Shown: positions 1 to 64,000 of the stretch, in pieces | Layout of the letters: the number at the start of each line of letters is the position of its first letter | How positions within the stretch are numbered: position 1 is the first letter of the stretch | Virus record (IMG/VR): IMGVR_UViG_3300046092_000062 | Coordinates: 256,768 to 320,767 of that record | Direction: 5' to 3' (one strand) | DNA: 64,000 nt | Program-made: the position numbers and the translations under genes | Notes under the pieces: generated by a model | Seen by the model: only the letters and a program-made list of their open reading frames with translations | Databases searched by the model: none | Told to the model about the DNA's origin: nothing

Positions 1-62
1 TGCTGCCCCAGCAACGAGCTACGCCAGGCTCTTGCTAAAGTGAGCACTTTTTCCAATATCCG

Positions 63-91
63 TTGCTTTTGCAAATAAGTAACTGTACAAT
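63..91 (+). promoter_or_regulatory. sigma70-type promoter
   Basis: TTGCTT(63-68)-17 bp-TACAAT(86-91) upstream of SD GGAG and ATG 114. Confidence 0.55.
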
Positions 92-113
92 ATGTTTTTC
101 AACAGGAGATTAT

Positions 114-389
114 ATGGATAACGACAACGGATATAACCGCAGCTTCAACGGTGATGCAAAAATCAAATTGCTTCAGCTGGTTAACGAAGGTATGCAGGTC
201 ATGAATGAAGTTGAGACTTTGAACGAAGGCCTTAATGACACAATCAAAGCTATCGCAGAAGAACTGGAAATCAAACCAGCTATCCTTAAGAAGGCAGTAC
301 GCATTGCATACAAGGCTAAACTTGGTGAGACCAATCGTGATCACGATGAGCTTAACACAATCCTTGAAACTGTGGGCAAAACCCTTTGA
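114..389 (+). CDS. T4 DsbA-like double-stranded DNA-binding protein
   Basis: 91-aa helical protein (IKAIAEELEIKPAILKKAVRIAYK) resembling T4 DsbA/GapR-like proteins; ATG 114 preceded by AGGAG. Confidence 0.6.
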   Translation: MDNDNGYNRSFNGDAKIKLLQLVNEGMQVMNEVETLNEGLNDTIKAIAEELEIKPAILKKAVRIAYKAKLGETNRDHDELNTILETVGKTL

Positions 390-673
390 ACGTTGTTATT
401 GACATTTGGAAATGGATTAAGGCCGACTTTAGAGCTTGGCCTTTTCGTTTCTGCTTAGAAGTAGCAGCGTGGATAGCTAGCATTGGGTGTTCAATCACTA
501 TGATGCTAACTGTTCCTACCCCACCCTTCCTAATACTGTACCCACTGTTTATTACTCAGTGCGCTATTTTTGGTTGGAGTGCGTGGTCTAGAGGTAGCTT
601 TGGAATGTTAGCTAACTATGTGTTATTAGTAAGTATTGACAGTGTTGCATTGTTTAGGTTAGTCACAATGTAA
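386..673 (+). CDS. small membrane protein
   Basis: three hydrophobic segments; start overlaps previous stop. Confidence 0.65.
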   Translation: MNVVIDIWKWIKADFRAWPFRFCLEVAAWIASIGCSITMMLTVPTPPFLILYPLFITQCAIFGWSAWSRGSFGMLANYVLLVSIDSVALFRLVTM

Positions 674-680
674 CGGAATC

Positions 681-732
681 GCCCACCTTACGGGCATGTA
701 GAGTATGTGTGAGCTCAAAATTACACTAGGAG
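681..732 (+). promoter_or_regulatory. candidate RNA operator: hairpin + H-type pseudoknot before SD
   Basis: GCCC/GGGC hairpin 681-695; S1 GAGU(701-704)/GCUC(713-716); S2 GUGUGA(707-712)/UUACAC(721-726); SD AGGAG 728-732. Confidence 0.45.
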
Positions 733-737
733 AAAAT

Positions 738-911
738 ATGAGTAATAGAACGTGGTTTGAAGAACCGGGCGAGCCTATCGCCCCATGCGAAGATTGTCCC
801 GACCCAGGTAATTGCTGCCTGACACGATGCGGGATCCAAGAATACCTTAAAGAAGATACAGCAGATATTCGTGGCGAAACCGATGAACAGCTTCGAGGAG
901 ACTGCGAATGA
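738..911 (+). CDS. small Cys-rich protein
   Basis: strong SD; CEDC...CCLTRC; ATGA overlap with polymerase start. Confidence 0.55.
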   Translation: MSNRTWFEEPGEPIAPCEDCPDPGNCCLTRCGIQEYLKEDTADIRGETDEQLRGDCE

Positions 912-3577
912 GTTATGTTGACGCAATCTTTGACAGAGCAAAAGACAAGATCCATGTAGTAGAACGAGTTAACGGCGAACGTGTTTTTCGTGAATACCCA
1001 GCCGAGTATATGTTTTATTACGACGATCCACGCGGCAAGTTTCGCACCATCTACGACACACCGGTGTCTAGATTCAGTACTCGCAACAACAAAGAGTACC
1101 AGAAAGAGCTACGCATCAACAGCGACAAGAGACTTTGGGAAAGCGATATTAACCCAATCTTTCGTTGCCTTGAAAGCAACTACTTAGGCGCTAACTCACC
1201 TAAGCTACAAACAGCCTTTTTCGACATTGAGGTCGACTTTGATCCAGTACGCGGTTACAGTCGACCTGAAGATCCCTTTAACCCAATTACAGCTATCTCA
1301 GTGTACCTAGACTGGTTAGACAAGATGGTTACTCTAGTAGTACCACCTAAGACCTATAGCTGGGAAACTGCACAAGAGATTTGCAATCGCTTTGAAAACT
1401 GCTATCTGTTTGAAAAAGAAAAGGACATGCTAGACACGTTCCTTGACTTGATTGAAGACGCAGACATCCTAAGTGGTTGGAACAGTGAAGGTTTCGATAT
1501 TCCCTATACCACAATGCGTATTACTAAGGTGTTGAGTAAAGACGACACACGTAGACTGTGCCTGTGGGGACAAATGCCAAAGCAGCGTATGTTTGAACGC
1601 TTTGGTGCAGAACAACTAACCTTTGACTTGTTGGGTCGTGTGCATTTGGACTATATGCAACTGTACCGCAAGTACACATATGAAGAACGACACAGTTATA
1701 GTTTGGACGCCATTGGCGAATACGAACTAGATGAGCGTAAGACAGCCTACGAAGGCACGTTGGACCAATTGTACAACAAAGACTTTCCTACGTTTATTGA
1801 ATATAACAGACAAGATACCATGTTGTTAGCAAAGCTAGACAAGAAACTACGTTTCCTAGATCTTGCTAACGAACTTGCACACGACAACACCGTGTTGTTA
1901 CAGACCACAATGGGTGCGGTAGCTGTGACGGAGCAGGCGATTATTAACGAAGCTCACGCAAGAGGTATGATTGTTCCTAATAGAAAGAGTCGAGATGATC
2001 AAGGTGAAACACAAGCGGCAGGTGCCTACGTTGCTTACCCCAAAAAGGGAGTACACAACTACATCGGAGCGATTGACATTAACTCGCTCTACCCCTCGGC
2101 TATTCGAGCCCTTAACATGGGCCCAGAAACAATCGTCGGGCAACTGCGAACCACAATGACCGACAAGTATATTGCAGACAAAATGGCCGCAGGGTCTAGT
2201 TTTGCAGATGCTTGGGAAAACATGTTTGGTACACTAGAGTATCAAGCAGTAATGGAAGGCAAGCCCGGTACAGAGATTACAATCGACTGGGAAGGTGGCG
2301 GAGAAACTGTACACAGTGCAGCGGATGTGTGGAAGATTATCTTCGAAGGTAATCAACCTTGGACTATCAGTGCCAACGGTACAATTTTTAAATATGACAT
2401 GAAGGGTATTATTCCCGGACTGCTAGAAAGATGGTATGCCGAACGAAAAGAAATGCAAGCTAAAAAGAAGACCGCAACGACTCCTGAGGACACAGCGTTC
2501 TGGGACAAGCGACAGCTCGTCAAAAAAATTAACCTCAATAGCTTATATGGCGCCATCCTCAATGCAGGGTGTCGCTTCTTCGATCAGCGCATTGGTCAGA
2601 GCACAACGCTTACTGGCCGGATTATCGCCAAGCATATGGACGCGACAGTCAACGAAGCGATTACTGGCAAATATGACCACGTTGGTGACTCGGTTATCTA
2701 CGGTGACACAGACTCGGTATACTTTAGTGCGTGGCCTGCCATTAAAGCGGAAGTAGAAGCAGGTACTATGGAGTGGAACAAGGACATCTGCGTTCAACTC
2801 TATGATACCATTGCGGATGGAGTTAACGATAGCTTTCCAGAATTCATGGAACGTGCATGTCACTGTCCCCGAGAAATGGGTGCTATCATTAAAGGTGGTC
2901 GTGAACTAGTTGCATACAAAGGTTTGTTTATCAAGAAGAAACGTTATGCAGTGCTAATTTACGATTTGGAAAACAAGCGATTGGATACAGATGGTAAGCC
3001 AGGCAAAGTTAAGGCCATGGGTCTTGACTTGAAGCGTAGTGATACACCTAAGATTGTGCAAGACTTCCTGAGCGAGATTTTGCTTGATGTGTTGACTAGC
3101 GAAGGTGACGATGTACGCCAAGTTGTTATTGACAAGGTGCGTAACTTTAAACTAGAGTTTGCTGCAAAGCCAGCTTGGGAAAAGGGCACACCTAAACGTG
3201 TAAACAACTTGACCAAGTACACTGCGGCAGAAGTTGCACAAGGCAAAGCCAACATGCCAGGACACGTTCGTGCTGCAATGAACTGGAACAGCCTAAAGCG
3301 TATGCACGGTGACAACTACTCAACAGGCATTGTTGACGGTATGAAGACTATTGTATGTAAGCTAAAGGATAATCCATTAGGTTATACCAGCGTTGGTTAC
3401 CCAACTGACGAAGCACACATTCCGCAATGGTTCAAGGACTTGCCGTTTGACCAAGACCTAATGGAAACTACTATTGTAGACCAAAAGGTTGAGAACTTGT
3501 TGGGAGTATTGGAGTGGAAGATCTCCGAGAGCACCGACATTAAAACAACGTTTGATAGTTTGTTTAGCTGGGAATAA
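908..3577 (+). CDS. polB: family B DNA polymerase (T4 gp43-like) with 3'-5' exonuclease
   Basis: FDIE (ExoI), GWNSEGFD (ExoII), YNRQD (ExoIII), DINSLYPS, KKINLNSLYG, YGDTDS, KKRY. Confidence 0.97.
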   Translation: MSYVDAIFDRAKDKIHVVERVNGERVFREYPAEYMFYYDDPRGKFRTIYDTPVSRFSTRNNKEYQKELRINSDKRLWESDINPIFRCLESNYLGANSPKLQTAFFDIEVDFDPVRGYSRPEDPFNPITAISVYLDWLDKMVTLVVPPKTYSWETAQEICNRFENCYLFEKEKDMLDTFLDLIEDADILSGWNSEGFDIPYTTMRITKVLSKDDTRRLCLWGQMPKQRMFERFGAEQLTFDLLGRVHLDYMQLYRKYTYEERHSYSLDAIGEYELDERKTAYEGTLDQLYNKDFPTFIEYNRQDTMLLAKLDKKLRFLDLANELAHDNTVLLQTTMGAVAVTEQAIINEAHARGMIVPNRKSRDDQGETQAAGAYVAYPKKGVHNYIGAIDINSLYPSAIRALNMGPETIVGQLRTTMTDKYIADKMAAGSSFADAWENMFGTLEYQAVMEGKPGTEITIDWEGGGETVHSAADVWKIIFEGNQPWTISANGTIFKYDMKGIIPGLLERWYAERKEMQAKKKTATTPEDTAFWDKRQLVKKINLNSLYGAILNAGCRFFDQRIGQSTTLTGRIIAKHMDATVNEAITGKYDHVGDSVIYGDTDSVYFSAWPAIKAEVEAGTMEWNKDICVQLYDTIADGVNDSFPEFMERACHCPREMGAIIKGGRELVAYKGLFIKKKRYAVLIYDLENKRLDTDGKPGKVKAMGLDLKRSDTPKIVQDFLSEILLDVLTSEGDDVRQVVIDKVRNFKLEFAAKPAWEKGTPKRVNNLTKYTAAEVAQGKANMPGHVRAAMNWNSLKRMHGDNYSTGIVDGMKTIVCKLKDNPLGYTSVGYPTDEAHIPQWFKDLPFDQDLMETTIVDQKVENLLGVLEWKISESTDIKTTFDSLFSWE

Positions 3578-3580
3578 CCC

Positions 3581-4516
3581 ATGACTATGAAACTACACGA
3601 TGTTGTAGAGCTACAGCAAGCTCTTGTGGACTTAGTGCCTACCAAAGGCATCGAACACGAGATTGATGCTATAGTGGGCAATATTGATCTAATCAAGGGA
3701 AAGTACACAGAAGACTATGCCTACAGATTAGATCAATTGCAAACTAGCCTACGAGAAATTAAGGCTAGTTTGCATAAGCCGTTGGCTCTAGTAGACGACA
3801 TTAAAGATATTGTTGGACAAGACCTAACTGATGCTACTGCTAAGTTTGATGCAGTTGATTATCAAGATGAATTGCGTTATGCCAATGCAGAACGTATACG
3901 TCAAGTACGTCAACTGTATGTGCCAAATGGTGCAGACGAAATTGTTACTAGGGCTATTGACTTATATGTTGATTGGCGCTATCCTGGATTGGAAATTGGT
4001 TGCCGTGACGGTCATTGGACCAAGTATCTAGTAAGTTGCGATCCATTGTACATTACAGATGTGTTCCAGGAATTTTTGGATAGCACCTCTAGTAACTACC
4101 CTGAAGAGTACCAACAACGGTTGCGCCCATACTTGATCGAAAATCAAAATCTATCCATGCTACCACAGAATCAATTTGGTTTTGTGTTTAGCTGGAACTT
4201 CTTTAACTACCTGACGTTAGCTAACATTAAACATTACCTAACACAAGTACTCACTCTGCTTCGGCCAGGTGGAACATTTATGTTCAGTTACAACAATGCA
4301 GATTTAGCAGCGGGTGCAGCGTATGCTGACAGCTACTTTATGAGCTATGCACCTAAGCATCTTCTAATTCCCATTTGCGAAGAACTTGGGTATGAAGTAA
4401 TTGGTACAACTGATATTGAACCGGCAGTAAGTTGGTTAGAGATCAGAAAACCTGGCACACTTAAAATGATTAAAGCTCATCAAGTTTTAGGTGAAATAAA
4501 ATACGTTAACCCTTGA
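3581..4516 (+). CDS. class I SAM-dependent methyltransferase with N-terminal helical region
   Basis: GLEIGCRDG motif I; FGFVFSWNFFNY; LLRPGGTFMF. Confidence 0.75.
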   Translation: MTMKLHDVVELQQALVDLVPTKGIEHEIDAIVGNIDLIKGKYTEDYAYRLDQLQTSLREIKASLHKPLALVDDIKDIVGQDLTDATAKFDAVDYQDELRYANAERIRQVRQLYVPNGADEIVTRAIDLYVDWRYPGLEIGCRDGHWTKYLVSCDPLYITDVFQEFLDSTSSNYPEEYQQRLRPYLIENQNLSMLPQNQFGFVFSWNFFNYLTLANIKHYLTQVLTLLRPGGTFMFSYNNADLAAGAAYADSYFMSYAPKHLLIPICEELGYEVIGTTDIEPAVSWLEIRKPGTLKMIKAHQVLGEIKYVNP

Positions 4517-4541
4517 TATTTTCTAAATATATCTATATACT
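4513..4541 (+). promoter_or_regulatory. sigma70-type promoter with embedded TAAATA late-type box
   Basis: TTGATA(4513-4518)-17 bp-TATACT(4536-4541); TAAATA at 4524-4529. Confidence 0.55.
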
Positions 4542-4562
4542 ACACATTACATTGGAGAACAC

Positions 4563-5297
4563 ATGCAAGACAATCTAAAAGACATCGTACAGCACACATT
4601 TGGACTAGGTTCAATTGAGTTGGTTAAAGTGACCGGCACTGCAAGCGAAACAGTCCTAAACACAATCGCCGAAGACCGTTCGGTTATTGTTGAGGCTAAA
4701 TTTAAAAACCCAGTACCAGAATTTGTTGGTACGTTTGGTATGCCTAACTTGGGCAAACTAAAAACAATCCTTAACATCGAAGTATATCGCGACGATGCTA
4801 AGTTGAGCATTAACACACAGCAAAACTCTGCAGGCGAAACTGTTCCAGCTGGTATCCACTTTGAAAACAAAGATGGCGACTTTAAGAACGACTATCGCTT
4901 CATGAGTGCAGAAGTTGTTAACGACAAACTCAAAGCAGTCAAGTTCAAAGGCGTTCGTTGGGGTGTTGACGTAGTTCCTACTATTGCTAGCATCCAGCGT
5001 ATGCGCTTCATGGCTAGTGCTAACAGTGAAGAAACTACGTTTACTGCTAAAACAGAAAACGGAGCACTCAAGTTCTTCTTTGGTGACTCGTCAAGTCACG
5101 CAGGTAACTTTGTTTTTGATAACAACGTTAGTGGCACATTGACTAAGAGTTGGTCTTGGCCAGTAGACGCAGTTATCAGCATCCTTGGATTGCCAGGTGA
5201 CAAGACCTTCAAGATCAGCGACGAAGGTGCTGCAATGATTACCGTTGATAGCGGCATTGCTGATTACAGCTACATTATTCCTGCTCAACAAAAGTAA
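4563..5297 (+). CDS. sliding clamp / polymerase processivity factor (gp45-like)
   Basis: 244 aa, two-lobed beta/alpha pattern (FGMPNLGKLKTIL; final strands ISDEGAAMITVDSGIADYSYIIPA); next to polB. Confidence 0.65.
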   Translation: MQDNLKDIVQHTFGLGSIELVKVTGTASETVLNTIAEDRSVIVEAKFKNPVPEFVGTFGMPNLGKLKTILNIEVYRDDAKLSINTQQNSAGETVPAGIHFENKDGDFKNDYRFMSAEVVNDKLKAVKFKGVRWGVDVVPTIASIQRMRFMASANSEETTFTAKTENGALKFFFGDSSSHAGNFVFDNNVSGTLTKSWSWPVDAVISILGLPGDKTFKISDEGAAMITVDSGIADYSYIIPAQQK

Positions 5298-5923
5298 TGT
5301 CTTTAGGTCATCTGATACCTAGAGGATACCGTCCCGGTAGTGGGTTAATATCCCCTACTGGGATTTTCTATCTAAGTATCCCCAAGAATGCCAGCACATA
5401 TATGACCAACTTACTGGTTGCCAATGATTGGCGCCACAATGACGTATACAGTCCCGATATTAAGGAATGTATAGTTGTTCTACGTGATCCAGTTGATCGT
5501 TGGCTTAGCGGCTTTGCAACGTATGCAGCCAGCTGGTTGCTCGGGGAAGGATACGGCAGTGATCACTTTAGGGAAGACTACAATGATCTCACACAGCGAA
5601 TCATCTTTGATCAAATTGTATTTGACGACCACACCACCGAACAAGTAAAATACGTTGAGCAACTAGGTGACCGTAAGATTACATTCTTTAAACTCAATTA
5701 CGAGTTAGGAATGAACTTAGAAAGTTTTTTAGATTGCAAGCTAGGTCTAAATAACCCTATAGCAGATAACGCAGGCGAAGACAATTACGATACTAAAATG
5801 ATTGCCAAGCACATGAGATTCAGAGTAGAACAAGATCCAGTTCTACGTGCTAAGATCATTGCGCGATATGCTGCTGACTACGAACTAATTAAAACAGCAA
5901 ACTATTACAATGAGCCAAGATAA
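5297..5923 (+). CDS. sulfotransferase family protein
   Basis: 5'-PSB-like YLSIPKNAST and 3'-PB-like VLRDPVDRWLSG. Confidence 0.75.
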   Translation: MSLGHLIPRGYRPGSGLISPTGIFYLSIPKNASTYMTNLLVANDWRHNDVYSPDIKECIVVLRDPVDRWLSGFATYAASWLLGEGYGSDHFREDYNDLTQRIIFDQIVFDDHTTEQVKYVEQLGDRKITFFKLNYELGMNLESFLDCKLGLNNPIADNAGEDNYDTKMIAKHMRFRVEQDPVLRAKIIARYAADYELIKTANYYNEPR

Positions 5924-7604
5924 TTTAACAAGCAAACAAAAAGATTACGCAGTATTCTTGCCAGCTATCAGTGGCTTCTACGGTACGTTTGTGGGCAAAC
6001 AGCGTGTTAACAATGACTATGTCGACCCAGCACGTTTCCCGCAAGGACTAACCGACATGGAGCAGATGAACTGGCTTAACGATCAAAAGGGCTTGTTCCC
6101 GTATAAGTGGAGTCTATATTCAGGTGGACATGCTAACTTGGATCTCACTAAAGAAGATGCAAGCGAAGACATGGTTCGCAAACGTGACCCAAACACTATC
6201 CTGCTAGGTGACTCGGGAGGATTCCAGATTGCCAAGGGCTTGTGGGAAGGCGAGTGGCGTGATCTTAATAGCCAAGAAGTTAAAGACAAAATGGCCGCAA
6301 TGGTAGCACTAGGTGTAGAAGTTAAGCCGGTGCTAGACAAAGCTGGTAACCCTGTTATTGGCAAGAAAGGTCCGAAGACTATCACAATCGACCATGCTAA
6401 AAACTATCAAAACTTAATTGATGCAGCACAAAAGAAACGTGGTGCTGTTCTAACGTGGTTAGATAGTATCAGCAATTACGGCATGGGATTGGATATTCCA
6501 ACTTGGGTTATCCATGACAAGAAAGCCAGCGATGCGTGTGGTATTAAAACTCTTGACGAAGCTGTTGCAGCTACAAAGTATAACAACGAATACTTCATGG
6601 CGCAACGCAAAGGCAAGAACAATGGCGGCGCTAAGTTCCTAAACGTGTTGCAAGGTGACAATCACAACAGTGCCGAAGATTGGTACCAAGTAATGAAAGA
6701 GTACTGTGATCCTGTTAAGTATCCTGATACACACTTTGATGGCTGGGCAATGGGAGGTCAAAACATGTGTGACGTACACTTGATTTTGAAACGTCTAGTA
6801 GCACTACGTTATGACAACTTACTACAAGAGGGCAAGCATGATTGGATGCACTTCTTGGGCACAAGTAAACTAGAGTGGGCTGTGTTGCTTACTGTTATCC
6901 AGCGAGCTGTGAGAAAATATGTCAATCCTTCTTTTACTATCTCTTTTGATTGCGCTAGCCCTTTTCTTGCAACAGCTAACGGCCAGGTATACTTCGAAAA
7001 CGTATTTCCGCACAACGGAAAGTGGAGCTACAGAATGGCTCCAAGTGCAGACGACAAAAAGTACGCCACTGACACACGCAAATGGTCAGACGGAGTGGTA
7101 CAAGACGGCATTTACCCACGCTGGGAAGACAGTCCCCTTAGTGACATGTTTAAAATGAAAGATATTTGCATCTACAAGCCAGGCGATCTTAATAAGATTG
7201 GCAAAGAAGGTGCAACATCATGGGACAGCTTTAGCTACGCATTGCTTATGGGACATAACGTATGGATGCACCTTACTGCGGTACAAGAAGCTAATAGACG
7301 TTTTGATGCAGGCGAACATCCTGCTATGATGCGATCAGAAAAGCCACTTGCACCTTACTTTGAAGATATTGTCGAAGCTATTTTTGCAGCACCCGATCGT
7401 GAAACAGCAGAAGAGATTATTGAAATGTACGGCGGCCCCAATGGTTACTGGACTGAGATTATTGGCACTCGTGGATTTAAAGGCAAGAAGGCAGTAAGCG
7501 CTCGCCCAATGTTTGATAAACTATTTGACGTAGAAGATCCTGTCAATGACGACGACACTGAATTCAACGAAGCAGCACTAGACAACTTAGAGGATACACA
7601 ATGA
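5910..7604 (+). CDS. dpdA: tRNA-guanine transglycosylase-like DNA 7-deazaguanine insertion enzyme (DpdA family)
   Basis: TGT catalytic motif DSGGFQ; LDIP; NVLQG; MHFLG; SFDCAS; clustered with folE/queD/queE in a phage. Confidence 0.8.
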   Translation: MSQDNLTSKQKDYAVFLPAISGFYGTFVGKQRVNNDYVDPARFPQGLTDMEQMNWLNDQKGLFPYKWSLYSGGHANLDLTKEDASEDMVRKRDPNTILLGDSGGFQIAKGLWEGEWRDLNSQEVKDKMAAMVALGVEVKPVLDKAGNPVIGKKGPKTITIDHAKNYQNLIDAAQKKRGAVLTWLDSISNYGMGLDIPTWVIHDKKASDACGIKTLDEAVAATKYNNEYFMAQRKGKNNGGAKFLNVLQGDNHNSAEDWYQVMKEYCDPVKYPDTHFDGWAMGGQNMCDVHLILKRLVALRYDNLLQEGKHDWMHFLGTSKLEWAVLLTVIQRAVRKYVNPSFTISFDCASPFLATANGQVYFENVFPHNGKWSYRMAPSADDKKYATDTRKWSDGVVQDGIYPRWEDSPLSDMFKMKDICIYKPGDLNKIGKEGATSWDSFSYALLMGHNVWMHLTAVQEANRRFDAGEHPAMMRSEKPLAPYFEDIVEAIFAAPDRETAEEIIEMYGGPNGYWTEIIGTRGFKGKKAVSARPMFDKLFDVEDPVNDDDTEFNEAALDNLEDTQ

Positions 7605-8104
7605 TCAGAGAAGGACACGAAGAAGTTAGATTCTTTCAAGGCAAGGAAGTAGAGCATACTCCTGCATTTGGAAAACAAACTCTATTTGTAGTGGGCGTAC
7701 AGCCATTAGCAGATATTGCCCTAAACCTACGCGGTGCGGACCATATCTACTTTGGTGCCAACATGAGCTTTCCCAATCCTGCAATAAACGATCCAGTTTG
7801 GAACGATTGGGAAAATATGATTCGACCCTTCTTGGATAAAGGGTACACTTGTACGCTAGATATTGACTCGAAATGTGCAGAAGGATTGCTAGAAAGTTCT
7901 CTGTGCGAGCATCATAACTTCATCCCAATGATTTCGGTGAAACTGCCGTATTTACAACAGCTAGGTTATAATGCTACAATCAAGCTAGATGACAAAGACT
8001 TTGCAGCAACTAACCCCGGTGTTTGGTGCCACAGTGTTCACAACCTTATGGATCGAAAAGTATTTACTGATTGGTCCAGCTATACGAAAGACGAAACTTT
8101 ATGA
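7601..8104 (+). CDS. hypothetical protein coupled to dpdA
   Basis: ATGA overlap; alpha/beta pattern (TLFVVG, HIYFGAN, CTLDID). Confidence 0.75.
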   Translation: MIREGHEEVRFFQGKEVEHTPAFGKQTLFVVGVQPLADIALNLRGADHIYFGANMSFPNPAINDPVWNDWENMIRPFLDKGYTCTLDIDSKCAEGLLESSLCEHHNFIPMISVKLPYLQQLGYNATIKLDDKDFAATNPGVWCHSVHNLMDRKVFTDWSSYTKDETL

Positions 8105-8286
8105 ACAATCTCAGTAAAGAGCAGTTACGTCTTGTGATTGCAGAAATGCGCCCAGACATCTCAGACAGCGACTTTGAAGCTATGTGGGAAGAAATGCAAA
8201 CTGCATGTACTACTCACTACTCAGAAGTAGCAAACGAAGTCATTGACTTACATACCACAACCGACTCACAAGGAATTATTAGATGA
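8101..8286 (+). CDS. hypothetical protein
   Basis: ATGA overlaps at both ends. Confidence 0.55.
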   Translation: MNNLSKEQLRLVIAEMRPDISDSDFEAMWEEMQTACTTHYSEVANEVIDLHTTTDSQGIIR

Positions 8287-8732
8287 GCCAACGAGACCAA
8301 GCACTAGCAGATAAGCGTGAGCGTATCATGCAACGTGCAGACCGACAAATTTGGGTAACCTTCAAGAAAGAAGGCATTCACAAATACCCAGCAGCAGCAA
8401 CAGACCCAGCACTAGCAACAGGCGACGAATATGATGTTTCGTTCCTTGGCTTGCCACATCGTCATATCTTTCACTTCCGTGTATGGATTGACGTGTTTCA
8501 CAATGACCGCGACATCGAGTTTATCCAATTTAAACGTTGGCTTGAAAACTTGTATGCCGGCGGTACGCTAGAGCTCAACTTTAAGAGTTGCGAAATGATT
8601 GCAGATGATTTGTACACACAAATCAACACAAAGTATCCTGACCGCAGTGTCTGGATTGAAGTTGCCGAAGATGGTGAGAACGGCGCTTTAATTAAATATG
8701 AATCTCACCGCCCACAACTGATTAGTATCTAA
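8283..8732 (+). CDS. dpdL: QueD-paralog T-fold protein (DpdL-like, proposed CDG decarboxylase)
   Basis: LGLPHRHIF matches LxxxHRHxF; SCEMIA resembles the QueD T/S-xE-x-I/L-A motif; separate canonical queD present. Confidence 0.65.
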   Translation: MSQRDQALADKRERIMQRADRQIWVTFKKEGIHKYPAAATDPALATGDEYDVSFLGLPHRHIFHFRVWIDVFHNDRDIEFIQFKRWLENLYAGGTLELNFKSCEMIADDLYTQINTKYPDRSVWIEVAEDGENGALIKYESHRPQLISI

Positions 8733-8743
8733 GGAAATATAAA

Positions 8744-9007
8744 ATGGCAAACGAACACCTGCAAAAGTACTTGAAGATGAAACCTGAAGTTTCTCGTCTA
8801 TTCAATGACCTCGAAGAGTACTTGGCGTTCTGTAAGAAGCAGGGCTACGTCTATGACGAAAGCCACCTCTACAACGAGAAAACACCGTGGGGCGAAATGC
8901 AGCGAGTTAAAGCTGGCAAGTTCCCTAAGGACAATTGGAGTCCATATCCAAAAGAGCGTCGCGAGTTTAAGCCTCGTGACAAAAACAGCAACTGGAAGTA
9001 CCGCTGA
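8744..9007 (+). CDS. hypothetical protein
   Basis: SD AAGGA; in operon. Confidence 0.7.
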   Translation: MANEHLQKYLKMKPEVSRLFNDLEEYLAFCKKQGYVYDESHLYNEKTPWGEMQRVKAGKFPKDNWSPYPKERREFKPRDKNSNWKYR

Positions 9008-9009
9008 TT

Positions 9010-9417
9010 ATGAGCGCCGCAACTGACATGGGCCAAGCAGAGTTTGACCTACAACGGGTCATGGATCTGTTTGACACTGCCCTAACCAGTAAAGATGAGC
9101 GTGTAGTAAACGCCCTTCGCAGTCTGTTGATGATTGTGGCGCTTACCAATCCCGAAGACGCCGATGCTAAAGGTGATATCGGTCCACTACGTGCAATGGA
9201 ACGTGATTTAAATTCCATGCACAGTCGTATTCGCAGTCTAGAAGACCAAGTACGCCATATTACTGATGCACTGTCTCAGCACAATACCGCTGCTCAATCA
9301 TATAACTCGTATAACTGGCGACCATCTAACCCTTATGCGAGAGATGTGTGGGGACAGGATAAGAGCAATATCACCATGCGCGATTACTTCACAAAAATTA
9401 ACGGAGGTCCCATTTAA
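9010..9417 (+). CDS. hypothetical coiled-coil protein
   Basis: heptad segment LRAMERDLNSMHSRIRSLEDQV; TAATG junction. Confidence 0.65.
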   Translation: MSAATDMGQAEFDLQRVMDLFDTALTSKDERVVNALRSLLMIVALTNPEDADAKGDIGPLRAMERDLNSMHSRIRSLEDQVRHITDALSQHNTAAQSYNSYNWRPSNPYARDVWGQDKSNITMRDYFTKINGGPI

Positions 9418-10595
9418 TGGGTAAGCTATATTACATGGGGTTAGAGAGTTACAAAGCTCGCTACACCCTGCAACTAACAGAATGGAACAAACGTGTCTTT
9501 GATCGCCGTGGCGTTGAAGCAGTATATGTTCCAGGTCTAACACTAGATAACAGTCAAAAGATTGTTACAGGACAAGTACTGGACGCACACGGTCGCAGCT
9601 ACTTTGGTATGAGCCAGATTATGAATTTGGTTCGATTAATGCAACAAGGAGCAGTGACTAAAGATGATGTTGTATATTTCGAAGACATGTTCCAACCAGG
9701 AATCGAAAGCCTACCCTACATCCTTAAACAAATCCCAGAGGCGTCGCGCCCAAGAATCTTTGTTCGTTGTCTCGCTCAGTCTATTGACCCTGACGATTTC
9801 GTACATGTTTGGGGAATGGGTGAATTTATGGGTCACTATGAACGCATGGTGGACAGCTTTGTTGATGGTGTGTTGGCCACTAATGAAGAAATGGTAATGC
9901 ACATGAAGATTGCAGGTTGGAAATCACCAATCTACAATATTTCAGGATTGGTGTTTAACACCGAAGAAGTGCAAGAGCGGGTGGGTAACAAGATTACTCC
10001 CTGGAATGAGCGCAAGCCCCGCGTGGTATTCTCTGCACGTTGGGACCAAGAGAAGCAACCAGACTTCTATATGGATGTAATCGAATCATGGCACAAACGT
10101 CATCCCGGCTCAGGCGTGGAGTTTGCAGTATGCTCGGGTGCAACACTAAAGAGCAACAATGACAGCTACATGAAGCGCACACGTGATATGCAGGCAGCAG
10201 GCTCGTTGACCATTTACGAAGACCTAGAAAAGAATCAGTACTATGACATTGTTAATAACTCTCGTGTTGTTTTTAATTGTGCATTACAAGATTGGGTCTC
10301 CAATACTGTCTCCGAAGCTGACGCTTTGGGATGCAATGTACTTTATCCTGCTTATCGTTCTTTCCCTGAAACTTTTGCAAACGATCATACTCGCATGTAC
10401 GTTCCGTGGAGCATAGATGACGCATTAGACAAGTTGGAAAAACTGTTGCAGAAGCCAAGTGAGAACATGGGCAAGATTAGCGCATGGACTAGTGGCACCG
10501 CTGATCGCATTGTTGACATTATTGAAGGCAAGGGCGAAAAGTGGTTGCGTATGTCAACTGACTATCGCAAACATACACATGAGTCTAAGTACTAA
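9417..10595 (+). CDS. GT-B fold glycosyltransferase (GT4-like)
   Basis: VVFSARWDQEKQP; VSEADALGCNVLYP; SFPE, typical of the nucleotide-sugar-binding domain. Confidence 0.8.
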   Translation: MGKLYYMGLESYKARYTLQLTEWNKRVFDRRGVEAVYVPGLTLDNSQKIVTGQVLDAHGRSYFGMSQIMNLVRLMQQGAVTKDDVVYFEDMFQPGIESLPYILKQIPEASRPRIFVRCLAQSIDPDDFVHVWGMGEFMGHYERMVDSFVDGVLATNEEMVMHMKIAGWKSPIYNISGLVFNTEEVQERVGNKITPWNERKPRVVFSARWDQEKQPDFYMDVIESWHKRHPGSGVEFAVCSGATLKSNNDSYMKRTRDMQAAGSLTIYEDLEKNQYYDIVNNSRVVFNCALQDWVSNTVSEADALGCNVLYPAYRSFPETFANDHTRMYVPWSIDDALDKLEKLLQKPSENMGKISAWTSGTADRIVDIIEGKGEKWLRMSTDYRKHTHESKY

Positions 10596-10764
10596 ACAAG
10601 AAATTTGGTTAACATTGGCTGGGGAGCAATACCCCAGCCTTAACGAAGACCAACTAAAGGCACTAAGCCTAAAGGCCGCCAGCGAGTGGTACTTGGGCGG
10701 TGACCCAGAGTTGGTCAACTTGTTTGATCAATACGTAATGCTAAAGAACATAAGGGGAGTGTAA
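10579..10764 (+). CDS. hypothetical protein
   Basis: fills operon gap; TAATG junction to next gene. Confidence 0.5.
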   Translation: MSLSTKQEIWLTLAGEQYPSLNEDQLKALSLKAASEWYLGGDPELVNLFDQYVMLKNIRGV

Positions 10765-11429
10765 TGGCTAAGTGGAGCATTGAAGCAGAACAGAAGAAAA
10801 GCGCACTAGAAGTTCAACTATGGTTTAAAGACGGCCAAACTATTCGTAAAACCGAAGGCTACCGTTGGGGCACGTTTGTTTGCGAAAGCGATGAGCGGCC
10901 CGATATCGATCTAGTTAACGAAGATAACGATTACCGCGTTGACGACGACGGCAACGACTGGGAGCTAGATAGTCTTAATGATGGTTGTTGGACTGATTGG
11001 GAATTCCCTGATGGTATGCCCAAGGAAGAGCAAGAACGTCTACAAGCACTATGGAACGAACTATGGTACGAAGGTCTTGAAAGCGAAGGATGGAGCCAAA
11101 ACGAATGCGAATACTATTTAAATGGCCCATTGCGACTGACTAACGTAGACACTGGTGAAGAATGGTTAGGATCAACTGACCCTGCCACTGTTGTGCATAC
11201 TATCGAGTTACCTACTGTGGCACCAGAACCATTGCTAACTGATTGGTTCCCTGCTAAAATTAACCCCGTACACAAAGGCATCTACGAATGTGAGATGTCT
11301 GAAGTTGATGCTTGGCCTTATCCAAAACAACTAATGTTGACTTGGACTGGTAAAGCATGGAAAGATGATGGTAAGTCCATTAAAGAAACCGTTAAGCAAT
11401 GGCGCGGCCTTGCTAGCGAACCTAAATAA
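10764..11429 (+). CDS. acidic, Trp-rich hypothetical protein
   Basis: SD GGGGAG; 221-aa ORF. Confidence 0.7.
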   Translation: MAKWSIEAEQKKSALEVQLWFKDGQTIRKTEGYRWGTFVCESDERPDIDLVNEDNDYRVDDDGNDWELDSLNDGCWTDWEFPDGMPKEEQERLQALWNELWYEGLESEGWSQNECEYYLNGPLRLTNVDTGEEWLGSTDPATVVHTIELPTVAPEPLLTDWFPAKINPVHKGIYECEMSEVDAWPYPKQLMLTWTGKAWKDDGKSIKETVKQWRGLASEPK

Positions 11430-11449
11430 TCATTAACTAAGGAAATAAA

Positions 11450-11632
11450 ATGACAAATCTACAACCACTATTTGACGCATACTTGGCAGAAAACGAAAAA
11501 TTCGAAGCCGGTAACAATGCAGCAGGCACTCGTGCTCGCAAAGCATTGCAAGAACTTGCTAAAGGCGTAAAAGCTCGTCGCAACGAAATTACCGAAACTA
11601 AGAACGCACGAGCAGAAGCTAAGAAGGCCTAA
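11450..11632 (+). CDS. histone H1-like Hc1-family nucleoid protein
   Basis: KFEAGNNAAGTRARKAL motif characteristic of the Hc1-like family; SD AAGGA. Confidence 0.7.
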   Translation: MTNLQPLFDAYLAENEKFEAGNNAAGTRARKALQELAKGVKARRNEITETKNARAEAKKA

Positions 11633-12616
11633 ATGTCAAAGACCGTTATTGTCACTGGCGGATGTGGGTACATTGGTAGTCACGTTGCACGGGCTTTCAA
11701 ACAAGAAGGCTACGCCGTACACATTGTTGACACTGTTTACCGTGAACACACTGTCAAGGACATTGACGGTCATTTGATCAATTGCTTTGCTAGCAAAGCT
11801 GCACTCAGCATGTACATCATGCTGCAACCAGACATTATTGTGCATTGTGCAGGCACTAGTCTAGTTGGTCCAAGCATAACTAATCCAGCAGAGTATTACG
11901 ATAACAACGTTAGTAAGACTATTAAGATGCTGGATGTCTTAAAGGATTTACCAAAGCGTCCCACTATTATGTTTAGTAGTAGCGCCAGCGTGTATGGCGT
12001 CCCTAAAGAATCACCGATAACAATAAACAGCCCCTTACAGCCAATTAGCCCATACGGTTCAACTAAGATGATTGTTGAGCAAGTGCTAAAGGATTACGGC
12101 AGTGCATATGGATTCAACACCATTTGCTTTAGATATTTTAATGCTGCCGGCGCAGCGGCAACTGGTGACTTAGGGCAAGAACCTGATGCAACACATCTAG
12201 TTGCACGTACAGTTGAAGCAAGCCTAAGCGGCAGATTAGTTACTATCAATGGTGACGACTTTGACACACTAGATGGTACCTGCGTTCGTGACTACGTACA
12301 CGTTTGGGATATTGCCGTGGCACACACTAAGGCAGCGGAATTCTTTGCTATCCATTATGGCCCAGACACCATTGCTGGACATCATGTGTTTAACTTAGGC
12401 ACTGGTAGCGGGTACAGTAACAAGGAAATTGTTGACTACGTTTACGAAACATACGGATTGACTACAGTCAAGTATGGCCCACGTAGACCCGGCGACCCAG
12501 ACTTATTAGTAGCAGATCCATCGGTAGCTAACTCAGTATTGGGATGGTATCCAATTAACAGCAGTATAAAAAACATCATTGATACAGCATATAACTGGTA
12601 CAAGAATCGTGTTTGA
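11633..12616 (+). CDS. galE: UDP-glucose 4-epimerase
   Basis: TGGCGYIGSH, FSSSASVYG, YGSTK, RYFNAAG, DGTCVRDYVHV, RRPGDP. Confidence 0.9.
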   Translation: MSKTVIVTGGCGYIGSHVARAFKQEGYAVHIVDTVYREHTVKDIDGHLINCFASKAALSMYIMLQPDIIVHCAGTSLVGPSITNPAEYYDNNVSKTIKMLDVLKDLPKRPTIMFSSSASVYGVPKESPITINSPLQPISPYGSTKMIVEQVLKDYGSAYGFNTICFRYFNAAGAAATGDLGQEPDATHLVARTVEASLSGRLVTINGDDFDTLDGTCVRDYVHVWDIAVAHTKAAEFFAIHYGPDTIAGHHVFNLGTGSGYSNKEIVDYVYETYGLTTVKYGPRRPGDPDLLVADPSVANSVLGWYPINSSIKNIIDTAYNWYKNRV

Positions 12617-13214
12617 TAAAATTAAGAAATTTGAACTTGCGCTAGCAGAATTTACTGGCGCACCATATGCAATCATGACCGATTGCTGCACACATGCAAT
12701 TGAACTGTGCCTACGATATGATAAGATCACTGAGTGCTCATTCACTCCTTACACGTATTTGAGCATCCCAATGACAATGCACAAGCTAGGCATCAACTAT
12801 AGCTACTTTCCAGACACGTTACCACATCGTCAACAATGGGTTGGTGAATACAAGTTTGAAGCTACTCGAATTTGGGACAGTGCAAGACGACTAGAAGAAA
12901 ACATGTACCGTCCGGGAATGATGCAATGTTTAAGTTTTGGACATACAAAGCCTTTACACATTGGCCGCGGTGGTGCTATACTACTAGACGACAAGTCAGC
13001 ATATGATGCGTTAATTTTAATGCGCTATGATGGACGCGACCTAAATATTAAACCATGGGAATCTCAGAAAGAATTCAGAGTTGGGTATCACTATAAACCC
13101 ACGCCAGAAGAAGCAGTACAAGGACTTGCACTACTACAGGGCGTTAAGGTTAATAAACCCAAACCAGTAACAGTTGAGTACCCAGACCTAAGAACAATCA
13201 CTATCAAGGACTAA
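12609..13214 (+). CDS. short DegT/DnrJ/EryC1/StrS-type PLP-dependent enzyme
   Basis: FELALAEFTG, DCCTHAIELCL, IWDSAR, SFGHTKPLHIGRGG (PLP Lys); only ~201 aa; GTG start chosen. Confidence 0.75.
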   Translation: MFDKIKKFELALAEFTGAPYAIMTDCCTHAIELCLRYDKITECSFTPYTYLSIPMTMHKLGINYSYFPDTLPHRQQWVGEYKFEATRIWDSARRLEENMYRPGMMQCLSFGHTKPLHIGRGGAILLDDKSAYDALILMRYDGRDLNIKPWESQKEFRVGYHYKPTPEEAVQGLALLQGVKVNKPKPVTVEYPDLRTITIKD

Positions 13215-13215
13215 A

Positions 13216-13917
13216 ATGACAGATACAAGTAAAAACTTATCACAAGTTATTCGCGACAAGATGCGAGCAGACAACAAACGCTTCTGGGCGGGCGACAACA
13301 TCAGTGAGTATGTTGGCGAAGAAGAAAAAGAATCGTTAATTAGCGAAGCAGCAGAAGCATTTGAAAAAGTACTTGACACACTATTGATTGACCGCGAAAA
13401 TGATCCGAACTCAAAAGGCACAGCAAGGCGTCTTGCAAAAATGTACTACAACGAAATTATGGCTGGGCGGTACGATGCAAGCCCTAGCGCAACTGCGTTT
13501 CCCAATGATAGCGATGGCGCATACGACGGAATGTTGGTTGTGCGCAGTGAGCTTAAAAGCATGTGTAGCCACCATCACCAACCTGTTACGGGTGTGGCTT
13601 ACATTGGCATTATTGCTGGACAGAAACTCATCGGACTATCGAAGTATACCAGGATTGCACAGTGGTGCGCAAGACGAGGAACACTACAAGAAGAGCTCTG
13701 TATGGACATCGCTCGTGAGATTGAACTTGCAACTGGATCACAAGACGTTGCAGTTTATATTCAGGCTACCCACGGATGTTGTGAGAATCGTGGTATCATG
13801 GCTCACTCTAGTCTTACTCAGACCACAGTACTACGCGGAGCCTTTAAAGAAGACGCAAGCGTAAAGAAAGAGTTCTTTGACAACATCAAATTGCAACAAG
13901 AGTTTGCACCACGCTAA
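13216..13917 (+). CDS. folE: GTP cyclohydrolase I
   Basis: SMCSHH, IGLSKYTR, LQEEL, HGCCENRG. Confidence 0.95.
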   Translation: MTDTSKNLSQVIRDKMRADNKRFWAGDNISEYVGEEEKESLISEAAEAFEKVLDTLLIDRENDPNSKGTARRLAKMYYNEIMAGRYDASPSATAFPNDSDGAYDGMLVVRSELKSMCSHHHQPVTGVAYIGIIAGQKLIGLSKYTRIAQWCARRGTLQEELCMDIAREIELATGSQDVAVYIQATHGCCENRGIMAHSSLTQTTVLRGAFKEDASVKKEFFDNIKLQQEFAPR

Positions 13918-13926
13918 GGAAACAAC

Positions 13927-14142
13927 ATGAACGCCGCAGACATGACAACAGCACTAATCAATCGTGCAAAGGTATTAAACGAGTTTATGGTCACTACTGA
14001 AGTGCCCAACGACTTTAGATTCAACGGGATGGTGCCATTTGATATGCAAATTAAAGATGGTATTATTTACGCACATGTTTGGGGCGTTGACTTTGACGAA
14101 GCGTGTATGCGTTTAGATCAATTTTTAGACACCTGCAAATAA
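13927..14142 (+). CDS. hypothetical protein
   Basis: SD AAGGA; in operon. Confidence 0.65.
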   Translation: MNAADMTTALINRAKVLNEFMVTTEVPNDFRFNGMVPFDMQIKDGIIYAHVWGVDFDEACMRLDQFLDTCK

Positions 14143-14150
14143 AGGCAGCT

Positions 14151-14609
14151 ATGAAGCAGTGGATTCTCAACTGGCTTGAAGCACACGGTCGCAAACGTAT
14201 TGTTATGGACCGTGTAAACAATGAACCTTATCTAGAACGTTACTATGTATTCCTTAAAGACCGTGAGAATTTTCCCTTTAACATTTTTCTGCACAAGTTT
14301 CTTAAGTCAGATCCCGATGACGTGCATGATCATCCTTGGAATTACCGAACTCTTATCTTAAAGGGCGGGTACTGGGAATGGCAACCCCAGTTTAACAGCA
14401 AAGGTCACAAAGTTGGTGAGATTGCAACATGGCGCGGTGCCGGATCATTCCGTAGTGCAAAAGCCAACAGCTATCATCGCATCGAGCTTGATCCCAATGT
14501 GGAATGTTGGACATTGTTTATGCCAGGACGCAAGCGACGCGAATGGGGTTTCCTTAGTAAAGGCACATGGGTACAATGGCAAAAATATCTAGCAACCAGA
14601 TCACAATAA
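14151..14609 (+). CDS. cupin-like protein (HDHPW motif)
   Basis: FLHKFLKSDPDDVHDHPW...ILKGGYWE...YHRI metal-binding cupin pattern. Confidence 0.65.
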   Translation: MKQWILNWLEAHGRKRIVMDRVNNEPYLERYYVFLKDRENFPFNIFLHKFLKSDPDDVHDHPWNYRTLILKGGYWEWQPQFNSKGHKVGEIATWRGAGSFRSAKANSYHRIELDPNVECWTLFMPGRKRREWGFLSKGTWVQWQKYLATRSQ

Positions 14610-14914
14610 TGAACGGATCCTATCCTGTAGACTTGTTTGAGCTTACCAAAGAAGCAGCCGAGTATCTACGTGCTCGTGGAGCAGTTATTCCAAGTAGAAC
14701 AACGTCGTGGGGCACTGTATCCTATCTAGTGCAGTTTCCAGGGTGCAAGCCTAGTTATACCAACCGCGCCGGCGGCAATACAGGTACTAGAGTATTCTTT
14801 CCAGACGAAGACACTATCCTAATGTTTAGCATAGTATACGGGCACCTAATACAGAATTGTAGAGTCAAGTCTATCATGGACATGATTATCAACGAACGGA
14901 TACTTAAACAATGA
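14609..14914 (+). CDS. hypothetical protein (dispersed small phage family)
   Basis: TAATG junction; RVFFPDEDTILMFSI motif. Confidence 0.6.
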   Translation: MNGSYPVDLFELTKEAAEYLRARGAVIPSRTTSWGTVSYLVQFPGCKPSYTNRAGGNTGTRVFFPDEDTILMFSIVYGHLIQNCRVKSIMDMIINERILKQ

Positions 14915-15249
14915 TTGCACTACCACCAGGATGCACTGTAACCTATGCAGTATGGATTGACGTTAAGGAAATGACCACTGAACTTATCGAGTGGTGCGAA
15001 CTAGTTGGTGGCCGTAAGAAAGTCGACAGCTACTACAATCATCGTGGCAACAAAGTCGATACAGAGTACATTGCATTTGGAAAAGCCAAGTGGTGTCACT
15101 ATCATCAAAATGGCAATGGTGGTGTACGCCTACACTTTCACGGCGACGATGCTTCAACTGCGAGCATGTTCTTGCTCAAGTTTATGGACAACGTAACCGC
15201 ACACAATTTAAAAGAAGTACAAGATAGAGTAGAACATGGATTTGTTTAA
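14911..15249 (+). CDS. hypothetical protein (dispersed small phage family)
   Basis: ATGA overlap; RLHFHGDDASTASMFLLKF motif. Confidence 0.65.
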   Translation: MIALPPGCTVTYAVWIDVKEMTTELIEWCELVGGRKKVDSYYNHRGNKVDTEYIAFGKAKWCHYHQNGNGGVRLHFHGDDASTASMFLLKFMDNVTAHNLKEVQDRVEHGFV

Positions 15250-16057
15250 AGGACCAGTGCCGCGACTGTTTGGGCACAAAGATAGTTTAAAAGATAACAA
15301 GTTTTTTGCATCCAACAAGTTTGTTATTAACCAACAGTTTGAAGCATTTACTAACATCTGTCCGCATCGCGGATTTCCTATTTTGCAGCCATCTGGTGTA
15401 GCAGACAACATGCGCTGCGAGCTACACGGATGGCAATGGAACGATGACGGGACACCTGCTAATAACTCAGCGTGTTTAAAGCCACGTAGGCTCACAGTAG
15501 GCAAAAGCGGGCTGATGTTTATGGACTGGCAAGAACCCTCTGATGCTAAATGGGTTAACGATTTGGCTAATGATTCGTTTACGTATAGTCATAGCACACG
15601 CCGAACTGGCACCGGTGATTGGAAGTGGCAAATGGAAATGCACGTGGATCTGCTGCACGTTGACAAGATTCATCCTTTGCTAACCAGTTACGTAGATATA
15701 AACAAACTTCAAACTGAATACGGTAGTGATTGGGTGTGCCAGCACCACGAACACGGATGGTGGTTATTTGTGTATCCATTTACTCATATTGAATGGGAAC
15801 CAGGATGCTTGTACTTTAGTGAAATGGTGCAGACAAACTACGGGTACGAGGTATACATCCATTACTTGTTTAACGAGTCTACTCCGCAGCATGTGCGTGA
15901 AAACTTTATCAAAGTAGCAGAAGTTACATTCGACGAAGACGTGGACGCAGTTAATCGACTATCTCTAAACAATAAATACAGAACACCATCAAAAACTCTT
16001 GACCCACTGGAAGTAGATATTAAGCACTTCTATGATTGGTATAAGGCAAACACATAA
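15236..16057 (+). CDS. Rieske non-heme iron oxygenase alpha-subunit-like protein
   Basis: Rieske CPHRG...CELHGWQW; mononuclear Fe motif EMHVDLLHVDKIH; distal ED. Confidence 0.85.
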   Translation: MDLFKGPVPRLFGHKDSLKDNKFFASNKFVINQQFEAFTNICPHRGFPILQPSGVADNMRCELHGWQWNDDGTPANNSACLKPRRLTVGKSGLMFMDWQEPSDAKWVNDLANDSFTYSHSTRRTGTGDWKWQMEMHVDLLHVDKIHPLLTSYVDINKLQTEYGSDWVCQHHEHGWWLFVYPFTHIEWEPGCLYFSEMVQTNYGYEVYIHYLFNESTPQHVRENFIKVAEVTFDEDVDAVNRLSLNNKYRTPSKTLDPLEVDIKHFYDWYKANT

Positions 16058-16950
16058 TGTACTGTAGAAACAATTGGCTCACTTATTCGTTTGGCGGAAA
16101 CCCTCGCCGTATTCGCGATGAGGATCTTACTGTACAATTTACTGAGCAAGCAGATAAGATAATTCCTCTAGACGAAGTAGCGCAAGCGACTGCAAAAGAA
16201 ATACACTCATTATACCCAGACATTTATGTTGCAATGAGCGGAGGGTGCGATAGCGAGTATGTAGCAAAGAGTTTTAAGGCCGCCGGAGTTCCATTTAAAG
16301 CCATTACAATGACTTGTAAAGGATACCTTGTAATCGGCGAATGGTATACTAAAAAATGGTGCGACGAAAATGATGTTGAACTAATCAAATTCGAAGTTGA
16401 TCCGTTTGAATTATTAGAATACGGTAAACGCACTGTGGGAAGAATCAAGGGCATTAGCTGGTTTGGCTCCACTGTTAATTTAGTAGCAAACGAAGTAGAA
16501 CGACGAGGGGGTTACTTAGTAACCGGAGCATTGCCATCGTACTACCCTGATCCAAAATTAAGATTAGACAAAGCAGATCCTGAATTTGTTAAAACATTTC
16601 GTGGATTCATGTTTGACGAAAGTGACTTCTACATAGAATTAGTAAACCCAAATAAGCATCCTTGGGCGTTCTTTTACTGGTCGCCCGAAATGTTGGCTAG
16701 TGTGATATACCATTGGGACACTTCTCAGCCAGTAGAGGACAACAAATGGCGCATGTTTAATGTGCTGCCTAGACCAAAACTAACTGGTTGCGAATTCTTC
16801 ACGCACAATCATATAGCCAAGACTCTTCCCGAGTACAACAATTATTTCAAATGGACGTATGCTCACCGCTCACTAAAATGGGGCGCGAGAGATTTTGCAC
16901 CTTGCCCTGACAGAGAAGAATTCTTAAAAATATTATGTCGGCCCCAATAA
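16057..16950 (+). CDS. PP-loop (adenine nucleotide alpha-hydrolase-like) protein 1
   Basis: VAMSGGCDSEYVA; C-terminal HPWAFFYWSPEML. Confidence 0.7.
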   Translation: MYCRNNWLTYSFGGNPRRIRDEDLTVQFTEQADKIIPLDEVAQATAKEIHSLYPDIYVAMSGGCDSEYVAKSFKAAGVPFKAITMTCKGYLVIGEWYTKKWCDENDVELIKFEVDPFELLEYGKRTVGRIKGISWFGSTVNLVANEVERRGGYLVTGALPSYYPDPKLRLDKADPEFVKTFRGFMFDESDFYIELVNPNKHPWAFFYWSPEMLASVIYHWDTSQPVEDNKWRMFNVLPRPKLTGCEFFTHNHIAKTLPEYNNYFKWTYAHRSLKWGARDFAPCPDREEFLKILCRPQ

Positions 16951-17789
16951 CAATTAGTGCCGGTCATAAGAACTGGTACTCAGTTACTCTAACGCCATTG
17001 CAGCATCCAGAGACTTCTACAGTCAGTATGAGCTTTGGTCACACAGAAGTCGATGGTACGCTAACTTTCCAAGCTGCGGCCGATTATACTGCAAAGTTAA
17101 TTGCGGCTCAATGCTCTAATCTCTATCTAGCAATGAGCGGAGGGCTTGACAGTGAGTTTGTAGCCGAAGTACTTTATCGCAATGGTATTCAATTTACTCC
17201 AATTGTTGCGATAACGCCCGACAACGTAGAAACTCATTGTGCATTGCACTGGTGCAAATTGCATAACTTAGATCCAGTGATACTTACATTTGTTGAAAAC
17301 GATCCTCGACTGATTAGACAGTTTAGATTAATAGCAAAAGAATTAAAACAAGCAACAGGCTTATCTAATATAGTGGCTTACTTAGCAGAGTACGTTAAAG
17401 AACTAGGTGGACAATTATTAGTAGGTGATAGCCCGTTTGGCGGCCCTACTAGCAGTTATTACCAAGCGTCTGGTGAAATATTTGAAATTGATTGGCACTC
17501 ATTTATTACAGAATTTATGCAACCTAATTCACATCCCGGTGCCTTCTTCCAGTACACCCCAGAGTTGTTTTTGGCTATGGCAAAAGAGCTTAATATCACT
17601 ATTAGTGAATCTGCAGGCAAGGCTGAGTTGTATGAAATTCCGTTTAAGCCCAAGGACCCAAACCCGGCTCTTCCTATATCACTAGCAGTTAGTAAACAGT
17701 TAGCAGAATTTGCAGGTGTAGGTATGTATTGTTTCTTCCCGCCGCTTAAATGGCACAAAGACCAATTGATTAAGTTATTGTCAAAATGA
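16935..17789 (+). CDS. PP-loop protein 2
   Basis: LAMSGGLDSEFVA; HPGAFFQYTPELF. Confidence 0.7.
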   Translation: MSAPITISAGHKNWYSVTLTPLQHPETSTVSMSFGHTEVDGTLTFQAAADYTAKLIAAQCSNLYLAMSGGLDSEFVAEVLYRNGIQFTPIVAITPDNVETHCALHWCKLHNLDPVILTFVENDPRLIRQFRLIAKELKQATGLSNIVAYLAEYVKELGGQLLVGDSPFGGPTSSYYQASGEIFEIDWHSFITEFMQPNSHPGAFFQYTPELFLAMAKELNITISESAGKAELYEIPFKPKDPNPALPISLAVSKQLAEFAGVGMYCFFPPLKWHKDQLIKLLSK

Positions 17790-18634
17790 AAATTGGACAC
17801 AACGGCTGGGCGTCTATTAACTTAGAAAGAGATAACCTAGTAAACATAACAGCACCCTTTGAATTCACTACTACCGCTGTGCCTGTAGCAATGACATTCA
17901 CCAAAGCTGCTGATTACACTGCACAGTTAATTGCAACCAAGTACACTAACCTGCACTTGTGCCTAAGTGGTGGACTTGATAGTGAGTTTGTGGCTAAAGT
18001 GTTGGTTAGAAACAGCATACCATTTACCCCAGTAATAGTGGCTGCTGACTATGTGGATGCAGAAAATTGGTACGCTTACAAATTCTGCCAAGACAATAAG
18101 TTAACTCCGCTGGTATTAGATTTTGCTGGAAAAGAAAAGCATATCGAGTTAGTTAAGATGCTCATTGCACATGCACACAAACATTGCTTACCATTTGATA
18201 GATCATTGATTGTAAACGTTGTTGCTACCCTACTACCAGAAGCGCATATAATAACGGGATACGGAGATCCTGTACATGTTTCGTCTACGTTTTACGAGCC
18301 AATTGGCCCATTGGTAGAATTAACAGACCACGATTACTTTCTGGACGTAGAATACGGAACTAAACACCCCGGTGCATTTTTTTCGTATACTCCCGAGTTA
18401 TTTGCTTCTTTGATTAAGGAGCTTGATATAACCAAAAATAGTCAAATGGCAAAAGCCGAACTGTATGGTATTCTGTGTAGATCAAAAATACAATCATCCT
18501 TTTTTAACTTTTACCATTTACCCGAACTTGAATTTATTATCAAAAAGAGTTTAGACAAATTAGGTAAAAACCCACTACACCAAGCGTTCTTTATAAATAG
18601 AGATACACTACTCAATCAGTTAAGCGGCCTTTAG
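17786..18634 (+). CDS. PP-loop protein 3
   Basis: LCLSGGLDSEFVA; HPGAFFSYTPELF. Confidence 0.7.
   Translation: MKIGHNGWASINLERDNLVNITAPFEFTTTAVPVAMTFTKAADYTAQLIATKYTNLHLCLSGGLDSEFVAKVLVRNSIPFTPVIVAADYVDAENWYAYKFCQDNKLTPLVLDFAGKEKHIELVKMLIAHAHKHCLPFDRSLIVNVVATLLPEAHIITGYGDPVHVSSTFYEPIGPLVELTDHDYFLDVEYGTKHPGAFFSYTPELFASLIKELDITKNSQMAKAELYGILCRSKIQSSFFNFYHLPELEFIIKKSLDKLGKNPLHQAFFINRDTLLNQLSGL
18592..18599 (+). promoter_or_regulatory. T4-type late promoter
   Basis: exact TATAAATA ~95 nt upstream of queD. Confidence 0.5.
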
Positions 18635-18688
18635 AGCATCATCCCGCTATACAAATTCTGCTGCCTATGCTACAATTAACATAGGAGA
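18623..18688 (+). promoter_or_regulatory. candidate structured cis-regulatory RNA leader of queD
   Basis: AGCGG/CCGCT stem 18623-18648; CCTATG(18664-18669)/CATAGG(18680-18685) stem occludes SD AGGAG. Confidence 0.45.
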
Positions 18689-18695
18689 ATAAAGC

Positions 18696-19193
18696 ATGAC
18701 ACCCGTTCAATACAAATACACCAGTACCAAAGAGTACCACAACGCCTTTCCTGTTGCTTACAGACAATGGCGAGCAGACAGCCACTGCAATCTAATTCAC
18801 GGCTATGCGTTTAGCATGAAGTTCTATTTTGGAACCAATGACCTAGACGTTCGTAACTGGGCTGCTGACTACGGCGGCCTCAAGGAACTGAAGAAAACAC
18901 TAGAAGATCAATTTGACCATACATTGATTGTGGCACAGGATGATCCAGAAATGGAAACATTCAAATTGCTACAAGAAAAGAACATGGCCAAGATTGTAGT
19001 GTTGCCAGCACTAGGTTGCGAAGCACTAAGCGATATGCTTTACAAGTATGTCAATGGCGTTTACATTCCTGAGATGTGGGGACCAGGTGAAGCGGCACGT
19101 TTATGGTGCTATCGCGTTGAAGTACGTGAAACACAGAGCAACATGGCGTACCGCGAAGGTCACCGTGAATGGAATGAGGACTTGTTTGCATGA
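18696..19193 (+). CDS. queD: 6-carboxy-5,6,7,8-tetrahydropterin synthase
   Basis: HCNLIHGY, DYGGLK, FDHT, GCEAL, VEVRET. Confidence 0.88.
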   Translation: MTPVQYKYTSTKEYHNAFPVAYRQWRADSHCNLIHGYAFSMKFYFGTNDLDVRNWAADYGGLKELKKTLEDQFDHTLIVAQDDPEMETFKLLQEKNMAKIVVLPALGCEALSDMLYKYVNGVYIPEMWGPGEAARLWCYRVEVRETQSNMAYREGHREWNEDLFA

Positions 19194-19486
19194 GCAAGCA
19201 GGAACAAGAAATCATGGATATTCTGCAAGAAGAATGTGCAGAAGTAATCCAAGCAGTTAGCAAAGCCCGTCGATTTGGCCTAGATAACTCTCACAAGTCT
19301 GGTAAGACACAGCGTCAGAATCTAGAAACAGAAATAGGCGATGTGCTTTGCATGATTGAACTGCTAAATGAGCGTGGAGTAATTGACGCCTCTAGCGTAC
19401 AAGCTGCTATCCTTGCCAAGCGAGAAAAGCTACACCACTGGTCAAATATTTTTAAGGATGACTCATGCACCCCAACATCGAAGTAA
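19190..19486 (+). CDS. MazG-like NTP pyrophosphohydrolase
   Basis: LQEECAEVIQAVSK...LETEIGDVL (ExxE..ExxD). Confidence 0.8.
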   Translation: MSKQEQEIMDILQEECAEVIQAVSKARRFGLDNSHKSGKTQRQNLETEIGDVLCMIELLNERGVIDASSVQAAILAKREKLHHWSNIFKDDSCTPTSK

Positions 19487-19683
19487 AAGAATTTACAGTC
19501 AAGGACGAACCTGCGTTCCGTATGCGAGTGCGTATGTGGAAATGCACAAGTCCAGCCGACCTAAATAGCTTAGAGATCGTGCAAGAATGTATGCGCGATG
19601 GCGAAGTCGACTTTGCTAGCACATACAATTTCCTAATGACAGACGAAGAACTAAAAACACTAGCACAAGGATTGATGAAATAA
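19465..19683 (+). CDS. hypothetical protein
   Basis: SD AAGGA; in operon. Confidence 0.6.
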   Translation: MHPNIEVKEFTVKDEPAFRMRVRMWKCTSPADLNSLEIVQECMRDGEVDFASTYNFLMTDEELKTLAQGLMK

Positions 19684-19684
19684 T

Positions 19685-20557
19685 ATGTTTGGAACAAATG
19701 AAATTATTGGTAAGAAGTATTTTAAGGATGCTCCGGCAGACAGCTTGTTTGTAACTAGCATGTTCTTTACACTACAAGGCGAAGGTCCTTATGCAGGTAT
19801 GCCCGCATTGTTTATTCGATTGGCTAAGTGTAATCTAGTGTGCAGCTTCTGTGATACATTCTTTGACGACGGTGATTGGATGACGTACGATCAAATCGAA
19901 GGCAAAATGTATGCAGCTATCAACGACTATTGGAACAACCAAGGCAAAGCAACGCCAACATGGGCAAACAATGGGTTAAATAACTATCCCGGTATTGTGT
20001 TGGTAATGACTGGCGGCGAACCTCTCCTGCAGGAGAACATTAGTGCATTTATGACACGTCAACTTGCACATTTCAAGGCAGTTCAGGTCGAAAGTAACGG
20101 CATTCCTGTTACTGATGTTCCTGCCGGTGTAACGCTAGTGTGTAGCCCTAAATGTGCTGAGAAAGATGGCAAGGCCATCAAGTACTTTGCGCCGTCGGCA
20201 ACTATCCTGCAACGTGCAGACTGTTTGAAGTTTGTTATGAGTGCGGATGCAGATAGTCCGTATAACAGCGTACCGCAGTGGGCACATGACTGGAAGGCAG
20301 CAACAGGCAAAGAGATCTATTGCAGCCCGATGAACGTGTACAACAGTTTCCCACAGAAGATCAAATTGCTTCGTGCAGAAAAAGGCAACATCACAATGGC
20401 TGAACGCAGCACAGTTGATGAAGTTATCAGCTTCTGGGAACCGGGCTTGTTGGACTTGAAAGCTAACCAAGCTAACCATGAGTACGCTGCACACTATTGC
20501 ATCGAACATGGTTTCAAACTCAACCTGCAAATGCACTTATATGCGAGCCTAGCATAA
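19685..20557 (+). CDS. queE: 7-carboxy-7-deazaguanine synthase (radical SAM)
   Basis: TLQGEG, FIRLAKCNLVCSFCDT, TGGEPLLQ, VESNG, CSPK, LNLQMH. Confidence 0.93.
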   Translation: MFGTNEIIGKKYFKDAPADSLFVTSMFFTLQGEGPYAGMPALFIRLAKCNLVCSFCDTFFDDGDWMTYDQIEGKMYAAINDYWNNQGKATPTWANNGLNNYPGIVLVMTGGEPLLQENISAFMTRQLAHFKAVQVESNGIPVTDVPAGVTLVCSPKCAEKDGKAIKYFAPSATILQRADCLKFVMSADADSPYNSVPQWAHDWKAATGKEIYCSPMNVYNSFPQKIKLLRAEKGNITMAERSTVDEVISFWEPGLLDLKANQANHEYAAHYCIEHGFKLNLQMHLYASLA

Positions 20558-20748
20558 TGACACCATGTGCATGTTTAGGACCACAATGCGGCGAAGCACA
20601 TTGCCCCTGTGTTATGGCTAGTCAAGGACTAGAGCGTAGCGCAGAGTGGCAAGCTCAGAATAGCCCCGAAGCTATTGCTCGAGTTAATGCAGAGCTTAGA
20701 GCAGTATTTGATCAAATATTTGAAAGACAAAATGCAAGAAACACATAA
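20557..20748 (+). CDS. small Cys-rich protein
   Basis: TAATG junction; CACLGPQCGEAHCPC. Confidence 0.55.
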   Translation: MTPCACLGPQCGEAHCPCVMASQGLERSAEWQAQNSPEAIARVNAELRAVFDQIFERQNARNT

Positions 20749-20935
20749 ACGAACAGTGGTTCGGATGATTACGTATAGACTCACAGCATGGTTATTTACT
20801 ATAATGTGGACATACCTCTTCACCGGCGACTTAGGTAGTGCAACTGGCTTTGCCACAGTATTACATATCTTGTTAAGTGTAGATTATTACATCCACGAAC
20901 GAATTTGGCTTAAAGTCAAATGGGGATTAAAGTAA
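20732..20935 (+). CDS. DUF2061-like small membrane protein
   Basis: ETHKRTVVRMITYR...YYIHERIW pattern. Confidence 0.7.
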   Translation: MQETHKRTVVRMITYRLTAWLFTIMWTYLFTGDLGSATGFATVLHILLSVDYYIHERIWLKVKWGLK

Positions 20936-21165
20936 TGTCAGGATTTGATCCAGGTGTGCAAATGTACGATCCGTTCAATGACAGAGCACAGTTTGAATAC
21001 GTGTTCTCTTTTTGGCCACGTAAGTGTTACAATACAGGACGCTGGATGTTTATGGAAGTGGCCATGCGAGGACGTAGGATTATTACAGGACCGGGAACGC
21101 CTGTGATTGAAGATCGCTGGTATCACAGACACGAAGCGATCATAATGATGATAAAGGGAATTTAA
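20935..21165 (+). CDS. hypothetical protein
   Basis: TAATG junction. Confidence 0.55.
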   Translation: MSGFDPGVQMYDPFNDRAQFEYVFSFWPRKCYNTGRWMFMEVAMRGRRIITGPGTPVIEDRWYHRHEAIIMMIKGI

Positions 21166-21166
21166 T

Positions 21167-21703
21167 ATGGCAACAAAGAAACCAGTGGCTGCTAAAAAGG
21201 CAGTACCAGCAAAGAAAACAGTGGCTAAGAAGACTGTGGCTAAAAAGACGGTAGCCGAACCTACACCAAAGACAGCAAAGCGTAAACTAAGCGATGCAAC
21301 AATCAATAAAATGACTAAGGCTATGTCTCCTAAGAAGACTCCTGCTAAGAAGCCAGCTGCTCCAGCAAAAGCTAAACTAACAGTTAAAGGCAAGAGTCCC
21401 AAGGAAGTGGCAACCGCAAAGGGCGAGCCGTATGTGACTATCACTAGTGTAGAGCTAGATACTGATAATATCGGTAACGGAGCATTTGAACTAGATTGGA
21501 ACGATATCTTTGTTGCCAAATTAGTACGTGCGGGCTACCAAGGCAAGACTGATGCAGACGTTGTTGACAACTGGTTCAAGACTATTTGCCGTAATATTCT
21601 CACAGAAGAATACGAGCAATGGGAAGCTAACCAACCAGAAGAAATGCGACCACGGGTTATTGACCGTCGTGACTTAGGTGGCGGAAAAACAGAGGTAAGC
21701 TAA
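21167..21703 (+). CDS. protein with histone H1-like K/A-rich N-terminus
   Basis: AKKTV repeats, then an acidic globular C-terminal domain. Confidence 0.75.
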   Translation: MATKKPVAAKKAVPAKKTVAKKTVAKKTVAEPTPKTAKRKLSDATINKMTKAMSPKKTPAKKPAAPAKAKLTVKGKSPKEVATAKGEPYVTITSVELDTDNIGNGAFELDWNDIFVAKLVRAGYQGKTDADVVDNWFKTICRNILTEEYEQWEANQPEEMRPRVIDRRDLGGGKTEVS

Positions 21704-21954
21704 TGGTTTCGCTGCCAATACCCCCAACTATGAAATTCTATCAGCTAGTTAGAATGTCTACCAAGAATGGGCTGAATTTATCAGCTACAGGATCTGTGCC
21801 AGCTGGCAGTACAAACTATGTTGGGGTTGGATTCTATACCACTCAGCAAGAAGCCGAACATAATAGAACAATCGAAACTCTTAAGAGCACAGAAGAAGGC
21901 ACTAGCTACTATGTGTTTGAATTAGAGTTTCCTAATCCAGCGCATAAAGAATAA
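21703..21954 (+). CDS. hypothetical protein
   Basis: SD GAGG; TAATG junctions. Confidence 0.6.
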   Translation: MVSLPIPPTMKFYQLVRMSTKNGLNLSATGSVPAGSTNYVGVGFYTTQQEAEHNRTIETLKSTEEGTSYYVFELEFPNPAHKE

Positions 21955-22259
21955 TGCTATCAGTCTACGTTAACGGTGTGGTGCAGTCTGTCCGAGAATA
22001 TACTGCCACTAGTGATCACATTATATTCCCAACAGCTCCGAGTGCTGGGTCCACAGTCACCATCCAATCTAGGTTTCATATTATCGAAACTAAATGCAAC
22101 GGTATCCAGGCAACATTTGACATTGGTGGAGATAGCCGAGCCGATGAATATAACCGATTCAGAGGGTTAACTGACCAGATATGGAAGCATAAAGATAACC
22201 CAGCAGTCGCCGAAGCAATGAACAGGCTAAATGTTCTAATAGCATTAATAGACGAATGA
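21954..22259 (+). CDS. hypothetical protein with small beta-sandwich (VYVNGVVQ) domain
   Basis: motif often seen in phage tail/baseplate repeats. Confidence 0.6.
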   Translation: MLSVYVNGVVQSVREYTATSDHIIFPTAPSAGSTVTIQSRFHIIETKCNGIQATFDIGGDSRADEYNRFRGLTDQIWKHKDNPAVAEAMNRLNVLIALIDE

Positions 22260-22969
22260 TACTGTACGTGAATGGTGACAGCCACAGTGTTGCGGCAGAA
22301 GCGGTGAACCCGGCTGCATTTGCCAACGACGGCCATGCGTATTGGGACACACCAAATCGTCATGGACATAAGGATAACATTGCAGTTAGCTACGGCAAAA
22401 AGATCGCCGAGCAACTTGATTGCAGTTGGATCAACCAAGGCGAGAGTGGCGGCAGCAACGACCGTATCATTCGCACAACAGATATCTTCCTCGAAACCAG
22501 CAACATCAAGGATCTAGTATTACTAATTGGCTGGACTACATGGGAGCGCGAAGAGTGGCTGCACAACAGTGTATACTATCAAATTAGCGCGAGCGGAACT
22601 GATCATGTGCCACTCGAGTTACGCGACAAATACAAACAATGGGTGATATCTAGAGAGCAGCAATACGCACACAATGAACTAACGTGGCACAAGCGTATAT
22701 GGGATTATCACCAAAAGCTCAACAGCTTAGGCATTAAGCACTTATTCTTCAACACCTACAGTTACTTTGGGCACGTAAAACTAAACAGTTTACCTAGGTA
22801 CGACTGGGGCAACAGTTACATCAACCCGTACGAAGAAAACAGTACATACTTTTATTGGTTAAAGGACAACGGGTATAAGACGGTTAGCGAGCACTCGTAC
22901 CATTATGGCAAGGATGCACATGCCGCCTGGGCTGACTACCTAATACCACATATTCAAGGATTGCAATGA
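22256..22969 (+). CDS. SGNH/GDSL-like hydrolase
   Basis: YVNGDSH, GGSNDRI, C-terminal HY...AH. Confidence 0.7.
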   Translation: MILYVNGDSHSVAAEAVNPAAFANDGHAYWDTPNRHGHKDNIAVSYGKKIAEQLDCSWINQGESGGSNDRIIRTTDIFLETSNIKDLVLLIGWTTWEREEWLHNSVYYQISASGTDHVPLELRDKYKQWVISREQQYAHNELTWHKRIWDYHQKLNSLGIKHLFFNTYSYFGHVKLNSLPRYDWGNSYINPYEENSTYFYWLKDNGYKTVSEHSYHYGKDAHAAWADYLIPHIQGLQ

Positions 22970-24060
22970 GAGAACAATTTGCATTATTACCAACTAGAAA
23001 CTTAGAAATTGCTCGCAGCGGAATGCCAGTTACACCAACTGGCGCATGGGGCAGAACCACATGCGAATACGACGAAGAGTTTATGTCAAGGCTTGCAGCC
23101 TTTGCTAAATCTCAATCTACATTGCATGACTATGGAGCGATGTGGAACGGGCACTCTGCTAATCATGCAGTGCTAATGAATTACTTGCTTAACGATCAGT
23201 TACGCGATGCACATAACTACCTTAATCACTTTCATGATACACCATTGATGCACGGCATTACTCAAGGTGATTGGTCAGCAAACAATATCCGCAGTGACCA
23301 AGTTATTGCGCAACAGATTTGCAATCGCATCTGGGACGTACTGCTCGGAGTATGTGAATACCTAGCCATTGTTCCTGTGCAAAATCCCGAACAAGGTCCA
23401 GTTGCATTATCTGTGCCAATTGACACCCTTGCATATCTACTGTCCAACACTGTACCCGGTTACCGGCCCCTAAAGTGGCAAGGGGGTCTGTATGGATTGA
23501 ATACTAACATTGGCATTATGGGCGAGCGAGATCTCACTTCTCTTTACCTGGCACATAAGATACACGCACGGTTCCCACCTGCTGATGCAGCTATTATGGA
23601 AATTGGCGGAGGTGGTGGATATATTCCCTACTGGTTGCACTTAATGGGGCATCGCAATATTACTATGGTAGATTTACCCACTATTATCATTTGCCAAGCA
23701 TACCAGTTAGCTGCAAACTTAGGTAAAGAGCATTTGCTATTGCCAAATGAATCGGGTACAGCAGACATTCGTTGGCTAACACCAGATCAAATTGCAACGG
23801 ATACTGCCCATTTTGATTGTGTAGTTAACACTGATAGTATGCCCGAAATGGCAATCGAGCATGTGCGTAACTATCTAGACCTTATCAATTCTAGGTCCAA
23901 AACTTTCTTTAGTATCAATCAAGAAACCGAAACTGGCGGTCAACACTCAGTCCATAAGCTAGCAAAAGAATACCAAATGAGTTTAACTGAGCGCAGCTTA
24001 TTTTGGTTACGCAGGGGTTATACCGAAGAATGGTATTTTATGCTCAATAATTGGGCGTGA
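22966..24060 (+). CDS. putative sugar O-methyltransferase
   Basis: IMEIGGGGG motif I, VDLP, VNTDSMPEM. Confidence 0.65.
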   Translation: MREQFALLPTRNLEIARSGMPVTPTGAWGRTTCEYDEEFMSRLAAFAKSQSTLHDYGAMWNGHSANHAVLMNYLLNDQLRDAHNYLNHFHDTPLMHGITQGDWSANNIRSDQVIAQQICNRIWDVLLGVCEYLAIVPVQNPEQGPVALSVPIDTLAYLLSNTVPGYRPLKWQGGLYGLNTNIGIMGERDLTSLYLAHKIHARFPPADAAIMEIGGGGGYIPYWLHLMGHRNITMVDLPTIIICQAYQLAANLGKEHLLLPNESGTADIRWLTPDQIATDTAHFDCVVNTDSMPEMAIEHVRNYLDLINSRSKTFFSINQETETGGQHSVHKLAKEYQMSLTERSLFWLRRGYTEEWYFMLNNWA

Positions 24061-24066
24061 CACACA

Positions 24067-24095
24067 TTGACGTCATTGGCACAATGTGCTATTAT
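24067..24095 (+). promoter_or_regulatory. sigma70-type promoter, probably giving a leaderless transcript
   Basis: TTGACG-17 bp-(TG-C)TATTAT; ATG 5 nt downstream, no SD. Confidence 0.55.
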
Positions 24096-24100
24096 TACAC

Positions 24101-25090
24101 ATGAAATATTTAATCGTAGACACTGCAAACACCTTCTTCCGCGCACGACATGCGGCACATCGACAAGCTGATACATGGGACCGATTGGGTTTTGCAATCC
24201 ACGTTACACTTGCTAGCATTGGCAAAGCGTTCCGTGAACAAAAAGCAGATCACGTTATTATCTGCTTAGAAGGCAAGAGCTGGCGCAAAGGCTTCTATAC
24301 TCCGTACAAGGCCAATCGTACTGTGGCCCGTGCTGCACTTACTGAAGCCGAGCAAGAAGAAGAAAAACTGTTCTGGGAAAGTTTTGACGAACTTAAAACT
24401 TTCTTCATTGAGAAAAGCAACTGCACAATCCTGCAACACCCTAACTTGGAAGCTGACGATTTGATTGCAGGCTTTATACAAGCCCATCCAGAAGATCAAC
24501 ACACAATCGTCAGCAGTGACAGCGACTTCTACCAGTTACTGTCAGAAAATGTTCAACAATATAACGGGATCAGTGATGAGCTCCACACAATCAAAGGTAT
24601 CTTCGATGCGAAAGGTGCCCCAGTCAAAGATAAGAAAACTAAAGAACCCAAAAAGGTACCGGACCCGAAGTGGATTCTCTTCGAGAAGTGTATGCGCGGC
24701 GACACTAGCGACAACGTCTTCTCGGCCTACCCGGGAGTACGGACCAAGGGTACAAAGAATAAAGTCGGACTCGAGGAAGCGTTTGGGGATCGTGAATCGA
24801 AAGGCTTCGCGTGGAACAATCTAATGTTGCAACGTTGGGTTGACCATAATGGTGCTGAGCACAAGGTTTTGGATGACTACAACCGAAACGTCACGCTCAT
24901 TGACTTGACTGCCCAACCCGACGATGTTAAACTGCAAATTGCAGAAACTATTGCAACTAACAGCGTTCCAAAAGATGTAGCGCAAATTGGTACAAAGTTT
25001 CTTAAATTTTGTGGCAAGTACGAATTGAAACGTATCAGTGACAACTTGCAAAACTACGTAGACTTTCTTTCAAAGGCATATCCAGAATGA
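24101..25090 (+). CDS. rnh: T4-type RNase H / 5'-3' exonuclease (FEN family)
   Basis: LIVDTAN, YKANR, LEADDLIA, VSSDSDFYQL, GDTSDNV. Confidence 0.9.
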   Translation: MKYLIVDTANTFFRARHAAHRQADTWDRLGFAIHVTLASIGKAFREQKADHVIICLEGKSWRKGFYTPYKANRTVARAALTEAEQEEEKLFWESFDELKTFFIEKSNCTILQHPNLEADDLIAGFIQAHPEDQHTIVSSDSDFYQLLSENVQQYNGISDELHTIKGIFDAKGAPVKDKKTKEPKKVPDPKWILFEKCMRGDTSDNVFSAYPGVRTKGTKNKVGLEEAFGDRESKGFAWNNLMLQRWVDHNGAEHKVLDDYNRNVTLIDLTAQPDDVKLQIAETIATNSVPKDVAQIGTKFLKFCGKYELKRISDNLQNYVDFLSKAYPE

Positions 25091-25629
25091 TTACATTAAA
25101 ACAATTCCTTGAAGCAGGACAGTACCGTATTACCGAAGGTAGCGATTTCCAATGGCAATGCTTTGGTCCAAATGCCTACAACCTAGATGTGCAAGTGGGC
25201 GCATGGGACAGCAACAGTGCTTCGATTATTTTTGATCGAGTAACGCAAGAAGTCTACCAAGCTACTTGTTACGATTACAAAAACAACCGTGCTTATCGAC
25301 TATTTGGCAGCGATGACTTTCGTCGTTTGCACACAGCAGAAGCATTAGTACGCAAAGTAGAATATAACCAAGCATGGGACGATGTCCGCTATACAGAGCT
25401 CGAAGTTGAAGAAGACTTCATGGAAAAAATGACTGCTATTATGTCAGGGCAAGAATACGACACAATGGTTAGTATTCCGTTGGACCTTGACCGAGACACA
25501 TTGCACGACTTGATGTTGCGAGCACACGCAAAGAACATTACCTTAAACGAAATGGTTGCAGAAATATTGCAACTGGCAATTGATCATGCAGAAGAAATTG
25601 TAGAGGGTGCAGATGGATTTCAAGGCTAA
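25087..25629 (+). CDS. hypothetical protein with C-terminal ribbon-helix-helix-like segment
   Basis: ATGA overlap; LHDLMLRAHAKNITLNEMVAEIL. Confidence 0.7.
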   Translation: MITLKQFLEAGQYRITEGSDFQWQCFGPNAYNLDVQVGAWDSNSASIIFDRVTQEVYQATCYDYKNNRAYRLFGSDDFRRLHTAEALVRKVEYNQAWDDVRYTELEVEEDFMEKMTAIMSGQEYDTMVSIPLDLDRDTLHDLMLRAHAKNITLNEMVAEILQLAIDHAEEIVEGADGFQG

Positions 25630-25843
25630 AGTAACTGAGCTAGCACTGCAAGCAGGTGGCAGTCATTACCCGAGCGTAAATCGCTCGCAAATGGAGTCGT
25701 ATACCAAGCTAGTAATTGCTGAATGTATTTCTGCCCTAACTGAAGGCGAGCGCAGTCACATTTGCACAAACTTTGATCAAAGCCAATATGAAGCTACTCT
25801 TACAGGCGCCGAGTCTGCTATTAATCGGAGATTTGGGCTATGA
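25613..25843 (+). CDS. hypothetical protein
   Basis: SD GAGG; in operon. Confidence 0.6.
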   Translation: MDFKAKVTELALQAGGSHYPSVNRSQMESYTKLVIAECISALTEGERSHICTNFDQSQYEATLTGAESAINRRFGL

Positions 25844-26070
25844 CGTTTGTTGAGCACAAATCTACTATCCGTGCCATTAGGCAGGGCGAAAAAGACTTTA
25901 TGCTAGTAGATGGGTTTGCTACATACCCCAGGGCAATGGCGCATATCCTGCCCCAATGTCCAAACGACGTTCGAGACATGGTTAATTTTGCACTAGCAAA
26001 AGGCTACCTGCAATTGGTATCACACGTACACGACAACGAATTAATGTGGGAGAAACTAAATCATGATTGA
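25840..26070 (+). CDS. hypothetical protein
   Basis: ATGA overlap. Confidence 0.6.
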   Translation: MTFVEHKSTIRAIRQGEKDFMLVDGFATYPRAMAHILPQCPNDVRDMVNFALAKGYLQLVSHVHDNELMWEKLNHD

Positions 26071-26431
26071 AGCTGCACTATTACTACTGGTCTTGTTCCA
26101 ACTTAAACACTGGTACATCGACTTTGTTGACCAAGACATGGACGAAGTTAACAGCAAAGGTCATTACGGACAATGGCTAGGCATTCGTCACAGTCTTAAA
26201 CACGGGATCGGTACTTACATCGCAGTGGCCTTAGTAGTTGGTGCAGAGTACTGGATCTTCGCTCTAGTTATTGCATTGTTCGACTTTGTGATCCACTATC
26301 ACACAGACTGGGCTAAAATGAACTGGGGCAATAGAGATATTCAAACTCCTGCGTTCTGGGCGCACCTGGGACTTGATCAAATGGTACATCAAGTTACCTA
26401 CATACTGTTAGCTTATATGGTGTGTGCATGA
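26063..26431 (+). CDS. DUF3307-like membrane protein
   Basis: KHWYIDF, HSLKHG, IHYHTDWAK, GLDQMVH His/Asp motifs within hydrophobic helices. Confidence 0.7.
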   Translation: MIEAALLLLVLFQLKHWYIDFVDQDMDEVNSKGHYGQWLGIRHSLKHGIGTYIAVALVVGAEYWIFALVIALFDFVIHYHTDWAKMNWGNRDIQTPAFWAHLGLDQMVHQVTYILLAYMVCA

Positions 26432-26787
26432 TTAAGAGTGTATCTGGCGGTAATGGCATTGTAGTAGATAGTGGATACACTACTCTGCCGTTTATCGGCC
26501 AAAATTCAAACAACCCAATGCAAGGTATGCTACGTATTGCAGGCAACGACCTCCAGGTATTCGATGGATCGACTTGGATACATGTAGGCGGAGGTTACCC
26601 GAGTATTTCATTAAATGGTGTAGCACAGTCTGCCATTAATTGGGCTCAAATGAAGATGGCCGAAGAAGAAAATCTCAAGCAGCTGGCCGCAAAGCATCCT
26701 GCGGTTGCAGATGCAGTAAACACAATCAACGAAGCATACGAAAAACTTAAAGTTATCGTTGCTCTAACAGAGGAAGAAAACAAATGA
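26428..26787 (+). CDS. hypothetical protein
   Basis: ATGA overlap. Confidence 0.65.
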   Translation: MIKSVSGGNGIVVDSGYTTLPFIGQNSNNPMQGMLRIAGNDLQVFDGSTWIHVGGGYPSISLNGVAQSAINWAQMKMAEEENLKQLAAKHPAVADAVNTINEAYEKLKVIVALTEEENK

Positions 26788-27071
26788 AAAGATGGCTAAG
26801 AAATCGACTACACCAATTCCTGTATCCATCAGATGAGATGTCACAGCCCGTTGGCACCGCAACAGCAAAGTATCATTCAGGCAACCGAATTGAAGCTTCA
26901 ACTGAAATTCAATTTACAGTGTCAGCAGCACGTGGTGGTCTAATTGTATGTGTTCGCACTTACGACAAGCAACGTGACCGACATGATTTCGTCAATCACA
27001 TTATCCACGACGACGAAGATGTCGCTAAAAATGTTGCAGACATTGTGTCCGTAGAATTGATGAAGGCATAA
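26784..27071 (+). CDS. hypothetical protein (paralog of next gene)
   Basis: FTVSAARGGLIV...HIIHDDEDVAKNVADIV. Confidence 0.65.
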   Translation: MKRWLRNRLHQFLYPSDEMSQPVGTATAKYHSGNRIEASTEIQFTVSAARGGLIVCVRTYDKQRDRHDFVNHIIHDDEDVAKNVADIVSVELMKA

Positions 27072-27072
27072 T

Positions 27073-27366
27073 ATGTCAGTAACGCAAGCAAAACTGGCCA
27101 CTGCAAATCATGTTACCCTCGGTGGCCCTTACGCCATTTCAGGTGGTATGAGTGGACTAGGTATCGGTGGATCAGATCAAGTGCAACACGAATTCAATCA
27201 CGGTATTGACATTCGAGTTACTCCTGCAAATGGTGGTTATATCGTTAGCATCAGTCCACGAACTGGATACGGGCAAGTACCAGACCTACATATTGTATCT
27301 CAGGACCAAGACTTGGGTGCAGAAATCGGCAAGATTATTACCCTAACTTGCCTTAAGAAAGAATAA
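27073..27366 (+). CDS. hypothetical protein (paralog of previous gene)
   Basis: IRVTPANGGYIV...HIVSQDQDLGAEIGKII. Confidence 0.65.
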   Translation: MSVTQAKLATANHVTLGGPYAISGGMSGLGIGGSDQVQHEFNHGIDIRVTPANGGYIVSISPRTGYGQVPDLHIVSQDQDLGAEIGKIITLTCLKKE

Positions 27367-27368
27367 GA

Positions 27369-27839
27369 ATGATGACAATCGTAGCAAAGCCAGTGATTAA
27401 AAACAAGTACTGGATCGTGGAAAGCGACGGCACTAAGATTGCCACTATTCAAGCAATTGAAGAGGGCGGTGGGTACGCATACGTGCATGATGATACTCGC
27501 GAGCAATTTGCAAGTATCAAGCTAATTAGCAAAAAGTACAATATTGTATTTGATACCACTAAGCCAACCAAAACAAAGATTACACACGAAGCGTATGGAT
27601 TCCCTTGCTCCAGCAAACCATACAATCAAGTTTGGGATGTTCAACGCAAGCTGCCTATCTATAGCAAAGAGCCTAAGAGCAAGAGTTTGTATTGCGCAGG
27701 GCACTATGCAATCAAATTCAACAACACTTGGATCACAGAGTTTTGCCCCAAGAACATTACAGTTAGTCGCTACGAGCACCACGGGCCATTTGTAACTAAA
27801 ACAGAAGCCACTAATAAAATTAAAGAATTAAAAGCATAA
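27369..27839 (+). CDS. hypothetical protein
   Basis: SD AAGGA; 156 aa. Confidence 0.7.
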   Translation: MMTIVAKPVIKNKYWIVESDGTKIATIQAIEEGGGYAYVHDDTREQFASIKLISKKYNIVFDTTKPTKTKITHEAYGFPCSSKPYNQVWDVQRKLPIYSKEPKSKSLYCAGHYAIKFNNTWITEFCPKNITVSRYEHHGPFVTKTEATNKIKELKA

Positions 27840-28057
27840 TGGAACAACTATCTCTGGCTATCCGTACATTTAATGATCGGGTAAAACAACTGAACCAAAC
27901 CAATGGCAAGCAAGTGGTCTTGTCTGCACAGGAAGCACGTAGCTTGCACAACGACATCTACGCATTACTTGCAAACGTTGCTGAGTTATCTGCACAAGGC
28001 GGCGCAGTAACAGACGAAGTTATCCAAATTAGTGTTGATGGTGGTGGTTTTAAATAA
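27839..28057 (+). CDS. hypothetical protein
   Basis: TAATG junction. Confidence 0.65.
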   Translation: MEQLSLAIRTFNDRVKQLNQTNGKQVVLSAQEARSLHNDIYALLANVAELSAQGGAVTDEVIQISVDGGGFK

Positions 28058-28074
28058 TATACGTAGATTACTGA

Positions 28075-28082
28075 GATAAATA
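28075..28082 (+). promoter_or_regulatory. late-type promoter
   Basis: GATAAATA in intergenic gap before SD AAGGA. Confidence 0.45.
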
Positions 28083-28103
28083 TTATTATCAAGGAACTAT
28101 GAA

Positions 28104-28391
28104 ATGTCGAGACCTAAGCCAACAGTACTGTTAGAACACGTTAACAAAACCAACTACAAAAGCGATCAAGTATTAGCCAGCGAAGGCATCTGGGCGGTAT
28201 TCTACGATAGTCAGCCTATCAACTTAAAGACTAGCAATGTTTTGATCTCGTATCCGGGACCGAAATATCGTAAGAACTCTTTTAGTAATCCGGGCCATGC
28301 AATTAACTTGGCCAAGAAACTAAACACCCTTTTTAAGACAGACAAATTTACAGTAGTTCTATTAAAAGCCGGTGACCAAGTCTACCCGTAA
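28104..28391 (+). CDS. hypothetical protein
   Basis: SD AAGGA; basic 95 aa. Confidence 0.7.
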   Translation: MSRPKPTVLLEHVNKTNYKSDQVLASEGIWAVFYDSQPINLKTSNVLISYPGPKYRKNSFSNPGHAINLAKKLNTLFKTDKFTVVLLKAGDQVYP

Positions 28392-28740
28392 TCCGCAACA
28401 CGATTGGTTCGTCAAGGCCGTTGTTGCTGCTGGCCTTGAGGTTAGCATGGTCGGCGATGTCACCAAGCTGTGGTGGCGTAACCCATTGAACCACAGCAGC
28501 CTACGACTAACATCAATTGGTCATACCTGGTTCACCAAGCGTTCTAAATTTCCTTCCCACCAAATTGATCTAGTGACAGGCGTAACTGGCAAGCAGATGC
28601 TACAGTTAGAGCGTTTGTTTAAAGAACCTTACTTTATCAAATCCAATAAAAGTATTTTCCTCTATGGCGAGAGTGATGCTATAATGTTGCAGCTACACGC
28701 AGGCAATTTAGGTCAATATTTAGATAACCTGCAAATGTAA
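28372..28740 (+). CDS. hypothetical protein
   Basis: GTG start; IFLYGESDAIMLQL motif. Confidence 0.6.
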   Translation: MTKSTRNPQHDWFVKAVVAAGLEVSMVGDVTKLWWRNPLNHSSLRLTSIGHTWFTKRSKFPSHQIDLVTGVTGKQMLQLERLFKEPYFIKSNKSIFLYGESDAIMLQLHAGNLGQYLDNLQM

Positions 28741-28753
28741 TACTTTAGTGTAA

Positions 28754-28782
28754 TTGACACAATAAGAAATTCCCGTTATAAT
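28754..28782 (+). promoter_or_regulatory. consensus sigma70 promoter
   Basis: perfect TTGACA-17 bp-TATAAT, followed by TACCTGT/ACAGGTA hairpin (28788-28808). Confidence 0.85.
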
Positions 28783-28836
28783 TCGACTACCTGTTTAAGT
28801 TACAGGTAATTCAATCTCTATAAAAAGGAAAATCTT

Positions 28837-30030
28837 ATGGCAACCGCCGCACCAGTCTCTACTCCTGTGCAACGCACAATCAACCGTGGAGCAAATCCGT
28901 TTGCACCAATGGTCATTCAACAAAATGTAAATATGACGCCCCAAGGCGCAGCAAATATTTACGAGCCGCTCACAGTACGTGGCGCACGGGCTCATACCAA
29001 TTCTCATGTGCAGCAAGCACTAAACAATCTTCGCATTCGACTCGGCGGAGAAAAATACACCCACAAACATTTCGGTGAACTGATCTGGGCTAAAATTAGC
29101 GACCTGGACATCAACATCGAGATTCAGCGCGACGAGGATGCAGAACATCAGGCTAACGTGCTTGAACGATTTGATCCACGTATTGCAATGCCTGTGATGG
29201 CAACCAAACTTGCAAACGGTCGTTATAGTGTGTGGGAAGGTCAACAAACTTCCTGCTTGTACTACCATTTGTATACTGCCGGTTTGATCGACGGCGACTT
29301 CCTTGTGCAAGTAAAAGCGTTCGACGAAGACATGGAAGTACCGGGCACAGACTTGCAGGGCGAAGCTGTTGGTAACTATGGTTTCCGCCAAATTAACGGT
29401 GGTGGCCGCAAGGGCATTGATGCGTATCACTTGCATCGTAGTCGAGTTAACGGTGTACGTTTATATGCCAGCAACTTTGACGAAGACGTACAAAGCGAAG
29501 CAATCCAGTGTGCAATGGAAAAGAACAACATGTTCCCAGCAAAGGCTAGCGATGCTCGAGGGCAACTTGCAACACCGGGCATGGTAACTTACATTCATGG
29601 TTTAAACACCATTGCAGGACATGGTACTGACATGAAGTTGTTTAAAAAGTCTATCCAGGACCTGGAGTGGGCGCTTGCGTGGCACAACAAGTACTACCCT
29701 GCTGAAAAGGGTGTAGATGGTGGTTTCATTCTTGCATTTGGTCGGTTGCATCACGCTTCGCGAACTGCTAAGACACCAGTAACATTGACCCCTGCGGTTG
29801 AGCAAGATTTGTACAATCTGTTCCGCTCTGTGTATGGATCTCCCAAGTCCTTTCACAAGGACTGTAAGTCACGCTTGGAAAAGTTCCAAGACGACAACGG
29901 CTTGGTACGTTCATGGAGCGACGGTTGCTTGACCCCGATCCTGGTAATGGATTACTACAATCCTGCCAAGTTTGCTGGTAAACTGAGCTTGCCACAAGTG
30001 CCCGACAGCCAAAAATACGCAGGGTACTAA
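28837..30030 (+). CDS. ParB/Srx-like N-terminal domain protein
   Basis: ISDLDINIEIQR...FDPRIAMPVMA...YSVWEGQQT resembles the ParB-like DGQHR region. Confidence 0.6.
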   Translation: MATAAPVSTPVQRTINRGANPFAPMVIQQNVNMTPQGAANIYEPLTVRGARAHTNSHVQQALNNLRIRLGGEKYTHKHFGELIWAKISDLDINIEIQRDEDAEHQANVLERFDPRIAMPVMATKLANGRYSVWEGQQTSCLYYHLYTAGLIDGDFLVQVKAFDEDMEVPGTDLQGEAVGNYGFRQINGGGRKGIDAYHLHRSRVNGVRLYASNFDEDVQSEAIQCAMEKNNMFPAKASDARGQLATPGMVTYIHGLNTIAGHGTDMKLFKKSIQDLEWALAWHNKYYPAEKGVDGGFILAFGRLHHASRTAKTPVTLTPAVEQDLYNLFRSVYGSPKSFHKDCKSRLEKFQDDNGLVRSWSDGCLTPILVMDYYNPAKFAGKLSLPQVPDSQKYAGY

Positions 30031-30031
30031 A

Positions 30032-30391
30032 ATGACAGCGCCAAAGGTATATTACTTCTATCTTTGGCGTCATCGCTATGTTGATGACGTCACTGAACAA
30101 ATTGTCACCAGGACCTGTCTTGGTATTACAAGCAACCCAGCAAATCGAATTCACGGATACGAAGGACATGTGGGACACCCTGTAAAATTTACAGGATTGT
30201 GGTCGGGCCCAGAACGATTGATCCGCGAAATTGAAGCCAAAATCAAAAGCGATTTCCACAGCTACTTGTTTGTGGGCACAGATAACTATCGTTACGAATG
30301 GATTGATGAGCGTATCGAGCACCAATCCGTGCATGACTGGGTTATGTGGGAAATCGAAAACAGCTACATCGGAATTACTAAGGTGATCTAA
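30032..30391 (+). CDS. GIY-YIG-like (T5orf172-type) nuclease
   Basis: YYFYL...LGITSNPANRIHGY...REIEAKIK...RYEW. Confidence 0.55.
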   Translation: MTAPKVYYFYLWRHRYVDDVTEQIVTRTCLGITSNPANRIHGYEGHVGHPVKFTGLWSGPERLIREIEAKIKSDFHSYLFVGTDNYRYEWIDERIEHQSVHDWVMWEIENSYIGITKVI

Positions 30392-30847
30392 ATGGAAGAC
30401 GAAGAACTAATTTTTAAACGTTTTGCAGAAGACAAGCAGGATCAAGTGCGAGCATTGGTAAACTATGCCACGCTAATGGGCTTGTCGGGTAAGGATCTTG
30501 TTAGCATCGGTGGCAAGCTAGATCGTATCAAAGCTAGTCGTGAGCGTAAACAACGTACTGCGATTGTACAAGGGTATCAAATCAAGCCCATCGGGAAGGA
30601 TGCTAACAAAACCAAAGCCGAACAAGCTCGTGCAGTCAACCGACGATTCAAATTGGAAACTGCCACTGGCGCTTACTACTTTGAACAGCACTACACAGGC
30701 TGGAAGGTTACTAACCCTCGCACCAAAGTGTCTATTAGATATAACAGTGGGTACTACGAATGGGGCCGCGGTGTGATGTATGACGTGCGCGAGCGTTACA
30801 ACTTGCTAATGGACTATCATGAAGGACTGTTACAACTAAACTTCTAA
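30392..30847 (+). CDS. hypothetical protein
   Basis: abuts previous stop; SD AAGG. Confidence 0.65.
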   Translation: MEDEELIFKRFAEDKQDQVRALVNYATLMGLSGKDLVSIGGKLDRIKASRERKQRTAIVQGYQIKPIGKDANKTKAEQARAVNRRFKLETATGAYYFEQHYTGWKVTNPRTKVSIRYNSGYYEWGRGVMYDVRERYNLLMDYHEGLLQLNF

Positions 30848-30869
30848 AACAGAAGTATTAGTTTTGGGC

Positions 30870-30887
30870 TGTTGCGTAATTGCAACA
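30870..30887. repeat. palindromic operator-like motif, copy 1
   Basis: TGTTGC-N6-GCAACA, 15 bp upstream of -35 at 30903. Confidence 0.55.
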
Positions 30888-30902
30888 GCCTGTCGTCTTG
30901 AT

Positions 30903-30931
30903 TTGTCCGAAATGACAAATTATGGTATAAT
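30903..30931 (+). promoter_or_regulatory. early sigma70-type promoter
   Basis: TTGTCC-17 bp-TATAAT with extended TG; leader TACATAGCAAAACAGGAG. Confidence 0.75.
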
Positions 30932-30957
30932 AGATACATAGCAAAACAGGAGTTAGC

Positions 30958-31431
30958 ATGTTTCAAAAGTACACAGACGCACTGGCATTGATGGACGCCA
31001 CAATCGCAGTCAACGATGCTGCTATTGCAGCCAATGGTGAGTATAGTACATGGTACTACAGTGATCGTGGCACAGAGATCAGTGCTCCTATTTGTACCGC
31101 ATGGGACAATCTGTATACTTTTGTACACGCTAATTTTCCTGCTCCGGTTAGCTTTGGAAATTCTCCTTACGCTGATCCAGACAAAGAAAAGTATGCAGCG
31201 GATGTCAACGAAATGATTGCGATGTTTGGCAAGGATCGCGAGACTTTGGAAGAAGAATTGCGTAAGATTCCTCCTGTAATTGCAGAAGTGGCGTTTCCAG
31301 TGTACATTGCACGTCACCTCTTGCGTGATCAGCAGTTGGCAATTAGCATAAACCGTCTAACTACGTTTGACGAGTTTCATAATCGTTACGGTTACATGAT
31401 CATTGAGGGATCAGACAAGCGCCGCAAATAA
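30958..31431 (+). CDS. hypothetical early protein
   Basis: own promoter and SD AGGAG. Confidence 0.75.
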   Translation: MFQKYTDALALMDATIAVNDAAIAANGEYSTWYYSDRGTEISAPICTAWDNLYTFVHANFPAPVSFGNSPYADPDKEKYAADVNEMIAMFGKDRETLEEELRKIPPVIAEVAFPVYIARHLLRDQQLAISINRLTTFDEFHNRYGYMIIEGSDKRRK

Positions 31432-31444
31432 TTGTAGATTTTGG

Positions 31445-31473
31445 TTGACCCGAAATGAAAGATCGGGTATAAT
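31445..31473 (+). promoter_or_regulatory. early sigma70-type promoter
   Basis: TTGACC-17 bp-TATAAT; leader TACATAGCAAAGCAAAACAGGAG nearly identical to the previous one. Confidence 0.8.
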
Positions 31474-31505
31474 AACTACATAGCAAAGCAAAACAGGAGT
31501 TTTAA

Positions 31506-31709
31506 ATGAGTTTCGAAAAACGTGTTCTTAACAAAGTGTCTGACATTCTGGGCACCGATACACCAGCATCGTTCACTAGCGGTACGTTGTTTGTTGTTTG
31601 CACACCACGTGATGCAGCTATGCTAGAGACTGCATTGCTCGACGTCACTAACGGTGGTGTGATTGTTAGCAAGACTCCTGCAGAGTTTGCGTTTGACTTT
31701 GTTGCTTAA
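31506..31709 (+). CDS. hypothetical early protein
   Basis: own promoter and SD AGGAG. Confidence 0.75.
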   Translation: MSFEKRVLNKVSDILGTDTPASFTSGTLFVVCTPRDAAMLETALLDVTNGGVIVSKTPAEFAFDFVA

Positions 31710-31717
31710 TTGCAACA
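31700..31717. repeat. palindromic operator-like motif, copy 2
   Basis: TGTTGC-N6-GCAACA, 15 bp upstream of the -35 position at 31733. Confidence 0.55.
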
Positions 31718-31732
31718 CAAGGCAAAAAGAGT

Positions 31733-31761
31733 TTTTCCAATAAAGAAAAGAGTGTTACAAT
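31733..31761 (+). promoter_or_regulatory. early promoter (extended -10)
   Basis: TTTTCC-17 bp-TACAAT; near-identical to 33348-33381. Confidence 0.6.
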
Positions 31762-31803
31762 ACACTCATAGCAAGAAAACAACTTGCTAGCAAAGTTCAA
31801 GGG

Positions 31804-31821
31804 TGTTGTGTAAAAGCAACA
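31804..31821. repeat. palindromic operator-like motif, copy 3
   Basis: TGTTGT-N6-GCAACA. Confidence 0.5.
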
Positions 31822-31827
31822 CACTAT

Positions 31828-31856
31828 ATGACAAGAAAAGACTCTTGTTGTATAAT
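31828..31856 (+). promoter_or_regulatory. early sigma70-type promoter
   Basis: ATGACA-17 bp-TATAAT upstream of SD AAGGAG. Confidence 0.7.
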
Positions 31857-31899
31857 AAGTTTTTAATGTGTTAGTTAGTCCATTTCAAAGGAGTTAAAA

Positions 31900-33000
31900 A
31901 TGGCAGTTACCGAGTCCCGTTCAGTCACCCCAGGTGAAGCCCGTAGCCGTGTGTTGCGAGCATTTAAAAACAAACGTCCCGTGTTTATGTGGGGCCCTCC
32001 TGGTATCGGTAAGTCCGAGCTCGTGCAAGAGCTGACTGACGAACTCGGCGGTCACATGATTGACTTGCGTTTGGGCCAGATGGAACCCACTGACATTCGT
32101 GGTATTCCTTTCTTCAACAAAGACAACGGCAAGATGGATTGGGCTCCCCCAATTGACCTGCCAGACGACGAGTTGGCTAGCCAATTCCCTGTGGTTGTTT
32201 TGTTCTTGGACGAAATGAACACTGCTGCTCCTGCTGTTCAAGCTGCTGGCTACCAGCTGATTTTGAACCGTCGCGTGGGTAAGTACGTGTTGCCTGATAA
32301 CGTTGTTATCGTGGCTGCAGGTAACCGCGAAAGCGACAAGGGTGTGAGCTACCGTATGCCAAGCCCATTGGCTAACCGTTTCGTCCACTTGGAAGTGCGT
32401 CCGGACTTCGAGTCTTGGCAGACTTGGGCTGTGGGCAAGAAAGTTCACAAGGACGTTGTGGGTTACTTGTCTTACGCCAAGCAATTCTTGTTTGACTTTG
32501 ATCCAAAGTCTTCAAGCCGTGCGTTTGCTACTCCACGTACATGGAGCTTCGTGTCAGACTTCTTGTATGACGAAGAAGCAACTGACGCAGAGTTGATGGA
32601 CTTGATCGCAGGTACTGTCGGCGAAGGTGTTGCTGTGCAGTTTATGGCTCACCGCAAGGTTGCTGGACAAATGCCTAACCCAACTGACATCTTGGCCGGC
32701 AAGGTCAAGGAGTTGAAGGTTAAGGAAGTGAGTGCTATGTACTCCCTGACCATTAGCATGTGCTACGAGTTGCAAGACTCGTACAAGAAGTTGGGCAAGG
32801 ACAAGATGGCTGACTGGCATGCCCAGGCTGACAACTTCCTGAGCTTTATGATGGCTAACTTCACTACTGAGTTGGTTGTTATGGGTGCTCGAGTTGCGTT
32901 GACAACTTACAACCTGCCAATGGTGCCAGGCAAGATGCCGAACTTTGACGAGTTCCACAAGCGTTTTGGCAAGTACATCATCGCAGCTTCTGGCAAGTAA
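31900..33000 (+). CDS. MoxR-like AAA+ ATPase
   Basis: Walker A GPPGIGKS, Walker B LFLDEMN, sensor AAGN, Arg finger ANRF, TPRTW. Confidence 0.9.
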   Translation: MAVTESRSVTPGEARSRVLRAFKNKRPVFMWGPPGIGKSELVQELTDELGGHMIDLRLGQMEPTDIRGIPFFNKDNGKMDWAPPIDLPDDELASQFPVVVLFLDEMNTAAPAVQAAGYQLILNRRVGKYVLPDNVVIVAAGNRESDKGVSYRMPSPLANRFVHLEVRPDFESWQTWAVGKKVHKDVVGYLSYAKQFLFDFDPKSSSRAFATPRTWSFVSDFLYDEEATDAELMDLIAGTVGEGVAVQFMAHRKVAGQMPNPTDILAGKVKELKVKEVSAMYSLTISMCYELQDSYKKLGKDKMADWHAQADNFLSFMMANFTTELVVMGARVALTTYNLPMVPGKMPNFDEFHKRFGKYIIAASGK

Positions 33001-33011
33001 TTGCTGTTAAC

Positions 33012-33036
33012 AAAAAGGGGCTTAGGCCCCTTTTTT
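33012..33036 (+). terminator. intrinsic terminator (bidirectional)
   Basis: AAAAA-GGGGC-TTAG-GCCCC-TTTTTT. Confidence 0.85.
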
Positions 33037-33040
33037 CACT

Positions 33041-33337
33041 ATGTCACATACACAATACAGTATAGTTAAGATGGACAAGCGCCATAAAGGGTTTGGCGTG
33101 TTCACCTATTACGTTGATTTCTGGAAAACAAAAGAACACCTGAGAAATCCAAGTGTGATGATGCAGGATTTCAATGCCCGTCGAGTGTGGTGTTGGGAGA
33201 ACTTTGGTCCAGGACTAGAGTTGGATTACACTACATGGGGCACAGATGCAAGTTGGGCGTGGTGGCGTGATACTAGTCATATGCAACTTTACTTCGCAGA
33301 TGCCAGTTTAAGTGCATACCTACTGTATTGGGACTAA
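33041..33337 (+). CDS. hypothetical protein (dispersed small phage family)
   Basis: WCWENFG...QLYFADASLSAYLLYW. Confidence 0.6.
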   Translation: MSHTQYSIVKMDKRHKGFGVFTYYVDFWKTKEHLRNPSVMMQDFNARRVWCWENFGPGLELDYTTWGTDASWAWWRDTSHMQLYFADASLSAYLLYWD

Positions 33338-33347
33338 AATGGTCAAC

Positions 33348-33376
33348 TTGACCAATAAAGAAAACAGTGTTATAAT
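33348..33376 (+). promoter_or_regulatory. early sigma70-type promoter
   Basis: TTGACC-17 bp-TATAAT with extended TG. Confidence 0.8.
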
Positions 33377-33401
33377 ACACTTAGTTTAAAAAGGAACACA
33401 A

Positions 33402-34673
33402 ATGTCTGAATCTACACAAGCAGAAAAGCCAAAAGTTAAAACAGTTACAGATCCCAAAGTGGATGCTGCTGCTCGCGAAAAACTGATTACTGCCCGTATT
33501 GGCTTGCTGTTGAAGGCTCCCTTCTTTGGCAACTTAGCTACACGCATGGCGCTCACTAACGCAGATGAGTGGTGCGGTACTGCTGCTACTGACGGTCGCA
33601 AGTTCTACTACAACAGCGAGTTCGTGAACAAAATGCCACTCAAGCAAGTTGAGTTCTTGGTAGGTCACGAAGTGCTCCACGCTGTTTACGACCACATGGG
33701 ACGCCGAGGCGACCGTGATCCAAAGATCTCTAACATTGCTGCTGACTTCTGTGTCAACGCAGACTTGATCGACCAGAAGGTCGGTGAGAAGATCACTGTA
33801 GTGGGTATGCTGTACGATCCTAAGTACAAAGGCATGAGCATGGAAGAAGTCTACGACGACTTGATGCAAAACGCCAACAAAATGGACATCAGTAAGATGT
33901 TGAGTCAAGTGTTGGACGAGCATTTGGACGGCGAAGGCGATGACGAAGATGGCGACGGTGATGGCAATAAAGACGGCAATGGTCGTCCTAAGCTGAGTGC
34001 CGCAGAAAAGAAAGCAATCAAAGATGAGCTGAAAGAAGCCATGATTGCTGCTGCACAAGCTGTTGGTGCAGGTAACTTGCCCGCAGGTGTTAAGCGTCTT
34101 GTTAAAGACATGCTGGAGCCACAAATTTCTTGGAAAGAGCTGTTGGAGCAACAAATCCAAAGCACTATCAAGAGTGACTACACCTTTGCACGTCCTGGCC
34201 GTAAGAGCTGGCACATGGATGCTATCTTGCCTGCACAAAAGCCCGGCGAGACCATTGACGTTGTGATTGGTATTGACACTTCTGGTTCTATTACCGACCA
34301 CGACTTGAAGATCTTCTTGAGCGAGATCAAAGGCATTATGGAATCGTACGATGAGTACAAGATCCACGTAATGGGTTGGGATACTCAAGTTCACAACCAC
34401 GCAGACTTTACAAGTGAAAACTTGGAAGACATTGCAGGCTTTGTGCCAGGCGGTGGTGGTGGTACTGATCCAATGTGCGTGTGGGAACGCTTAATCGAAG
34501 AAGGCATTGAGCCTAAGAAGCTGATCATGTTTACTGACTACTGCTTCTTTGGTTGGACTCCAGACAAGGTTGCTAACTACTGCGACACTGTGTGGATTAT
34601 CAAAGGTAACCCAAGTGCCGAGCCCGAGTTTGGTGTGTGGGCACATTACGAAAACGCTGCGAAAGGCAAATGA
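33402..34673 (+). CDS. HExxH metallopeptidase-like + vWA domain protein (DUF2201-type)
   Basis: TAATDG, HEVLH, acidic linker, MIDAS IDTSGS, GGGGTD, FTD. Confidence 0.88.
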   Translation: MSESTQAEKPKVKTVTDPKVDAAAREKLITARIGLLLKAPFFGNLATRMALTNADEWCGTAATDGRKFYYNSEFVNKMPLKQVEFLVGHEVLHAVYDHMGRRGDRDPKISNIAADFCVNADLIDQKVGEKITVVGMLYDPKYKGMSMEEVYDDLMQNANKMDISKMLSQVLDEHLDGEGDDEDGDGDGNKDGNGRPKLSAAEKKAIKDELKEAMIAAAQAVGAGNLPAGVKRLVKDMLEPQISWKELLEQQIQSTIKSDYTFARPGRKSWHMDAILPAQKPGETIDVVIGIDTSGSITDHDLKIFLSEIKGIMESYDEYKIHVMGWDTQVHNHADFTSENLEDIAGFVPGGGGGTDPMCVWERLIEEGIEPKKLIMFTDYCFFGWTPDKVANYCDTVWIIKGNPSAEPEFGVWAHYENAAKGK

Positions 34674-34674
34674 G

Positions 34675-35037
34675 ATGACACAAGCAACTAACACAACCGA
34701 AGTGAGCGAAGATGGTATGTCTGCTGAAAAGTGGGAGGGCATGACCGACGCCGAGAAGGCCAAGTATGCCCGTAGTCAAGAGAATTATCTCAATGCTCCC
34801 GCTGACATGCAAGATGCGATTGATCGCATTATGGAACTCGAGATGCGTCTCGAGGACCTGGCCCGTGCAAGTGAGATTGTTGAGATTACTCGACAATTTG
34901 AATTGTTCGAGGGCTTCCGACGTGAAGCAGAAGCTGCACTAGAAAAGAAAATCACAATCGACCGTCCTATTCCAACAGAGAAGATGAAGATTACCATTAT
35001 CACCAACGACGAAGCTGACGCAAAGGAGAAAGCATAA
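34675..35037 (+). CDS. hypothetical protein
   Basis: acidic coiled-coil; ATG 34675 chosen. Confidence 0.65.
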   Translation: MTQATNTTEVSEDGMSAEKWEGMTDAEKAKYARSQENYLNAPADMQDAIDRIMELEMRLEDLARASEIVEITRQFELFEGFRREAEAALEKKITIDRPIPTEKMKITIITNDEADAKEKA

Positions 35038-35729
35038 TGTTTGCAACTGGAATTTATCGAGATGCGGCAGGCATCAATCAAGCAATGGGTCGCGTGTATT
35101 TTTACATGATGACTGCTGTACTTAACAGTATGATTGTTAGTTTCCTAGTGGGACACAATCATGAACTGATGCAATTCTTTTTCACTGGTGCAATGAAATG
35201 GGTTGTGTTGTTTGCACCCTTAGTGGCGATTTTCTTTATCACTCCCGCTATTGCTGCTGACCCGCCTGCATCAGTATCAGTTGGACTGCTGCATGTATTT
35301 GCTGCACTAATGGGATTGAGTATGTCGGCCATCTTTGTAGTCTACTCAATGGGCAGTATCTTTACCGCGTTCATGGGCGCTGCTGTGCTGTTTGGTGTAA
35401 TGAGCATTTATGGATACTTTACCAAGAAGGATCTAAGTGGCATGGGACAGATGCTGTTCGTTGCACTCATTGCAATCATTATTGCCAGCTTGATTAACAT
35501 CTTTATTGGCAGCACTGTAATGCAGATGGTTATTAGTGCTATTGCGATTGTGATCTTTTTGGGATTCACTGCATACGACACTCAGCAAATCCGAGAAGCA
35601 GTTAGTGTTGAGGGCGAAGATACTACTTCTGTAGAAGTACTCGGAGCACTGAATCTGTATCTAGACTTCATTAACTTGTTTGTTAACTTGCTGCAACTGA
35701 TTGGTGTTGCCCCGGGCAACGATGACTAA
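35037..35729 (+). CDS. Bax inhibitor-1/YccA family membrane protein
   Basis: ~7 TM helices; TKKDLSGMG, TAYDTQQI, ALNLYLDFINLF. Confidence 0.9.
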   Translation: MFATGIYRDAAGINQAMGRVYFYMMTAVLNSMIVSFLVGHNHELMQFFFTGAMKWVVLFAPLVAIFFITPAIAADPPASVSVGLLHVFAALMGLSMSAIFVVYSMGSIFTAFMGAAVLFGVMSIYGYFTKKDLSGMGQMLFVALIAIIIASLINIFIGSTVMQMVISAIAIVIFLGFTAYDTQQIREAVSVEGEDTTSVEVLGALNLYLDFINLFVNLLQLIGVAPGNDD

Positions 35730-36019
35730 TGCTAAAGCATAACGAAGTCAATCCGCTTGCTGTTTTTGGATTGCGAAGGGTAGATCACTGCCCTCCGCAT
35801 TTCACTAAGGTAACGTTTGATCTTGCAACCCAAGAGAAAACGATTACCGATTGGATTTGGGAACACTTAGATGGTCGCTTTTACATAGGCGACTTCTACA
35901 TCGAATCCACTGGTAGCGGAGTTAACATGCAAAAAATGGTTGCATTTGAAAGTCCCGGAGAAGCCAGCTATTTCAGTCTAATACTGGACACCATTAACCA
36001 GTATCAATCAGACTTCTAA
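35729..36019 (+). CDS. hypothetical protein (dispersed small phage family)
   Basis: DWIWEHLDGRF...VAFESPGEASYFSL. Confidence 0.7.
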   Translation: MLKHNEVNPLAVFGLRRVDHCPPHFTKVTFDLATQEKTITDWIWEHLDGRFYIGDFYIESTGSGVNMQKMVAFESPGEASYFSLILDTINQYQSDF

Positions 36020-36034
36020 GAAATTTTTCGTCTC

Positions 36035-36081
36035 TGTGATCCTATCGTAAATAACTATAGTTATTACGCATAGGATACACA
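36035..36081 (+). promoter_or_regulatory. SD-occluding hairpin containing late-type promoter TAAATA
   Basis: TGTGATCCTATCGTAAATAAC-TATA-GTTATTACGCATAGGATACACA; TAAATA at 36048-36053. Confidence 0.6.
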
Positions 36082-36324
36082 ATGAGTACAGAGCAAACCC
36101 AAACCCCCGAACAAGTACAACCAGAAGCGCCAAGCCTGCAACTAGCAGACATGGTTTTAATGCTAAAGGTTATTCAAGCCACTGCACAACGCGGTGCAAT
36201 TCGCGCCGAAGAAATGGCCGAAGTTGGTGCATTGCACGATAAGCTAGTTAAGTTCTTAACTGCTACCGGAGCACTACAGCCTGCACCGCAACCACAACCC
36301 ACTGAGGAGAATCAAAATGGCTAA
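36082..36324 (+). CDS. hypothetical protein
   Basis: SD AGGA; QRGAIRAEEM core with P/Q-rich ends. Confidence 0.7.
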   Translation: MSTEQTQTPEQVQPEAPSLQLADMVLMLKVIQATAQRGAIRAEEMAEVGALHDKLVKFLTATGALQPAPQPQPTEENQNG

Positions 36325-37015
36325 GCACGTAGGTAAACATAACGATCGGAAAGTAGTTATTCTATTCCGTGAAGTTCCAGACGAAGGACACATGTGTCTT
36401 GTAATTTATAGTGACTTGCTACCACGCATGATCCACGATGACTTGATGCGAGCAGTTGAAGGCGATGCCGGACAATCTGCTAAAGAAATTGCAGAAGTAT
36501 TGCACAGAACATATATGCAAGATGGACGAATCTTATTGTCAGTGTTGCATCAAGAAGGCATGATCAAGAAGGTTCCGTGTAACCAAGTTCTAGTTACTCC
36601 TAACGCAAAATCAAGTGTGCGTTTAGATGAACTAAACAAGATTTTAAATGAAATGGCAATGGGCGAAGGCGCTGTTAAGCGTCTAGCAGAAATTGATGCC
36701 AACAAGGGTATGACCGGCAAGCGTGGACAAGCTGCTGAGGCCCGTGAAGTAGGTATGCCTGCTAATAGCAGAGCAAACGCAGGTGTTGAAGGATCAATGA
36801 GTGCAGAACAATATGTAGCAGGTGTACTATCTGACGCAGATCTAGCACAACAACGTCTAACTCAAGCAGCTGATATGAAGCGCCAAGCCGAAGCTATGTT
36901 AGCTGAAGCTGCTCGTCTTGAAACAGAAGCAAGCACACTAAACCCTACCGCACCTACTACAAATGGCACAAGAAAAACCACAAAAGCCAAAGCGACCAAA
37001 AAGCAAGCGGCTTAA
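36317..37015 (+). CDS. hypothetical protein
   Basis: SD GAGGAG; 232 aa. Confidence 0.75.
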   Translation: MAKHVGKHNDRKVVILFREVPDEGHMCLVIYSDLLPRMIHDDLMRAVEGDAGQSAKEIAEVLHRTYMQDGRILLSVLHQEGMIKKVPCNQVLVTPNAKSSVRLDELNKILNEMAMGEGAVKRLAEIDANKGMTGKRGQAAEAREVGMPANSRANAGVEGSMSAEQYVAGVLSDADLAQQRLTQAADMKRQAEAMLAEAARLETEASTLNPTAPTTNGTRKTTKAKATKKQAA

Positions 37016-37307
37016 TCTAAGCAGTAAAAAACAGTGGGAGGCCATCCTCAAAGACGTTGAGAAAGAGGATGTGCCCATTGAGATGTTGGAGACAATAGTA
37101 GTGAACCTAACCGATGGAACACAAGTTGTTATTGATATCCAGGAAATGCTTGCCGAAGGGGCCGACCCAGACGCTCTTAGAATTCACCTCGAAGAGCGAT
37201 TGGAGACCCTAGACGACATCATCGATGATGTTGATTTTTACATTAACATCGAGCAAGTGCGCCTCGCAGTGCAACCAGCAACAGATAATCTACTAAAGAA
37301 CTTATGA
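36963..37307 (+). CDS. acidic hypothetical protein
   Basis: overlaps neighbours in operon. Confidence 0.65.
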   Translation: MAQEKPQKPKRPKSKRLNLSSKKQWEAILKDVEKEDVPIEMLETIVVNLTDGTQVVIDIQEMLAEGADPDALRIHLEERLETLDDIIDDVDFYINIEQVRLAVQPATDNLLKNL

Positions 37308-37813
37308 TAAACGCCCTTTTTGCCGTAGACCAATACGGCGGAATGGGGTTTAATGGCACACTGCCATGGCCCCACAACTCCGAAGATATGAAACACTTTA
37401 AACGACTTACAGATGGTCATGTAGTCGTAATGGGGCGCACCTCATGGGACGATCCTAAGTTACCTAAACCGTTAACTGGTCGTACAGTATATGTTGCAAC
37501 CACTAAGCCTGTATTTCATGCAGCACAGATCAAAGGCGATCTCAAAGAAGAAATCCTTGCACTAGAAAAACGTCACCCAGACAAAATCATTTGGGTAGTA
37601 GGCGGACCAAACGTATTGGAACAATGCGATGGTATCTTTGACAGAATGTACTTGACTCACATCAAGGGTTCATATAAAATAGATACTAAGATAAACTTAA
37701 AATCTCTGCTAACAGGGTGGAGCCCAGTACGTGCTACATCAGACGCAGCAAACAATTTCACTTACGTAATTTATGAACACCTATTTGGCCGCACTACAGG
37801 AAGTCCTGAATAA
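37304..37813 (+). CDS. folA: dihydrofolate reductase
   Basis: GFNGTLPW, EDMKHFKRLT, VVMGRTSW, PLTGR, WVVGG. Confidence 0.93.
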   Translation: MINALFAVDQYGGMGFNGTLPWPHNSEDMKHFKRLTDGHVVVMGRTSWDDPKLPKPLTGRTVYVATTKPVFHAAQIKGDLKEEILALEKRHPDKIIWVVGGPNVLEQCDGIFDRMYLTHIKGSYKIDTKINLKSLLTGWSPVRATSDAANNFTYVIYEHLFGRTTGSPE

Positions 37814-38684
37814 AGGGACTGAGAAAACAGATCGTACCGGAACTGGCACTATTAGCCACTTTGGTATGCAGCAACGCTATAACCTAGCAGAATCATTTCC
37901 CGCAGTAACAACAAAGAAGCTAGCTTGGCGCAGCGTAGTATCTGAGTTACTGTGGTTTATTGAAGGATCAGGCGATGAAAGACGACTCGCTGAGATATTA
38001 CATGGAACTCGTGACCCTAGCAAGACAACTATCTGGTCCGGTAACGCTGGAGCTGATTATTGGACTCCTAAAGCAAAGTTCCCAGGAGACCTTGGCAGAG
38101 TATACGGAGTGCAATGGCGCAAATGGCGCACGCCAGTAGAGCACACACAAGAGACATTTAGAGATGACTTTGGCACTACATATAATAGACAGGGTAGTGT
38201 CCATTTCAAAGAAGTCGATCAACTTATGCAACTGATCGACGGTATTAAGCGAGATCCGCACGGACGAAGACATATTATATCAGCATGGAACCCAGGCGAG
38301 TTAGAAGCTATGGCCCTGCCACCGTGCCATATCTTAGCGCAGTTTTACGTATCAGATGGCAAACTAAGTTGCCAAATGTACCAACGAAGTTGTGATATGT
38401 TTTTAGGCGTACCGTTCAATGTCGCCAGCTATAGTTTGCTTACGCATCTGATAGCCAAAGTGTGCGATTTACAGGTCGGCGAGTTCGTTCACGTGCTAGG
38501 CGATGCACACATATACCTAAATCACGTAGAGCAGGTAAAAGAACAATTGAAGCGTGAACCCTTACCTGCGCCACAACTATGGATCAATCCGGATATTAAA
38601 GATATCACTAAGTTTACAATGGACGATATCAAGTTGATTGGTTACGAAAGCCATGCAGCAATTAAAGCGGAGATGGCAGTATGA
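37773..38684 (+). CDS. thyA: thymidylate synthase
   Basis: DRTGTGT, ELLWF, YGVQWR, ALPPCH, YQRSCDMFLGVPFN, DAHIYLNH. Confidence 0.96.
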   Translation: MNTYLAALQEVLNKGTEKTDRTGTGTISHFGMQQRYNLAESFPAVTTKKLAWRSVVSELLWFIEGSGDERRLAEILHGTRDPSKTTIWSGNAGADYWTPKAKFPGDLGRVYGVQWRKWRTPVEHTQETFRDDFGTTYNRQGSVHFKEVDQLMQLIDGIKRDPHGRRHIISAWNPGELEAMALPPCHILAQFYVSDGKLSCQMYQRSCDMFLGVPFNVASYSLLTHLIAKVCDLQVGEFVHVLGDAHIYLNHVEQVKEQLKREPLPAPQLWINPDIKDITKFTMDDIKLIGYESHAAIKAEMAV

Positions 38685-39649
38685 AATTTATCGTAACAGG
38701 TGGCGCAGGCTTTATTGGCCACAATGTAGTTAGACAGTTAGAAGCACAGGGACACGAATGTTTCGTGATTGACAGCGTAACTGACTATGGGTTTGTTAAC
38801 CGAGAAGAACTTGACTACTTGTACAAAAGCCGCAGAAGTCGGATGAAGGCAAGCGTTCATCACTTTGATCTGTGCGACAGAAAAGCAGTCGAAGATTTCT
38901 TTAGAACCTTTGCAGCCAAGTGCGATGCAGTTATTCACCTTGCTAGCTTTCCGAGACAAAAGGTTGTGGGATCTAACCCTGTATGGGGCAGCGAAGTGAT
39001 GGCCACTGCCCTAGTTAACTTACTAGAGATGACAAAGATTAACAAGATTCCCAAGTTTGTTTACATCAGCTCTAGCATGGTCTACGGTGACTTTAAGGAT
39101 GATGTTACTGAGTCGGCTATCTGCAATCCACAAGGCCAATACGGCATTATGAAATATATGGGAGAACACCTTGTTAAAGACTATACTCGTCGTGGCATTT
39201 TTGATCACGTTATTATACGCCCCTCTGCTGTTTATGGTGAATACGACGTGGAAGACAGAGTCGTTTCCAAGTTTATGCTCTCAGCTATGCGCGGAGAAAC
39301 TCTTAAGGTAAACGGCGCAAACGAAACGCTGGATTTTACATACGTAGAAGATGCTGCTGCCGGAATCGTTGCTGCTACCCTAAGCAAACAAGCTGTTAAC
39401 GGAACATATAACATTACCAAGAGTCATAGCTGTAGTCTACTTCAGGCTGCTAGCCTTGCTATTAAGATTGCAGGCAAAGGCAATGTAGAAGTTCGTGACA
39501 AGGATGCAGACTTCCCGTCACGTGGTGCATTGAATATTGATGCTGCCCGTAGAGACTTTGAATTTGATCCCAAAGTTGATGTTGAAGAAGGATTCCAGAA
39601 ATATCACGACTGGTTTAAATCGAGTCCATTTTGGAAATCAAGAATCTAA
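38681..39649 (+). CDS. NAD-dependent nucleotide-sugar epimerase/dehydratase
   Basis: TGGAGFIG, ISSSMVYG, YGIMK, DFTYVED. Confidence 0.9.
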   Translation: MKFIVTGGAGFIGHNVVRQLEAQGHECFVIDSVTDYGFVNREELDYLYKSRRSRMKASVHHFDLCDRKAVEDFFRTFAAKCDAVIHLASFPRQKVVGSNPVWGSEVMATALVNLLEMTKINKIPKFVYISSSMVYGDFKDDVTESAICNPQGQYGIMKYMGEHLVKDYTRRGIFDHVIIRPSAVYGEYDVEDRVVSKFMLSAMRGETLKVNGANETLDFTYVEDAAAGIVAATLSKQAVNGTYNITKSHSCSLLQAASLAIKIAGKGNVEVRDKDADFPSRGALNIDAARRDFEFDPKVDVEEGFQKYHDWFKSSPFWKSRI

Positions 39650-40740
39650 TACCGTTCTTTGGTATTGACCGTCAATACCTGACTATCCGCGACGAGTTGC
39701 TTAACGCAAGCGATGAGGTTTATAGGACTGGTCAGGTACTTGGTGGGCAACAAACATTCAATTTTGAATTGGCTATTGCTGAACGTTGCCAAAGGCGCTA
39801 CGCTGTTGCAGTTGGTTCATGCACACAAGGGCTAATCTTCTCTCTAATGGCAGGACCAAAAGCAGGGGAGAAAGTAATGATTCCCACTATCAGCTTTGCT
39901 GCCACAATCAACAGTGTGCTCCTAAGTGGGCACGAACCTGTATTCTGCGACACTGATTACAAAGCACTAATTGATCTCGAAAGCAGCGACTATGCACTCA
40001 AAGGTGCAGGAGTTGGTGCTATCATGTACGCCAACTTGTTTGGCAACACCATTGATTACGATCGCTTTAGAGTCATGACAGAGTTTTTCAATCACGATCT
40101 GTTTATCCTAGAGGATGCTGCACAGAGCTTTGGTGCAAGTTACAAAGGTATCCCCAGTGGCAAGCTAGGTACTGCAAGTGTGCTGAGTTTTGATCCCACT
40201 AAGAATCTTCCCAACTACGGGTCAGGCGGGATGATACTCACAGACGATTACGAGTTCTTCTGCAACATAGTAGACCTACGGGACAATGGCAAAACAAGTG
40301 GGCATCAAATTCCTGGAACCAACAGTAGAATGAGCGAAAGCGATTGCGCTCAGATGCTGGTTAAACTCAAGTACTTTGATGCGTGGCAAAAACGTAGAAC
40401 AGCCATTGCAGAGTACTACATTGAGAACCTTGTGTCTTACGTGGATGTGCTACTGCCCAACGAAGATGTTGTTCACGCATGGCACAAGTTTGTTATTCGC
40501 CTAAGTAACAGACACGCATTGATGCAGTATATGCGCGATGCAGGCATCGAAACAAAGATGCACTACGATAAACCACTGTTTGAATTGCCAGTAGGATACG
40601 AGTATACAGATTATATGAATGAGTTCTTTAGGGAATCAAGTGCATACACACGTGAATGTATGAGCTTGCCTATCTATCCCGAAATGACTGATGCCGAAGT
40701 CGAACACGTAGTTCGCACAATTAAGCAGTTCTTTAGTTAG
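39631..40740 (+). CDS. DegT/DnrJ/EryC1/StrS sugar aminotransferase
   Basis: LEDAAQSFGA, SFDPTKNLPNYGSGG, GTNSRM, SLPIYPEM. Confidence 0.92.
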   Translation: MEIKNLIPFFGIDRQYLTIRDELLNASDEVYRTGQVLGGQQTFNFELAIAERCQRRYAVAVGSCTQGLIFSLMAGPKAGEKVMIPTISFAATINSVLLSGHEPVFCDTDYKALIDLESSDYALKGAGVGAIMYANLFGNTIDYDRFRVMTEFFNHDLFILEDAAQSFGASYKGIPSGKLGTASVLSFDPTKNLPNYGSGGMILTDDYEFFCNIVDLRDNGKTSGHQIPGTNSRMSESDCAQMLVKLKYFDAWQKRRTAIAEYYIENLVSYVDVLLPNEDVVHAWHKFVIRLSNRHALMQYMRDAGIETKMHYDKPLFELPVGYEYTDYMNEFFRESSAYTRECMSLPIYPEMTDAEVEHVVRTIKQFFS

Positions 40741-41557
40741 CAGGAGCAGTTAATATAAACTGTTTATCGGTTTGTGTTAACTGCCACGTTGGTAATAAAC
40801 GTTTGGCCATTCTAGCATACAACGATTGACGTGACTGTTCGTCTGCTGTGAATGTGAGTGCTGTTACTTTACCTTGGTAACGCTGCAAGAATTCGCGCAT
40901 GATATCAGTAATAGTTGACATTACTTCTGCACTGTTGCCGGTGCCAGTTAGACCAAATTTACCGTAACGGGTGCGCCCACGTTCGGCATTTTTAAATTCC
41001 ACTTCCCATGTACCATTCGCCTCTGGATAAGTGTACGCATGGAATTGAAACGGGATCTCGCCAATGTGGAATACTGCTACTGCTTCTTCGCTGCCAGTAA
41101 AACTCCATTTGTAGTCTTTGCCGGGCTCAAATAATTCAGCAAGAGATTGGCCTGCTGCATCTTCGTAATAGCCTTTTTGGCCGTTTGGTAGGATGTGCTT
41201 GGACTGCTTGGATTGGTTCCAAGAACGCCACATTCTTTCGCCGGCATCAGTTTGGTCTGGATGCGGCATGACATCGTTGCCCAACATCTTAGCATACGCA
41301 TACATGGTAGTAGCAACGCCTTGATCTCGGTAATTTGGATTTACCCAAGTACTTTGGCTTTTTAATGTGTCGGGATCAAAGTAAAAATTAAACAAAATGT
41401 CGCCGATTAACTTTTTACCATCGTAGGCTTTAATTGCTAATCCAGCACCCTGGCTAGTCGCAGTATATGTATAGTCGCCGATTTGTTGTGTATGTTTAAA
41501 ACGACGATGGGCGATGTCTGGGTTAATAGCTTCTGTGATAATTTCATTGATTCGCAT
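40733..41557 (-). CDS. two-domain protein with GNAT-like N-terminal domain; possible virion-packaged protein
   Basis: MRINEIITE start; WVNPNYRDQGVATTMY (acetyl-CoA motif A); second domain begins SLAELFE. Confidence 0.65.
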   Translation of the reverse strand: MRINEIITEAINPDIAHRRFKHTQQIGDYTYTATSQGAGLAIKAYDGKKLIGDILFNFYFDPDTLKSQSTWVNPNYRDQGVATTMYAYAKMLGNDVMPHPDQTDAGERMWRSWNQSKQSKHILPNGQKGYYEDAAGQSLAELFEPGKDYKWSFTGSEEAVAVFHIGEIPFQFHAYTYPEANGTWEVEFKNAERGRTRYGKFGLTGTGNSAEVMSTITDIMREFLQRYQGKVTALTFTADEQSRQSLYARMAKRLLPTWQLTQTDKQFILTAPAN

Positions 41558-44005
41558 TCAGTATTTAGCATCGTAGCGGGCACGTAGCCACGCCCACTCA
41601 AAGCTCAACTGTAGCTTTGCTAAATCACCCTGCACTTCTTCGTAGTATGCAACTGCATCGTTAGCACCGTCTATGCTGTAATTGCTGTAATTGCCCGATG
41701 CAACCGTGCGCCATGTTTCAAGTCTATGCTCAGTTTCTAGTGTAGGCTGCGTATCCATAAACAATCGCAGCTTTAACACCTCTCTAAATGCTGTGCGCCA
41801 TGTGGTCCAAGCGTCTTGGTTATAGTGAGCTACCCCGCTTAAAATAGGCACCGATTCGTGCGGTTGTGACAGTGTAAAGTCAATTCCAGGATCGTTATTT
41901 GCTAAAACAAGGCTCTTATTGTAGGCAATCATTCCTTGGTGTCCGTACACTAGTCCATTGACGGGATTCTTTGCATTAAAGATGTAATGCTTGGGACCTT
42001 GCCAATAGTCTGGGCGGAACTCCCATATATCCCTGTTACCAAACACTTCTAGCTTGGCAAACACTGCTAGAAACCAATCTGTTGTGCTGGCCTGCGCTGC
42101 CGCTTGATATGCTGCTACACGCCCATTAACTCCACGGATCCATTTTACATCACGATTGCTCATGTACTCAGTATGCTCAAACCATTTCTGTTCGTCTGGT
42201 TCGCCATTGCTGATAAACACAATGTCCAAATCCTTTACTGCCTTCATATTACGCAATCGGGGATGCTCTACTAGATGCGGATAATCGTAAATTTGCGTTT
42301 TGAGATACTTCTTAATATCACGCGGAATCAAGCTGGTACTTTTGTCTGCACCAATGTCAATTGCAACGCGATCTTTTTCAGTCCACAGGCATGTGGTATA
42401 CCCGGTCATGCTAGTGAATTGTTTTTCCTTTGTAAACAAGGCATAGGGTGTAGTGAAGTTGTGATTCTTAATAGCGTTGATTAGATTGTCATGATCGTAG
42501 TGAACTGCTGGGACTGGGTAACGTGTTACTTCGTGCCCTTCTATATAGTTGATCACATTAAACCAATCCAACAACTCCAGTTCAACCATTTGCTTTTTAA
42601 ATGACTCAACGTGAATGTAGAATGTGTCGCCACGCTTCTCTGGTGAGAGTGTCCATCTAGATTCATTAGAGAAGCAATGAATCATCTCACGTTGCCACGG
42701 CTCAGGTTCCCACGTGAAGTCAAAGTCTCTGTAATCGCAAATGCTGTTGAGGATCCACACATACTCAGTGTCTGCGTTTTGCATGATACGCTTAAAGGTA
42801 TCAAAATATGTGTTTACAAAACGTGTCTTAACCATGTCCGGATATGTGTTTAACATTGCCGGGTAATCGATTTCGCTTTCCGGATTGCCGTGGTCCACAA
42901 AATACATGTCGCAGTTGGTGTCGGGCTTTACTACGCTTTGGTCAGACACAAAGTTTAAGCTAGGAAACTCTTCTATACCCTTTGCCCACTCTGTGTGTCG
43001 ATTGAATTCCCACTTGTTGATTAGGAATGTGTCACTCCATTTGTTATGCTGACTTGGAAACACATGAGTCATGTACTGTTGCCATGGTTCGGCGTGCCAG
43101 TGGAAGTCAAAATTAGAATAGTCATACTCGCTGCTAACTACCCAAAACTTATTGGTCTTGCTTCGTGTAACACATCGCTTGATTGTGTCCATCATGCTGT
43201 TAGCATAACGAACCTTAGTGACATTGTGTATTTCATTAAGTCTATCATACCGCACCTGTGCTGTAGGGTTGCCTTTATCAACAAAGAAAATGTCCAGCAC
43301 TTGCATTGCAGTTAATTTGTGATAGCCAGGTGTAGGCATAGGTCCTGCAAAGCTAATGTCTGTTGCTCCGGGTACGGTATAAGTTAAGCCAATGCTTTGT
43401 TGATAGTCACTGCCAAAATGATAAACATAAAGTGGATCAAGCGGATTAGGATGCCAACTAAAGTCTACTGTAGACTCGTTAATCTCTTCAGGGATCGCCC
43501 AATGCGTTTTGTCCGCTAATGCAGTAACCGTAAACGCATTACCGAACTTGATGCCAGTTGTATGCAACATGGTGTAGTAAACACCACTGGCACTCTGATG
43601 CTGACTAGGAAAGTGGTAAGTGTAGTTACCTTCTGTTGTATCCGGATGCCAAGTTAGATCCACCGAGGATGGGTCAATATAATCAGGTATCGTCCAGCCC
43701 GCAGGATAAGGCAATCGTTTAACTGATTGTTCAGTTCTAAAGTGATATTGTTTATGCGCATGGGTGTCTACGTGCGCAAGAAACACATCACCACATCGTT
43801 GATGCTGACTTGGCCACACATGCAAATGACTGTGTTCCCACGGCACAGGACGCCAATTAAAATCGAAGCCTGTGTAATCGTTGCCCCCATAAATATACCA
43901 GTAGTACCCAGTTTTACACTTGGCCGCTGCTGCTTCTATGCTCGGCGCATATTGCTCAAATGCAAATAGGTTTGGCTTGCGGCCATAATAAAATACGTCA
44001 AACAT
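41558..44005 (-). CDS. large protein of repeated glycosyltransferase-like modules
   Basis: four repeats starting D(V/I/M)xF/Y, each with T-x-x-x-W and FDF-x-W-x-x-x-PW-like motifs; C-terminal WRTAFREVLKL shared with 57085-57984. Confidence 0.7.
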   Translation of the reverse strand: MFDVFYYGRKPNLFAFEQYAPSIEAAAAKCKTGYYWYIYGGNDYTGFDFNWRPVPWEHSHLHVWPSQHQRCGDVFLAHVDTHAHKQYHFRTEQSVKRLPYPAGWTIPDYIDPSSVDLTWHPDTTEGNYTYHFPSQHQSASGVYYTMLHTTGIKFGNAFTVTALADKTHWAIPEEINESTVDFSWHPNPLDPLYVYHFGSDYQQSIGLTYTVPGATDISFAGPMPTPGYHKLTAMQVLDIFFVDKGNPTAQVRYDRLNEIHNVTKVRYANSMMDTIKRCVTRSKTNKFWVVSSEYDYSNFDFHWHAEPWQQYMTHVFPSQHNKWSDTFLINKWEFNRHTEWAKGIEEFPSLNFVSDQSVVKPDTNCDMYFVDHGNPESEIDYPAMLNTYPDMVKTRFVNTYFDTFKRIMQNADTEYVWILNSICDYRDFDFTWEPEPWQREMIHCFSNESRWTLSPEKRGDTFYIHVESFKKQMVELELLDWFNVINYIEGHEVTRYPVPAVHYDHDNLINAIKNHNFTTPYALFTKEKQFTSMTGYTTCLWTEKDRVAIDIGADKSTSLIPRDIKKYLKTQIYDYPHLVEHPRLRNMKAVKDLDIVFISNGEPDEQKWFEHTEYMSNRDVKWIRGVNGRVAAYQAAAQASTTDWFLAVFAKLEVFGNRDIWEFRPDYWQGPKHYIFNAKNPVNGLVYGHQGMIAYNKSLVLANNDPGIDFTLSQPHESVPILSGVAHYNQDAWTTWRTAFREVLKLRLFMDTQPTLETEHRLETWRTVASGNYSNYSIDGANDAVAYYEEVQGDLAKLQLSFEWAWLRARYDAKY
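41562..41568 (-). promoter_or_regulatory. late-type promoter
   Basis: CTAAATA 4 nt upstream of ATG 41557. Confidence 0.35.
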
Positions 44006-45122
44006 GTATAATCTTAACAGTCATTACGAAAACATCTATCACTTCTTGTCTACTATTGTAGCACAACCAAGGGTATTATATCTACACCCATTTGGATCGA
44101 GTCAACCGGAAAACATCGAAGTGCTAGCAAAAGACATGAGTCATTTGCCCAATAACGGCGACCCATTGTTTATCTTCTACGATCAAGAACCCATTTACGG
44201 TGCGTACAATTTTAGGTTATTTGATTACATCAGAGATAACATGAGTGGCCCATTTGTTCTAGTCACTACGGAAAAGGAAAGTAGTGCCGTTGAAGATATT
44301 CGTACTCGTTACGGATGGGAGGTTGTGTATTACTTTCATCATGTGTTTGCTGCACACGATTGGTTTCGCGGATACAGTTACGATAGCAGATTAACGCTAC
44401 CAGTAGATAGAACAATAAAAAAGAAGTATGTAACATTTAATAGACTCACTAGTAATTCGAGGGTGTATAGAAGTTTGTTGATTAGTGAACTAATCGAACG
44501 CAATATCCTGAGCAAAGGGCATGTTAGTTATAATGACACCTGCCCAGATGGCGGATCATACGCGGACAACTTATCGTCTGCTGCGTCCAATTGGTTAATC
44601 TCATGGGATGTAGCGAACAAAGCCATTGCAAATATTTCAACAGCACCATTGCCATTGCGTGTTGACTACAAAGACCGTGATTCAATTCCTAATCATAGCT
44701 TTGTATTAAGTGCAGTACCAGAGACACAGGAGAGTTTTGTGTATGTAGTCACTGAGACTTGCTTCTGGGATCGCAAACATCACCTAACTGAAAAGATATT
44801 CAAACCTATTGTAAGTCAAATGCCCTTCTTACTTGTCGGGCCTGCTCACAACTTAAAGTATTTACGCGAATACGGATTTGAAACATTTGGCCAATGGTGG
44901 GATGAAAGTTACGACGATATCGAAGACCCTGTGCTGCGACTAAAAGCTGTTGCGGATGTATTAGAAACTATTTGCAAAAAGACAGACAAACAACTAGAGC
45001 GTATGCTTAAAGAAATGCAGGATGTGCTTTCATACAACTATAATCGATTCTACAGCCAAGACTTCCTGGATGCAGCATGGTGCGAACTAACCGATAATCT
45101 ACGATTCGCTATTCCTCTTTAA
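44004..45122 (+). CDS. putative glycosyltransferase (GT10-like C-terminal motif)
   Basis: VVTETCF...LTEKIFKPI...PFLLVG...LREYGFETF. Confidence 0.65.
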   Translation: MYNLNSHYENIYHFLSTIVAQPRVLYLHPFGSSQPENIEVLAKDMSHLPNNGDPLFIFYDQEPIYGAYNFRLFDYIRDNMSGPFVLVTTEKESSAVEDIRTRYGWEVVYYFHHVFAAHDWFRGYSYDSRLTLPVDRTIKKKYVTFNRLTSNSRVYRSLLISELIERNILSKGHVSYNDTCPDGGSYADNLSSAASNWLISWDVANKAIANISTAPLPLRVDYKDRDSIPNHSFVLSAVPETQESFVYVVTETCFWDRKHHLTEKIFKPIVSQMPFLLVGPAHNLKYLREYGFETFGQWWDESYDDIEDPVLRLKAVADVLETICKKTDKQLERMLKEMQDVLSYNYNRFYSQDFLDAAWCELTDNLRFAIPL

Positions 45123-45541
45123 TGCTTCATGTACTTTGCAACTACTTCTGCTAGTTGCTTATGTGTATCATCAAACCAAGTGCTAACATGGTAATCGCAG
45201 TTGATGGGTTTTTCAAACAGTTTATTAGTGTCTTCAAATCTACCTTCATTGATAGTGTCCATCCACACTGTGAACTCAGCATCAAATTCTGCTCTTGCTG
45301 CTTCTGTGGGGCATACAAAATCTGCTACTGCAATCTTACCAGCTTTAACTACACCGTCGGCTAGATACTTCATACGCATTGCCTGCCTCATACGACCTTC
45401 TGGTGTAAAGTCCCAGTCATTGTATTCCTTGCGTACTGCATCTGCGTTAAGCCATACTCCGCCGATTAGATCTGCAAATGGTTTAGCCAATGTGCTCTTG
45501 CCACTTCCCGGCAATCCAAATATCAGTATCTTCTTAGTCAT
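45119..45541 (-). CDS. cysC: adenylylsulfate (APS) kinase-like protein
   Basis: GLPGSGKSTLA, LNADAVR, DFTPEGRMRQ, DFVCP, FEKP. Confidence 0.75.
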   Translation of the reverse strand: MTKKILIFGLPGSGKSTLAKPFADLIGGVWLNADAVRKEYNDWDFTPEGRMRQAMRMKYLADGVVKAGKIAVADFVCPTEAARAEFDAEFTVWMDTINEGRFEDTNKLFEKPINCDYHVSTWFDDTHKQLAEVVAKYMKH

Positions 45542-45897
45542 TTTAGACCCATTTCTAATCTAATTTTTGTAGCACTTATGTTATGAATTTGTTCATCAAA
45601 AGTTTCTTTCTCTATTGAGTACCCAACCTCTCGTCCGTATGTGATATTTGTTATATTCGGAACTACTAAGATTTCATATTGACCTGCATACATTGGATCT
45701 AAGTCTTTCTGTATATTAGCAATCACTTCGTTGAGTGTAAATGGATTGGACTCATTCCATCCCTGACAGTCCCTAATCATAATACACACCTGTCCAGTTT
45801 TAGCAATAGCACGTTCGAACAATGCACGGTGGCCGGCATGCCAGGGCTGCCATCTTCCTAGCATTTGTACCGTCGGTTTCTTCCAATCAAATTTCAT
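45538..45897 (-). CDS. HxGH nucleotidyltransferase (cytidylyltransferase-like)
   Basis: GRWQPWHAGH, ISATKIR. Confidence 0.8.
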   Translation of the reverse strand: MKFDWKKPTVQMLGRWQPWHAGHRALFERAIAKTGQVCIMIRDCQGWNESNPFTLNEVIANIQKDLDPMYAGQYEILVVPNITNITYGREVGYSIEKETFDEQIHNISATKIRLEMGLK

Positions 45898-46097
45898 TCT
45901 CTTCCCCAAATAATTTTGTTCCAGACACGTTCGTGTATAAAATATAACACGGTGTTAATTACTAATTGTGTTGATGCTATTGCTCCGGCTATTTGAAGGT
46001 TGCCGAGTACCAAATACGATATCAATAAAGTTGATGCCGTACCGGTTACTCTCCAACTAATAGTCTTAGCAATGCTTCTACCAGTCGCTTCAGTCAT
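45894..46097 (-). CDS. DUF2061-like small membrane protein
   Basis: RSIAKTISWR...LYFIHERVW. Confidence 0.75.
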   Translation of the reverse strand: MTEATGRSIAKTISWRVTGTASTLLISYLVLGNLQIAGAIASTQLVINTVLYFIHERVWNKIIWGRE

Positions 46098-47581
46098 GAA
46101 CAGACCTTTACGCCATACAACTGTTCGAATCTATCTGCATCTGCACGATCGTTTACCATTGGTTCCCCACGTATGTTAAGACTTGTGTTTAACAACATAG
46201 GGCACCCTGTCATCACGTACCATTTTTCGAGCAGCTCTCTAATGCCGCTTCCATCTTTTGGCACTGTCTGTACACGACTAGTTCCGTCAGCGTGAACGAT
46301 AGCAGGAAATAGGTCAGGAACCCTACACCTAGCGACTGACTGCATATACCTACTATGCTCGAACCCACGAGGCATATCAAAGTAAGTATCAGCCAGTTCT
46401 TCCAAAATAACTGGCGCAAAGGGTCTGAATTGTTGTCTACGTTTGATGTCATTTACTTTCTCCTTAATCTCGCTGCCTCTAGGATCTGCAAGCAGGCTTC
46501 TGTTTCCAAGTGCTCTTGGACCGAACTCGGCTCTCCCGGAAGCCACTCCCACAATTTGCCGAGTAAGTAACTCGTCCAGAACGTCGTTAACAGGGTAAGG
46601 GCCAGGAATATTATGCCCGAGATAAGCGTCATGCCAGTTAAGGGCACCCCCATAAGCCAGAGCGGCAGCACCAAGGCTACTGCCAGCATCCCCAGGGTTA
46701 GGCATAATCCATATATTCTCAAAGTAGTTTCCTATACGTGCATTTGCTGCACAGTTTAAAGCGCATCCGCCCATGTATACAAGGTTGTCACTCCACTTAA
46801 ATTGCTTTGCGCGAAGCATGACGTTGAGAATCAAATCCTCAGCCAGGTCCTGTGCTGCGGCCGCAATATCCATGTCACTAAAGTTAGACAGGTACTTTGT
46901 ACTCATGCCCATGTGCAAGTTTTCTTTAAACTTGATTTCCCATTCGTCGGATACCAAGTCTAGCTTCATTATGTCTTTAGCATATCCGCCACCATAAGCA
47001 GCCATGCCCATTAGAATGTATTCTTCGTCTAGTGGGCGTAGGCCAACGAGCTTAGTAGCTCCAGTATAAAAGAGTCCGATTGAATGTGGGTAATTCTGTT
47101 GCCAAAGTCGCTTATAAGTTGCTTTACCGTTGCTATCATATTCTGCTCCCCAAATTGAGATAGTTTCAAATTCACCAATGGCGTCAATAACAACTACTGT
47201 GGCCTTGTTGAAACTGCTGGTCTGAAATCCCGCTGCTGCATGGCTCAGATGATGATTGTAGTTCTTATAGTACTTTAGATCCCACCACTTGGCATGCCCA
47301 ATCTGCTTATGCACAAGTTTCTTAACGCTGAGCTTATCCCACTCGAATCCTTGTCCTGCATAAGCCTGACGCAACTGCTTATATAGAGGACGTTCGTAAT
47401 AAGCCACGGTCTGGATGGGATTGTATTCCTCGAGCTTACGAATAAGTGGACTACAGAAATTAGCATCTGACTTTGACTTACTATATCTTTCGGAATGACT
47501 GGCGAAAAGGATGTTCCCATCTTCGTCTAATACTGTTGCGGCTGCGTCATGATAACCAGCCGAGATGCCTAATATGTTCAT
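46094..47581 (-). CDS. NodU/CmcH-family carbamoyltransferase
   Basis: YHDAAA, SERYSK, HHLSHAA, DAIGE, GGCALN, GDAG, EFGPRALGNRS, FRPFAP, HADGTSRVQT, LNTSLN. Confidence 0.95.
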   Translation of the reverse strand: MNILGISAGYHDAAATVLDEDGNILFASHSERYSKSKSDANFCSPLIRKLEEYNPIQTVAYYERPLYKQLRQAYAGQGFEWDKLSVKKLVHKQIGHAKWWDLKYYKNYNHHLSHAAAGFQTSSFNKATVVVIDAIGEFETISIWGAEYDSNGKATYKRLWQQNYPHSIGLFYTGATKLVGLRPLDEEYILMGMAAYGGGYAKDIMKLDLVSDEWEIKFKENLHMGMSTKYLSNFSDMDIAAAAQDLAEDLILNVMLRAKQFKWSDNLVYMGGCALNCAANARIGNYFENIWIMPNPGDAGSSLGAAALAYGGALNWHDAYLGHNIPGPYPVNDVLDELLTRQIVGVASGRAEFGPRALGNRSLLADPRGSEIKEKVNDIKRRQQFRPFAPVILEELADTYFDMPRGFEHSRYMQSVARCRVPDLFPAIVHADGTSRVQTVPKDGSGIRELLEKWYVMTGCPMLLNTSLNIRGEPMVNDRADADRFEQLYGVKVCS

Positions 47582-48092
47582 TTATTTTATCTGCTATTCT
47601 TTGATGACCTAGCTCCAGCGGATGCCCGCCAGGTCCTTTAGGGCAATCGCCCATCCACTCTACCATACTGCCCGGTATCCAATTGCCTACATTGCAATTA
47701 GGAACATCAAACGTTCTTACGAATACATAAGGTATATTGCGATCACGCAAGTACGCATCTAACATTAACACTTGCGTAAAAAACTTTGTCTTGGCCCATT
47801 CTTCGTCCCAATCTAAAAATACATGATCGCAAATTGATCCATACTTTCTATGACTACTTGGAGTAAGGTGTTGTCCGTTTACTTCTATCCTATTAGGAGT
47901 AGTCCATGCAATAATTGCATAGGTTGGGTAATGATTCTCCACTGCGACTACAGTAGACTTAATGATTGCATCATTACTGTAGCCTGGCTGAGCTCTATTC
48001 ATAACAGGGCAGTCTAATAACTCTGGCCACGGTTTTTGGCCGTTTGTTAGTTCTTCCCCGTATGTAAAGCTGTCGCCGTTAACAAACATCAT
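47547..48092 (-). CDS. SGNH/GDSL-like hydrolase
   Basis: FVNGDSFTYG, GYSNDAI, GHPLELGH. Confidence 0.75.
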   Translation of the reverse strand: MMFVNGDSFTYGEELTNGQKPWPELLDCPVMNRAQPGYSNDAIIKSTVVAVENHYPTYAIIAWTTPNRIEVNGQHLTPSSHRKYGSICDHVFLDWDEEWAKTKFFTQVLMLDAYLRDRNIPYVFVRTFDVPNCNVGNWIPGSMVEWMGDCPKGPGGHPLELGHQRIADKINEHIRHLGWLS

Positions 48093-48190
48093 TTGTATAT
48101 AAATGGATCGCGCTTACGCAATTCCTTGAGTTTCTTGCGGTAACGAATTTCCAGACGGATTCTGTTGTACAGACTTTTTAACCAGTTCAT
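48089..48190 (-). CDS. 33-aa basic peptide (not in ORF track)
   Basis: MNWLKSLYNRIRLEIRYRKKLKELRKRDPFIYK; TGA overlaps next ATG. Confidence 0.55.
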   Translation of the reverse strand: MNWLKSLYNRIRLEIRYRKKLKELRKRDPFIYK

Positions 48191-48938
48191 TGAATTGTTC
48201 TTTCATTAATAGGGCTGCGTCACTGTGCGCTTGCTCTAGCGGATGTGTGGTACCTATAGGGTATTTATTTTCCTTTGCCCACTGATAGAAACCTCTTGGG
48301 TTGCATGTTTCATTGAACTTAGTTCCTGCAGGAAACCAATACCATTTCAACAAATCAATTTGGTTTACAAGACTCATAATAGTAGGATCGTTTTGGCTAA
48401 CGGTGTAGTTATAGATCAAGCTATTGTCTGCACAAGTAAACATGTAGGGAATGCCTTTTACTTGAAGGTAATTTTGAAGGTACACAATTTCTTTAAGACT
48501 TGAATACACTTCCCAATATTCCGTAGAACCCACGTGTGCGTAGAACGTTCTTGCAAAATCTGCAACACCAGTCGTCTGCGCTCTGCCGATGGTCTCCAGC
48601 TGGGCATCCAGAATAGCCTTATCCTTAGTAACGAATTCTTTTTCAATTTCTCTTGCATCTTGTTTTATCGTCCACGAGTTAATGCTGTACCATGGACTTT
48701 TGCGCTGCTTTGTATCGTATGCAAATCTAAACTCGTAACGACCGGAAAATGTCCAGCTAACGATTACACCAGTTACCCCGCCTTGCTCGCAACGTTCAAT
48801 GGTGGTGCGGGCAATAGCATCGTTGCTATATCCCGGCCATGCAACGCACTCGTCTGCGCCTAACAATGCTGTAAAGGTATTGGCTGGGCTTGCTAGCTCA
48901 CTGCCATAAACAAAACTATCGCCTGCTGCTATAATCAT
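48114..48938 (-). CDS. SGNH/GDSL-like hydrolase
   Basis: AAGDSFVYG, GYSNDAI, THPLEQAH. Confidence 0.75.
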   Translation of the reverse strand: MIIAAGDSFVYGSELASPANTFTALLGADECVAWPGYSNDAIARTTIERCEQGGVTGVIVSWTFSGRYEFRFAYDTKQRKSPWYSINSWTIKQDAREIEKEFVTKDKAILDAQLETIGRAQTTGVADFARTFYAHVGSTEYWEVYSSLKEIVYLQNYLQVKGIPYMFTCADNSLIYNYTVSQNDPTIMSLVNQIDLLKWYWFPAGTKFNETCNPRGFYQWAKENKYPIGTTHPLEQAHSDAALLMKEQFNELVKKSVQQNPSGNSLPQETQGIA

Positions 48939-50019
48939 ATCCAGGCTTTAAACGGTCGATTTGTTGTTGGTAGTAGTCCGGGTCTGTCCAAGTGTAGGGA
49001 TATAGGGAGCGTAGTACATTCCCTTGCCCGTCATCTGTAGTGATCCCCTGTATGTCAAGGTATTTAGAGAGGATGGGCCATATGCTGGCGTAATCAGTTG
49101 TGCCAAAACTTTCTTGCAACGAAACTTGGCCCACTGGGTGGTATCCATAGTTATATTGCGTGTCATGTAAGTCGAATCCGTTGCGGACAAGCCAATCCCT
49201 AAATCCTGTAAGCTCTCGGGTGTGCCAAGGATGCGGACCATTAAAGCATACATCTTGTGCCCATTCGATGTCAAACTCCCCGCTATAGTAACGTAGGTGA
49301 GTAATAGCATCACAAGTGGCCTGGTCAATATCGACTCCCGCCTCATCTCTATAGACTTCAAACAGTGTTTTGCCAATTTGTGTCCAATGTAGGTATACTT
49401 CCCCGAAGCGTCTGTCATATCGAGATTCGTCAAATGTAGTTCTATGTACTGATGGGAATTCATGGCGTGGGCAATTTAAGAATGTTGTAATTTGACTAGG
49501 ACGAATCCACTCAGGCTGTGTTGCTTTCTTGCGCTGACTTAACATTAAACTTTCTGCTTCGTGGCACAGCAAGTTTAGTTGACGGATAGCAAACTTTGTG
49601 GTGTAGTCTGCCCGCTTGTAATATTCACTAAGTCCGTTAACAGTGCCTTGCAGTATCTCAAAATGATTGTGCAACTTGTTCATCAAGTCTTGGTTGGGAT
49701 CGAGTGTAATTGGATCACGTAATGTGGTATGAGTATACAGTTCTTCGATATGATAGTCGTCAAAGAAACTGTTAATCTCATTTACTGCCCAAAACAGTTC
49801 TTGGCAAATAAAACGCAAGTCACGTTGGCTATCCGGAAATCCCAAAAAGCAAAAGTTCTTTTCAAGATAGAGATTACGCTGCACTACATCCTGCAATGCT
49901 TCGAACCACAGTTTACCCATTGACGTATCATTCACGTTAATGTAGTAATCTAACGTGTCACTTTTGTCTAACGGGTTTTGTAGTGTTACTGTTACTTTGT
50001 TCAAATTGAATCCCACCAT
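48916..50019 (-). CDS. hypothetical protein in radical SAM cluster
   Basis: 367 aa; His-containing helices LNKLHNHFE, LNLLCHEAE. Confidence 0.75.
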   Translation of the reverse strand: MVGFNLNKVTVTLQNPLDKSDTLDYYINVNDTSMGKLWFEALQDVVQRNLYLEKNFCFLGFPDSQRDLRFICQELFWAVNEINSFFDDYHIEELYTHTTLRDPITLDPNQDLMNKLHNHFEILQGTVNGLSEYYKRADYTTKFAIRQLNLLCHEAESLMLSQRKKATQPEWIRPSQITTFLNCPRHEFPSVHRTTFDESRYDRRFGEVYLHWTQIGKTLFEVYRDEAGVDIDQATCDAITHLRYYSGEFDIEWAQDVCFNGPHPWHTRELTGFRDWLVRNGFDLHDTQYNYGYHPVGQVSLQESFGTTDYASIWPILSKYLDIQGITTDDGQGNVLRSLYPYTWTDPDYYQQQIDRLKPGYDYSSRR

Positions 50020-51296
50020 TCTAACACCGCAGGTCTGCCTGCAAGTATATCTCTCATAGTATACTGGTCATTGCGAATTTGTTCAAGTTTTTCGATACGA
50101 GCTTTGCCACGCTTTAGTCCATCTTGATATTCGTTGGGCCATTGTTCAGCAAATGTGGGTCTAGTTTTCAGCTGGACTAAGATATCCTTTAACGGATCGT
50201 TACTGATTAAGTTAAGTTGTTCGTCTATCCATTCATCAAGCAGATGTCTAGGTAGGGCTAAAGGTGACATAACTATGTCCGGACTGAAACTAAAAATTAC
50301 TTTGGCAAGGATGTCGACGTTGAGTTCTTGGGACAGTCGTTGCATGGATTCGAGCTCGAACATACCTGGCAAAGTGAGTGTAAAGTCGATTCGCATTTGG
50401 CGACGGTGACGTTGGATCGCAATTCCTGCACGGAAGTTTTCAAGCCATCTAGTGTAATCAAGGCCTGTTCTAATGTATTCGCCAATTTTTCCCGTGCCGT
50501 CAAGACTTGCACATATTTGCCAATCCCGTATATTAGCAAGGATATCAGTATAGAGGTTAACACCCCGATAAGTAGTTCGAGAAAGATTTGTATTATATCG
50601 TGCATAGACATTTTGGCCATCTCCTAGTTCTATGATGCGTTGCATATAGCGCCAGTGTTGTTCATACATGAGTGGTTCTCCGCCAACCCAGTACACTTCT
50701 TCAACACGGTGTTCTTCGACGGCTTGACTAAACTCTGCCTCAATTTCTCTATCTTGAAATTGCTCAATTTGTTTTTTGACTTCAGGTTGCATCCAAGTAT
50801 TCTTTGGATTGGACCAATCTATCATGTTATGCTGTCTTTGCTCTGTCTCCCAACTACTACTTAACATGTCACCACACATACGGCACTTGAAATTACATAG
50901 ATTGGTAAATCTGTAATCCCAACTAACAGGTTTCATTGTAGTGTAGCCTGTTTCGTCCGTTGCATTTATTACAACATTGTAATCGTACTTATGTCCAAAC
51001 ATGTGATCAAAATAGCTGCGGTAAACGGAGGTATTCAACAGTTTATCATTACATACTTCACACTCTGGTAGGGTTTCCCCAGCAATCATGCGACGACGGA
51101 CCGACCGCATGTGCTCGCTATTCCAGTGTTCTTCCAGAGTTATCGGTATATAACGTCCTGTACCCGCCGAAACGTCGATATACTGTTGAAAATTTTGTGC
51201 AGGTTCGCGACTAGCGCAACACATTCTGCGTTCTGTTTGTGGGCTTAGATACGTATGCACCCAAGGTGCAAGGCACATAGTAGCAGGTTTATTCAT
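50001..51296 (-). CDS. radical SAM protein with N-terminal SPASM/twitch-like Cys domain
   Basis: CLAPW..MCC..CEVC; CNFKCRMC; GGEPL; YNTN; SLDG. Confidence 0.9.
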   Translation of the reverse strand: MNKPATMCLAPWVHTYLSPQTERRMCCASREPAQNFQQYIDVSAGTGRYIPITLEEHWNSEHMRSVRRRMIAGETLPECEVCNDKLLNTSVYRSYFDHMFGHKYDYNVVINATDETGYTTMKPVSWDYRFTNLCNFKCRMCGDMLSSSWETEQRQHNMIDWSNPKNTWMQPEVKKQIEQFQDREIEAEFSQAVEEHRVEEVYWVGGEPLMYEQHWRYMQRIIELGDGQNVYARYNTNLSRTTYRGVNLYTDILANIRDWQICASLDGTGKIGEYIRTGLDYTRWLENFRAGIAIQRHRRQMRIDFTLTLPGMFELESMQRLSQELNVDILAKVIFSFSPDIVMSPLALPRHLLDEWIDEQLNLISNDPLKDILVQLKTRPTFAEQWPNEYQDGLKRGKARIEKLEQIRNDQYTMRDILAGRPAVLEWWDSI

Positions 51297-52497
51297 ACCC
51301 CATTGCCTTTGCGATTTCTAAGTGAGTTGTTCTAAAGTCTTGCTTGCGGTAGTCATCTGTGCGCTGCATTTGACGCAGGAATTCTGCACCATCGCTACCT
51401 TGTCCGTTTTGTATAAACTTAACTACGTTGTCGACTTCTTGCTGATAACGACCCGGCCATGCAGTTGATTGCAGTTTAGCAATAACCAGCTCTTGTGCTG
51501 CGGGCGTCATGTATTGTACGCTCATCTGGTTAGGGCTATGTAGCATGTTGAAGTGGATGCTGTTAAACATCTTAGGTGCTGCCCAAGCTAGCAATTCATC
51601 AATGTAATAAACGTTTTGAATGTTGATTGTAAAGCATAGCTGAGTTGTAATATTCTTCTGCACTCGACGCAATTGATGTGCTGCATCAACTACTTCATTT
51701 GCTCTATCCCACTTAGCACCGTAGCGCTCATACTCAAAACGATCGCCTACGTTATCGACGCTAAATGCAATATCTACACGACCAAACTCTTTCCAAAGAT
51801 CCACTGCATCCTCAGGCCATTGGGTAGCATTTGTATTGTAGTGAATATCGATACCTTTTGCAAAACCGTTGTCTGCTGCATAACGCAATAGATCAAAGTG
51901 CTCTTGAATTAACCACGGCTCCCCACCAGTAAACTCAAAGTATTTGATATTGGGTAGCATCTCTCTGAGGTTGTCCCAGAACGTTGTGGTCTTACGTGGC
52001 CATGCGCCCTTCTTTAACCACTGGTATGCAATGTGTTGTTTCTTATCTGCACCTGCAGGCATGTAGTTCATTTCTTCTTCTGCCCACTTGCTGCTACTCC
52101 AGCTTCCGCAAATGCGACATTTTAAGTTACAAATGTTGCCTAGCTTTAAGTCAATGAACCACAGCTGATCCGGAGTATCATTGGCCCAGTCTACAAGCGG
52201 GTACAATTCCTTTAGTCGAATCTGGCTGTTGATACGCTTGCTGTTGCGACCAATTTCTTCTTCTTTCCAACAGTCACTACATGTCGCAGGCTTTTCACCT
52301 GCACGGAATTGTCTACGCAGGTTCTGCATGTATTCGCTCTTGTACACTGTTGCCAAGTCGGTTTCGTTAAGATCGTACTTGACACCGTTTTCGTCTGTGA
52401 TTTGCTCTTGTGCAAGACAACATGGGCGTGTGGTTCCCATTGGGCTAGTTTCAATACTAACCCACGGTAGCATACAAATAGTCTTAGGTAGGTGCAT
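51289..52497 (-). CDS. radical SAM protein with N-terminal SPASM/twitch-like Cys domain
   Basis: CMLPW..PCC..CSDC; CNLKCRIC; GGEP; YNTN. Confidence 0.9.
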   Translation of the reverse strand: MHLPKTICMLPWVSIETSPMGTTRPCCLAQEQITDENGVKYDLNETDLATVYKSEYMQNLRRQFRAGEKPATCSDCWKEEEIGRNSKRINSQIRLKELYPLVDWANDTPDQLWFIDLKLGNICNLKCRICGSWSSSKWAEEEMNYMPAGADKKQHIAYQWLKKGAWPRKTTTFWDNLREMLPNIKYFEFTGGEPWLIQEHFDLLRYAADNGFAKGIDIHYNTNATQWPEDAVDLWKEFGRVDIAFSVDNVGDRFEYERYGAKWDRANEVVDAAHQLRRVQKNITTQLCFTINIQNVYYIDELLAWAAPKMFNSIHFNMLHSPNQMSVQYMTPAAQELVIAKLQSTAWPGRYQQEVDNVVKFIQNGQGSDGAEFLRQMQRTDDYRKQDFRTTHLEIAKAMGYE

Positions 52498-53800
52498 ATT
52501 GTTTCAGCTCGTGTAATTCAGGAAACACATCAAAGAAGTTTTCTTTGCGTACATTGTCAATTAAATCATTGTTCTTAAAGAACTCTGGTAACTGGTCAGT
52601 GCTGTCATTTGCCATCATGAAGTTGATAATGCCTTCGTAACCGCTAGTGGCTCTACTTAGTTTGTCTTGTGGGCGTAGCCAATCTAAATGGCGCTCAATT
52701 TTTGCTTTAGCCCTATCTTTAAGCACCTGCGGTAACACGTCAACACGATACCGGTGCGGATGCTGTAGGATGTTAATGTTCCAATCCATTGGGCGCACTA
52801 AACCTAGCTCGCTCCAGTCACGGTGAAAGTCTGCGATATGCAAAACGTTCATCATGCTTACTGTGCTGCTAACATAGAAGTCTACGTTAGGACATACCTC
52901 AATCATACGCTTACGGTTGTCAACTGTTTGTTGCCAATCTTGTCCCTTACGTATGTACTCGCCACGTTCAAAGCTGCCATCTAAACTAGCGCCAACGCTC
53001 ACACAGTCAAACAGTTTCCACATTTCAAATACGTCACGACCTTTAAACTTCATTTCGCTAAAGTTAGTGTTATAGATCAGTCGTACATGGAACATCTTGC
53101 GCTTAACCAGTTCGTCAAGCACCTTCCAATGTTCTTCCATAATAAGTGGTTCACCGCCTGCCCAGTAGATTTGTTCAAGGTGCGGAATATGCTCTTGCAT
53201 CTGCTCCCACATATCGCCTTTGTCTTTACCAGCATACATCACTTGTGGGTGTTTTGGATCCCATCCAGCTGCTTTTTCATCTCTATACCAACTACTTGAA
53301 AAGATGCTACCGCAGGTACGGCAGCTAAAGTTGCAAAGGTTGCTAAAGCGAATATCGTAGTAGCGCAATTTAAAGTCATCATATTGTCCATCCTCTTTTG
53401 TATCATCAACTAATCCAATGTGGTGCCCAAAGTTCTTGTTAGCACTTTCACGCATACTAAACAGTTTACTATCTTCTTGCTCATAGCACTTGGTGCATTC
53501 CTTGCAAGGTTGATTTAGTAACATACGTTTACGCATGTCCTTCATCGGAGCATCGTTCCAAATCTCACGCATGGTTTGCGTTTTAAGATTACCAATTGGG
53601 TGCTCTGGCTCGCTTAGGCAGCAAGGATATGCACGACCATCGGGGAAGGCGTGCATGTGAATCCAAGGAATCATACAGAACTGATCGCTCTTGATTAGTC
53701 GATCAAGTTGATCTGTTCGTAGGTCTTCTTCTTTGATATAAACTGGCTTACGGGCGCCGTAGTTGTAATCTTTATAGTAGTCGTTTAGGTTATCTGCCAT
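52484..53800 (-). CDS. radical SAM protein with N-terminal SPASM/twitch-like Cys domain
   Basis: CMIPW..PCC..IGNL..CTKC; CNFSCRTC; GGEPL. Confidence 0.9.
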   Translation of the reverse strand: MADNLNDYYKDYNYGARKPVYIKEEDLRTDQLDRLIKSDQFCMIPWIHMHAFPDGRAYPCCLSEPEHPIGNLKTQTMREIWNDAPMKDMRKRMLLNQPCKECTKCYEQEDSKLFSMRESANKNFGHHIGLVDDTKEDGQYDDFKLRYYDIRFSNLCNFSCRTCGSIFSSSWYRDEKAAGWDPKHPQVMYAGKDKGDMWEQMQEHIPHLEQIYWAGGEPLIMEEHWKVLDELVKRKMFHVRLIYNTNFSEMKFKGRDVFEMWKLFDCVSVGASLDGSFERGEYIRKGQDWQQTVDNRKRMIEVCPNVDFYVSSTVSMMNVLHIADFHRDWSELGLVRPMDWNINILQHPHRYRVDVLPQVLKDRAKAKIERHLDWLRPQDKLSRATSGYEGIINFMMANDSTDQLPEFFKNNDLIDNVRKENFFDVFPELHELKQYAPT

Positions 53801-53834
53801 TATAGTGAATTATAGTGAATTATAGTTGATTATA
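53801..53834. repeat. 10-bp tandem repeat at gene junction
   Basis: TATAGTGAAT x2 + TATAGTTGAT + TATA. Confidence 0.7.
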
Positions 53835-55169
53835 CCAAGCTGCTAGCTCTGGGAATGTGTTGCAGAAGTCTTTGCCCCTGCGTTGATCGTACTGTGCAAA
53901 GAAGTTTTTAAAGTCCTGTTGTAACACTGATTGCTCTGCTGCGCCTGCATGTGGAGTTATCATCACATCAAGGTAATCAATTAGTCGTTTCAATTGATCA
54001 ATTTCAAATCCATGGCACACGTTGCTATCTTTGTGTGCTTGATAGAAGTTGCTGAGATTTGTTCTGTATTGGGTGCGTAGTTCGTCGGGTAATACCAACG
54101 GGCTTTGAAAACTTGGGAATCGTAAAATATTTAGCGAAAAGTTAATCGAGTCTTTACCATACTTACGCTTCCATGCCACTACCATCTCAAGGAAGCGGTC
54201 TAAGCTGCTAAGACATAGTGCGTTGACAGTACACATCACATGCAAACCACGGAACTTGCCGCTATCTAACAAACGCTCTACGTTGTTAGTCCAGTCCTCA
54301 AAGTTAATACCATCACGGATGTACTCAGACTGCAAGCCAATGGATTCGTTGCTGGTATACAAGTCAACTTCAACGCCATCAATGGCGCCAAGCAAGCGAT
54401 CGATATCTACTTCCGTGCCTAAGTTACTGTTAATAGCAAGGCGTGTCTTGCTCTTGCCTTTGTTGGTCTTAAACCATTCAATCAGCTTCCACGTTTCGCC
54501 CGACATCAATGGCTCTCCGCCGGTGATGCGTAGTTCCTTTAGTGTTCTGTGGAGATCGCTTTCCCACCACTTGTGAAAGGCGTCCACATAAGGATTAGCT
54601 TGACCGAAGCGATACAGTTGAGAGCTATCATGAGCATGAGTAAAGTGATTTCGTCCGTCACTAACCAATCCGTTATAGGCCCCGTTATTCCTAATGTCTT
54701 TAACCCAAGTGCTGCTAAAAGCAGGATTGCAGTAACTACATGCAAACTGACAAGTGCGGTCGAAAGCAATTTCCAAAGTTTGCAAATCCACATCGGTGCT
54801 GGCTGGGGTACTAAAAGCATAATTTAAATCCTTATCGTCATATATAACTGTTTTGTAAACACGGTCAGACACAGAGTCTTTACCCATGTCTTCAATCTTC
54901 CAGCAGTATTCACAACCTGCAGGACGTTCTCCCTTTTGCATCTGCTCACGTTCCATTTTCTTTTTAGAAGTGTTGTGCAGTGCTTTGGGGTTTGATGATA
55001 GCTCACTCACATCAATTGCATGTGGCAACGGATGATGGCAGCTAGTGGTTTGACCACTACCTAACCAGATAGTGGCGTTGTACCATTTTGCTCCGCAGAA
55101 GCTTTCGCTCTTAATGTCAATCACTCTGCGTTTGTATTCTAGGTCTGTTTCGTTATTGATTCTGGGCAT
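53820..55169 (-). CDS. radical SAM protein with N-terminal SPASM/twitch-like Cys domain
   Basis: CGAKW..SCHHP..CEYCW; CQFACSYC; TGGEPL. Confidence 0.9.
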   Translation of the reverse strand: MPRINNETDLEYKRRVIDIKSESFCGAKWYNATIWLGSGQTTSCHHPLPHAIDVSELSSNPKALHNTSKKKMEREQMQKGERPAGCEYCWKIEDMGKDSVSDRVYKTVIYDDKDLNYAFSTPASTDVDLQTLEIAFDRTCQFACSYCNPAFSSTWVKDIRNNGAYNGLVSDGRNHFTHAHDSSQLYRFGQANPYVDAFHKWWESDLHRTLKELRITGGEPLMSGETWKLIEWFKTNKGKSKTRLAINSNLGTEVDIDRLLGAIDGVEVDLYTSNESIGLQSEYIRDGINFEDWTNNVERLLDSGKFRGLHVMCTVNALCLSSLDRFLEMVVAWKRKYGKDSINFSLNILRFPSFQSPLVLPDELRTQYRTNLSNFYQAHKDSNVCHGFEIDQLKRLIDYLDVMITPHAGAAEQSVLQQDFKNFFAQYDQRRGKDFCNTFPELAAWYNQL

Positions 55170-56544
55170 GGTACCTACATTCGTCCCAGAACTCTTTCAT
55201 CTCTGGGAATGTTGTTTTAAAGTCTGTTCCGCGTCTTGCATCGTGATGATTAAAGAAGCGATAAAAGTCAGCACGTTGCAGTGTAACATATTCAGGATCA
55301 AGAGTGCTACCTTCTTTCATCCATTCTATGTCACGAGCCATACGTTGAATCTCGTAATCCTTAAAACCTTGAAATGGTTTGTCTGCTGTTTCTTTGTTAG
55401 CTTCCATCCATTTTAGAATGTCTTCCATACGCTTAACATAGACCCAAGGCATGATCTGAATACTTTGCCAGCTAGGGGTGCGTAGCAAGGGAGTGTCAAA
55501 CCAAACACGTTGATAAGTTGTGCTGTGCTGTTTTCGTAAATCCAGAATCCAATCTAGCTGCGCCTGTAAACCAACAATGCTTAAATTATTCATTGTGATA
55601 ATGAATGTGAGACTGTTGCGGTGAGGAATATCAGTTAGGTAACGCTGCACGTTGTTATGAACACGAGATGCTATCATGCCATGTCGAATGTACTCAGCCT
55701 GTTCCATATTGCCTGAGTCCAAACTAACATACTGCATAAAATGCTCAATTTGAGTATTGCACAAACGTTTTACATAATCAAGATACTGATCCATTAACTT
55801 AGGATCTACGCTGAAGTTACTGGTCACATTCAAATGTAGGTCTGGCTTGGGCATAGCCAGCACATAGTCAAACACCTTGTAAGTGTTCTTGTCCATCAGC
55901 GGCTCGCCACCTGTCATGCGGAAATGTTTAAGTTTAGAGTACAGTTCAGGCCACCACTCCCAAAACGCATCAACGTAGGGATTAGACTCTCTGGCAGGTA
56001 TTGGTCGTCTAGCATTAGTGAAGTGAGCCGGATCATTGTGAGGAACAGAGGTAGGAAAAGCACCGTGTCGTTGTACTTCATCAGCCCAACTGCTAGAAAA
56101 CTGAGGGGAACAATAACTACACTTAAGGTTACAAGCGTGGTTAAAATTAACTTCAACATAACTTGGAATTGTATCTTCTTGTCCTGTAGAATTTTTGATC
56201 TCGTCATAGTGTTCTGCTGCCCAAGGCTCTCCGCTTCTGTAATGTCTGTCACTTAGTTGATCATGTGCTTCAATGTTCCAGCAATAGCTACACTCACTGG
56301 GCTTTTCATCCTTTAGCATAATCACACGCTGTTGCTTTTTATGCTCGGTGTTATGTAATGCGCTGGGATTGAGTTTGATTGCTTCTGGATCAATCTTGTG
56401 CAATGGCGGATGGTAGCAACTGTTGTTCAATCCAGTTGGTAAGTGCAGGCTTACTTGTTTCCATTTAGCCAGACAGAGTGCAGGACCTAACTTGGCCTTC
56501 ATCTCATCTGCTGCACTCATAAAGTCGCTCTTACCTGTTGTCAT
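55153..56544 (-). CDS. radical SAM protein with N-terminal SPASM/twitch-like Cys domain
   Basis: CLAKW..SCYHP..CSYCW; CNLKCSYC; TGGEPL. Confidence 0.9.
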   Translation of the reverse strand: MTTGKSDFMSAADEMKAKLGPALCLAKWKQVSLHLPTGLNNSCYHPPLHKIDPEAIKLNPSALHNTEHKKQQRVIMLKDEKPSECSYCWNIEAHDQLSDRHYRSGEPWAAEHYDEIKNSTGQEDTIPSYVEVNFNHACNLKCSYCSPQFSSSWADEVQRHGAFPTSVPHNDPAHFTNARRPIPARESNPYVDAFWEWWPELYSKLKHFRMTGGEPLMDKNTYKVFDYVLAMPKPDLHLNVTSNFSVDPKLMDQYLDYVKRLCNTQIEHFMQYVSLDSGNMEQAEYIRHGMIASRVHNNVQRYLTDIPHRNSLTFIITMNNLSIVGLQAQLDWILDLRKQHSTTYQRVWFDTPLLRTPSWQSIQIMPWVYVKRMEDILKWMEANKETADKPFQGFKDYEIQRMARDIEWMKEGSTLDPEYVTLQRADFYRFFNHHDARRGTDFKTTFPEMKEFWDECRYHAQNQ

Positions 56545-57097
56545 ATGAAAATTTCTCTAACATGTTTTTAACTAATGTGTAATTGGTTACTATCTCTTGG
56601 GGAGGAATTGGGTATTGGTTCTGCTTAAACTTAGTTGTCTTGCGGGACTTGACCATATCTTCGTAATAGACAATTTCATTTGGCGTGATTGCAAAGTCTA
56701 AATATTGTTCCATTAGAAATTGCTCTATGTCGTCTTTAGTTGACTCCCACGGTAACAAGTCTTTGTAGTCATTCCAGTCCGGCGAATGTTTGCTTATGCT
56801 AGCCTGCGTCTGTGCTCTAAATACGCACCAACTTAGATACTGTGCTACTTTGTCTCTGCGGCGTAAATTAACCACATAGTAATCACTTGTCCAACTAAGG
56901 TCTACTGCTAGCGCAATCTTTGCCCAGTTTTGCACAATGCTGCAATACACAAACTTGTCGGCTATATCAGGCAGTTCAGTAACTTCACCTAGTATAACTT
57001 TTTCAGGCAACTGCGACTCGTTATAAAGCATGTCGCAGGTCATGTGACTGCCACTACGAGCAGTGCCAATGACTATCATGCCTTTTATTCTCTGCAC
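56531..57097 (-). CDS. Stf0-like sulfotransferase
   Basis: IGTARSGSHM, LRRRDKVAQYLS, YYED. Confidence 0.65.
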   Translation of the reverse strand: MQRIKGMIVIGTARSGSHMTCDMLYNESQLPEKVILGEVTELPDIADKFVYCSIVQNWAKIALAVDLSWTSDYYVVNLRRRDKVAQYLSWCVFRAQTQASISKHSPDWNDYKDLLPWESTKDDIEQFLMEQYLDFAITPNEIVYYEDMVKSRKTTKFKQNQYPIPPQEIVTNYTLVKNMLEKFSYDNR

Positions 57098-57984
57098 ATG
57101 ATTCCCTTGTTCTTAAACTGACTATTATAGTGATGTTTGAAAAATTTACTTTGGTATTCGTCCAAGTCAATAATAGGTAAGTCCAAGCATCTTGTTAATT
57201 CAACGCTGTATAAGTTTACAAAGTCAATAACCTCAAACTTGTGTACAGTGTTATCCCAATAGTCTTTTAACTTTTGGAAGTCTTGGACTTCTGTGTAGTC
57301 CCAGTCTGAGAGCATGGTGTTGTAAGTGCCTTGGCGGGCGCCTGCCATTGCCCACAGTCCATTTTCCACATCTGATCCCACGTTGTGCCAGATAGATAAG
57401 TTGTCAAGGTTTCTCCTAACAACGCTATTTTTGAAATCAGATAAACTTGGTTTACGTCCACGGTCCAAACACATTTTAACGCCTTCCCTAAATCCTGCAC
57501 GCCAAGCCTGGAACGCAGTGGCATTCGGATACGTGGTACTGTAGCAGTCCGCCATAGCCCAGTATTGAGGATGGAAACAGAATTCGACTTGTGTCTCATG
57601 ACTACCATCAGTGGCTTCGTGTGTGCGCATAGATTCGATAAAGCTCCTAGTCCAGCACGAAATCCCACCATTGCCATATTGTAACCCATTTATAATATTC
57701 CTCGCTCTCCATCTAAATACACAATCACGATTAGTATCATCAATACTAAGTTGCTGGTTAAAGAAAGCAGGATCGGGGAGGTTGTCTCCGTCAATAAGAA
57801 TGAAGCGGTCCGTGTCACTAGCTCTTGCCGCTGCTTTGTGTGCAGCATCGCTCCCGCTAACGCCATCCACCCGCTTGGCCCAAGGAACGACATTCTGTAT
57901 CTGAATCCAGAACTCTTCTTTTTTAGGTTCATCATATGTAAGGAAGATGCAGTCCAGGTCTGCAACGTCAATTATTTCTGTCAT
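57085..57984 (-). CDS. GT-A-like glycosyltransferase
   Basis: DCIFLTYDEP, AAHKAAARAS, FILIDGDN (DxD). Confidence 0.7.
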   Translation of the reverse strand: MTEIIDVADLDCIFLTYDEPKKEEFWIQIQNVVPWAKRVDGVSGSDAAHKAAARASDTDRFILIDGDNLPDPAFFNQQLSIDDTNRDCVFRWRARNIINGLQYGNGGISCWTRSFIESMRTHEATDGSHETQVEFCFHPQYWAMADCYSTTYPNATAFQAWRAGFREGVKMCLDRGRKPSLSDFKNSVVRRNLDNLSIWHNVGSDVENGLWAMAGARQGTYNTMLSDWDYTEVQDFQKLKDYWDNTVHKFEVIDFVNLYSVELTRCLDLPIIDLDEYQSKFFKHHYNSQFKNKGIMCRE

Positions 57985-58318
57985 AGTATTCGATGTTTGT
58001 GTACTCTTCGTCTTGTTCTATTAGCAGTGCAGGATGGTTCTTAACCACTGCGTATCCACTTGTTGATTTACGTAACTGCAACCACATTGTGCCAGCATCG
58101 ATTGTGATTAACTGCCCATTTACAACTTTTAGGTTATGCACTGTTGCTCTATTGTATACTGATTTTGGTATAGTGATATAATTAGTACCCTTGCTATCAC
58201 CCATGCCCATGTACAGGGCATTACCATGCGCATCGTAGTATAAACGATATTCAATGGTTTGCACAACCTCTGGTTCAATCAAACCAAATGCTTTAATTAA
58301 CTCCGGCAGCTCGTTCAT
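57968..58318 (-). CDS. hypothetical protein
   Basis: in operon; YRLYYD. Confidence 0.65.
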   Translation of the reverse strand: MNELPELIKAFGLIEPEVVQTIEYRLYYDAHGNALYMGMGDSKGTNYITIPKSVYNRATVHNLKVVNGQLITIDAGTMWLQLRKSTSGYAVVKNHPALLIEQDEEYTNIEYYDRNN

Positions 58319-59135
58319 AATCTCTAATTATCTCATCCGTAATAAAGTCTTTGTAATGGTAGTGGACCGGAAATAGTTGCAGCACATTATTGATTCTAAT
58401 ATCAGGTGCATCTATTACTACGTTAACCGCCCTATGGAATTCAGTATCCGAAGGCCATCCATTAATACCGGGCTTCATGTGTACAAAACTTGTTCCAACA
58501 CCAGGTAGAGTAGTTAACTCTCTACCAACAATGTTAGCGGCCACTGCATATACAAAATCTGTAGTGGCTTGAGTAGTTGCTGTTCGCTTAAACTCTGAGC
58601 CGACCTGTTCCCACGTAAGGAACAGTTCTCTTGCTACTTTAAAGAATTCTAATGCTGTTTTACTGTAACGAAAATACATTAGTCCGTTATATACATCGGG
58701 CAACTCATTGTCTACAAACGATGCCCGATAAGGACTTGGCACTTGATCGCCGTGATAGTTTCTGCATCCTAGTCCTAATACTACATCTCGCATACGGTAC
58801 AAATCCCACCGCTGTGTCATGTCCCGTGTAACTAAGATATCTGCTTCCAACTTGATTGTTTCTTTAAAAGGAGTAAGCCAAAATACTTGCCATTCGTTTG
58901 CTAACTTCCAATCAGTGCCAGTTGAATAATCATGTGTTAATTCAATTACATAATCAAACACCTTGCGATGTTGTTCTGTTACTTGTGCCATGGTAGCTGC
59001 GTCCACAATAACTGCGTACCTGGCACCCGGTGTTACTGCCTTAATACTCAATGCTTGCACGTAGGCCATTCGCAGATAATCTGCTTTGCCGTTTTGTGCA
59101 ATAGTTAAAAATCCCTGTTGTTCTTTATGCTGCAC
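58293..59135 (-). CDS. GT8-like glycosyltransferase
   Basis: YLRMAYVQALSIK, TPFKETIKLEAD, YNGLMYF, FVHMK; GTG 59135 chosen over 59168. Confidence 0.65.
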   Translation of the reverse strand: MQHKEQQGFLTIAQNGKADYLRMAYVQALSIKAVTPGARYAVIVDAATMAQVTEQHRKVFDYVIELTHDYSTGTDWKLANEWQVFWLTPFKETIKLEADILVTRDMTQRWDLYRMRDVVLGLGCRNYHGDQVPSPYRASFVDNELPDVYNGLMYFRYSKTALEFFKVARELFLTWEQVGSEFKRTATTQATTDFVYAVAANIVGRELTTLPGVGTSFVHMKPGINGWPSDTEFHRAVNVVIDAPDIRINNVLQLFPVHYHYKDFITDEIIRDYERAAGVN

Positions 59136-59952
59136 AGTGCTGGTCCACGAATGTTTTAAAGTTGTCACTAAGTAAATATCCTTTACTCAGGACATGTAAA
59201 TTGCCCACTGGAATAACATAGCCTTCCTTAGTATCCTTAACGTGCAGTAAAGATCCAACCCTTGCAATACTTTGTAACTGTCCAGTGGCAGTTAATAGGG
59301 GCTGTGGTAACTGCGTTTGTTTATCAGTCTGGTAACCGTTAACCAAATAATCTGCAATTGCAAACGCATAATCGTTGCGATAATTAGTTGCAGGGATATT
59401 GTATAACATCTTATAGTAATCGTAATTGCGCTGTACTCGTCCTACTAAATCAAATAGCATTTCTGCCTTGGCTGTTTTGCGAAACAAGATCACTGTGGCC
59501 CAGATAAATGGCAGGCTGTACATGCCCATAGTATCTGTAAATTCGTCTTGACCTAGATTGATATTACGATGTGGAATTAGGTAGTCCCATTCTGTATCAA
59601 AGTAAGTTAATAGACTGTTATCTAACACAAGATAGTCGGTGTCCATAAGAATAGTTTCATCGTATGGACTAAGCTCGTAGGCCATATAACGACCAAAGTT
59701 TCGCCACTGTACACGTTGACCTAACTCTGTGCTGTAACGTGTGTTGCCACCTTGTGATTCAATGCGTACTATGTTGTCTACATCAAACTCAACTACTTCA
59801 TCTAAGCCCGTTACTAAGGTAACCGGCAAGTTGAGGTTATGCTTAATCAAGCGAATGGTGTTACTAGTTAGCTTAACGTAATCAGTGTCTGCATTGTTAA
59901 ATGCAAACAATAACACGCCCTTAGATTTTTCTAATCTTTTTAAGTTCTGCAT
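59125..59952 (-). CDS. GT8-like glycosyltransferase
   Basis: SPYDETILMDTD (DxD), WATVILF, YRNDYAF. Confidence 0.7.
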   Translation of the reverse strand: MQNLKRLEKSKGVLLFAFNNADTDYVKLTSNTIRLIKHNLNLPVTLVTGLDEVVEFDVDNIVRIESQGGNTRYSTELGQRVQWRNFGRYMAYELSPYDETILMDTDYLVLDNSLLTYFDTEWDYLIPHRNINLGQDEFTDTMGMYSLPFIWATVILFRKTAKAEMLFDLVGRVQRNYDYYKMLYNIPATNYRNDYAFAIADYLVNGYQTDKQTQLPQPLLTATGQLQSIARVGSLLHVKDTKEGYVIPVGNLHVLSKGYLLSDNFKTFVDQHCAA

Positions 59953-60235
59953 GTTGTTGGTGCCATTCATTCATAACTCGACTGTAATGTTGTTGTGCCT
60001 GCACTAAGAATACCTGTCGGTCCACTTGAATTGGATTCTCGTAGACATCTTCGATATAGAGTTCGTCAACTGGCCATTCCTTTACAAAGGAGATCAAGCC
60101 CGGAGTGATTTTAAATAAACCGCCATTGTGTGCAAAATGCAAATCGGTTTGGATGCGCTCTCTTAGTAGGCGCTTGTTCTTTTGATAGTCAGTGGCCAAT
60201 CGAATTTGTTCCACAATCGTAGGTATGTTACTCAT
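59921..60235 (-). CDS. hypothetical protein
   Basis: first gene after promoter 60242-60270. Confidence 0.7.
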   Translation of the reverse strand: MSNIPTIVEQIRLATDYQKNKRLLRERIQTDLHFAHNGGLFKITPGLISFVKEWPVDELYIEDVYENPIQVDRQVFLVQAQQHYSRVMNEWHQQHAELKKIRKI

Positions 60236-60241
60236 AACACA

Positions 60242-60270
60242 ATTATACACAAAGGAGAATGGACAGTCAA
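60242..60270 (-). promoter_or_regulatory. sigma70-type promoter driving the tailoring cluster (probably leaderless)
   Basis: TTGACT-17 bp-TATAAT on minus strand; ATG 6 nt downstream. Confidence 0.7.
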
Positions 60271-60298
60271 ATTAAAAGCACTCGAAAGTGCTTTTAAT
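60271..60298 (-). terminator. intrinsic terminator
   Basis: ATTAAAAGCACT-TTCG-AGTGCTTTTAAT perfect hairpin after virion gene. Confidence 0.75.
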
Positions 60299-60299
60299 A

Positions 60300-61295
60300 T
60301 TACGCGATTGTTGGGTTAACAATACCAGATAGGTTTGAAGTTTCTGGTGGTCGAATTGTAATGCTTACTGGAATAGTTAAGTTTAACGAATCGTTAAAGT
60401 TACCTTGAGTTGGTGCTGTACCAGCCGGGGTGTATGATGGGATACCTGCAGGCGCTGTGTTTGTGTCTGCCGCTGCATCGCTTAAATCAATTTGGAACGT
60501 CATAATGGTTCCGACGTCTGAGTTGGCACCTTGTACACCGTTTGTCTTAATACCAACAGCAATTGAGTTAGAACCGTAGTCTGCTGTACCGGATGCAGAG
60601 GTTAAGTTAATCATTGAGTTGTTACTTGTGCCGGCATTCCAATATCCAATTGCTGTATTGGTAAATCCAGCAGTTCCGCCTGTTCCATTACGCACATTAG
60701 AATACCCACCAACAGTAATACTGCTAAATTTAGTATTAAGCAATGTGGCCCAATCGGCGCCTTTGCTGTTACCTGCGGTGTTAGTGACTGTACCAAACGT
60801 AAGGATCAGTTTGCCGCCTGCATTAAAGAAGTAGCGAGCTTGGTCTGCGCTAGCCCAAGATGCTGTTTTAATAATCTGGAATGTGGTCGGTGTGCCAGTA
60901 CTCCACACACTGTTAGTTGCTGTTCCTGTAACATCGGTTCCGTTAGATGTAGAATTTAAACGGTTGTTAAACGCTGTGGTTATGCTTGAGCTCAATGTGT
61001 TTAGGTACGCAATCGTTGCTCCTGCTGTTGGTGCAGTGATTCCTGAACCCGACCCACTTTGGTGAGTTAGCATACTGTTTAAACGGGAAATCATTGTCGC
61101 CCATTGGGTAGCAGTTACCGTATCGGTGCCCCCTGCAACGGTTGGTAACACAGAACTTTGTCCATACCCTTTATCGCCTTGGCCCGTGCCCCAAATAGTG
61201 TTAATGTTTGCTACTGCATGGTTGACTGTCGCACCACCTTGTGCAAAGGTGTTGTAGTCTAACGCAATAATTTGATTTCCTGATCCGTATGCCAT
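60300..61295 (-). CDS. virion structural protein (tail/baseplate-associated)
   Basis: T/G/S/A/N-rich; DQARYFFNAGG motif; located among tail genes. Confidence 0.7.
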   Translation of the reverse strand: MAYGSGNQIIALDYNTFAQGGATVNHAVANINTIWGTGQGDKGYGQSSVLPTVAGGTDTVTATQWATMISRLNSMLTHQSGSGSGITAPTAGATIAYLNTLSSSITTAFNNRLNSTSNGTDVTGTATNSVWSTGTPTTFQIIKTASWASADQARYFFNAGGKLILTFGTVTNTAGNSKGADWATLLNTKFSSITVGGYSNVRNGTGGTAGFTNTAIGYWNAGTSNNSMINLTSASGTADYGSNSIAVGIKTNGVQGANSDVGTIMTFQIDLSDAAADTNTAPAGIPSYTPAGTAPTQGNFNDSLNLTIPVSITIRPPETSNLSGIVNPTIA

Positions 61296-61309
61296 TTTGT
61301 ATTCCGATA

Positions 61310-62848
61310 TTAGCTATTAACTTTAACAATAGCTTCAATTACGCCATTGCCGGTTGTGGTTTTATTTTCTAGTGCTCGCCCAATTACATTCCACGGAGTA
61401 ATTTCCTCTTTGGTTCCTGCTCTAGCAAATCCATTGCCTGCACTCACTAGGCGGTCGCCTTTATTAATTAAACCAACTACGTTAACTGGTACTCGACCTG
61501 CTAGCGCAATCGCTGGATGCGATGCATCTGACCCGACTGTAGAGTTTAGCAAATAAGCAGCACCGGTGCTCACGACCCCAAATACTGTATCGCTAAGAGC
61601 ATCCTTAACCATTGTAACTTCTTTGTCGCCACCTAATTCAACTACCGTGCCCTTTGCATACGCTGCATCAGCTTCAAAGCGTTCTGCCAAGTCAGCGTAT
61701 TGAGCTTGGTAGGATTTACCGTACATGATATTAAACCAAGCTGTACTAGAACCTAGATTATACGTTACGTTGGCTGCAGGTGTCAATGATCCTGTGATGG
61801 TAGTTGTACCATCTCGTTTTAACATCGTTGATGCAACCGATGCGTTAGCCAAATCAACGTATTGTTTAGTTGCTACACCCAATCCAGTAGTTGGATCATT
61901 GTATAATTGCAGTGCGCCAAGAGCACCGTTTGCTTTCAGAACCGGAGTAGTCACGCCACCTGTTTTAACATAAAACACTGTGTCGTAATTGTTGTCTGTG
62001 TTATATAAACCAATTGATGTAGTTGATGGCGTTACGTTAACTACAAAATCGCTAGTTGGGCCAACTGCCAATCCCGCAATGTTACTAGTGATAATCGGCA
62101 CAGTGCTGGTAGTAACCACGTCCGAACGAGTAAAGTTGCTGGCGCTAACCACTGATCCGTTAACCATCAAGCTCATTGCAACGTTAGCGTTACCAAAATA
62201 CTGTAATTGGTTAGTCAATCCTGTACTTAAATTAAAGCCAGGTTTGATTGTACTAAATCCCGAAATTGGTGTTCCGGGAATAAATTCTGCGTCTTTGCTC
62301 AAAATAGCAACTAAGTCGCTGCTAATGTAGAACTTAACTACAACGTGGCTAATAGACCCCGAATCGACTACTGTGTCGGGTTGTGCGCCCGATTGTCCAG
62401 TGGTAGTATTACTTGCAGGACCAACTGTTACCCACCCAGTGTCGCCTTGCGATAGTAGTCCGCTGTAGACTTTAAGTTGGTTGTTGGTAGTATCCCACCA
62501 AAATTCTCCCACATTTGGGGCAATAGTAATTGCTGCCTTAGTTGCAGCATTAGTAATTCCCGCTAACACTTTCCACGACGTGGAACCGACTGCGCTTGCT
62601 ACGTTTAGTTTTAGCGACTTATTTGCTGAGTCAAACCAAATTTGCCCAGGTAGTGCAGCGGCTGGGGCTGTTGAATTTGCAAAGTTTTCGACTAAGTGAA
62701 CTAAGTTACTGTTAAGAAATACTCCGTATCCTGGGTAGTTTTTACCAACTAATGCCAAGCTAGTAGAAGTGGTGTCAATTGTACCATCCGGTAGCCCGTC
62801 GGCCCCGAATAGTGATTGCCCGTTTGATAATGATATTGTGTACGACAT
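61310..62848 (-). CDS. tail fiber/baseplate-associated protein with C-terminal chaperone-like domain
   Basis: LVGKNYPGYG..N..HLVENFA; GQIWFD and GEFWWD repeats; ATKQYVD; AQYADLAERF...GRVPV. Confidence 0.75.
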   Translation of the reverse strand: MSYTISLSNGQSLFGADGLPDGTIDTTSTSLALVGKNYPGYGVFLNSNLVHLVENFANSTAPAAALPGQIWFDSANKSLKLNVASAVGSTSWKVLAGITNAATKAAITIAPNVGEFWWDTTNNQLKVYSGLLSQGDTGWVTVGPASNTTTGQSGAQPDTVVDSGSISHVVVKFYISSDLVAILSKDAEFIPGTPISGFSTIKPGFNLSTGLTNQLQYFGNANVAMSLMVNGSVVSASNFTRSDVVTTSTVPIITSNIAGLAVGPTSDFVVNVTPSTTSIGLYNTDNNYDTVFYVKTGGVTTPVLKANGALGALQLYNDPTTGLGVATKQYVDLANASVASTMLKRDGTTTITGSLTPAANVTYNLGSSTAWFNIMYGKSYQAQYADLAERFEADAAYAKGTVVELGGDKEVTMVKDALSDTVFGVVSTGAAYLLNSTVGSDASHPAIALAGRVPVNVVGLINKGDRLVSAGNGFARAGTKEEITPWNVIGRALENKTTTGNGVIEAIVKVNS

Positions 62849-62868
62849 TCTTTTACCTGATTATTAGT

Positions 62869-62876
62869 TATTTATC
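62869..62876 (-). promoter_or_regulatory. late-type promoter
   Basis: GATAAATA on minus strand, 20 nt upstream of ATG 62848. Confidence 0.55.
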
Positions 62877-62905
62877 TTAGTTTTATGGTGCTTTTACAAT
62901 AGGGG

Positions 62906-64000
62906 TTAGCCGTCGCCACCACCTCCGTCGCCACCACCTCCGCCATCGCCACCACCTCCGCCATCGCCGCCGCCATCTCCGTCACCATCTCCGTCACCAT
63001 CTCCGTCACCATCGGTGCCGTCTGTGCCACTGTCGGATTGTCCGTCGCCGCCCCAGCCGCCGCCACCGCCATCGCCACCTAAGTAGTAAGTTGGAGGAGT
63101 AATAAAGTCTGATGGTAGTCCACTGTCGCCCCAATTTACGCTGTCTTGATCAAACACTACAGTATCTGACCCATTGGCGCTGCGCCACTCTCCGTCGATC
63201 TTAACCCATGTGTGCAATCTCGACGCGAATACATTGTTAACCTTTACCCGAGGGCGAATAAGAGAGTACGCTCCATCTTTCTTTACAAAGAATCCAGAAG
63301 ACCTATAGAAAGTAACGATTGCGTAACCATTTCCGCCTTGAGCAGTTCTGGATCCATCATTGGGGTTAATTTCGCTTCGTGTATTCCAAATTTGGCTTCC
63401 GTTTTGTAGAATCTGCGCACCAATTGCTCCTGGGCCACCGGTGTTAATGCCGTAAACTCTAACTGTATGCCAACCTGCTGAAATAAAGTGCGTAGCTGAC
63501 CATACTCCGTTGAAACTCGGTGCATACACCATTTCGACATCATCTACATACAACCAACCGTAGTTGTCAATTGCTAGATCAAATTGATAGTTTTGCGAAG
63601 CAGGAAAGTATACGCTGTAAGTATAATTGCCGTTGCCTTGCCACACGCTATATGTGTTTAGTAACCAACTCCATGCACCGTTTGCGCCACCGTTTGGGTA
63701 ACGACTTGCAGTTGCATCATTTGATCCACCAAATCCAACATTATTACCAGGATAGCCGGGGGCATTAAATCCGCCAGGTACTTTGTAATTACAATATTCA
63801 CCTGTAAATACTGGCTGTTCTGAACGTGCATCGTTAGTTCCGTTGGAGCCGCAGTCGCCACCACTGTCGCCACCTGCTGGGTACCCGCCGCTACCTCCTG
63901 CAATGCCACCACCGCCACCGCCACCACCGCCACCATCCCCGTGATGGCTTCCTCCGGCGATTCCCTTTGACTGGTCAATTGTTGCCACGCTATCTTTATA
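62906..64000 (-). CDS. glycine-rich tail-associated protein with PA14-like domain (5' end outside window)
   Basis: frame open to window edge; YQFDLAIDNYGWLYVDD...AGWHTVRVY; G/D-rich tail. Confidence 0.7.
   Translation of the reverse strand, partial: YKDSVATIDQSKGIAGGSHHGDGGGGGGGGGGIAGGSGGYPAGGDSGGDCGSNGTNDARSEQPVFTGEYCNYKVPGGFNAPGYPGNNVGFGGSNDATASRYPNGGANGAWSWLLNTYSVWQGNGNYTYSVYFPASQNYQFDLAIDNYGWLYVDDVEMVYAPSFNGVWSATHFISAGWHTVRVYGINTGGPGAIGAQILQNGSQIWNTRSEINPNDGSRTAQGGNGYAIVTFYRSSGFFVKKDGAYSLIRPRVKVNNVFASRLHTWVKIDGEWRSANGSDTVVFDQDSVNWGDSGLPSDFITPPTYYLGGDGGGGGWGGDGQSDSGTDGTDGDGDGDGDGDGDGGGDGGGGGDGGGGGDGGGGDG
62909..63080 (-). repeat. low-complexity Gly/Asp coding repeat
   Basis: (GD)n and DGGGG repeats; 12-bp CCATCTCCGTCA units. 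Confidence 0.8.

Follow-up and report, generated by a model that had tools for sequence, protein, structure and literature searches.

A Phage 7-Deazaguanine Gene Cluster Accompanied by Sugar Enzymes in an Uncultured Jumbo Phage

Gene content of the locus

The analyzed window, a stretch of 64,000 nucleotides, corresponds to the last 64 kb (positions 256,768 to 320,767) of the 320,767-bp IMG/VR contig IMGVR_UViG_3300046092_000062, a jumbo phage distantly related to Pseudomonas phage PA5oct. The locus directly follows PolB and consists of tightly packed and often overlapping ORFs on the + strand, as follows:

3581..4516 (+), class I SAM-dependent methyltransferase
4563..5297 (+), conserved 244-aa unknown protein
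5297..5923 (+), weak sulfotransferase-like protein
5910..7604 (+), DpdA-like protein (564 aa), predicted DNA-guanine transglycosylase of a long, divergent subfamily
7601..8104 (+), 167-aa unknown protein whose start overlaps the dpdA stop
8283..8732 (+), DpdL, a QueD paralog proposed as CDG decarboxylase
8744..9417 (+), two small unknown ORFs (87 aa and 135 aa)
9417..10595 (+), GT4-type (GT-B fold, retaining-type) glycosyltransferase
10764..11632 (+), unknown 221-aa and 60-aa ORFs
11633..12616 (+), UDP-glucose 4-epimerase GalE
12579..13214 (+), minimal (211 aa) DegT/AHBA-synthase-like PLP protein
13216..13917 (+), GTP cyclohydrolase I FolE
13927..15249 (+), variable block of a 71-aa ORF, a cupin (14103-14609), a 115-aa ORF and a 112-aa ORF
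15236..16057 (+), short Rieske non-haem-iron oxygenase alpha-subunit-like protein
16057..18634 (+), three tandem PP-loop ATP pyrophosphatase paralogs (16057-16950, 16935-17789 and 17786-18634)
18696..19193 (+), QueD (6-carboxytetrahydropterin synthase)
19190..19486 (+), MazG-like NTP pyrophosphohydrolase
19685..20557 (+), QueE (radical SAM CDG synthase), ACP17-type allele

The observation made in the initial annotation was confirmed, since every gene it had named was present and none was a chance ORF; the arrangement is not due to chance, as the same gene order recurred in 61 unique related loci. QueC and QueF were found neither by a motif scan nor by tblastn with a phage QueC and QueF, although it should be noted that the absence of QueC applies to this window only and not to the preceding 256 kb of the contig.

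Sequence and structural evidence for the individual genes

The DSGGFQ motif of the DpdA-like protein (residues 101-106) was invariant in 10 homologues, whereas searches of Pfam (including the TGT and DpdA models), PHROG, NCBIfam and PDB sequences gave no hit. The three best PDB matches of its AlphaFold model (pLDDT 75) in Foldseek were tRNA-guanine transglycosylases (E about 1e-4), with Cap10 ranking 8th; hhalign related the protein to ACP17 DpdA (E 9e-6), and its Atlas neighbours carry the TGT and DpdA Pfam families. Its homologues in PA5oct and Vibrio phage 2.275.O sit beside queE or queF/queC/folE. A homologue of the adjacent 167-aa protein lies directly upstream of dpdA in ACP17 (33% identity, E 4e-14); family searches with this protein gave no hits, and its Atlas result was unreliable. 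The DpdL sequence contained LGLPHRHIF, which fits the LxxxHRHxF motif defined in PMC10516641, matched phrog_17812 (E 6e-37) and was 58% identical to ACP17 DpdL and 37% identical (E 9e-10) to phiST DpdL.

For the glycosyltransferase, Pfam hits were below cut-off, whereas Foldseek with its model (pLDDT 74) returned the GT4 enzymes MshA, BshA, PimB' and PglA at E about 1e-10. The ACP17 GT ranked second in BFVD, hhalign gave 97% to the ACP17 and PA5oct genes lying between dpdA and dpdL, and identity to the BUCT-ZZ01 gene next to dpdL was 64%. GalE passed the NCBIfam TIGR01179 cut-off (287.8 bits against 262.3; Pfam Epimerase, E 6e-46). The short DegT-like protein (Pfam DegT, E 1e-13) lacks most of the C-terminal small domain but retains the PLP lysine motif SFGHTK...GRGG and WDSARR. 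FolE was identified by Pfam (E 5e-40), its NCBIfam matches (E 2e-40) being below the equivalog cut-offs. QueD (Pfam PTPS, E 1e-14; phrog_2389, E 5e-35) is a CxxxHGY variant, and this HGY variant is shared with the ACP17 and phiST QueD. MazG (Pfam, E 1e-8; phrog_4856, E 5e-22) has a counterpart in the phiST cluster. QueE (phrog_2076, E 4e-46; NCBIfam QueE models, E about 1e-19, below cut-off) contained the CNLVCSFC motif and was 43% identical to ACP17 QueE.

The cupin matched phrog_4786 "cysteine dioxygenase" (E 2e-41). The Rieske protein (Pfam, E 2e-9) had the [2Fe-2S] motif CPH...CELH (CxH...CxxH) and the mononuclear-iron motif EMHVDLLHVDKIH (E-x3-D-x2-H-x4-H), and no homologue was found in cultured phages. 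The three PP-loop paralogs contained the only SGGxDS motifs in the window and belong to an orphan phage family with 114 metagenome-only relatives and none in 50,697 cultured phages. In this family SGGxDSE was invariant, and its profile matched the TtuA/NcsA thiolase (E 9e-7) and NAD synthetase in the PDB, with no QueC; no Pfam QueC hit was obtained at E<=1, although Atlas neighbours partly carry QueC or Asn_synthase. Thus, these proteins are not QueC.

Among the flanking genes, the methyltransferase (Pfam Methyltransf_12/25/23/11, E 3e-9 to 6e-7) holds a conserved position between PolB and the module, but the gene at this position in relatives is mostly only about 30% identical. The 244-aa protein, which lies between PolB and dpdA, had no Pfam hit; its homologues occupy the same position in the clade, in PA5oct (EST35_0314, annotated as a virion protein by MS) and in Vibrio phage 2.275.O. 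The sulfotransferase-like ORF (Pfam Sulfotransfer_2, E 2e-4, below cut-off) was present in only some relatives. Of the two ORFs between dpdL and the GT, which had no significant family hits, the 87-aa ORF was conserved in most relatives and the 135-aa ORF in some. The 221-aa and 60-aa ORFs were patchy in relatives, and the C-terminus of the former matched phrog_26541 (unknown function).

Conservation of the accessory genes in related phages

Comparison of the 61 loci, counting only those reaching far enough, divided the accessory genes into two classes. The DpdA-like gene was universally kept in the clade; DpdL and the 167-aa protein were each found in 48/48 loci, the GT4 glycosyltransferase and GalE each in 30/30, and the short DegT-like protein in 22/23. 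A GT4 homologue also lies between or beside dpdA and dpdL, within 3 kb of dpdL and often immediately next to it, in six otherwise distant cultured phage lineages (ACP17, the PA5oct group, Phosso, X1/BUDD, BCSR5 and cyanophage BUCT-ZZ01), whereas it is absent from the group of Cellulophaga phage phiST, where plain dDG was measured (PMC10516641). By contrast, the cupin (2/21), the Rieske oxygenase (1/21), the PP-loop genes (4/21) and the 112-aa ORF (4/21) were present in a minority of relatives. They lie in a plastic FolE–QueD gap that also takes unrelated cargo such as ClpP, an FG-GAP protein and hydrolases; the 112-aa ORF accompanied PP-loop genes in 10 of 38 FolE–QueD intervals. Relatives of the cupin, Rieske and PP-loop genes also occur in phage contigs without deazaguanine genes nearby, and about 48 PP-loop-bearing viral loci showed no deazaguanine genes within 10 kb and instead neighbour 2OG oxygenases, desaturases and radical SAM genes.

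The interpretation given in the initial annotation was thus partly supported. Its assignment of a DpdL-type deazaguanine DNA-modification locus with no canonical QueC in view was upheld by homology, motif and fold tests, and co-occurrence of the accessory genes with dpdA in relatives, set beforehand as a test, was observed for the GT-B, GalE and the short DegT-like protein. However, its grouping of all accessory genes as tailoring enzymes overreached, since this was not supported for the cupin, Rieske and PP-loop genes, and the further decorated base it proposed remains an inference from sequence alone.

Proposed pathway and alternative readings

The explanation considered somewhat more likely than not is that the locus is the DNA-modification module of a PA5oct-related jumbo phage, replacing guanine in phage DNA with a 7-deazaguanine derivative by the known QueC-independent, DpdL-type route. 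Homology to characterized enzymes underlies the steps in which FolE converts GTP to H2NTP, QueD makes CPH4 and QueE makes 7-carboxy-7-deazaguanine (CDG). The removal of the carboxyl by DpdL to give 7-deazaguanine (DG), a decarboxylase activity that has never been shown (PMC10516641), and the exchange of G in DNA for the deazapurine by the TGT-fold DpdA-like enzyme with its always-adjacent 167-aa partner are inferred from the published proposal and from context. Finally, it is inferred from co-occurrence that the GT4 glycosyltransferase is a core part of the module in this clade and in several cultured DpdL phages and that, fed by GalE (UDP-Gal or UDP-GalNAc), with the DegT-like protein, it most likely attaches a sugar to the deazapurine before or after insertion, or is otherwise required for the DpdL/DpdA step.

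DNA as the target is supported by the position of the module directly after PolB, as well as by the resistance of PA5oct DNA to restriction enzymes in a pattern pointing to a modified G and the targeting of PA5oct by nucleases specific for hypermodified DNA (PMC12191111). In support of the GT4 as a core member of the module, dpdA plus dpdL of ACP17 alone, without the intervening GT, gave no dDG in E. coli, and the authors suggested that other enzymes may be needed (PMC10516641). Nevertheless, DG has no obvious hydroxyl or amine to glycosylate, so the acceptor atom is speculative. If the PP-loop enzymes act on this pathway, they would adenylate a carboxyl or oxo group (the 7-carboxyl of CDG being the obvious candidate) and substitute it with an amine. 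This link is weak and rests on analogy: the AsnB homologue CmoY ligates glycine to a carboxylated base in phage DNA (PMC12783734), the QueC-family enzymes QatC and Cap9 are proposed to ligate CDG to protein amines (PMC13329287), and PP-loop genes, with or without Rieske genes, recur in the FolE–QueD gap in subclades whose DpdA is 47-100% identical.

It is possible, though less favored, that the phage makes only an already known base (dDG, perhaps some dCDG), that the GT4, GalE and DegT-like genes glycosylate something else, such as virion proteins or host envelope, and that the cupin, Rieske and PP-loop genes are unrelated auxiliary metabolic cargo in a plastic region. In line with this, phiST makes dDG with DpdA3, DpdL, FolE, QueD and QueE alone, GT4 homologues occur without dpdL next to GlmS and a BshB-like deacetylase in PhiXhv phages, and the window contains a second sugar-nucleotide module, other glycan-type genes and a carbamoyltransferase elsewhere, so that the GT could serve a non-DNA glycan; the absence of an obvious glycosyl acceptor and the PP-loop islands without deazaguanine genes point the same way. 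However, the repeated tight linkage of the GT to dpdL in cultured phages, its placement between dpdL and folE in 30/30 clade loci and the failed ACP17 reconstitution argue against this reading, such linkage being unusual for an unrelated function.

It is unlikely that the PP-loop paralogs are functional substitutes for QueC converting CDG to ADG and/or preQ0, which would yield the known dADG or dPreQ0 and a locus that is not truly QueC-less. This reading draws on the invariant PP-loop, some Atlas neighbour clusters having members with the QueC Pfam family, the position between folE and queD, and the QueC homologue (QueC*) of Campylobacter phages, proposed to stop at ADG (PMC10516641); however, besides the lack of Pfam and PDB QueC matches, the QueC zinc motif C(x)8CxxCxxC (PMC13329287) is absent, only one cysteine is conserved, the genes are missing from most clade members that keep DpdL, and DpdL co-occurs with them. 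Similarly unlikely is entry of the deazapurine at least partly before replication as a nucleotide, with conversion of the base by a phosphoribosyltransferase, dGTP depletion by MazG and another or additional role for the TGT-like protein, because, although MazG lies in the cluster here and in phiST, relatives carry a HIT-domain protein (20 loci) or a phosphoribosyltransferase (6 loci) in the FolE–QueD gap, and BUCT-ZZ01 has an annotated xanthine-guanine phosphoribosyltransferase between queE and queD, no phosphoribosyltransferase or HIT gene was seen in the window's own cluster, every deazaguanine-modified virus known carries a DpdA, taken as evidence of post-replicative insertion (PMC10516641), and the DpdA-like gene is kept throughout the clade.

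Thus, the core of the cluster is of a known kind, whereas the glycosyltransferase accompanying it suggests that the base may be further decorated in a way not yet described. A glycosylated deazaguanine is plausible, although unproven, and the product in these phages would then be something beyond plain dDG.

Gene content and family assignment of the locus

The region from 3.5 to 20.6 kb was found to be a run of co-directional, tightly packed genes following the gene for a family-B DNA polymerase. The features of this region to which coordinates are attached here were as follows:
908–3577, family-B DNA polymerase (PolB)
3.5–20.6 kb, + strand, the run of genes of the deazaguanine locus
16057–18634, + strand, three tandem PP-loop genes
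19685–20557, + strand, QueE

Family searches confirmed the gene list of the initial annotation. Pfam matches were obtained for FolE (E = 5e-40), a GalE-type epimerase, a 211-aa DegT-like protein and, weakly, Glycos_transf_1, as well as for a Rieske domain, PTPS/QueD, MazG and a radical-SAM protein. Matches to PHROG families were obtained for QueD-like, QueE-like, GTP cyclohydrolase and "cysteine dioxygenase" (cupin) proteins, while the QueD paralog fell into an unnamed family. The three tandem genes at 16057–18634 carried the only SGGxDS motifs in the whole window, and tblastn searches of the window with a phage QueC and a phage QueF revealed no match. Thus, the observation of the initial annotation was confirmed, although its description of the locus as QueC-less applies to the window, which is the 3' terminal 64 kb of the 320,767-bp contig IMGVR_UViG_3300046092_000062, and not to the genome, since 256 kb of the contig lie outside it. 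A megablast search of the locus against 50,697 phage genomes gave no match, promoter and terminator scans were at chance level, and no tRNA genes were found in the window. The coding strand switched at about 40.7 kb, with a matching turn in the cumulative GC skew.

The 564-aa transglycosylase-like protein had no match among Pfam and NCBIfam families (E ≤ 0.01), including TGT (PF01702) and DpdA (PF23859), or among PHROGs (E ≤ 0.001), and neither its sequence nor its profile matched any PDB entry; a fold search was needed instead. The DSGG[F/L]Q motif with the catalytic Asp was present as DSGGFQ, which was invariant in alignments of 10 and of 11 homologues, down to 32% identity, and the DpdA candidates of phages ACP17 and BUCT-ZZ01 aligned there with DSGGLQ. 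The AlphaFold model (pLDDT 75, pTM 0.79) had tRNA-guanine and archaeosine transglycosylases as its three best PDB Foldseek matches (E about 1e-4), with the TGT-like Cap10 at rank 8, which is consistent with a TGT-type TIM-barrel fold, although the TM scores by target were modest (0.27–0.48). Profile comparison (hhalign) linked the protein to the ACP17 dpdA product (E = 9e-6), and among ESM-Atlas neighbours, identified by feature similarity only, there were TGT and DpdA clusters. Homologues in cultured phages were limited to those encoded beside queE in the PA5oct group, and beside queF, queC, gat and folE in Vibrio phage 2.275.O, as well as a homologue in Sinorhizobium phage Phosso. Comparisons of the profile with the single sequences of phiST DpdA3, BUCT-ZZ01 UTS52034 and the X1 "queuine tRNA-ribosyltransferase" were not significant. 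Consequently, the protein is referred to as a divergent long DpdA-like enzyme and is not assigned to a named DpdA subfamily.

The 149-aa QueD paralog carried LGLPHRHIF, which corresponds to the LxxxHRHxF signature, replacing the QueD motif CxxxHGH, that was used by Cui et al. to define DpdL (PMC10516641), and aligned with LGSPHRHLF of ACP17 and LSLNHRHLF of phiST. It was 58% identical to the ACP17 DpdL (E = 3e-39) and 37% identical to that of phiST (E = 9e-10), a phage in which dDG was measured. The QueD of the locus had the CxxxHGY variant, as did the QueD proteins of ACP17 and phiST. QueE had the radical-SAM CxxxCxxC motif (CNLVCSFC), matched phrog_2076 (E = 4e-46), was 43% identical to the ACP17 QueE, and matched four NCBIfam QueE models at E about 1e-19 but below their cut-offs. 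Within the clade, QueE came in two non-orthologous types (window 19685–20557 and related loci L087, L089, L095, L097 and L100): the window and its nearest relatives had an ACP17-like QueE, whereas most clade members had a BUCT-ZZ01-like QueE (about 45% identity) sharing only the N-terminal cluster motif with that of the window.

The glycosyltransferase (GT) had a predicted GT-B fold with two Rossmann domains: the model (pLDDT 74) gave 266 PDB matches at E ≤ 0.001, and the top ones were the GT4 retaining glycosyltransferases MshA, BshA, PimB', PglA and TreT (E about 1e-10, TM about 0.6), whereas the Pfam Glycos_transf_1 match (E = 7e-5) was below cut-off. Residues Q291/D292-x7-E300 and R208...K213 were invariant, including in the short forms of 22–23% identity, and are read here, without support from a structure-based alignment, as a possible EX7E-type motif and phosphate-binding Arg/Lys. 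GalE scored above the equivalog cut-off of TIGR01179 (287.8 against 262.3 bits) and is a UDP-glucose 4-epimerase at the equivalog level. The DegT-like protein (Pfam E = 1e-13) kept the PLP-lysine motif SFGHTK and a conserved WDSARR segment, which probably carries the PLP-binding aspartate, but with 211 aa, compared with about 360 aa for the full fold-type I architecture, it lacked about 100 residues of the C-terminal domain; it was conserved at 52–91% identity and is thus under selection, although its activity is uncertain. No gene in the locus was found to require reading through a stop codon, and the only in-frame stop seen was in the DegT-like gene of one relative (locus L110, 7325–7930), which is either a pseudogene or a sequencing error.

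Synteny among relatives and comparison with described systems

A scan of IMG/VR revealed 305 contigs encoding a relative of the DpdA-like protein, of which 80 were retrieved. The presence of each gene was counted among 61 unique loci other than the window itself, considering only loci that reach far enough.

Presence of genes of the locus in related IMG/VR loci (present/loci that reach far enough)
dpdL: 48/48
167-aa gene: 48/48
GT-B: 30/30
galE: 30/30
short DegT-like gene: 22/23
folE: 23/23
PP-loop genes: 4/21
Rieske: 1/21
cupin: 2/21
112-aa ORF: 4/21

The DpdA-like gene was accompanied by folE, queD, queE and dpdL in the window and in all relatives. Co-occurrence of the accessory genes with dpdA in relatives, which had been set beforehand as a test of their role in tailoring the base, split them into a conserved sugar set and a variable set; thus, the interpretation of the initial annotation, which took them together as enzymes tailoring a candidate new hypermodified base, was partly supported.

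In the viral structure library (BFVD), the second-best match of the GT model was the ACP17 protein encoded between dpdA and dpdL, and profile comparison gave 97% probability both for that protein and for PA5oct EST35_0317, which lies in the same position. According to tblastn, GT homologues were adjacent to dpdL, or within 3 kb of it, in ACP17, the PA5oct group, Phosso, Xanthomonas phages X1 and BUDD, Burkholderia phage BCSR5 and Synechococcus phage BUCT-ZZ01, the GT of the latter being 64% identical to that of the window. The GT was absent from the Cellulophaga phiST group and from several other DpdL phages, and the gene following dpdA in Vibrio phage 2.275.O was not a GT homologue, so that the GT goes with dpdL rather than with this DpdA type as such. 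A GT4 homologue without dpdL nearby was found next to GlmS and a BshB-like deacetylase in PhiXhv phages (locus L163, Xanthomonas phage PhiXhv-15, 4747–7981), suggesting that the GT family may use UDP-GlcNAc and can serve other acceptors. A homologue of the 167-aa protein (33% identity) was encoded directly upstream of dpdA in ACP17, whereas an Atlas search with this protein gave only sub-threshold "Endonuclease_NS" look-alikes, which were rejected as unreliable.

The DpdL-type dDG system of Cellulophaga phage phiST (DpdA3, DpdL, FolE, QueD, QueE and MazG; PMC10516641) shares with the locus FolE, QueD of the same CxxxHGY variant, QueE, MazG and a DpdL with the LxxxHRHxF motif, and its cluster contains no QueC and sits next to the replicative polymerase. 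However, the phiST transglycosylase is a 259-aa DpdA3 with no significant profile match to the 564-aa protein, an ATPase is encoded between dpdL and dpdA, and GT4, GalE, DegT-like, PP-loop and Rieske genes are absent. The cluster of Acidovorax phage ACP17 (queD-folE-x-dpdA-GT-dpdL-queE) contains homologues of the DpdA-like protein, the 167-aa partner, the GT4, DpdL and QueE, but in a different gene order and without GalE, DegT-like, cupin, Rieske or PP-loop genes; ACP17 is a 156-kb T4-like phage for which no DNA modification has been reported, and its dpdA plus dpdL gave no dDG in E. coli (PMC10516641).

The Pseudomonas jumbo phage PA5oct (Wroclawvirus) was the closest cultured relative by PolB (50% identity), the 244-aa neighbour, the DpdA-like protein (32%) and DpdL (58%), with the order polB-x-dpdA-GT-dpdL...queE...FEN. 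Its GT is of the short 353-aa type, about 20% identical, and no GalE plus DegT-like pair flanks it, the only sign being a single weak partial GalE-like tblastn match (28% identity, 119 aa), while no DegT-like match was found. Restriction data indicate a modified G in PA5oct DNA (PMC12191111), although no chemical identity of this base was found in the literature searched. The GT-B DNA glucosyltransferases producing glucosyl-hydroxymethylcytosine in T4-type phages, which use a UDP-sugar to decorate an already modified base in DNA, serve as the working analogy, and DNA alpha-GT entries appeared among the viral fold matches (ranks 10 and 46). In contrast, the best fold matches were GT4 small-molecule or lipid GTs and not T4 AGT or BGT, the acceptor would be a deazapurine and not 5hmC, and the ThyA of the window is a canonical thymidylate synthase.

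Variable genes of the folE-queD gap and other gene sets

The three PP-loop paralogs formed an orphan family with 114 relatives, all from metagenomes, and with none in 50,697 cultured phage genomes. The PP-loop SGG[CL]DSE was invariant, and PDB profile hits were to TtuA/NcsA thiolases, NAD synthetase, GMP synthase, MnmA and TilS (E = 8.7e-7 to 6scy and 7.8e-5 to 3fiu), with weak Pfam hits to tRNA_Me_trans HUP, ATP_bind_3 and NAD_synthase, which places them in the PP-loop ATP pyrophosphatase superfamily. The possibility that these genes are QueC was rejected: none of 11 members matched Pfam QueC (PF06508) at E ≤ 1, no QueC structure was among the PDB profile hits, and the C-terminal zinc motif C(x)8CxxCxxC of QueC (PMC13329287) was missing, with only one conserved cysteine (C102) in alignments of 11 and 26 sequences. 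They are PP-loop adenylating enzymes and are not QueC. In Xanthomonas phage X1, a PAPS-reductase-family PP-loop protein (locus L164, 4341–4874) was encoded right after folE in the folE...GT-dpdA-dpdL-queE cluster, but shared only the P-loop with the paralogs of the window. The Rieske protein (Pfam E = 2e-9) had both the CxH...CxxH cluster (CPH...CELH) and the mononuclear-iron motif E/D-x3-D-x2-H-x4-H (EMHVDLLHVDKIH), as read in the translation, with no match to a curated full-length family. No homologue of the PP-loop or Rieske proteins was found in any cultured phage.

Participation of the PP-loop genes in the pathway is possible but not shown. In its favour, one to three PP-loop genes recurred between folE and queD in subclades whose DpdA was only 47–52% identical to that of the window, often accompanied by up to two Rieske genes, the cupin and the 112-aa ORF. 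The CmoX/CmoY carboxymethylcytosine-glycine system (PMC12783734), together with QueC and the QueC-like ligases QatC and Cap9 (PMC13329287), provides a precedent, namely, ATP-dependent amide ligases of the PP-loop class that activate a carboxyl on a modified base, or on CDG, and join it to an amine, which is the model for what the three paralogs could do to CDG or dCDG; however, the paralogs matched neither the Asn_synthase nor the QueC Pfam model and were variable in the clade. A strict link between the PP-loop genes and deazaguanine clusters was rejected, since about 48 loci with relatives showed no deazaguanine genes within 10 kb and contained 2OG oxygenase, desaturase, radical SAM and TctC genes instead. 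Moreover, the folE-queD gap in relatives usually held a HIT-domain protein (20 loci) or a phosphoribosyltransferase (6 loci) (related loci L019, 18341–18742, L015, 14101–14631, and others), and elsewhere carried ClpP, an FG-GAP protein and hydrolases. BUCT-ZZ01 has an annotated xanthine-guanine phosphoribosyltransferase between queE and queD; together with the HIT-domain and phosphoribosyltransferase genes of the gap, this hints at a nucleotide-level branch of the pathway.

A second sugar-type gene set was located 18 kb from the locus, and could supply a modified amino sugar for the GT4 or for another glycan. This set and two further gene groups of the window were as follows:
37773–41557 and 46094–47581, second sugar-type set, including canonical ThyA
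38681–39649, dTDP-glucose-4,6-dehydratase-like SDR
39631–40740, full-length PseC/ArnB-like aminotransferase
40733–41557, - strand, GNAT
46094–47581, - strand, NodU-like carbamoyltransferase
31900–34673, MoxR-like AAA+ ATPase followed by a DUF2201 metallopeptidase/VWA protein
50001–56544, - strand, five tandem radical-SAM paralogs (50001–51296, 51289–52497, 52484–53800, 53820–55169 and 55153–56544), two of them with an N-terminal SPASM domain, in a long minus-strand operon of mostly unknown genes

Inferred DNA modification and its significance

As far as the window shows, the core of the locus corresponds to the published QueC-independent route, from GTP to H2NTP, CPH4 and CDG, followed by a proposed decarboxylation to DG and insertion by DpdA. 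The gene content, motifs, family and predicted-fold matches and the co-occurrence counts were established in the analysis, whereas the exchange of guanine in DNA by the DpdA-like enzyme, the decarboxylation by DpdL, which has never been shown experimentally (PMC10516641), and any glycosylation of the base are inferred. That the target is DNA is likewise inferred, from the position next to PolB, the precedent of phiST, and PA5oct, whose DNA resists restriction enzymes in a pattern pointing to a modified G and which is attacked by nucleases specific for hypermodified DNA (PMC12191111).

The DpdL-type core has already been described, whereas the consistent association of GT4 with GalE and the DegT-like protein, the 167-aa DpdA partner and the variable PP-loop, Rieske and cupin cassettes have not; no mention of a glycosyltransferase was found in the main text of the DpdL paper (PMC10516641) or in full-text literature searches. 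Because the phages in which dDG was proven lack the GT, it is not needed to make dDG as such, and because it is tightly linked to dpdL in six otherwise distant lineages, the simplest reading is either that it adds something to the deazapurine or that it is needed for the DpdL/DpdA step in these lineages. The reported failure of ACP17 dpdA plus dpdL to give dDG in E. coli fits either possibility.

A more far-reaching and less likely, although not excluded, reading is that GT4 is an unrecognized core component of DpdL-type deazaguanine systems, forming with dpdA, the 167-aa partner and dpdL a conserved module in this jumbo-phage clade of more than 300 contigs and in ACP17, while the GT-dpdA-dpdL core, with no 167-aa partner recorded, recurs in PA5oct, Phosso, X1/BUDD, BCSR5 and cyanophage BUCT-ZZ01. 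In this view, these phages would carry a glycosylated 7-deazaguanine in their DNA, a class of purine hypermodification not yet described, possibly a C- or N-glycoside on the electron-rich pyrrole ring unmasked by decarboxylation; a glycoside on the exposed pyrrole carbon is chemically conceivable but is pure inference. In some sublineages, PP-loop ligases and Rieske or cupin oxygenases would diversify it further into amidated or hydroxylated derivatives.

Eight 7-deazaguanine derivatives are known in phage DNA, and none is glycosylated. If the conserved GT4 decorates the deazapurine, this would be the first sugar-bearing purine hypermodification and the purine counterpart of T4 glucosyl-hmC, with consequences for evasion of restriction enzymes, CRISPR and modification-dependent nucleases. 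The hypothesis is testable, since several cultured phages (PA5oct, ACP17, X1 and BUCT-ZZ01) carry the same dpdA-GT-dpdL core; it would explain the failed production of dDG with the ACP17 genes and would supply a candidate for the unidentified modified G of the therapeutic-candidate jumbo phage PA5oct. The variable PP-loop, Rieske and cupin cassettes, if linked to the pathway, would show combinatorial diversification of a DNA base under arms-race selection.

Follow-up and report, generated by a model that had tools for sequence, protein, structure and literature searches.

A predicted clamp-binding tail on the DpdA-like DNA-modifying enzyme of a jumbo phage

A polymerase-like peptide is found near the C-terminus of a DpdA-like protein

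Why would a predicted DNA-modifying enzyme carry, in a flexible tail, the same short peptide that ends the DNA polymerase of the same phage? To address this question, we analyzed a 64,000-nucleotide stretch of DNA (the window; positions 256,768 to 320,767 of IMG/VR virus record IMGVR_UViG_3300046092_000062) from a 320,767-bp genome. The original prediction, made from sequence alone, was that a DpdA protein encoded two genes after the sliding clamp shares an FDxLF peptide with the polymerase C-terminus, and that it rides the clamp and modifies DNA co-replicatively, in analogy to T4 gp43, gp33 and gp55, which bind the gp45 clamp through a C-terminal hydrophobic (S/T)LDFL-type peptide. The relevant genes are:

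908..3577, plus strand: family-B replicative DNA polymerase, 889 aa (Pfam DNA_pol_B 2.4e-37, DNA_pol_B_exo1 1.2e-17; phrog_262 6.7e-190)
3545..3574, plus strand: polymerase C-terminal peptide TTFDSLFSWE (FDSLF at 3551-3565), the presumed clamp-binding tail
3581..4516, plus strand: SAM-dependent methyltransferase-domain protein, 311 aa (Pfam Methyltransf_12/25/23/11)
4563..5297, plus strand: sliding clamp (PCNA/gp45-type two-domain protomer by predicted fold), 244 aa
5297..5923, plus strand: sulfotransferase-like protein, 208 aa (weak match; Pfam Sulfotransfer_2 2e-4, below the cut-off; phrog_3347 7e-4)
5910..7604, plus strand: DpdA-like protein with a predicted TGT fold, 564 aa, catalytic domain about residues 1-521

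Translation confirms the shared peptide, and the observation is therefore real. The polymerase ends in DIKTTFDSLFSWE and the 564-aa protein in GTRGFKGKKAVSARPMFDKLFDVEDPVNDDDTEFNEAALDNLEDTQ, with PMFDKLFDVE at residues 533-542 and FDKLF at residues 535-539 (7512-7526). The DpdA-like gene is the second gene after the clamp gene. The 5-mer alone is not beyond chance. F[DNT]xLF occurs 4 times among 1004 ORFs of the genome, while about 2 instances per proteome are expected by our own composition estimate. The two other instances are internal, one in a tail-fibre-like protein and one in a protein of unknown function, and the looser FxxLF pattern also hits a fatty-acid desaturase near its C-terminus. 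We take all three as chance matches. Three features lift the match above chance: the extended pattern FxxLFx[FWYVL][EDG] is found only in the polymerase and the DpdA-like protein, both instances lie at or near a C-terminus, and the motif is conserved across relatives. DNA-level copying is rejected as an explanation for the peptide identity, as 19 of 30 nucleotides are identical in the window and the identical 9-mer of the related locus L173 uses different codons.

Predicted folds support the clamp and DpdA assignments

The original prediction assumed the identities of both the clamp and the DpdA protein, and these needed checking because no Pfam, NCBIfam or PHROG model names either protein. 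A megablast search of 900-8200 against a phage collection gave no match. The clamp candidate has no Pfam hit and matches only phrog_12062 of unknown function. Its AF2 model has a pLDDT of 90.4 and the top 50 listed Foldseek PDB hits are all PCNA (probability 1.0, TM 0.6-0.72), confirming the clamp label by fold. Homologues sit between the polymerase and DpdA-like genes in Pseudomonas phage PA5oct (36% identity), Vibrio phage 2.275.O (33%) and the related locus L088 (28%). The PA5oct clamp is EST35_0314. Three copies fold together with a pLDDT of 91, although ring geometry was not reported and loading was not examined. No clamp loader was identified in the window, including among ten further ORFs. 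An AAA+ ATPase at 31900-33000 matched only generic 'ATPase' PHROG families and looked MoxR-like by eye, which was not tested. The FEN-like exonuclease ends in NYVDFLSKAYPE, which is not the shared motif.

The DpdA-like protein is supported by several lines of evidence, including a catalytic motif and nearby pathway genes:

6210..6227, plus strand: DSGGFQ (residues 101-106), the TGT-type catalytic Asp motif
13216..13917, plus strand: GTP cyclohydrolase I (FolE), first step of 7-deazaguanine synthesis (PF01227, 4.8e-41, above the cut-off)
18696..19193, plus strand: QueD, 6-pyruvoyl-tetrahydropterin synthase family (PF01242, 2e-15, above the cut-off)
19685..20557, plus strand: possible QueE-like radical-SAM protein (weak match; PF04055, 0.0019, below the cut-off), at the same relative position as the annotated QueE of PA5oct

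The AF2 model has a pLDDT of 92 and its top 50 Foldseek PDB hits are all tRNA-guanine transglycosylases, led by those of Z. mobilis and mouse (probability 1.0, E 3e-8, TM by target about 0.5). BFVD hits include a Motura 'tRNA guanine transglycosylase' and an uncharacterized 464-aa protein of Vibrio phage nt-1. An hhalign comparison with nt-1 DpdA2 gave 93.6% (E 2e-7) and aligned DSGGxQ (VDSGGLQ in nt-1), D..P, HxLG and S[FY]D. D101, S102, G104, D195, H314 and D347 are invariant in 67 family members, and the aspartates D101, D195 and D347 are assigned to the TGT catalytic residues. In contrast, the Pfam TGT model PF01702 matched neither the protein, nor the whole genome in six frames, nor any of the 67 members, and sequence and profile searches gave no PDB hit. 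The Cys3-His zinc site of TGT enzymes is lacking, as no Cys column is invariant or nearly invariant in either of two family alignments and only H314 is conserved. QueC was not found in the genome and a PP-loop match is weak. Homologues of the enzyme do however lie next to FolE, QueD, QueC, QueF or QueE in 2.275.O (QueF, YhhQ, QueC and FolE), PA5oct (QueE), the related loci L085 and L086, and the P0352 contig. PA5oct DNA resists restriction at G-containing sites (PMC12191111) and the phage is said to hold a deazaguanine synthesis/incorporation system (PMC7824862). This evidence for 7-deazaguanine insertion is indirect, as the base content of virion DNA was not measured here. A phiST protein appeared only at Foldseek E 0.07, and the family was not placed relative to DpdA3. 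Overall, both labels hold at fold level.

The motif is a conserved island in a flexible tail and tracks the polymerase terminus

The tail of the enzyme contains the following features:

7473..7601, plus strand: low-confidence, acidic C-terminal tail (residues 522-564)
7491..7538, plus strand: predicted clamp-contacting peptide AVSARPMFDKLFDVED (residues 528-543), containing FDKLF (7512-7526)
7563..7592, plus strand: second conserved motif FNEAALDNLE (residues 552-561), an acidic helix with no known partner

Burial of the motif in the fold and lack of conservation in orthologues had both been named in advance as outcomes that would contradict clamp tethering, and neither was observed. Mean pLDDT per 10-residue block falls to 45, 52, 42, 68 and 62 from residue 521 onward, and the motif is not packed against the fold. 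F..[LMF]F occurs in the last 60 aa of 78/80 close and 50/77 distant DpdA-like ORFs, while the rate in other ORFs of 150 aa or more from the same loci is 15/1066 and 25/925 (1.4-2.7%). N.F..LF occurs in 37/77 against 1/925. The motif is conserved as an island in otherwise variable tails that cannot be aligned between distant homologues. The second motif, [FL][DN]x3-4LDxLE, also recurs in close and distant tails and is predicted to be helical (residues 554-563). At the extreme C-terminus of the polymerase, the consensus [TN]TF[DT]xLFx[FW]E is present in about 75 close loci and as NTFxKLFDFE in distant loci, with F..[LMF]F in the last 20 aa of 76/77 and 67/72 polymerase ORFs. The gene order polymerase, clamp, DpdA-like is conserved in about 150 loci and the clamp stop codon often overlaps the DpdA-like start. 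We also looked up family members without a tail to test whether they come from clamp-less genomes, but their contigs are too short to say. In sub-lineages that lost the motif at the usual place, an xLF/IF motif is found at the very C-terminus, for example VLNPDIFGV, PNLSIFEGL and FNPSLFESE.

In addition, the enzyme motif varies together with the polymerase terminus of the same genome. The polymerase and enzyme end in NNTDLFDW and NNNDLFGW in 2.275.O and in STFFEF and LSLFEF in L088, while the PA5oct polymerase ends in HFDSLFGW and its enzyme, EST35_0316, contains SFNSLFDVD. In L173, another related locus, both proteins contain the identical 9-mer NTFGSLFSF written in different codons, with 6 synonymous nucleotide differences. 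Over 92 unique pairs, same-genome identity at the non-anchor positions is 2.89 compared to 2.45 +/- 0.08 for permuted pairs, a value reached in 0 of 5000 permutations. This test does not correct for shared ancestry of the genomes. The characterized DpdA2 of nt-1, a phage with a T4-type replisome, lacks such a tail and ends in TTAEYPDFKS, which counts against the proposal. Overall, the motif behaves as a linear motif, a conserved island with positional mobility and co-variation with the other proposed clamp client.

A complex prediction places the tail on the peptide pocket of the clamp

Absence of clamp binding was the remaining outcome named beforehand as contradicting the proposal, and we examined it by predicting the complex of a clamp trimer with tail residues 519-564. 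The prediction gave an ipSAE score of 0.65, with the best of three controls at 0.10, and replacing the clamp with an unrelated protein lowered the score to 0.02. In the calibration of the method, this mark was reached by 58 of 80 solved complexes and 2 of 110 mismatched pairs, although the calibration does not strictly apply because our own alignment and a trimer were used. Clamp residues 124-131 (interdomain loop) and 238-244 (C-terminus) contact tail residues 528-535 and 538-543, corresponding in silico to the canonical pocket under the interdomain connecting loop. The second acidic motif is not in the confident interface. The same controlled prediction was not run for the polymerase peptide, a mutated tail, the second acidic motif or the host beta clamp. 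The pLDDT of the tail was about 50 and the score may reflect the model's memory of PCNA-peptide complexes. Predicted interface residues of the clamp are no more conserved than the rest of the protein (entropy 1.02 against 1.00, p = 0.63). The motif, (T/P)xFxxLFx(hydrophobic)(D/E), does not match the canonical PIP consensus Qxx[LIM]xx[FY][FY] and does not match the T4 SLDFL form exactly; in our reading it works like a PIP box but is not one. No binding experiment exists, and the interpretation that the enzyme is tethered to the clamp is well supported, but in silico only, with none of the three contradicting outcomes having been observed.

A proposed model for clamp-tethered guanine exchange

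We consider it likely that the 564-aa protein is a distant DpdA-type DNA guanine transglycosylase which would exchange guanine in duplex DNA for a 7-deazaguanine made by the FolE/QueD pathway of the phage. In this view, the flexible tail copies the extreme C-terminus of the polymerase, which, as in T4 and RB69, would plug into the hydrophobic pocket of the trimeric clamp beneath the interdomain connecting loop. The enzyme would occupy a free protomer of a loaded clamp or take the place of the polymerase, and would then be carried along phage DNA with or just behind the replication machinery, raising its local concentration and making it scan the duplex processively. Our analysis shows the motif and its position in a disordered tail, its conservation, relocation and co-variation with the polymerase terminus, the clamp and TGT folds and a controlled in silico interface, while real binding, the substrate and product of the enzyme, and whether it acts at the fork or on clamps left behind after synthesis are inferred. 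Co-replicative timing in particular was not examined.

Three alternatives were considered, all of which appear unlikely. First, the shared peptide could dock to another partner common to both proteins, such as the host beta clamp, whose QL[SD]LF-type motif is also an xLF peptide, the phage SSB, the helicase-primase or a clamp loader. The motif is not a textbook PIP or T4 motif, many family members read QFNALF, which loosely recalls the bacterial QLxLF motif, clamp interface residues show no extra conservation, and the second conserved acidic motif must bind something. However, in T4 and RB69 the extreme C-terminus of the family-B replicase is the clamp-binding element, the phage encodes its own PCNA-like clamp between the two genes in about 150 loci, and the controlled prediction places the motif in the pocket of that clamp.

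Second, and slightly less likely, the protein could be clamp-tethered but have another activity on DNA, such as a different base exchange or a glycosylase step feeding the neighboring methyl-, sulfo- and glycosyltransferases. The lack of Pfam TGT hits and zinc-site cysteines, the absence of QueC and the weak QueE match in this genome are consistent with this possibility. In addition, the gene is embedded among a methyltransferase, a sulfotransferase-like protein, a GT1 glycosyltransferase and an epimerase, and GT1, epimerase and FolE recur next to a distant homologue. The presence of FolE and QueD, the full preQ pathways flanking the 2.275.O homologue, the nearby QueE in PA5oct, whose DNA behaves as G-modified, and the alignment of catalytic Asp motifs with DpdA2 argue against it. 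Third, a role of the motif within the enzyme itself, as a dimerization or autoinhibitory element or a degron only coincidentally resembling the polymerase end, is very unlikely: the 5-mer is expected by chance and TGT enzymes act as dimers (PMC6884629), but the motif is a conserved island, relocates, tracks polymerase variants (DLFxW, FEF, NTFGSLFSF), is kept at the protein level in L173 despite different codons and is not packed on the domain by AF2.

Relation to known clamp clients and DpdA proteins

Short hydrophobic xLF-type peptides at or near a C-terminus are also used by the T4/RB69 polymerase gp43 and reused by non-polymerase proteins, gp33 and gp55, to ride the trimeric gp45 clamp, which has the same two-domain fold as the clamp described here. 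The gp45 clients gp33, gp55 and T4 ligase are the subjects of PMC7892883 and PMC6212786. The motif (T/N)xFxxLFx(F/W)(E/D) differs from SLDFL or SLFDMFDF, the client is a DNA base-exchange enzyme rather than a transcription factor, and the motif is usually internal to a tail and followed by a second acidic motif. The novelty claimed in the original prediction needs one qualification, as T4 alpha-glucosyltransferase is a phage DNA-modifying enzyme that binds gp45 and has been proposed to modify DNA concomitantly with replication. The pull-down was confirmed in PMC13216743, which cites Sommer et al. 2004, although this 2026 paper finds that the interaction is not the main determinant of the modification ratio. 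Its chemistry is glucosylation of hmC instead of guanine exchange, and we know of no shared polymerase-like peptide described for it.

Among phage DpdA families (DpdA1, DpdA2, DpdA3, DpdA4) and bacterial DpdA, which share the TGT fold and the link to FolE/QueD/QueE genes, the enzyme is closest to nt-1 DpdA2 by hhalign but is about 100 aa longer with large insertions. The DpdA literature calls the modification post-replicative (PMC10516641) and does not mention a clamp, and we found no paper linking DpdA to a clamp. Phage 2.275.O was listed in 2019 with pathway genes but no DpdA. The eukaryotic PCNA clients DNMT1 and UNG2 are similarly DNA-modifying or base-flipping enzymes tethered to the replication clamp through a short peptide in a disordered region, coupling their action to newly made DNA, but they belong to a different domain of life and use the PIP box, and the resemblance is functional only, without homology.

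Implications for DNA modification in jumbo phages

A more far-reaching possibility, which we regard as doubtful but not excluded, is that 7-deazaguanine insertion is a replisome function in a very large, mostly uncultured clade of jumbo phages that includes PA5oct and 2.275.O. The transglycosylase would ride the clamp directly behind the polymerase and replace guanines on nascent duplex, the neighboring methyl-, sulfo- and glycosyltransferases might then elaborate the base into a hypermodification not yet described, and the second acidic tail motif would recruit a further replisome partner. The clamp would then represent a general tool-belt for DNA modification and for the nucleases that carry the same peptide.

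The family is large, with more than 6,500 sequences matching among the 8,000 candidates scored in a 5.8-billion-sequence protein database and 875 representatives matching in a library clustered at 50% identity, and it includes the cultured phage PA5oct, which makes experiments feasible. It also defines the clamp-binding motif of this phage clade, which can be used to find further clamp clients. How some phages reach very high or complete guanine replacement is not explained (PMC10516641), and a polymerase-mimicking clamp peptide on the transglycosylase offers a concrete, testable mechanism for processive, replication-linked modification.

The FDxLF peptide in the polymerase and in a 564-aa protein

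The 320,767-bp viral record, of which the last 64 kb are considered here, is about 92% complete by CheckV's estimate. The following features of this window carry the peptide of interest, lie between the two proteins that contain it or belong to the same tail.

908-3577, family-B DNA polymerase (Pfam DNA_pol_B 2.4e-37; phrog_262 6.7e-190), ending in TDIKTTFDSLFSWE
4563-5297, sliding-clamp protomer by predicted fold, 244 aa
5910-7604, DpdA-like protein, 564 aa, ending in GTRGFKGKKAVSARPMFDKLFDVEDPVNDDDTEFNEAALDNLEDTQ
7512-7526, FDKLF, residues 535-539 of the DpdA-like protein
7563-7592, FNEAALDNLE, a second conserved element of the DpdA-like tail

The original prediction had stated that the 564-aa protein, taken to be DpdA, carries the same FDxLF peptide as the polymerase C-terminus, and this observation is confirmed at the position reported. 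The 5-mer by itself is weak evidence. F[DNT]xLF occurs four times among 1004 ORFs of the genome, the other two instances being internal, one in a tail-fibre-like protein and one in an unknown protein, and the looser FxxLF pattern also hits a fatty-acid desaturase near its C-terminus. The extended form FxxLFx[FWYVL][EDG], in contrast, is found only in the polymerase and the 564-aa protein.

Predicted folds of the clamp and the DpdA-like protein

Neither the clamp nor the DpdA-like protein is named by Pfam, NCBIfam or PDB sequence search, and PHROGs assigns the clamp only to phrog_12062 of unknown function. Folded with 33 homologues, the 244-aa protein gives a model with a pLDDT of 90.4 that shows two similar alpha/beta domains. 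The top 50 listed Foldseek PDB hits are all PCNA, at probability 1.0 and TM 0.6-0.72, and the protein is a sliding-clamp protomer.

Folded with 67 diverse homologues, the 564-aa protein gives a model with a pLDDT of 92. The compact domain runs to about residue 521, from where the 10-residue pLDDT means fall to 45, 52, 42, 68 and 62. Burial of the motif in the predicted fold had been named beforehand as an outcome that would count against a tethering role, but FDKLF forms a short isolated helix that is not packed on the domain. The top 50 PDB fold matches are all tRNA-guanine transglycosylases, at probability 1.0 and E 3e-8, and viral fold matches include the "tRNA guanine transglycosylase" of phage Motura and an uncharacterized 464-aa protein of Vibrio phage nt-1. 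The invariant residues of the family are S71, D101, S102, G104, D195, P197, H314 and D347, with D101-Q106 reading DSGGFQ, the TGT catalytic motif. The protein fails the Pfam TGT model in all 67 members tested and has no conserved zinc-site cysteines. Alignment of the family profile against nt-1 DpdA2 using hhalign gives 93.6% probability and E 2e-7 and aligns DSGGxQ, D..P, HxLG and S[FY]D. Together with the genomic context described below, this leads us to call the protein DpdA-like, nearest to DpdA2.

Genomic context fits 7-deazaguanine chemistry

Two genes of the 7-deazaguanine pathway pass their Pfam cut-offs in the window.

13216-13917, FolE
18696-19193, QueD

A weak radical-SAM match and a weak PP-loop match lie nearby, while QueC was not found in the genome. 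In Vibrio phage 2.275.O the homologue AUS03049 lies beside QueF, YhhQ, QueC and FolE; that phage was listed in 2019 with pathway genes but no DpdA. In PA5oct the homologue EST35_0316 lies 3 kb from QueE. PA5oct DNA resists G-containing restriction sites (PMC12191111), and PA5oct is said to hold a deazaguanine synthesis/incorporation system (PMC7824862). The QueD of the window ends in EWNEDLFA (about 19173-19190), kept as WNEDLF[AENV] in all close relatives. This loosely resembles the DLF-type clamp peptide of 2.275.O, but the whole protein is highly conserved and distant QueD copies lack the peptide, so that the resemblance may mean nothing.

Other enzyme genes surround the DpdA-like gene, at 3581-4516, 5297-5923, 9417-10595, 11633-12616, 12579-13214, 15236-16057 and 19190-19486: a SAM methyltransferase, a sulfotransferase-like protein, a GT1 glycosyltransferase, an NAD epimerase/dehydratase, a DegT-type aminotransferase fragment, a Rieske protein and MazG. 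GT1, epimerase and FolE also follow a homologue at 46% identity in marine contigs (2394-5301 of the related locus L086). This hints at further elaboration of the modified base or at a sugar pathway.

The tail peptide behaves as a short linear motif

Lack of conservation in DpdA orthologs had likewise been put forward as a refuting result. Among 120 close relatives at 70-95% identity, 87 have strict FxxLF in the last 60 residues, and nearly all the rest keep xLF or xLY at the same place. Sub-lineages in which that site has decayed (TKAKEHFVIEG) carry a new hydrophobic motif at the very C-terminus, for example VLNPDIFGV, LLTSLLFEGHE, PNLSIFEGL and FNPSLFESE. This kind of mobility is typical of a short linear motif and not of a structural element. 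In homologues at 25-50% identity the tails cannot be aligned, yet most still contain the peptide, as in TTFNELFKIED, SNFDNLFTVE, STLDSMFDY, KSLFEF and STFDQLFSIQE, all of which end at the stop codon. Over 160 fetched loci, F..[LMF]F in the last 60 aa is much more frequent in DpdA-like ORFs than in other ORFs of the same loci. The more specific N.F..LF occurs in 37/77 distant DpdA-like tails against 1/925 other ORFs.

Table. Occurrence of F..[LMF]F in the last 60 aa (polymerase, last 20 aa) over 160 loci.
ORF class; close loci; distant loci
DpdA-like; 78/80; 50/77
Polymerase (last 20 aa); 76/77; 67/72
Other ORFs of 150 aa or more; 15/1066; 25/925

A second conserved tail element follows the clamp-type peptide in close and distant homologues, including the tails of family members P0250, P0252, P0259, P0267 and P0275 and of related loci L094-L173. 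It is an acidic amphipathic helix of the form [FL][DN]x3-4LDxLE, or more loosely [FL][DN]x3-4(K/A)L(D/E)xLE, here FNEAALDNLE at residues 552-561; it has no assigned partner and lies outside the confident clamp interface. Other small proteins encoded near the DpdA-like gene in related phages (loci L053:8029-8586, L146:11512-12138, L100:6263-6712 and L121:12221-12808) end with the same peptide as the DpdA-like tail, namely TSTFKDLFK, NSTFQNLFAYDN, NQMFTSLFEEV and NEFNSLFDVEE..., the first three at the stop codon. One is an HNH endonuclease, and two share a D...EVK pattern that looks like a PD-(D/E)xK nuclease by eye. They may be further clamp clients. None has a homologue in this genome. A separate shared ending was seen outside the window, at G000:C1:191837-209406, where a family of at least eight small paralogous ORFs (72-123 aa) all end in (T/V)(M/L/I)F(M/V/A)LRW(S/A/T/Q).

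The tail tracks the polymerase terminus of the same genome

The gene order polymerase, (methyltransferase), clamp, (0-1 gene), DpdA-like holds in about 150 loci and also in PA5oct, 2.275.O and the related locus L088, and the clamp stop codon often overlaps the DpdA-like start. In PA5oct (MK797984; locus L084:5605-11658) the polymerase gene is split by a Hef-like homing endonuclease gene, and the clamp homologue EST35_0314 is annotated only as "structural protein" (ESI-MS/MS) although it is 36% identical to the clamp here. Family members without the tail (416-460 aa; L178:4798-7925, L179:493-3170 and the P0352 contig) instead sit directly after, and overlapping, an unnamed partner gene of 385-600 aa, and in one case integrase and resolvase genes are nearby rather than a polymerase and a clamp. 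This recalls bacterial dpdA-dpdB-type arrangements.

In same-genome pairs the polymerase always ends with the motif, and the variant matches the variant in the DpdA-like tail of that genome. In the related locus L173 the nine identical residues are encoded with six synonymous differences; the identity is therefore kept at the peptide level and is not a copied piece of DNA. Over 92 unique pairs, same-genome identity at the eight non-anchor positions is 2.89, against 2.45 +/- 0.08 for permuted pairs, in a test that is not corrected for shared ancestry. None of 5000 permutations reached the observed value.

Table. Polymerase and DpdA-like peptides of the same genome (L-numbers are related loci). 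Polymerase peptides all end at the stop codon; DpdA-like peptides that do so are marked "terminal".
Genome; polymerase end; DpdA-like tail
Window; TTFDSLFSWE; PMFDKLFDVE
PA5oct; HFDSLFGW; SFNSLFDVD
L088; STFFEF; LSLFEF (terminal)
2.275.O; NNTDLFDW; NNNDLFGW (terminal)
L119; NTFNKLFDFE; NEFNKLFDFD
L173; NTFGSLFSFD; NTFGSLFSFE

Complex prediction places the tail in the clamp client pocket

Modelling of a clamp trimer with the peptide had been suggested in advance as a check on tethering, and we folded three clamp copies with tail residues 519-564. The three runs scored 0.65, 0.65 and 0.64 while the controls scored 0.10, 0.00 and 0.02, and by the criterion of the method the model supports binding. 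In the method's calibration this mark was reached by 58 of 80 solved complexes and 2 of 110 mismatched pairs, which holds only roughly here because our own alignment and a trimer were used. A pass may also reflect memory of PCNA-peptide complexes, and the contacting clamp residues are no more conserved than the rest of the protein. The confident contacts are clamp 38-42, 124-131 (the interdomain connector), 198-200, 221-223 and 238-244 (the C-terminus) with tail 528-535 and 538-543. This is the canonical client pocket.

Comparison with known clamp clients and a likely mechanism

In T4 and RB69, the polymerase, gp33 and gp55 share a C-terminal hydrophobic clamp peptide. Related papers are PMC7892883 and PMC6212786. 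T4 alpha-glucosyltransferase binds gp45 and was proposed to act concomitantly with replication; the pull-down was reconfirmed in 2026, although the interaction was found not to set the alpha/beta ratio (PMC13216743). A clamp-bound phage DNA-modifying enzyme is therefore not a new category. The literature describes DpdA modification as post-replicative (PMC10516641), and full-text searches for DpdA or deazaguanine together with clamp found nothing that links them. The characterised DpdA2 of nt-1 lacks the tail, and its phage modifies only a few hundred bases per million nucleotides, a contrast that is suggestive and no more.

Overall, the proposal that the enzyme is tethered to the sliding clamp is supported in silico, and we consider it likely that the tail is a clamp-binding peptide. 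The shared peptide itself is established from the sequence, whereas its role rests on inference, as physical binding, the identity of the inserted base and the timing of modification were not measured, and the data do not distinguish action at the fork from action on clamps left on DNA after synthesis. In the most likely mechanism, the tail peptide mimics the polymerase C-terminus and docks the transglycosylase on a protomer of the loaded clamp, and the enzyme would then track along phage duplex DNA and exchange guanines processively.

Follow-up and report, generated by a model that had tools for sequence, protein, structure and literature searches.

The genome of an uncultured jumbo phage encodes a predicted GT-B glycosyltransferase within its 7-deazaguanine DNA modification genes, and members of the same glycosyltransferase family lie beside the genes for this pathway in 12 sampled phage lineages. 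These phages may therefore make a sugar-bearing deazaguanine, a kind of DNA base that has not been described. The gene was found in a 64,000-nucleotide stretch of IMG/VR record IMGVR_UViG_3300046092_000062 (positions 256,768 to 320,767 of the 320,767-bp genome), which we refer to as the window and whose coordinates are used throughout. An earlier note, made from the sequence alone, had described a GT-B enzyme three genes after dpdL, a galE shortly before folE, and a single ThyA-fold gene with the dUMP-specific Asn, and had inferred that the glycosyltransferase may add a sugar, for example from UDP-Gal, to the deazaguanine base. We confirmed the observation in each of these elements, whereas the interpretation is only partly supported, as the genomic linkage favors it but the acceptor and the donor remain inferences.

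Gene content of the cluster

The ORFs given here with coordinates all lie on the plus strand. The glycosyltransferase (GT; 9417–10595, 392 aa) is the third ORF after a DpdL homologue (8283–8732), a QueD-like T-fold protein and proposed CDG decarboxylase that is identified here from sequence alone. DpdL carries LGLPHRHIF at residue 55, in agreement with the LxxxHRHxF signature that replaces CxxxHGH (PMC10516641); it matches phrog_17812 (E 6e-37), is 58% identical to the ACP17 DpdL and 37% identical to the phiST DpdL, and has homologues in 28 phage records that include these two. Between DpdL and the GT lie an 87-aa ORF (8744–9007), which has no family hit but is present in 75 of 80 related loci, always between DpdL and GT, and a 135-aa ORF (9010–9417) whose stop overlaps the GT start, which gives only a weak sub-threshold TelA hit and was seen in 12 of 82 loci. 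Downstream of the GT, a 221-aa acidic ORF (10764–11429) is present in 24 related loci, and its C-terminus matches phrog_26541 (E 2e-9). GalE, the UDP-hexose 4-epimerase (11633–12616), scores 287.8 bits against TIGR01179, above the cut-off of 262.3, matches Pfam Epimerase (E 6e-46), and has GxxGxxG at residues 9–15 and YGSTK, the YxxxK motif, at residues 141–145. It is separated from FolE, the GTP cyclohydrolase I (13216–13917; PF01227, E 5e-40), by a 211-aa mini DegT-like ORF (12579–13214) that resembles PLP sugar aminotransferases. This ORF gives a partial match to DegT_DnrJ_EryC1 (E 1e-13), has an SFGHTK lysine motif at residue 119, and is conserved in 16 loci. QueD, the CPH4 synthase of the PTPS family (18696–19193; Pfam PTPS, E 1e-14), and a QueE-like radical SAM CDG synthase (19685–20557) follow, and are 53% and 43% identical to their ACP17 counterparts, respectively; the latter matches NCBIfam QueE models at E 5e-19, below the equivalog cut-offs. 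The genome has no QueC.

The DpdA role proved harder to assign, as no Pfam TGT match (PF01702) exists anywhere in the genome. It appears to be filled by a 564-aa ORF (5910–7604) that returns no Pfam, PHROG or NCBIfam hit and is recognizable only by its predicted fold. An AlphaFold2 model of this protein (pLDDT 85) was used to search the PDB with Foldseek, and all of the top 50 hits are tRNA-guanine transglycosylase (TGT; E 5e-9, probability 1.0). Homologues sit next to QueE/QueF/FolE in PA5oct and Vibrio phage 2.275.O. The adjacent 167-aa ORF (7601–8104) has no family hit and an Atlas lead below 0.9; it is present in 31 related loci and is 33% identical to an ACP17 ORF that lies between FolE and the TGT-like gene of that phage. 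The single ThyA-fold gene in the whole genome contains GVPFNVASY, with the dUMP-type Asn, and the genome thus has no ThyA-fold hydroxymethylase that would provide a hydroxymethyl-pyrimidine acceptor of the T4 kind.

Predicted structure of the glycosyltransferase

The AlphaFold2 model of the GT has a mean pLDDT of 96 and a pTM of 0.93, and shows two Rossmann-like halves with an interdomain cleft. Foldseek and VIA-align both place it among retaining GT-B enzymes of the GT4 type. The top Foldseek hits are MshA, BshA, LmbT and OtsA (E 1e-12; probability 1.0 to MshA, BshA and glycogen synthase), and VIA-align matches include MshA, BshA and sucrose-phosphate synthase, with Z up to 26.6 over about 340 residues. 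By sequence, the window protein gives only sub-threshold hits to Glycos_transf_1 and Glyco_trans_1_2 (E 6e-5 to 7e-5), the former at 22.9 bits against a gathering cut-off of 26.4, while 63 of 125 family members match Glycos_transf_1 at E ≤ 1e-3 (best 2e-10).

Residues consistent with an intact enzyme are nearly invariant over these 125 diverse members. In the donor domain these are R208, E212, K213, K272 and the motif D292-x7-E300, which is E-x7-E in ACP17, PA5oct and Phosso; their roles are inferred from position. The loops of the N-domain cleft carry a separate set (E10, R15, Y16, T17, D56, R60, D90, D124, D127 and E142). One homologue contains an intein immediately before the catalytic motif. 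In 80 related IMG/VR loci the GT is more conserved than the DNA polymerase (median identity 76% against 60%), although these loci were picked as the best GT matches, which favors the GT figure.

The structure does not single out a DNA acceptor. T4 alpha-GT (1y6f) ranks only 24th in the VIA-align comparison (Z 21.4), and small-molecule GTs score higher (Z 23–27), among them UDP-glucose:tetrahydrobiopterin glucosyltransferase (BGluT) of Synechococcus PCC 7942 (5zer; rank 9, Z 23.4, rmsd 3.7, 310 residues aligned), within the general GT4 continuum. The family is also acidic overall, with a median pI of 5.8 and a net charge of −7, although bulk charge is not decisive for DNA binding. It is therefore conceivable, although we consider it unlikely, that the GT glycosylates a small molecule that does not end up in DNA, such as a pterin or tetrahydropterin side product of FolE and PTPS-like enzymes, with the acceptor supplied by DpdL, a PTPS/QueD paralogue expected to bind pterins or purines as free molecules (PMC10516641). 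In line with this, cyanophage BUCT-ZZ01, which carries a member of the family, infects the very host in which BGluT was found. However, a family profile search detected no sequence similarity to BGluT, DpdL lacks the catalytic Cys of PTPS/QueD (Leu in LxxxHRHxF), and no sepiapterin-reductase-like gene is shared by the clusters. Furthermore, the GT is tightly associated with TGT-fold genes and QueE in phages of Pseudomonas, Acidovorax, Xanthomonas, Burkholderia and Sinorhizobium, hosts from which pterin glycosides are not known to have been reported.

Distribution of the glycosyltransferase family

To ask whether the GT is distributed independently of dpdA, which the earlier note had named as grounds for rejecting its inference, we examined the family across isolated phages and metagenomic contigs, and the outcome favored the note. 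This distribution is the new result of our analysis. The family comprises 776 clusters at 50% identity and is essentially virus-only (relatives are about 100% viral). Its members lie within a few kb of DpdL, a TGT-fold gene and FolE/QueD/QueE in 12 sampled lineages, including PA5oct, ACP17, Phosso, Xanthomonas X1, BCSR5 and BUCT-ZZ01. In the 80 IMG/VR loci the order PolB, p4563, TGT-like, DpdL, p8744 (the 87-aa ORF), GT, FolE, QueD, (QueE), GalE is kept, with DpdL present in 70 of 70 and the TGT-like gene in 64 of 64 loci with enough upstream flank. In BUCT-ZZ01, ACP17, the PA5oct group, Phosso, X1/BUDD and BCSR5 the GT lies within 0–3 kb of DpdL inside FolE/QueD/QueE clusters, at only 18–64% identity to the window GT. 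The same holds for 3 of 5 distant metagenomic members, and a fourth sits near QueD.

It is also possible, although doubtful, that the GT acts on an unrelated acceptor, such as a phage or host protein, lipid or cell-envelope glycan, and sits in the cluster only because early DNA-metabolism genes are co-located. GT4 enzymes commonly act on lipids and glycans, and the window holds a large sugar-tailoring toolkit away from the cluster that, with GalE, could serve such a glycan: an SDR dehydratase-like gene, a PseC-like aminotransferase, a GNAT, a NanM-like O-methyltransferase, a carbamoyltransferase and an APS-kinase-like gene. A divergent branch of the family, the PhiXhv-12 group, sits beside GlmS and a deacetylase rather than dpd genes. 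On the other hand, adjacency to DpdL recurs in lineages that share little else, from Kyanoviridae and Busanvirus to Arenbergviridae and a 469-kb Sinorhizobium phage, and it survives rearrangements of gene order. In the phage collection, the tblastn hits of all three GT queries outside the PhiXhv-12 group fell only in records that also carry DpdL.

The GT and the small phiST-type DpdA3 show no overlap: among 18 DpdL lineages, 12 have the GT and the other six, including phiST, whose DNA is plain dDG, carry the small DpdA3 instead. This pattern would also fit a scenario, which we regard as an unlikely alternative, in which the GT belongs to the pathway but the sugar is not retained, so that the final DNA base is plain dDG. 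The GT might transiently derivatize the free base or an intermediate so that the large TGT-like enzymes can use it, or equally it might substitute for what DpdA3 and its neighboring genes do in phiST-type phages. The GT-less phages do carry genes around DpdL that the GT-positive ones lack: a MazG-like pyrophosphohydrolase and an ATPase-domain ORF in phiST, a dNMP kinase in D479, and a shared ORF of about 185 aa in four of the six. In addition, co-expression of ACP17 dpdL and dpdA alone gave no dDG in E. coli, and the authors suspected missing enzymes (PMC10516641); the GT lies between those two genes, which is compatible with a role in the pathway under either reading. Against a transient role, no known base-exchange or decarboxylation route uses a glycosyl handle, and the linkage of GalE in the window's lineage together with a second GT-B gene in the BUCT-ZZ01 cluster suggests a glycan that is built up and kept.

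GalE linkage is specific to the window's lineage, where GalE lies within 9.5 kb downstream of the GT in 34 of 36 related loci and directly after it in 18. BUCT-ZZ01 has a GalE elsewhere in its genome, and Phosso, X1 and ACP17 have none. UDP-Gal, the donor given as an example in the earlier note, is therefore at best a lineage-specific one.

A proposed pathway to a glycosylated deazaguanine

The explanation we favor, with a probability of about 0.5, is that the GT is a catalytically intact, sugar-nucleotide-dependent, retaining-type enzyme whose family is dedicated to the DpdL branch of phage 7-deazaguanine DNA modification. In this view FolE, QueD and QueE would make 7-carboxy-7-deazaguanine, which in the absence of QueC would be processed further by DpdL (a proposed decarboxylation to 7-deazaguanine), and the TGT-fold protein would exchange guanine in phage DNA for the deazapurine. 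The GT would add a hexose to the deazaguanine-derived base, either on the free base before exchange or on DNA afterwards, and in this lineage the hexose would probably be galactose or another 4-epimer supplied by the phage GalE. The resulting base would shield the DNA from host nucleases. Our analysis establishes the predicted fold, the conserved catalytic and donor motifs, the identities of the genes, and their tight and repeated genomic linkage, whereas the deazapurine acceptor, the attachment atom, the sugar and the timing relative to base exchange are inferred, as are catalysis, any binding of DNA by the GT, and the presence of a deazapurine in the virion DNA of this phage.

Two published observations lend some support to this proposal. 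PA5oct, which has TGT-like, GT and DpdL in a row, has a modified G of undetermined chemistry (PMC12191111), and sugars are added to a 7-deazaguanine derivative in tRNA as mannosyl- and galactosyl-queuosine (PMC12518689). The chemistry counts against it, because 7-deazaguanine, the base expected from FolE, QueD, QueE and DpdL without QueC, has no hydroxyl, and the analogy with 5hmC glucosylation does not transfer directly. A retaining GT4-type enzyme would have to use N2, O6, a pyrrole carbon, or a substituent that DpdL chemistry leaves in place, and none of these has a precedent in this fold class that we could test. No oxygenase or other hydroxyl-installing gene is shared by the GT-positive lineages, and phiST DNA, made with DpdL, is plain dDG. 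A more far-reaching form of the proposal, which we put forward tentatively, is that phages of at least a dozen lineages (PA5oct-like Pseudomonas jumbo phages, ACP17, Xanthomonas X1/BUDD, BCSR5, Phosso, BUCT-ZZ01 and a very abundant group of environmental phages that includes the one studied here) replace guanine by a glycosylated 7-deazaguanine, made by a dedicated GT-B enzyme working with DpdL and a large TGT-fold transglycosylase, with the sugar perhaps further tailored in the window's lineage. Such a base would be, as far as is known, the first sugar-bearing purine analogue in any DNA, and it would require glycosyl transfer to a non-hydroxyl position or a new DpdL chemistry.

Comparison with known systems

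T4 alpha-glucosyltransferase (AGT, CAZy GT72) and other phage DNA glycosyltransferases acting on 5hmC/5hmU are likewise phage-encoded and placed among DNA-modification genes, and the GT shares the GT-B fold and retaining-type architecture of T4 AGT (rmsd 3.8 over 321 residues); a cyanophage "DNA alpha-GT" ranks 14th in a search of BFVD. There is no sequence similarity, however, as no AGT (PF11440) or BGT (PF09198) hit was obtained at E ≤ 0.01 for the window protein or at E ≤ 1e-3 for any of the 125 members, and the pathway linked to the GT makes a purine analogue rather than a hydroxymethyl-pyrimidine. The retaining GT4 enzymes for small acceptors (MshA, BshA, LmbT and sucrose-phosphate synthase) are the best overall structural matches (Z 24–27), and the C-terminal donor domain is weakly detectable by sequence, but the N-terminal acceptor domain has no sequence match outside the phage family and carries its own nearly invariant E-x4-RYT, D56, R60, D90, D124, D127 and E142 set. 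BGluT is a retaining GT-B enzyme whose acceptor is made from GTP via FolE and a PTPS-family enzyme, while the phage family is linked to QueE and TGT-fold genes and not to pterin reductases. The animal queuosine glycosyltransferases QTMAN and QTGAL add a sugar to a 7-deazaguanine derivative already in a nucleic acid (PMC12518689). QTMAN is a GT4-type GT-B enzyme. In queuosine the acceptor hydroxyls are on the cyclopentenediol, which the phage pathway cannot make, and no DUF3524/GTDC1-type N-domain was detected in the window protein or the family.

Also close are the phage 7-deazaguanine systems with DpdL, of the Cellulophaga phage phiST type (Cui, Hutinet et al. 2023, PMC10516641), the description of which does not mention a glycosyltransferase in its main text (no occurrence of "glycosyl"). 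The window shares with them FolE, QueD, QueE and DpdL with the LxxxHRHxF motif, the absence of QueC, and a TGT-superfamily enzyme, here by predicted fold. The phiST-type phages use a small DpdA3 (259–422 aa) and have no GT, whereas this window and 11 other lineages have the GT together with larger, different TGT-fold proteins.

A predicted GT-B glycosyltransferase within a deazaguanine gene cluster

The window represents the last 64 kb of a 320,767-bp IMG/VR virus record, a jumbo phage estimated to be 92% complete. Genes from 908 to 40,740 run on the + strand, beginning with a family-B DNA polymerase (908-3577) and continuing with nucleotide- and DNA-metabolism genes; no alternative genetic code was needed, and no sequence resembling human DNA was met. 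The ORF at 9417-10595 (392 aa), the glycosyltransferase (GT), gives only sub-threshold Pfam hits to GT4-type C-terminal domains, and neither PHROGs nor NCBIfam returned a match. A megablast search of positions 9000-14000 against phage records likewise found nothing. An AlphaFold2 model built on 125 diverse homologues is very confident (pLDDT 96, pTM 0.93) and shows a two-domain GT-B. A Foldseek search with this model finds retaining GT-B enzymes first (MshA, BshA, glycogen synthase, LmbT and OtsA; E about 1e-12), and an exhaustive structural scan gives Z scores of 26.6 for sucrose-phosphate synthase, 25.9 for BshA, 23.4 for UDP-glucose:tetrahydrobiopterin glucosyltransferase (BGluT) and 21.4 for T4 alpha-glucosyltransferase. 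The donor-domain motifs R208, E212, K213 and D292-x7-E300 are kept. In one homologue, the 726-aa protein P0268, an intein-like insertion of about 350 residues splits the GT exactly before the conserved ALQD (D/E-x7-E) motif; inteins typically sit in conserved active-site regions.

The surrounding genes are those of a deazaguanine pathway. The ORF at 8283-8732 carries LGLPHRHIF, which is the DpdL signature LxxxHRHxF of Cui, Hutinet et al. (PMC10516641), and it is homologous to DpdL of ACP17 and phiST; the GT is the third ORF after it. The gene at 11633-12616 is a GalE that scores above the NCBIfam equivalog cut-off and has the NAD and YxxxK motifs. FolE (13216-13917), QueD (18696-19193) and QueE (19685-20557) follow, while the genome has one ThyA, with the dUMP-type Asn, and no QueC. 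The earlier note, which had described a GT-B enzyme three genes after dpdL, a galE shortly before folE, and a single ThyA-fold gene with the dUMP-specific Asn, was therefore correct in its observation. Overlapping the end of GalE is a 211-aa mini DegT-like ORF (12579-13214, + strand) that keeps the SFGHTK PLP-lysine motif and is conserved in 16 related loci. Between FolE and QueD (15236-18634, + strand) lie a Rieske-domain ORF and then three tandem paralogous PP-loop (SGGxDSE) proteins of about 285 aa, which occur only in the closest relatives (loci L003, L006 and L010). None of these matches Pfam QueC, and they may be amidating or ligating enzymes acting on the CDG carboxylate.

A Pfam search for tRNA-guanine transglycosylase (TGT) across the whole genome was empty, which is explained by a DpdA-like protein that is detectable only by its predicted fold. 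The 564-aa ORF at 5910-7604, two genes upstream of DpdL, has no family hit, and a profile of its family against PDB sequences gave 0 hits. Its homologues, however, lie beside QueE in PA5oct and beside QueF and FolE in Vibrio phage 2.275.O, and its AlphaFold2 model (pLDDT 85) matches tRNA-guanine transglycosylase in all 50 top Foldseek hits (E 5e-9, probability 1.0). By predicted fold, the cluster therefore does contain a DpdA-like transglycosylase, one that is beyond sequence detection.

Linkage of the GT to DpdL across phage lineages

The GT family is large but unannotated, with at least 8,000 clusters at 90% identity, 776 clusters at 50% identity with E<=1e-3, and more than 599 IMG/VR contigs. 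Relatives with a known taxon are about 100% viral. In 80 IMG/VR loci the order PolB, p4563, TGT-like, (167-aa ORF), DpdL, 87-aa ORF, GT, FolE, QueD, (QueE), GalE is conserved, and among loci with enough flank DpdL is present in 70 of 70 and the TGT-like gene in 64 of 64. In those loci the GT is the most conserved gene of the region, at a median of 76% identity against 60% for the polymerase, although the loci were chosen as the best GT matches, which inflates the GT figure somewhat. The gene p4563 (4563-5297, + strand) is a conserved 244-aa ORF (phrog_12062) that always sits between PolB and the TGT-like gene, and its PA5oct homologue is annotated as a virion structural protein found by ESI-MS/MS. 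An Atlas look-up of the 167-aa ORF gave only a lead below 0.9, which was not used.

Far more telling are the independent lineages. The GT lies directly beside DpdL in cyanophage BUCT-ZZ01, Acidovorax phage ACP17, the PA5oct group (TGT-like, GT and DpdL in a row) and Sinorhizobium phage Phosso, and within 3 kb of DpdL in Xanthomonas X1/BUDD and Burkholderia BCSR5, in every case inside FolE/QueD/QueE clusters. Of five distant metagenomic members whose contigs were examined, three have DpdL adjacent, one has QueD nearby, and one shows nothing in the 12 kb available. The deazaguanine cluster of Synechococcus phage BUCT-ZZ01 (locus L001, 7093-10353) also holds an annotated xanthine-guanine phosphoribosyltransferase between QueE and QueD, and a second GT-B-like ORF (447 aa) lies next to its TGT-like gene.

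The sampled DpdL-bearing lineages fall into two groups, as 12 of the 18 have the GT and the other six (phiST, MA9V-3, D479, Ahp1, RHph_I1_18 and Bakedbeans) lack it anywhere in their genomes, as checked with a profile search that included positive controls. All six encode the small phiST-gp042-type DpdA3, which none of the GT-positive lineages has, so that the two genes are mutually exclusive among the DpdL phages sampled (compared between loci L088, L086, L089, L090, L092 and L093 and loci L001, L002, L083, L085, L087 and L091). GT-positive phages instead carry larger TGT-fold proteins of at least three types. The phiST-type clusters also carry other genes next to DpdL, namely a MazG-like pyrophosphohydrolase and an ATPase-domain ORF in phiST and a dNMP kinase in D479, which may point to a nucleotide-level route in those phages. 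In Vibrio phage Bakedbeans (locus L089, 7245-8396) and Chryseobacterium phage MA9V-3 (locus L093, 7431-8312), DpdL is the C-terminal domain of longer proteins (383 and 293 aa, respectively) whose N-terminal parts have no family hit. While phiST DNA is fully substituted by plain dDG, PA5oct has a restriction-blocking modified G that was not identified (PMC12191111). The mass given for dDG in PMC10516641 is 267 Da as [M+H]+. In ACP17, the GT lies between dpdA and dpdL, the two genes with which dDG could not be reconstituted.

GalE and other sugar-related genes

In the lineage of the window, GalE lies within 9.5 kb downstream of the GT in 34 of 36 loci, and directly after it in 18. We considered whether GalE is a universal partner of the GT and rejected this, as Phosso, X1 and ACP17 have none. 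BUCT-ZZ01 has an epimerase elsewhere in its genome, and PA5oct has only a short Rossmann fragment. GalE is thus a lineage-specific supplier, consistent with a UDP-hexose 4-epimer as donor here, and not part of the core module.

The window holds further genes of this kind. At 37304-41557, DHFR and ThyA are followed by a second sugar-nucleotide module comprising an SDR (best hit dTDP-glucose 4,6-dehydratase, below cut-off), a PseC/DegT-type aminotransferase, and a GNAT on the opposite strand. Together with a NanM-like sugar O-methyltransferase at 22966-24060, these could make a tailored amino-deoxy sugar, which may or may not be used by the GT. On the - strand at 45119-47581 are an APS-kinase-like P-loop ORF (45119-45541), a cytidylyltransferase-like ORF (45538-45909) and a NodU/CmcH-type carbamoyltransferase (46094-47581), which, with a weak sulfotransferase-like ORF at 5297-5923, hint at sulfation or carbamoylation of a sugar or another small molecule. 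Apart from these genes, five tandem paralogous radical-SAM proteins (431, 402, 438, 449 and 463 aa) occupy 50001-56544 on the - strand, three of them with a SPASM-type Fe-S hit at the N-terminus, an unusual array for a phage. The segment at 31900-35729 (+ strand) encodes a MoxR-type AAA ATPase, a DUF2201 metallopeptidase/VWA protein and a BI-1 (Bax inhibitor) family membrane protein.

Possible acceptors of the GT

The analysis shows, from the predicted structure and sequence conservation, an intact retaining-type GT-B with a conserved donor site, the role of which is inferred from position, and a family-specific, nearly invariant set of acidic, basic and aromatic residues on the N-domain loops that face the cleft (E10, R15, Y16, T17, D56, R60, D90, D124, D127 and E142). 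That the acceptor is the deazapurine made by the neighboring genes is our inference, to which we assign a probability of about 0.5. Either the free base or DNA could be the species that is glycosylated and, because 7-deazaguanine has no hydroxyl, the candidate attachment positions are N2, O6, a pyrrole carbon, or a substituent that DpdL leaves in place in these phages. A search for an extra conserved gene that could install a hydroxyl found none shared by the GT-positive lineages, which counts against this reading, as does the acidic character of the family. The proposal of the earlier note, that the GT may add a sugar such as one from UDP-Gal to the deazaguanine base, is partly supported: the association with the deazaguanine system is strong and recurrent, whereas the acceptor, the sugar and the presence of a sugar in the DNA remain inferences. 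Complex prediction of the GT with DpdL returned a score of 0.00, which is not evidence either way and is not used here.

The fold match also does not favor DNA glycosyltransferases. We rejected the idea that the GT is specifically similar to T4 alpha-glucosyltransferase (AGT), as AGT ranks 24th within a continuum of GT4 folds and a cyanophage DNA alpha-GT ranks 14th in BFVD. A profile of the GT family against PDB sequences gave only weak C-domain GT4 hits, with no AGT, BGT or BGluT. One alternative is that the product is a small-molecule, pterin-type glycoside; BGluT is structurally as close as any DNA glycosyltransferase. It is also possible that the GT has a role internal to the deazaguanine pathway that leaves no sugar in the final DNA, or that it acts on an unrelated acceptor. 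A further point against our main reading is a divergent branch of the family that lacks the E-x4-RYT motif and sits next to GlmS and an LmbE-like deacetylase in PhiXhv-12-type phages. In Xanthomonas phage PhiXhv-12 (locus L103, 6735-9969), this paralogue lies after GlmS and an LmbE/BshB-like deacetylase, with QueD about 90 kb away, and it may belong to a different glycosylation system.

Comparison with known DNA modification systems

If a new base is made by this module, it would be widespread in the environment given the abundance of the family in metagenomes, and relevant to restriction evasion, modification-sensing defense nucleases, sequencing artefacts and enzymatic DNA-labelling tools. 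The GT also offers a candidate explanation for two loose ends in the literature: the unidentified modified G of PA5oct-like therapeutic jumbo phages and the failure to reconstitute dDG with ACP17 dpdA plus dpdL. Several of the phages that carry it are cultured.

The module works like a phage DNA-hypermodification pathway, and by gene content it is a member of the DpdL-type deazaguanine clusters. The GT is a GT4-like GT-B and not a member of the T4 AGT or BGT families. The main text of PMC10516641 does not mention a glycosyltransferase, and full-text literature searches found no report of a glycosylated deazaguanine in DNA, phage DNA included; the only sugar-bearing 7-deazaguanines that we could document are mannosyl- and galactosyl-queuosine in animal tRNA (PMC12518689). 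Both the glycosylation of hydroxymethyl-pyrimidines in DNA and the replacement of G by sugar-free 7-deazaguanine are already known, and a glycosyltransferase tied this consistently to the DpdL branch of the deazaguanine pathway points to a modification class that combines the two.
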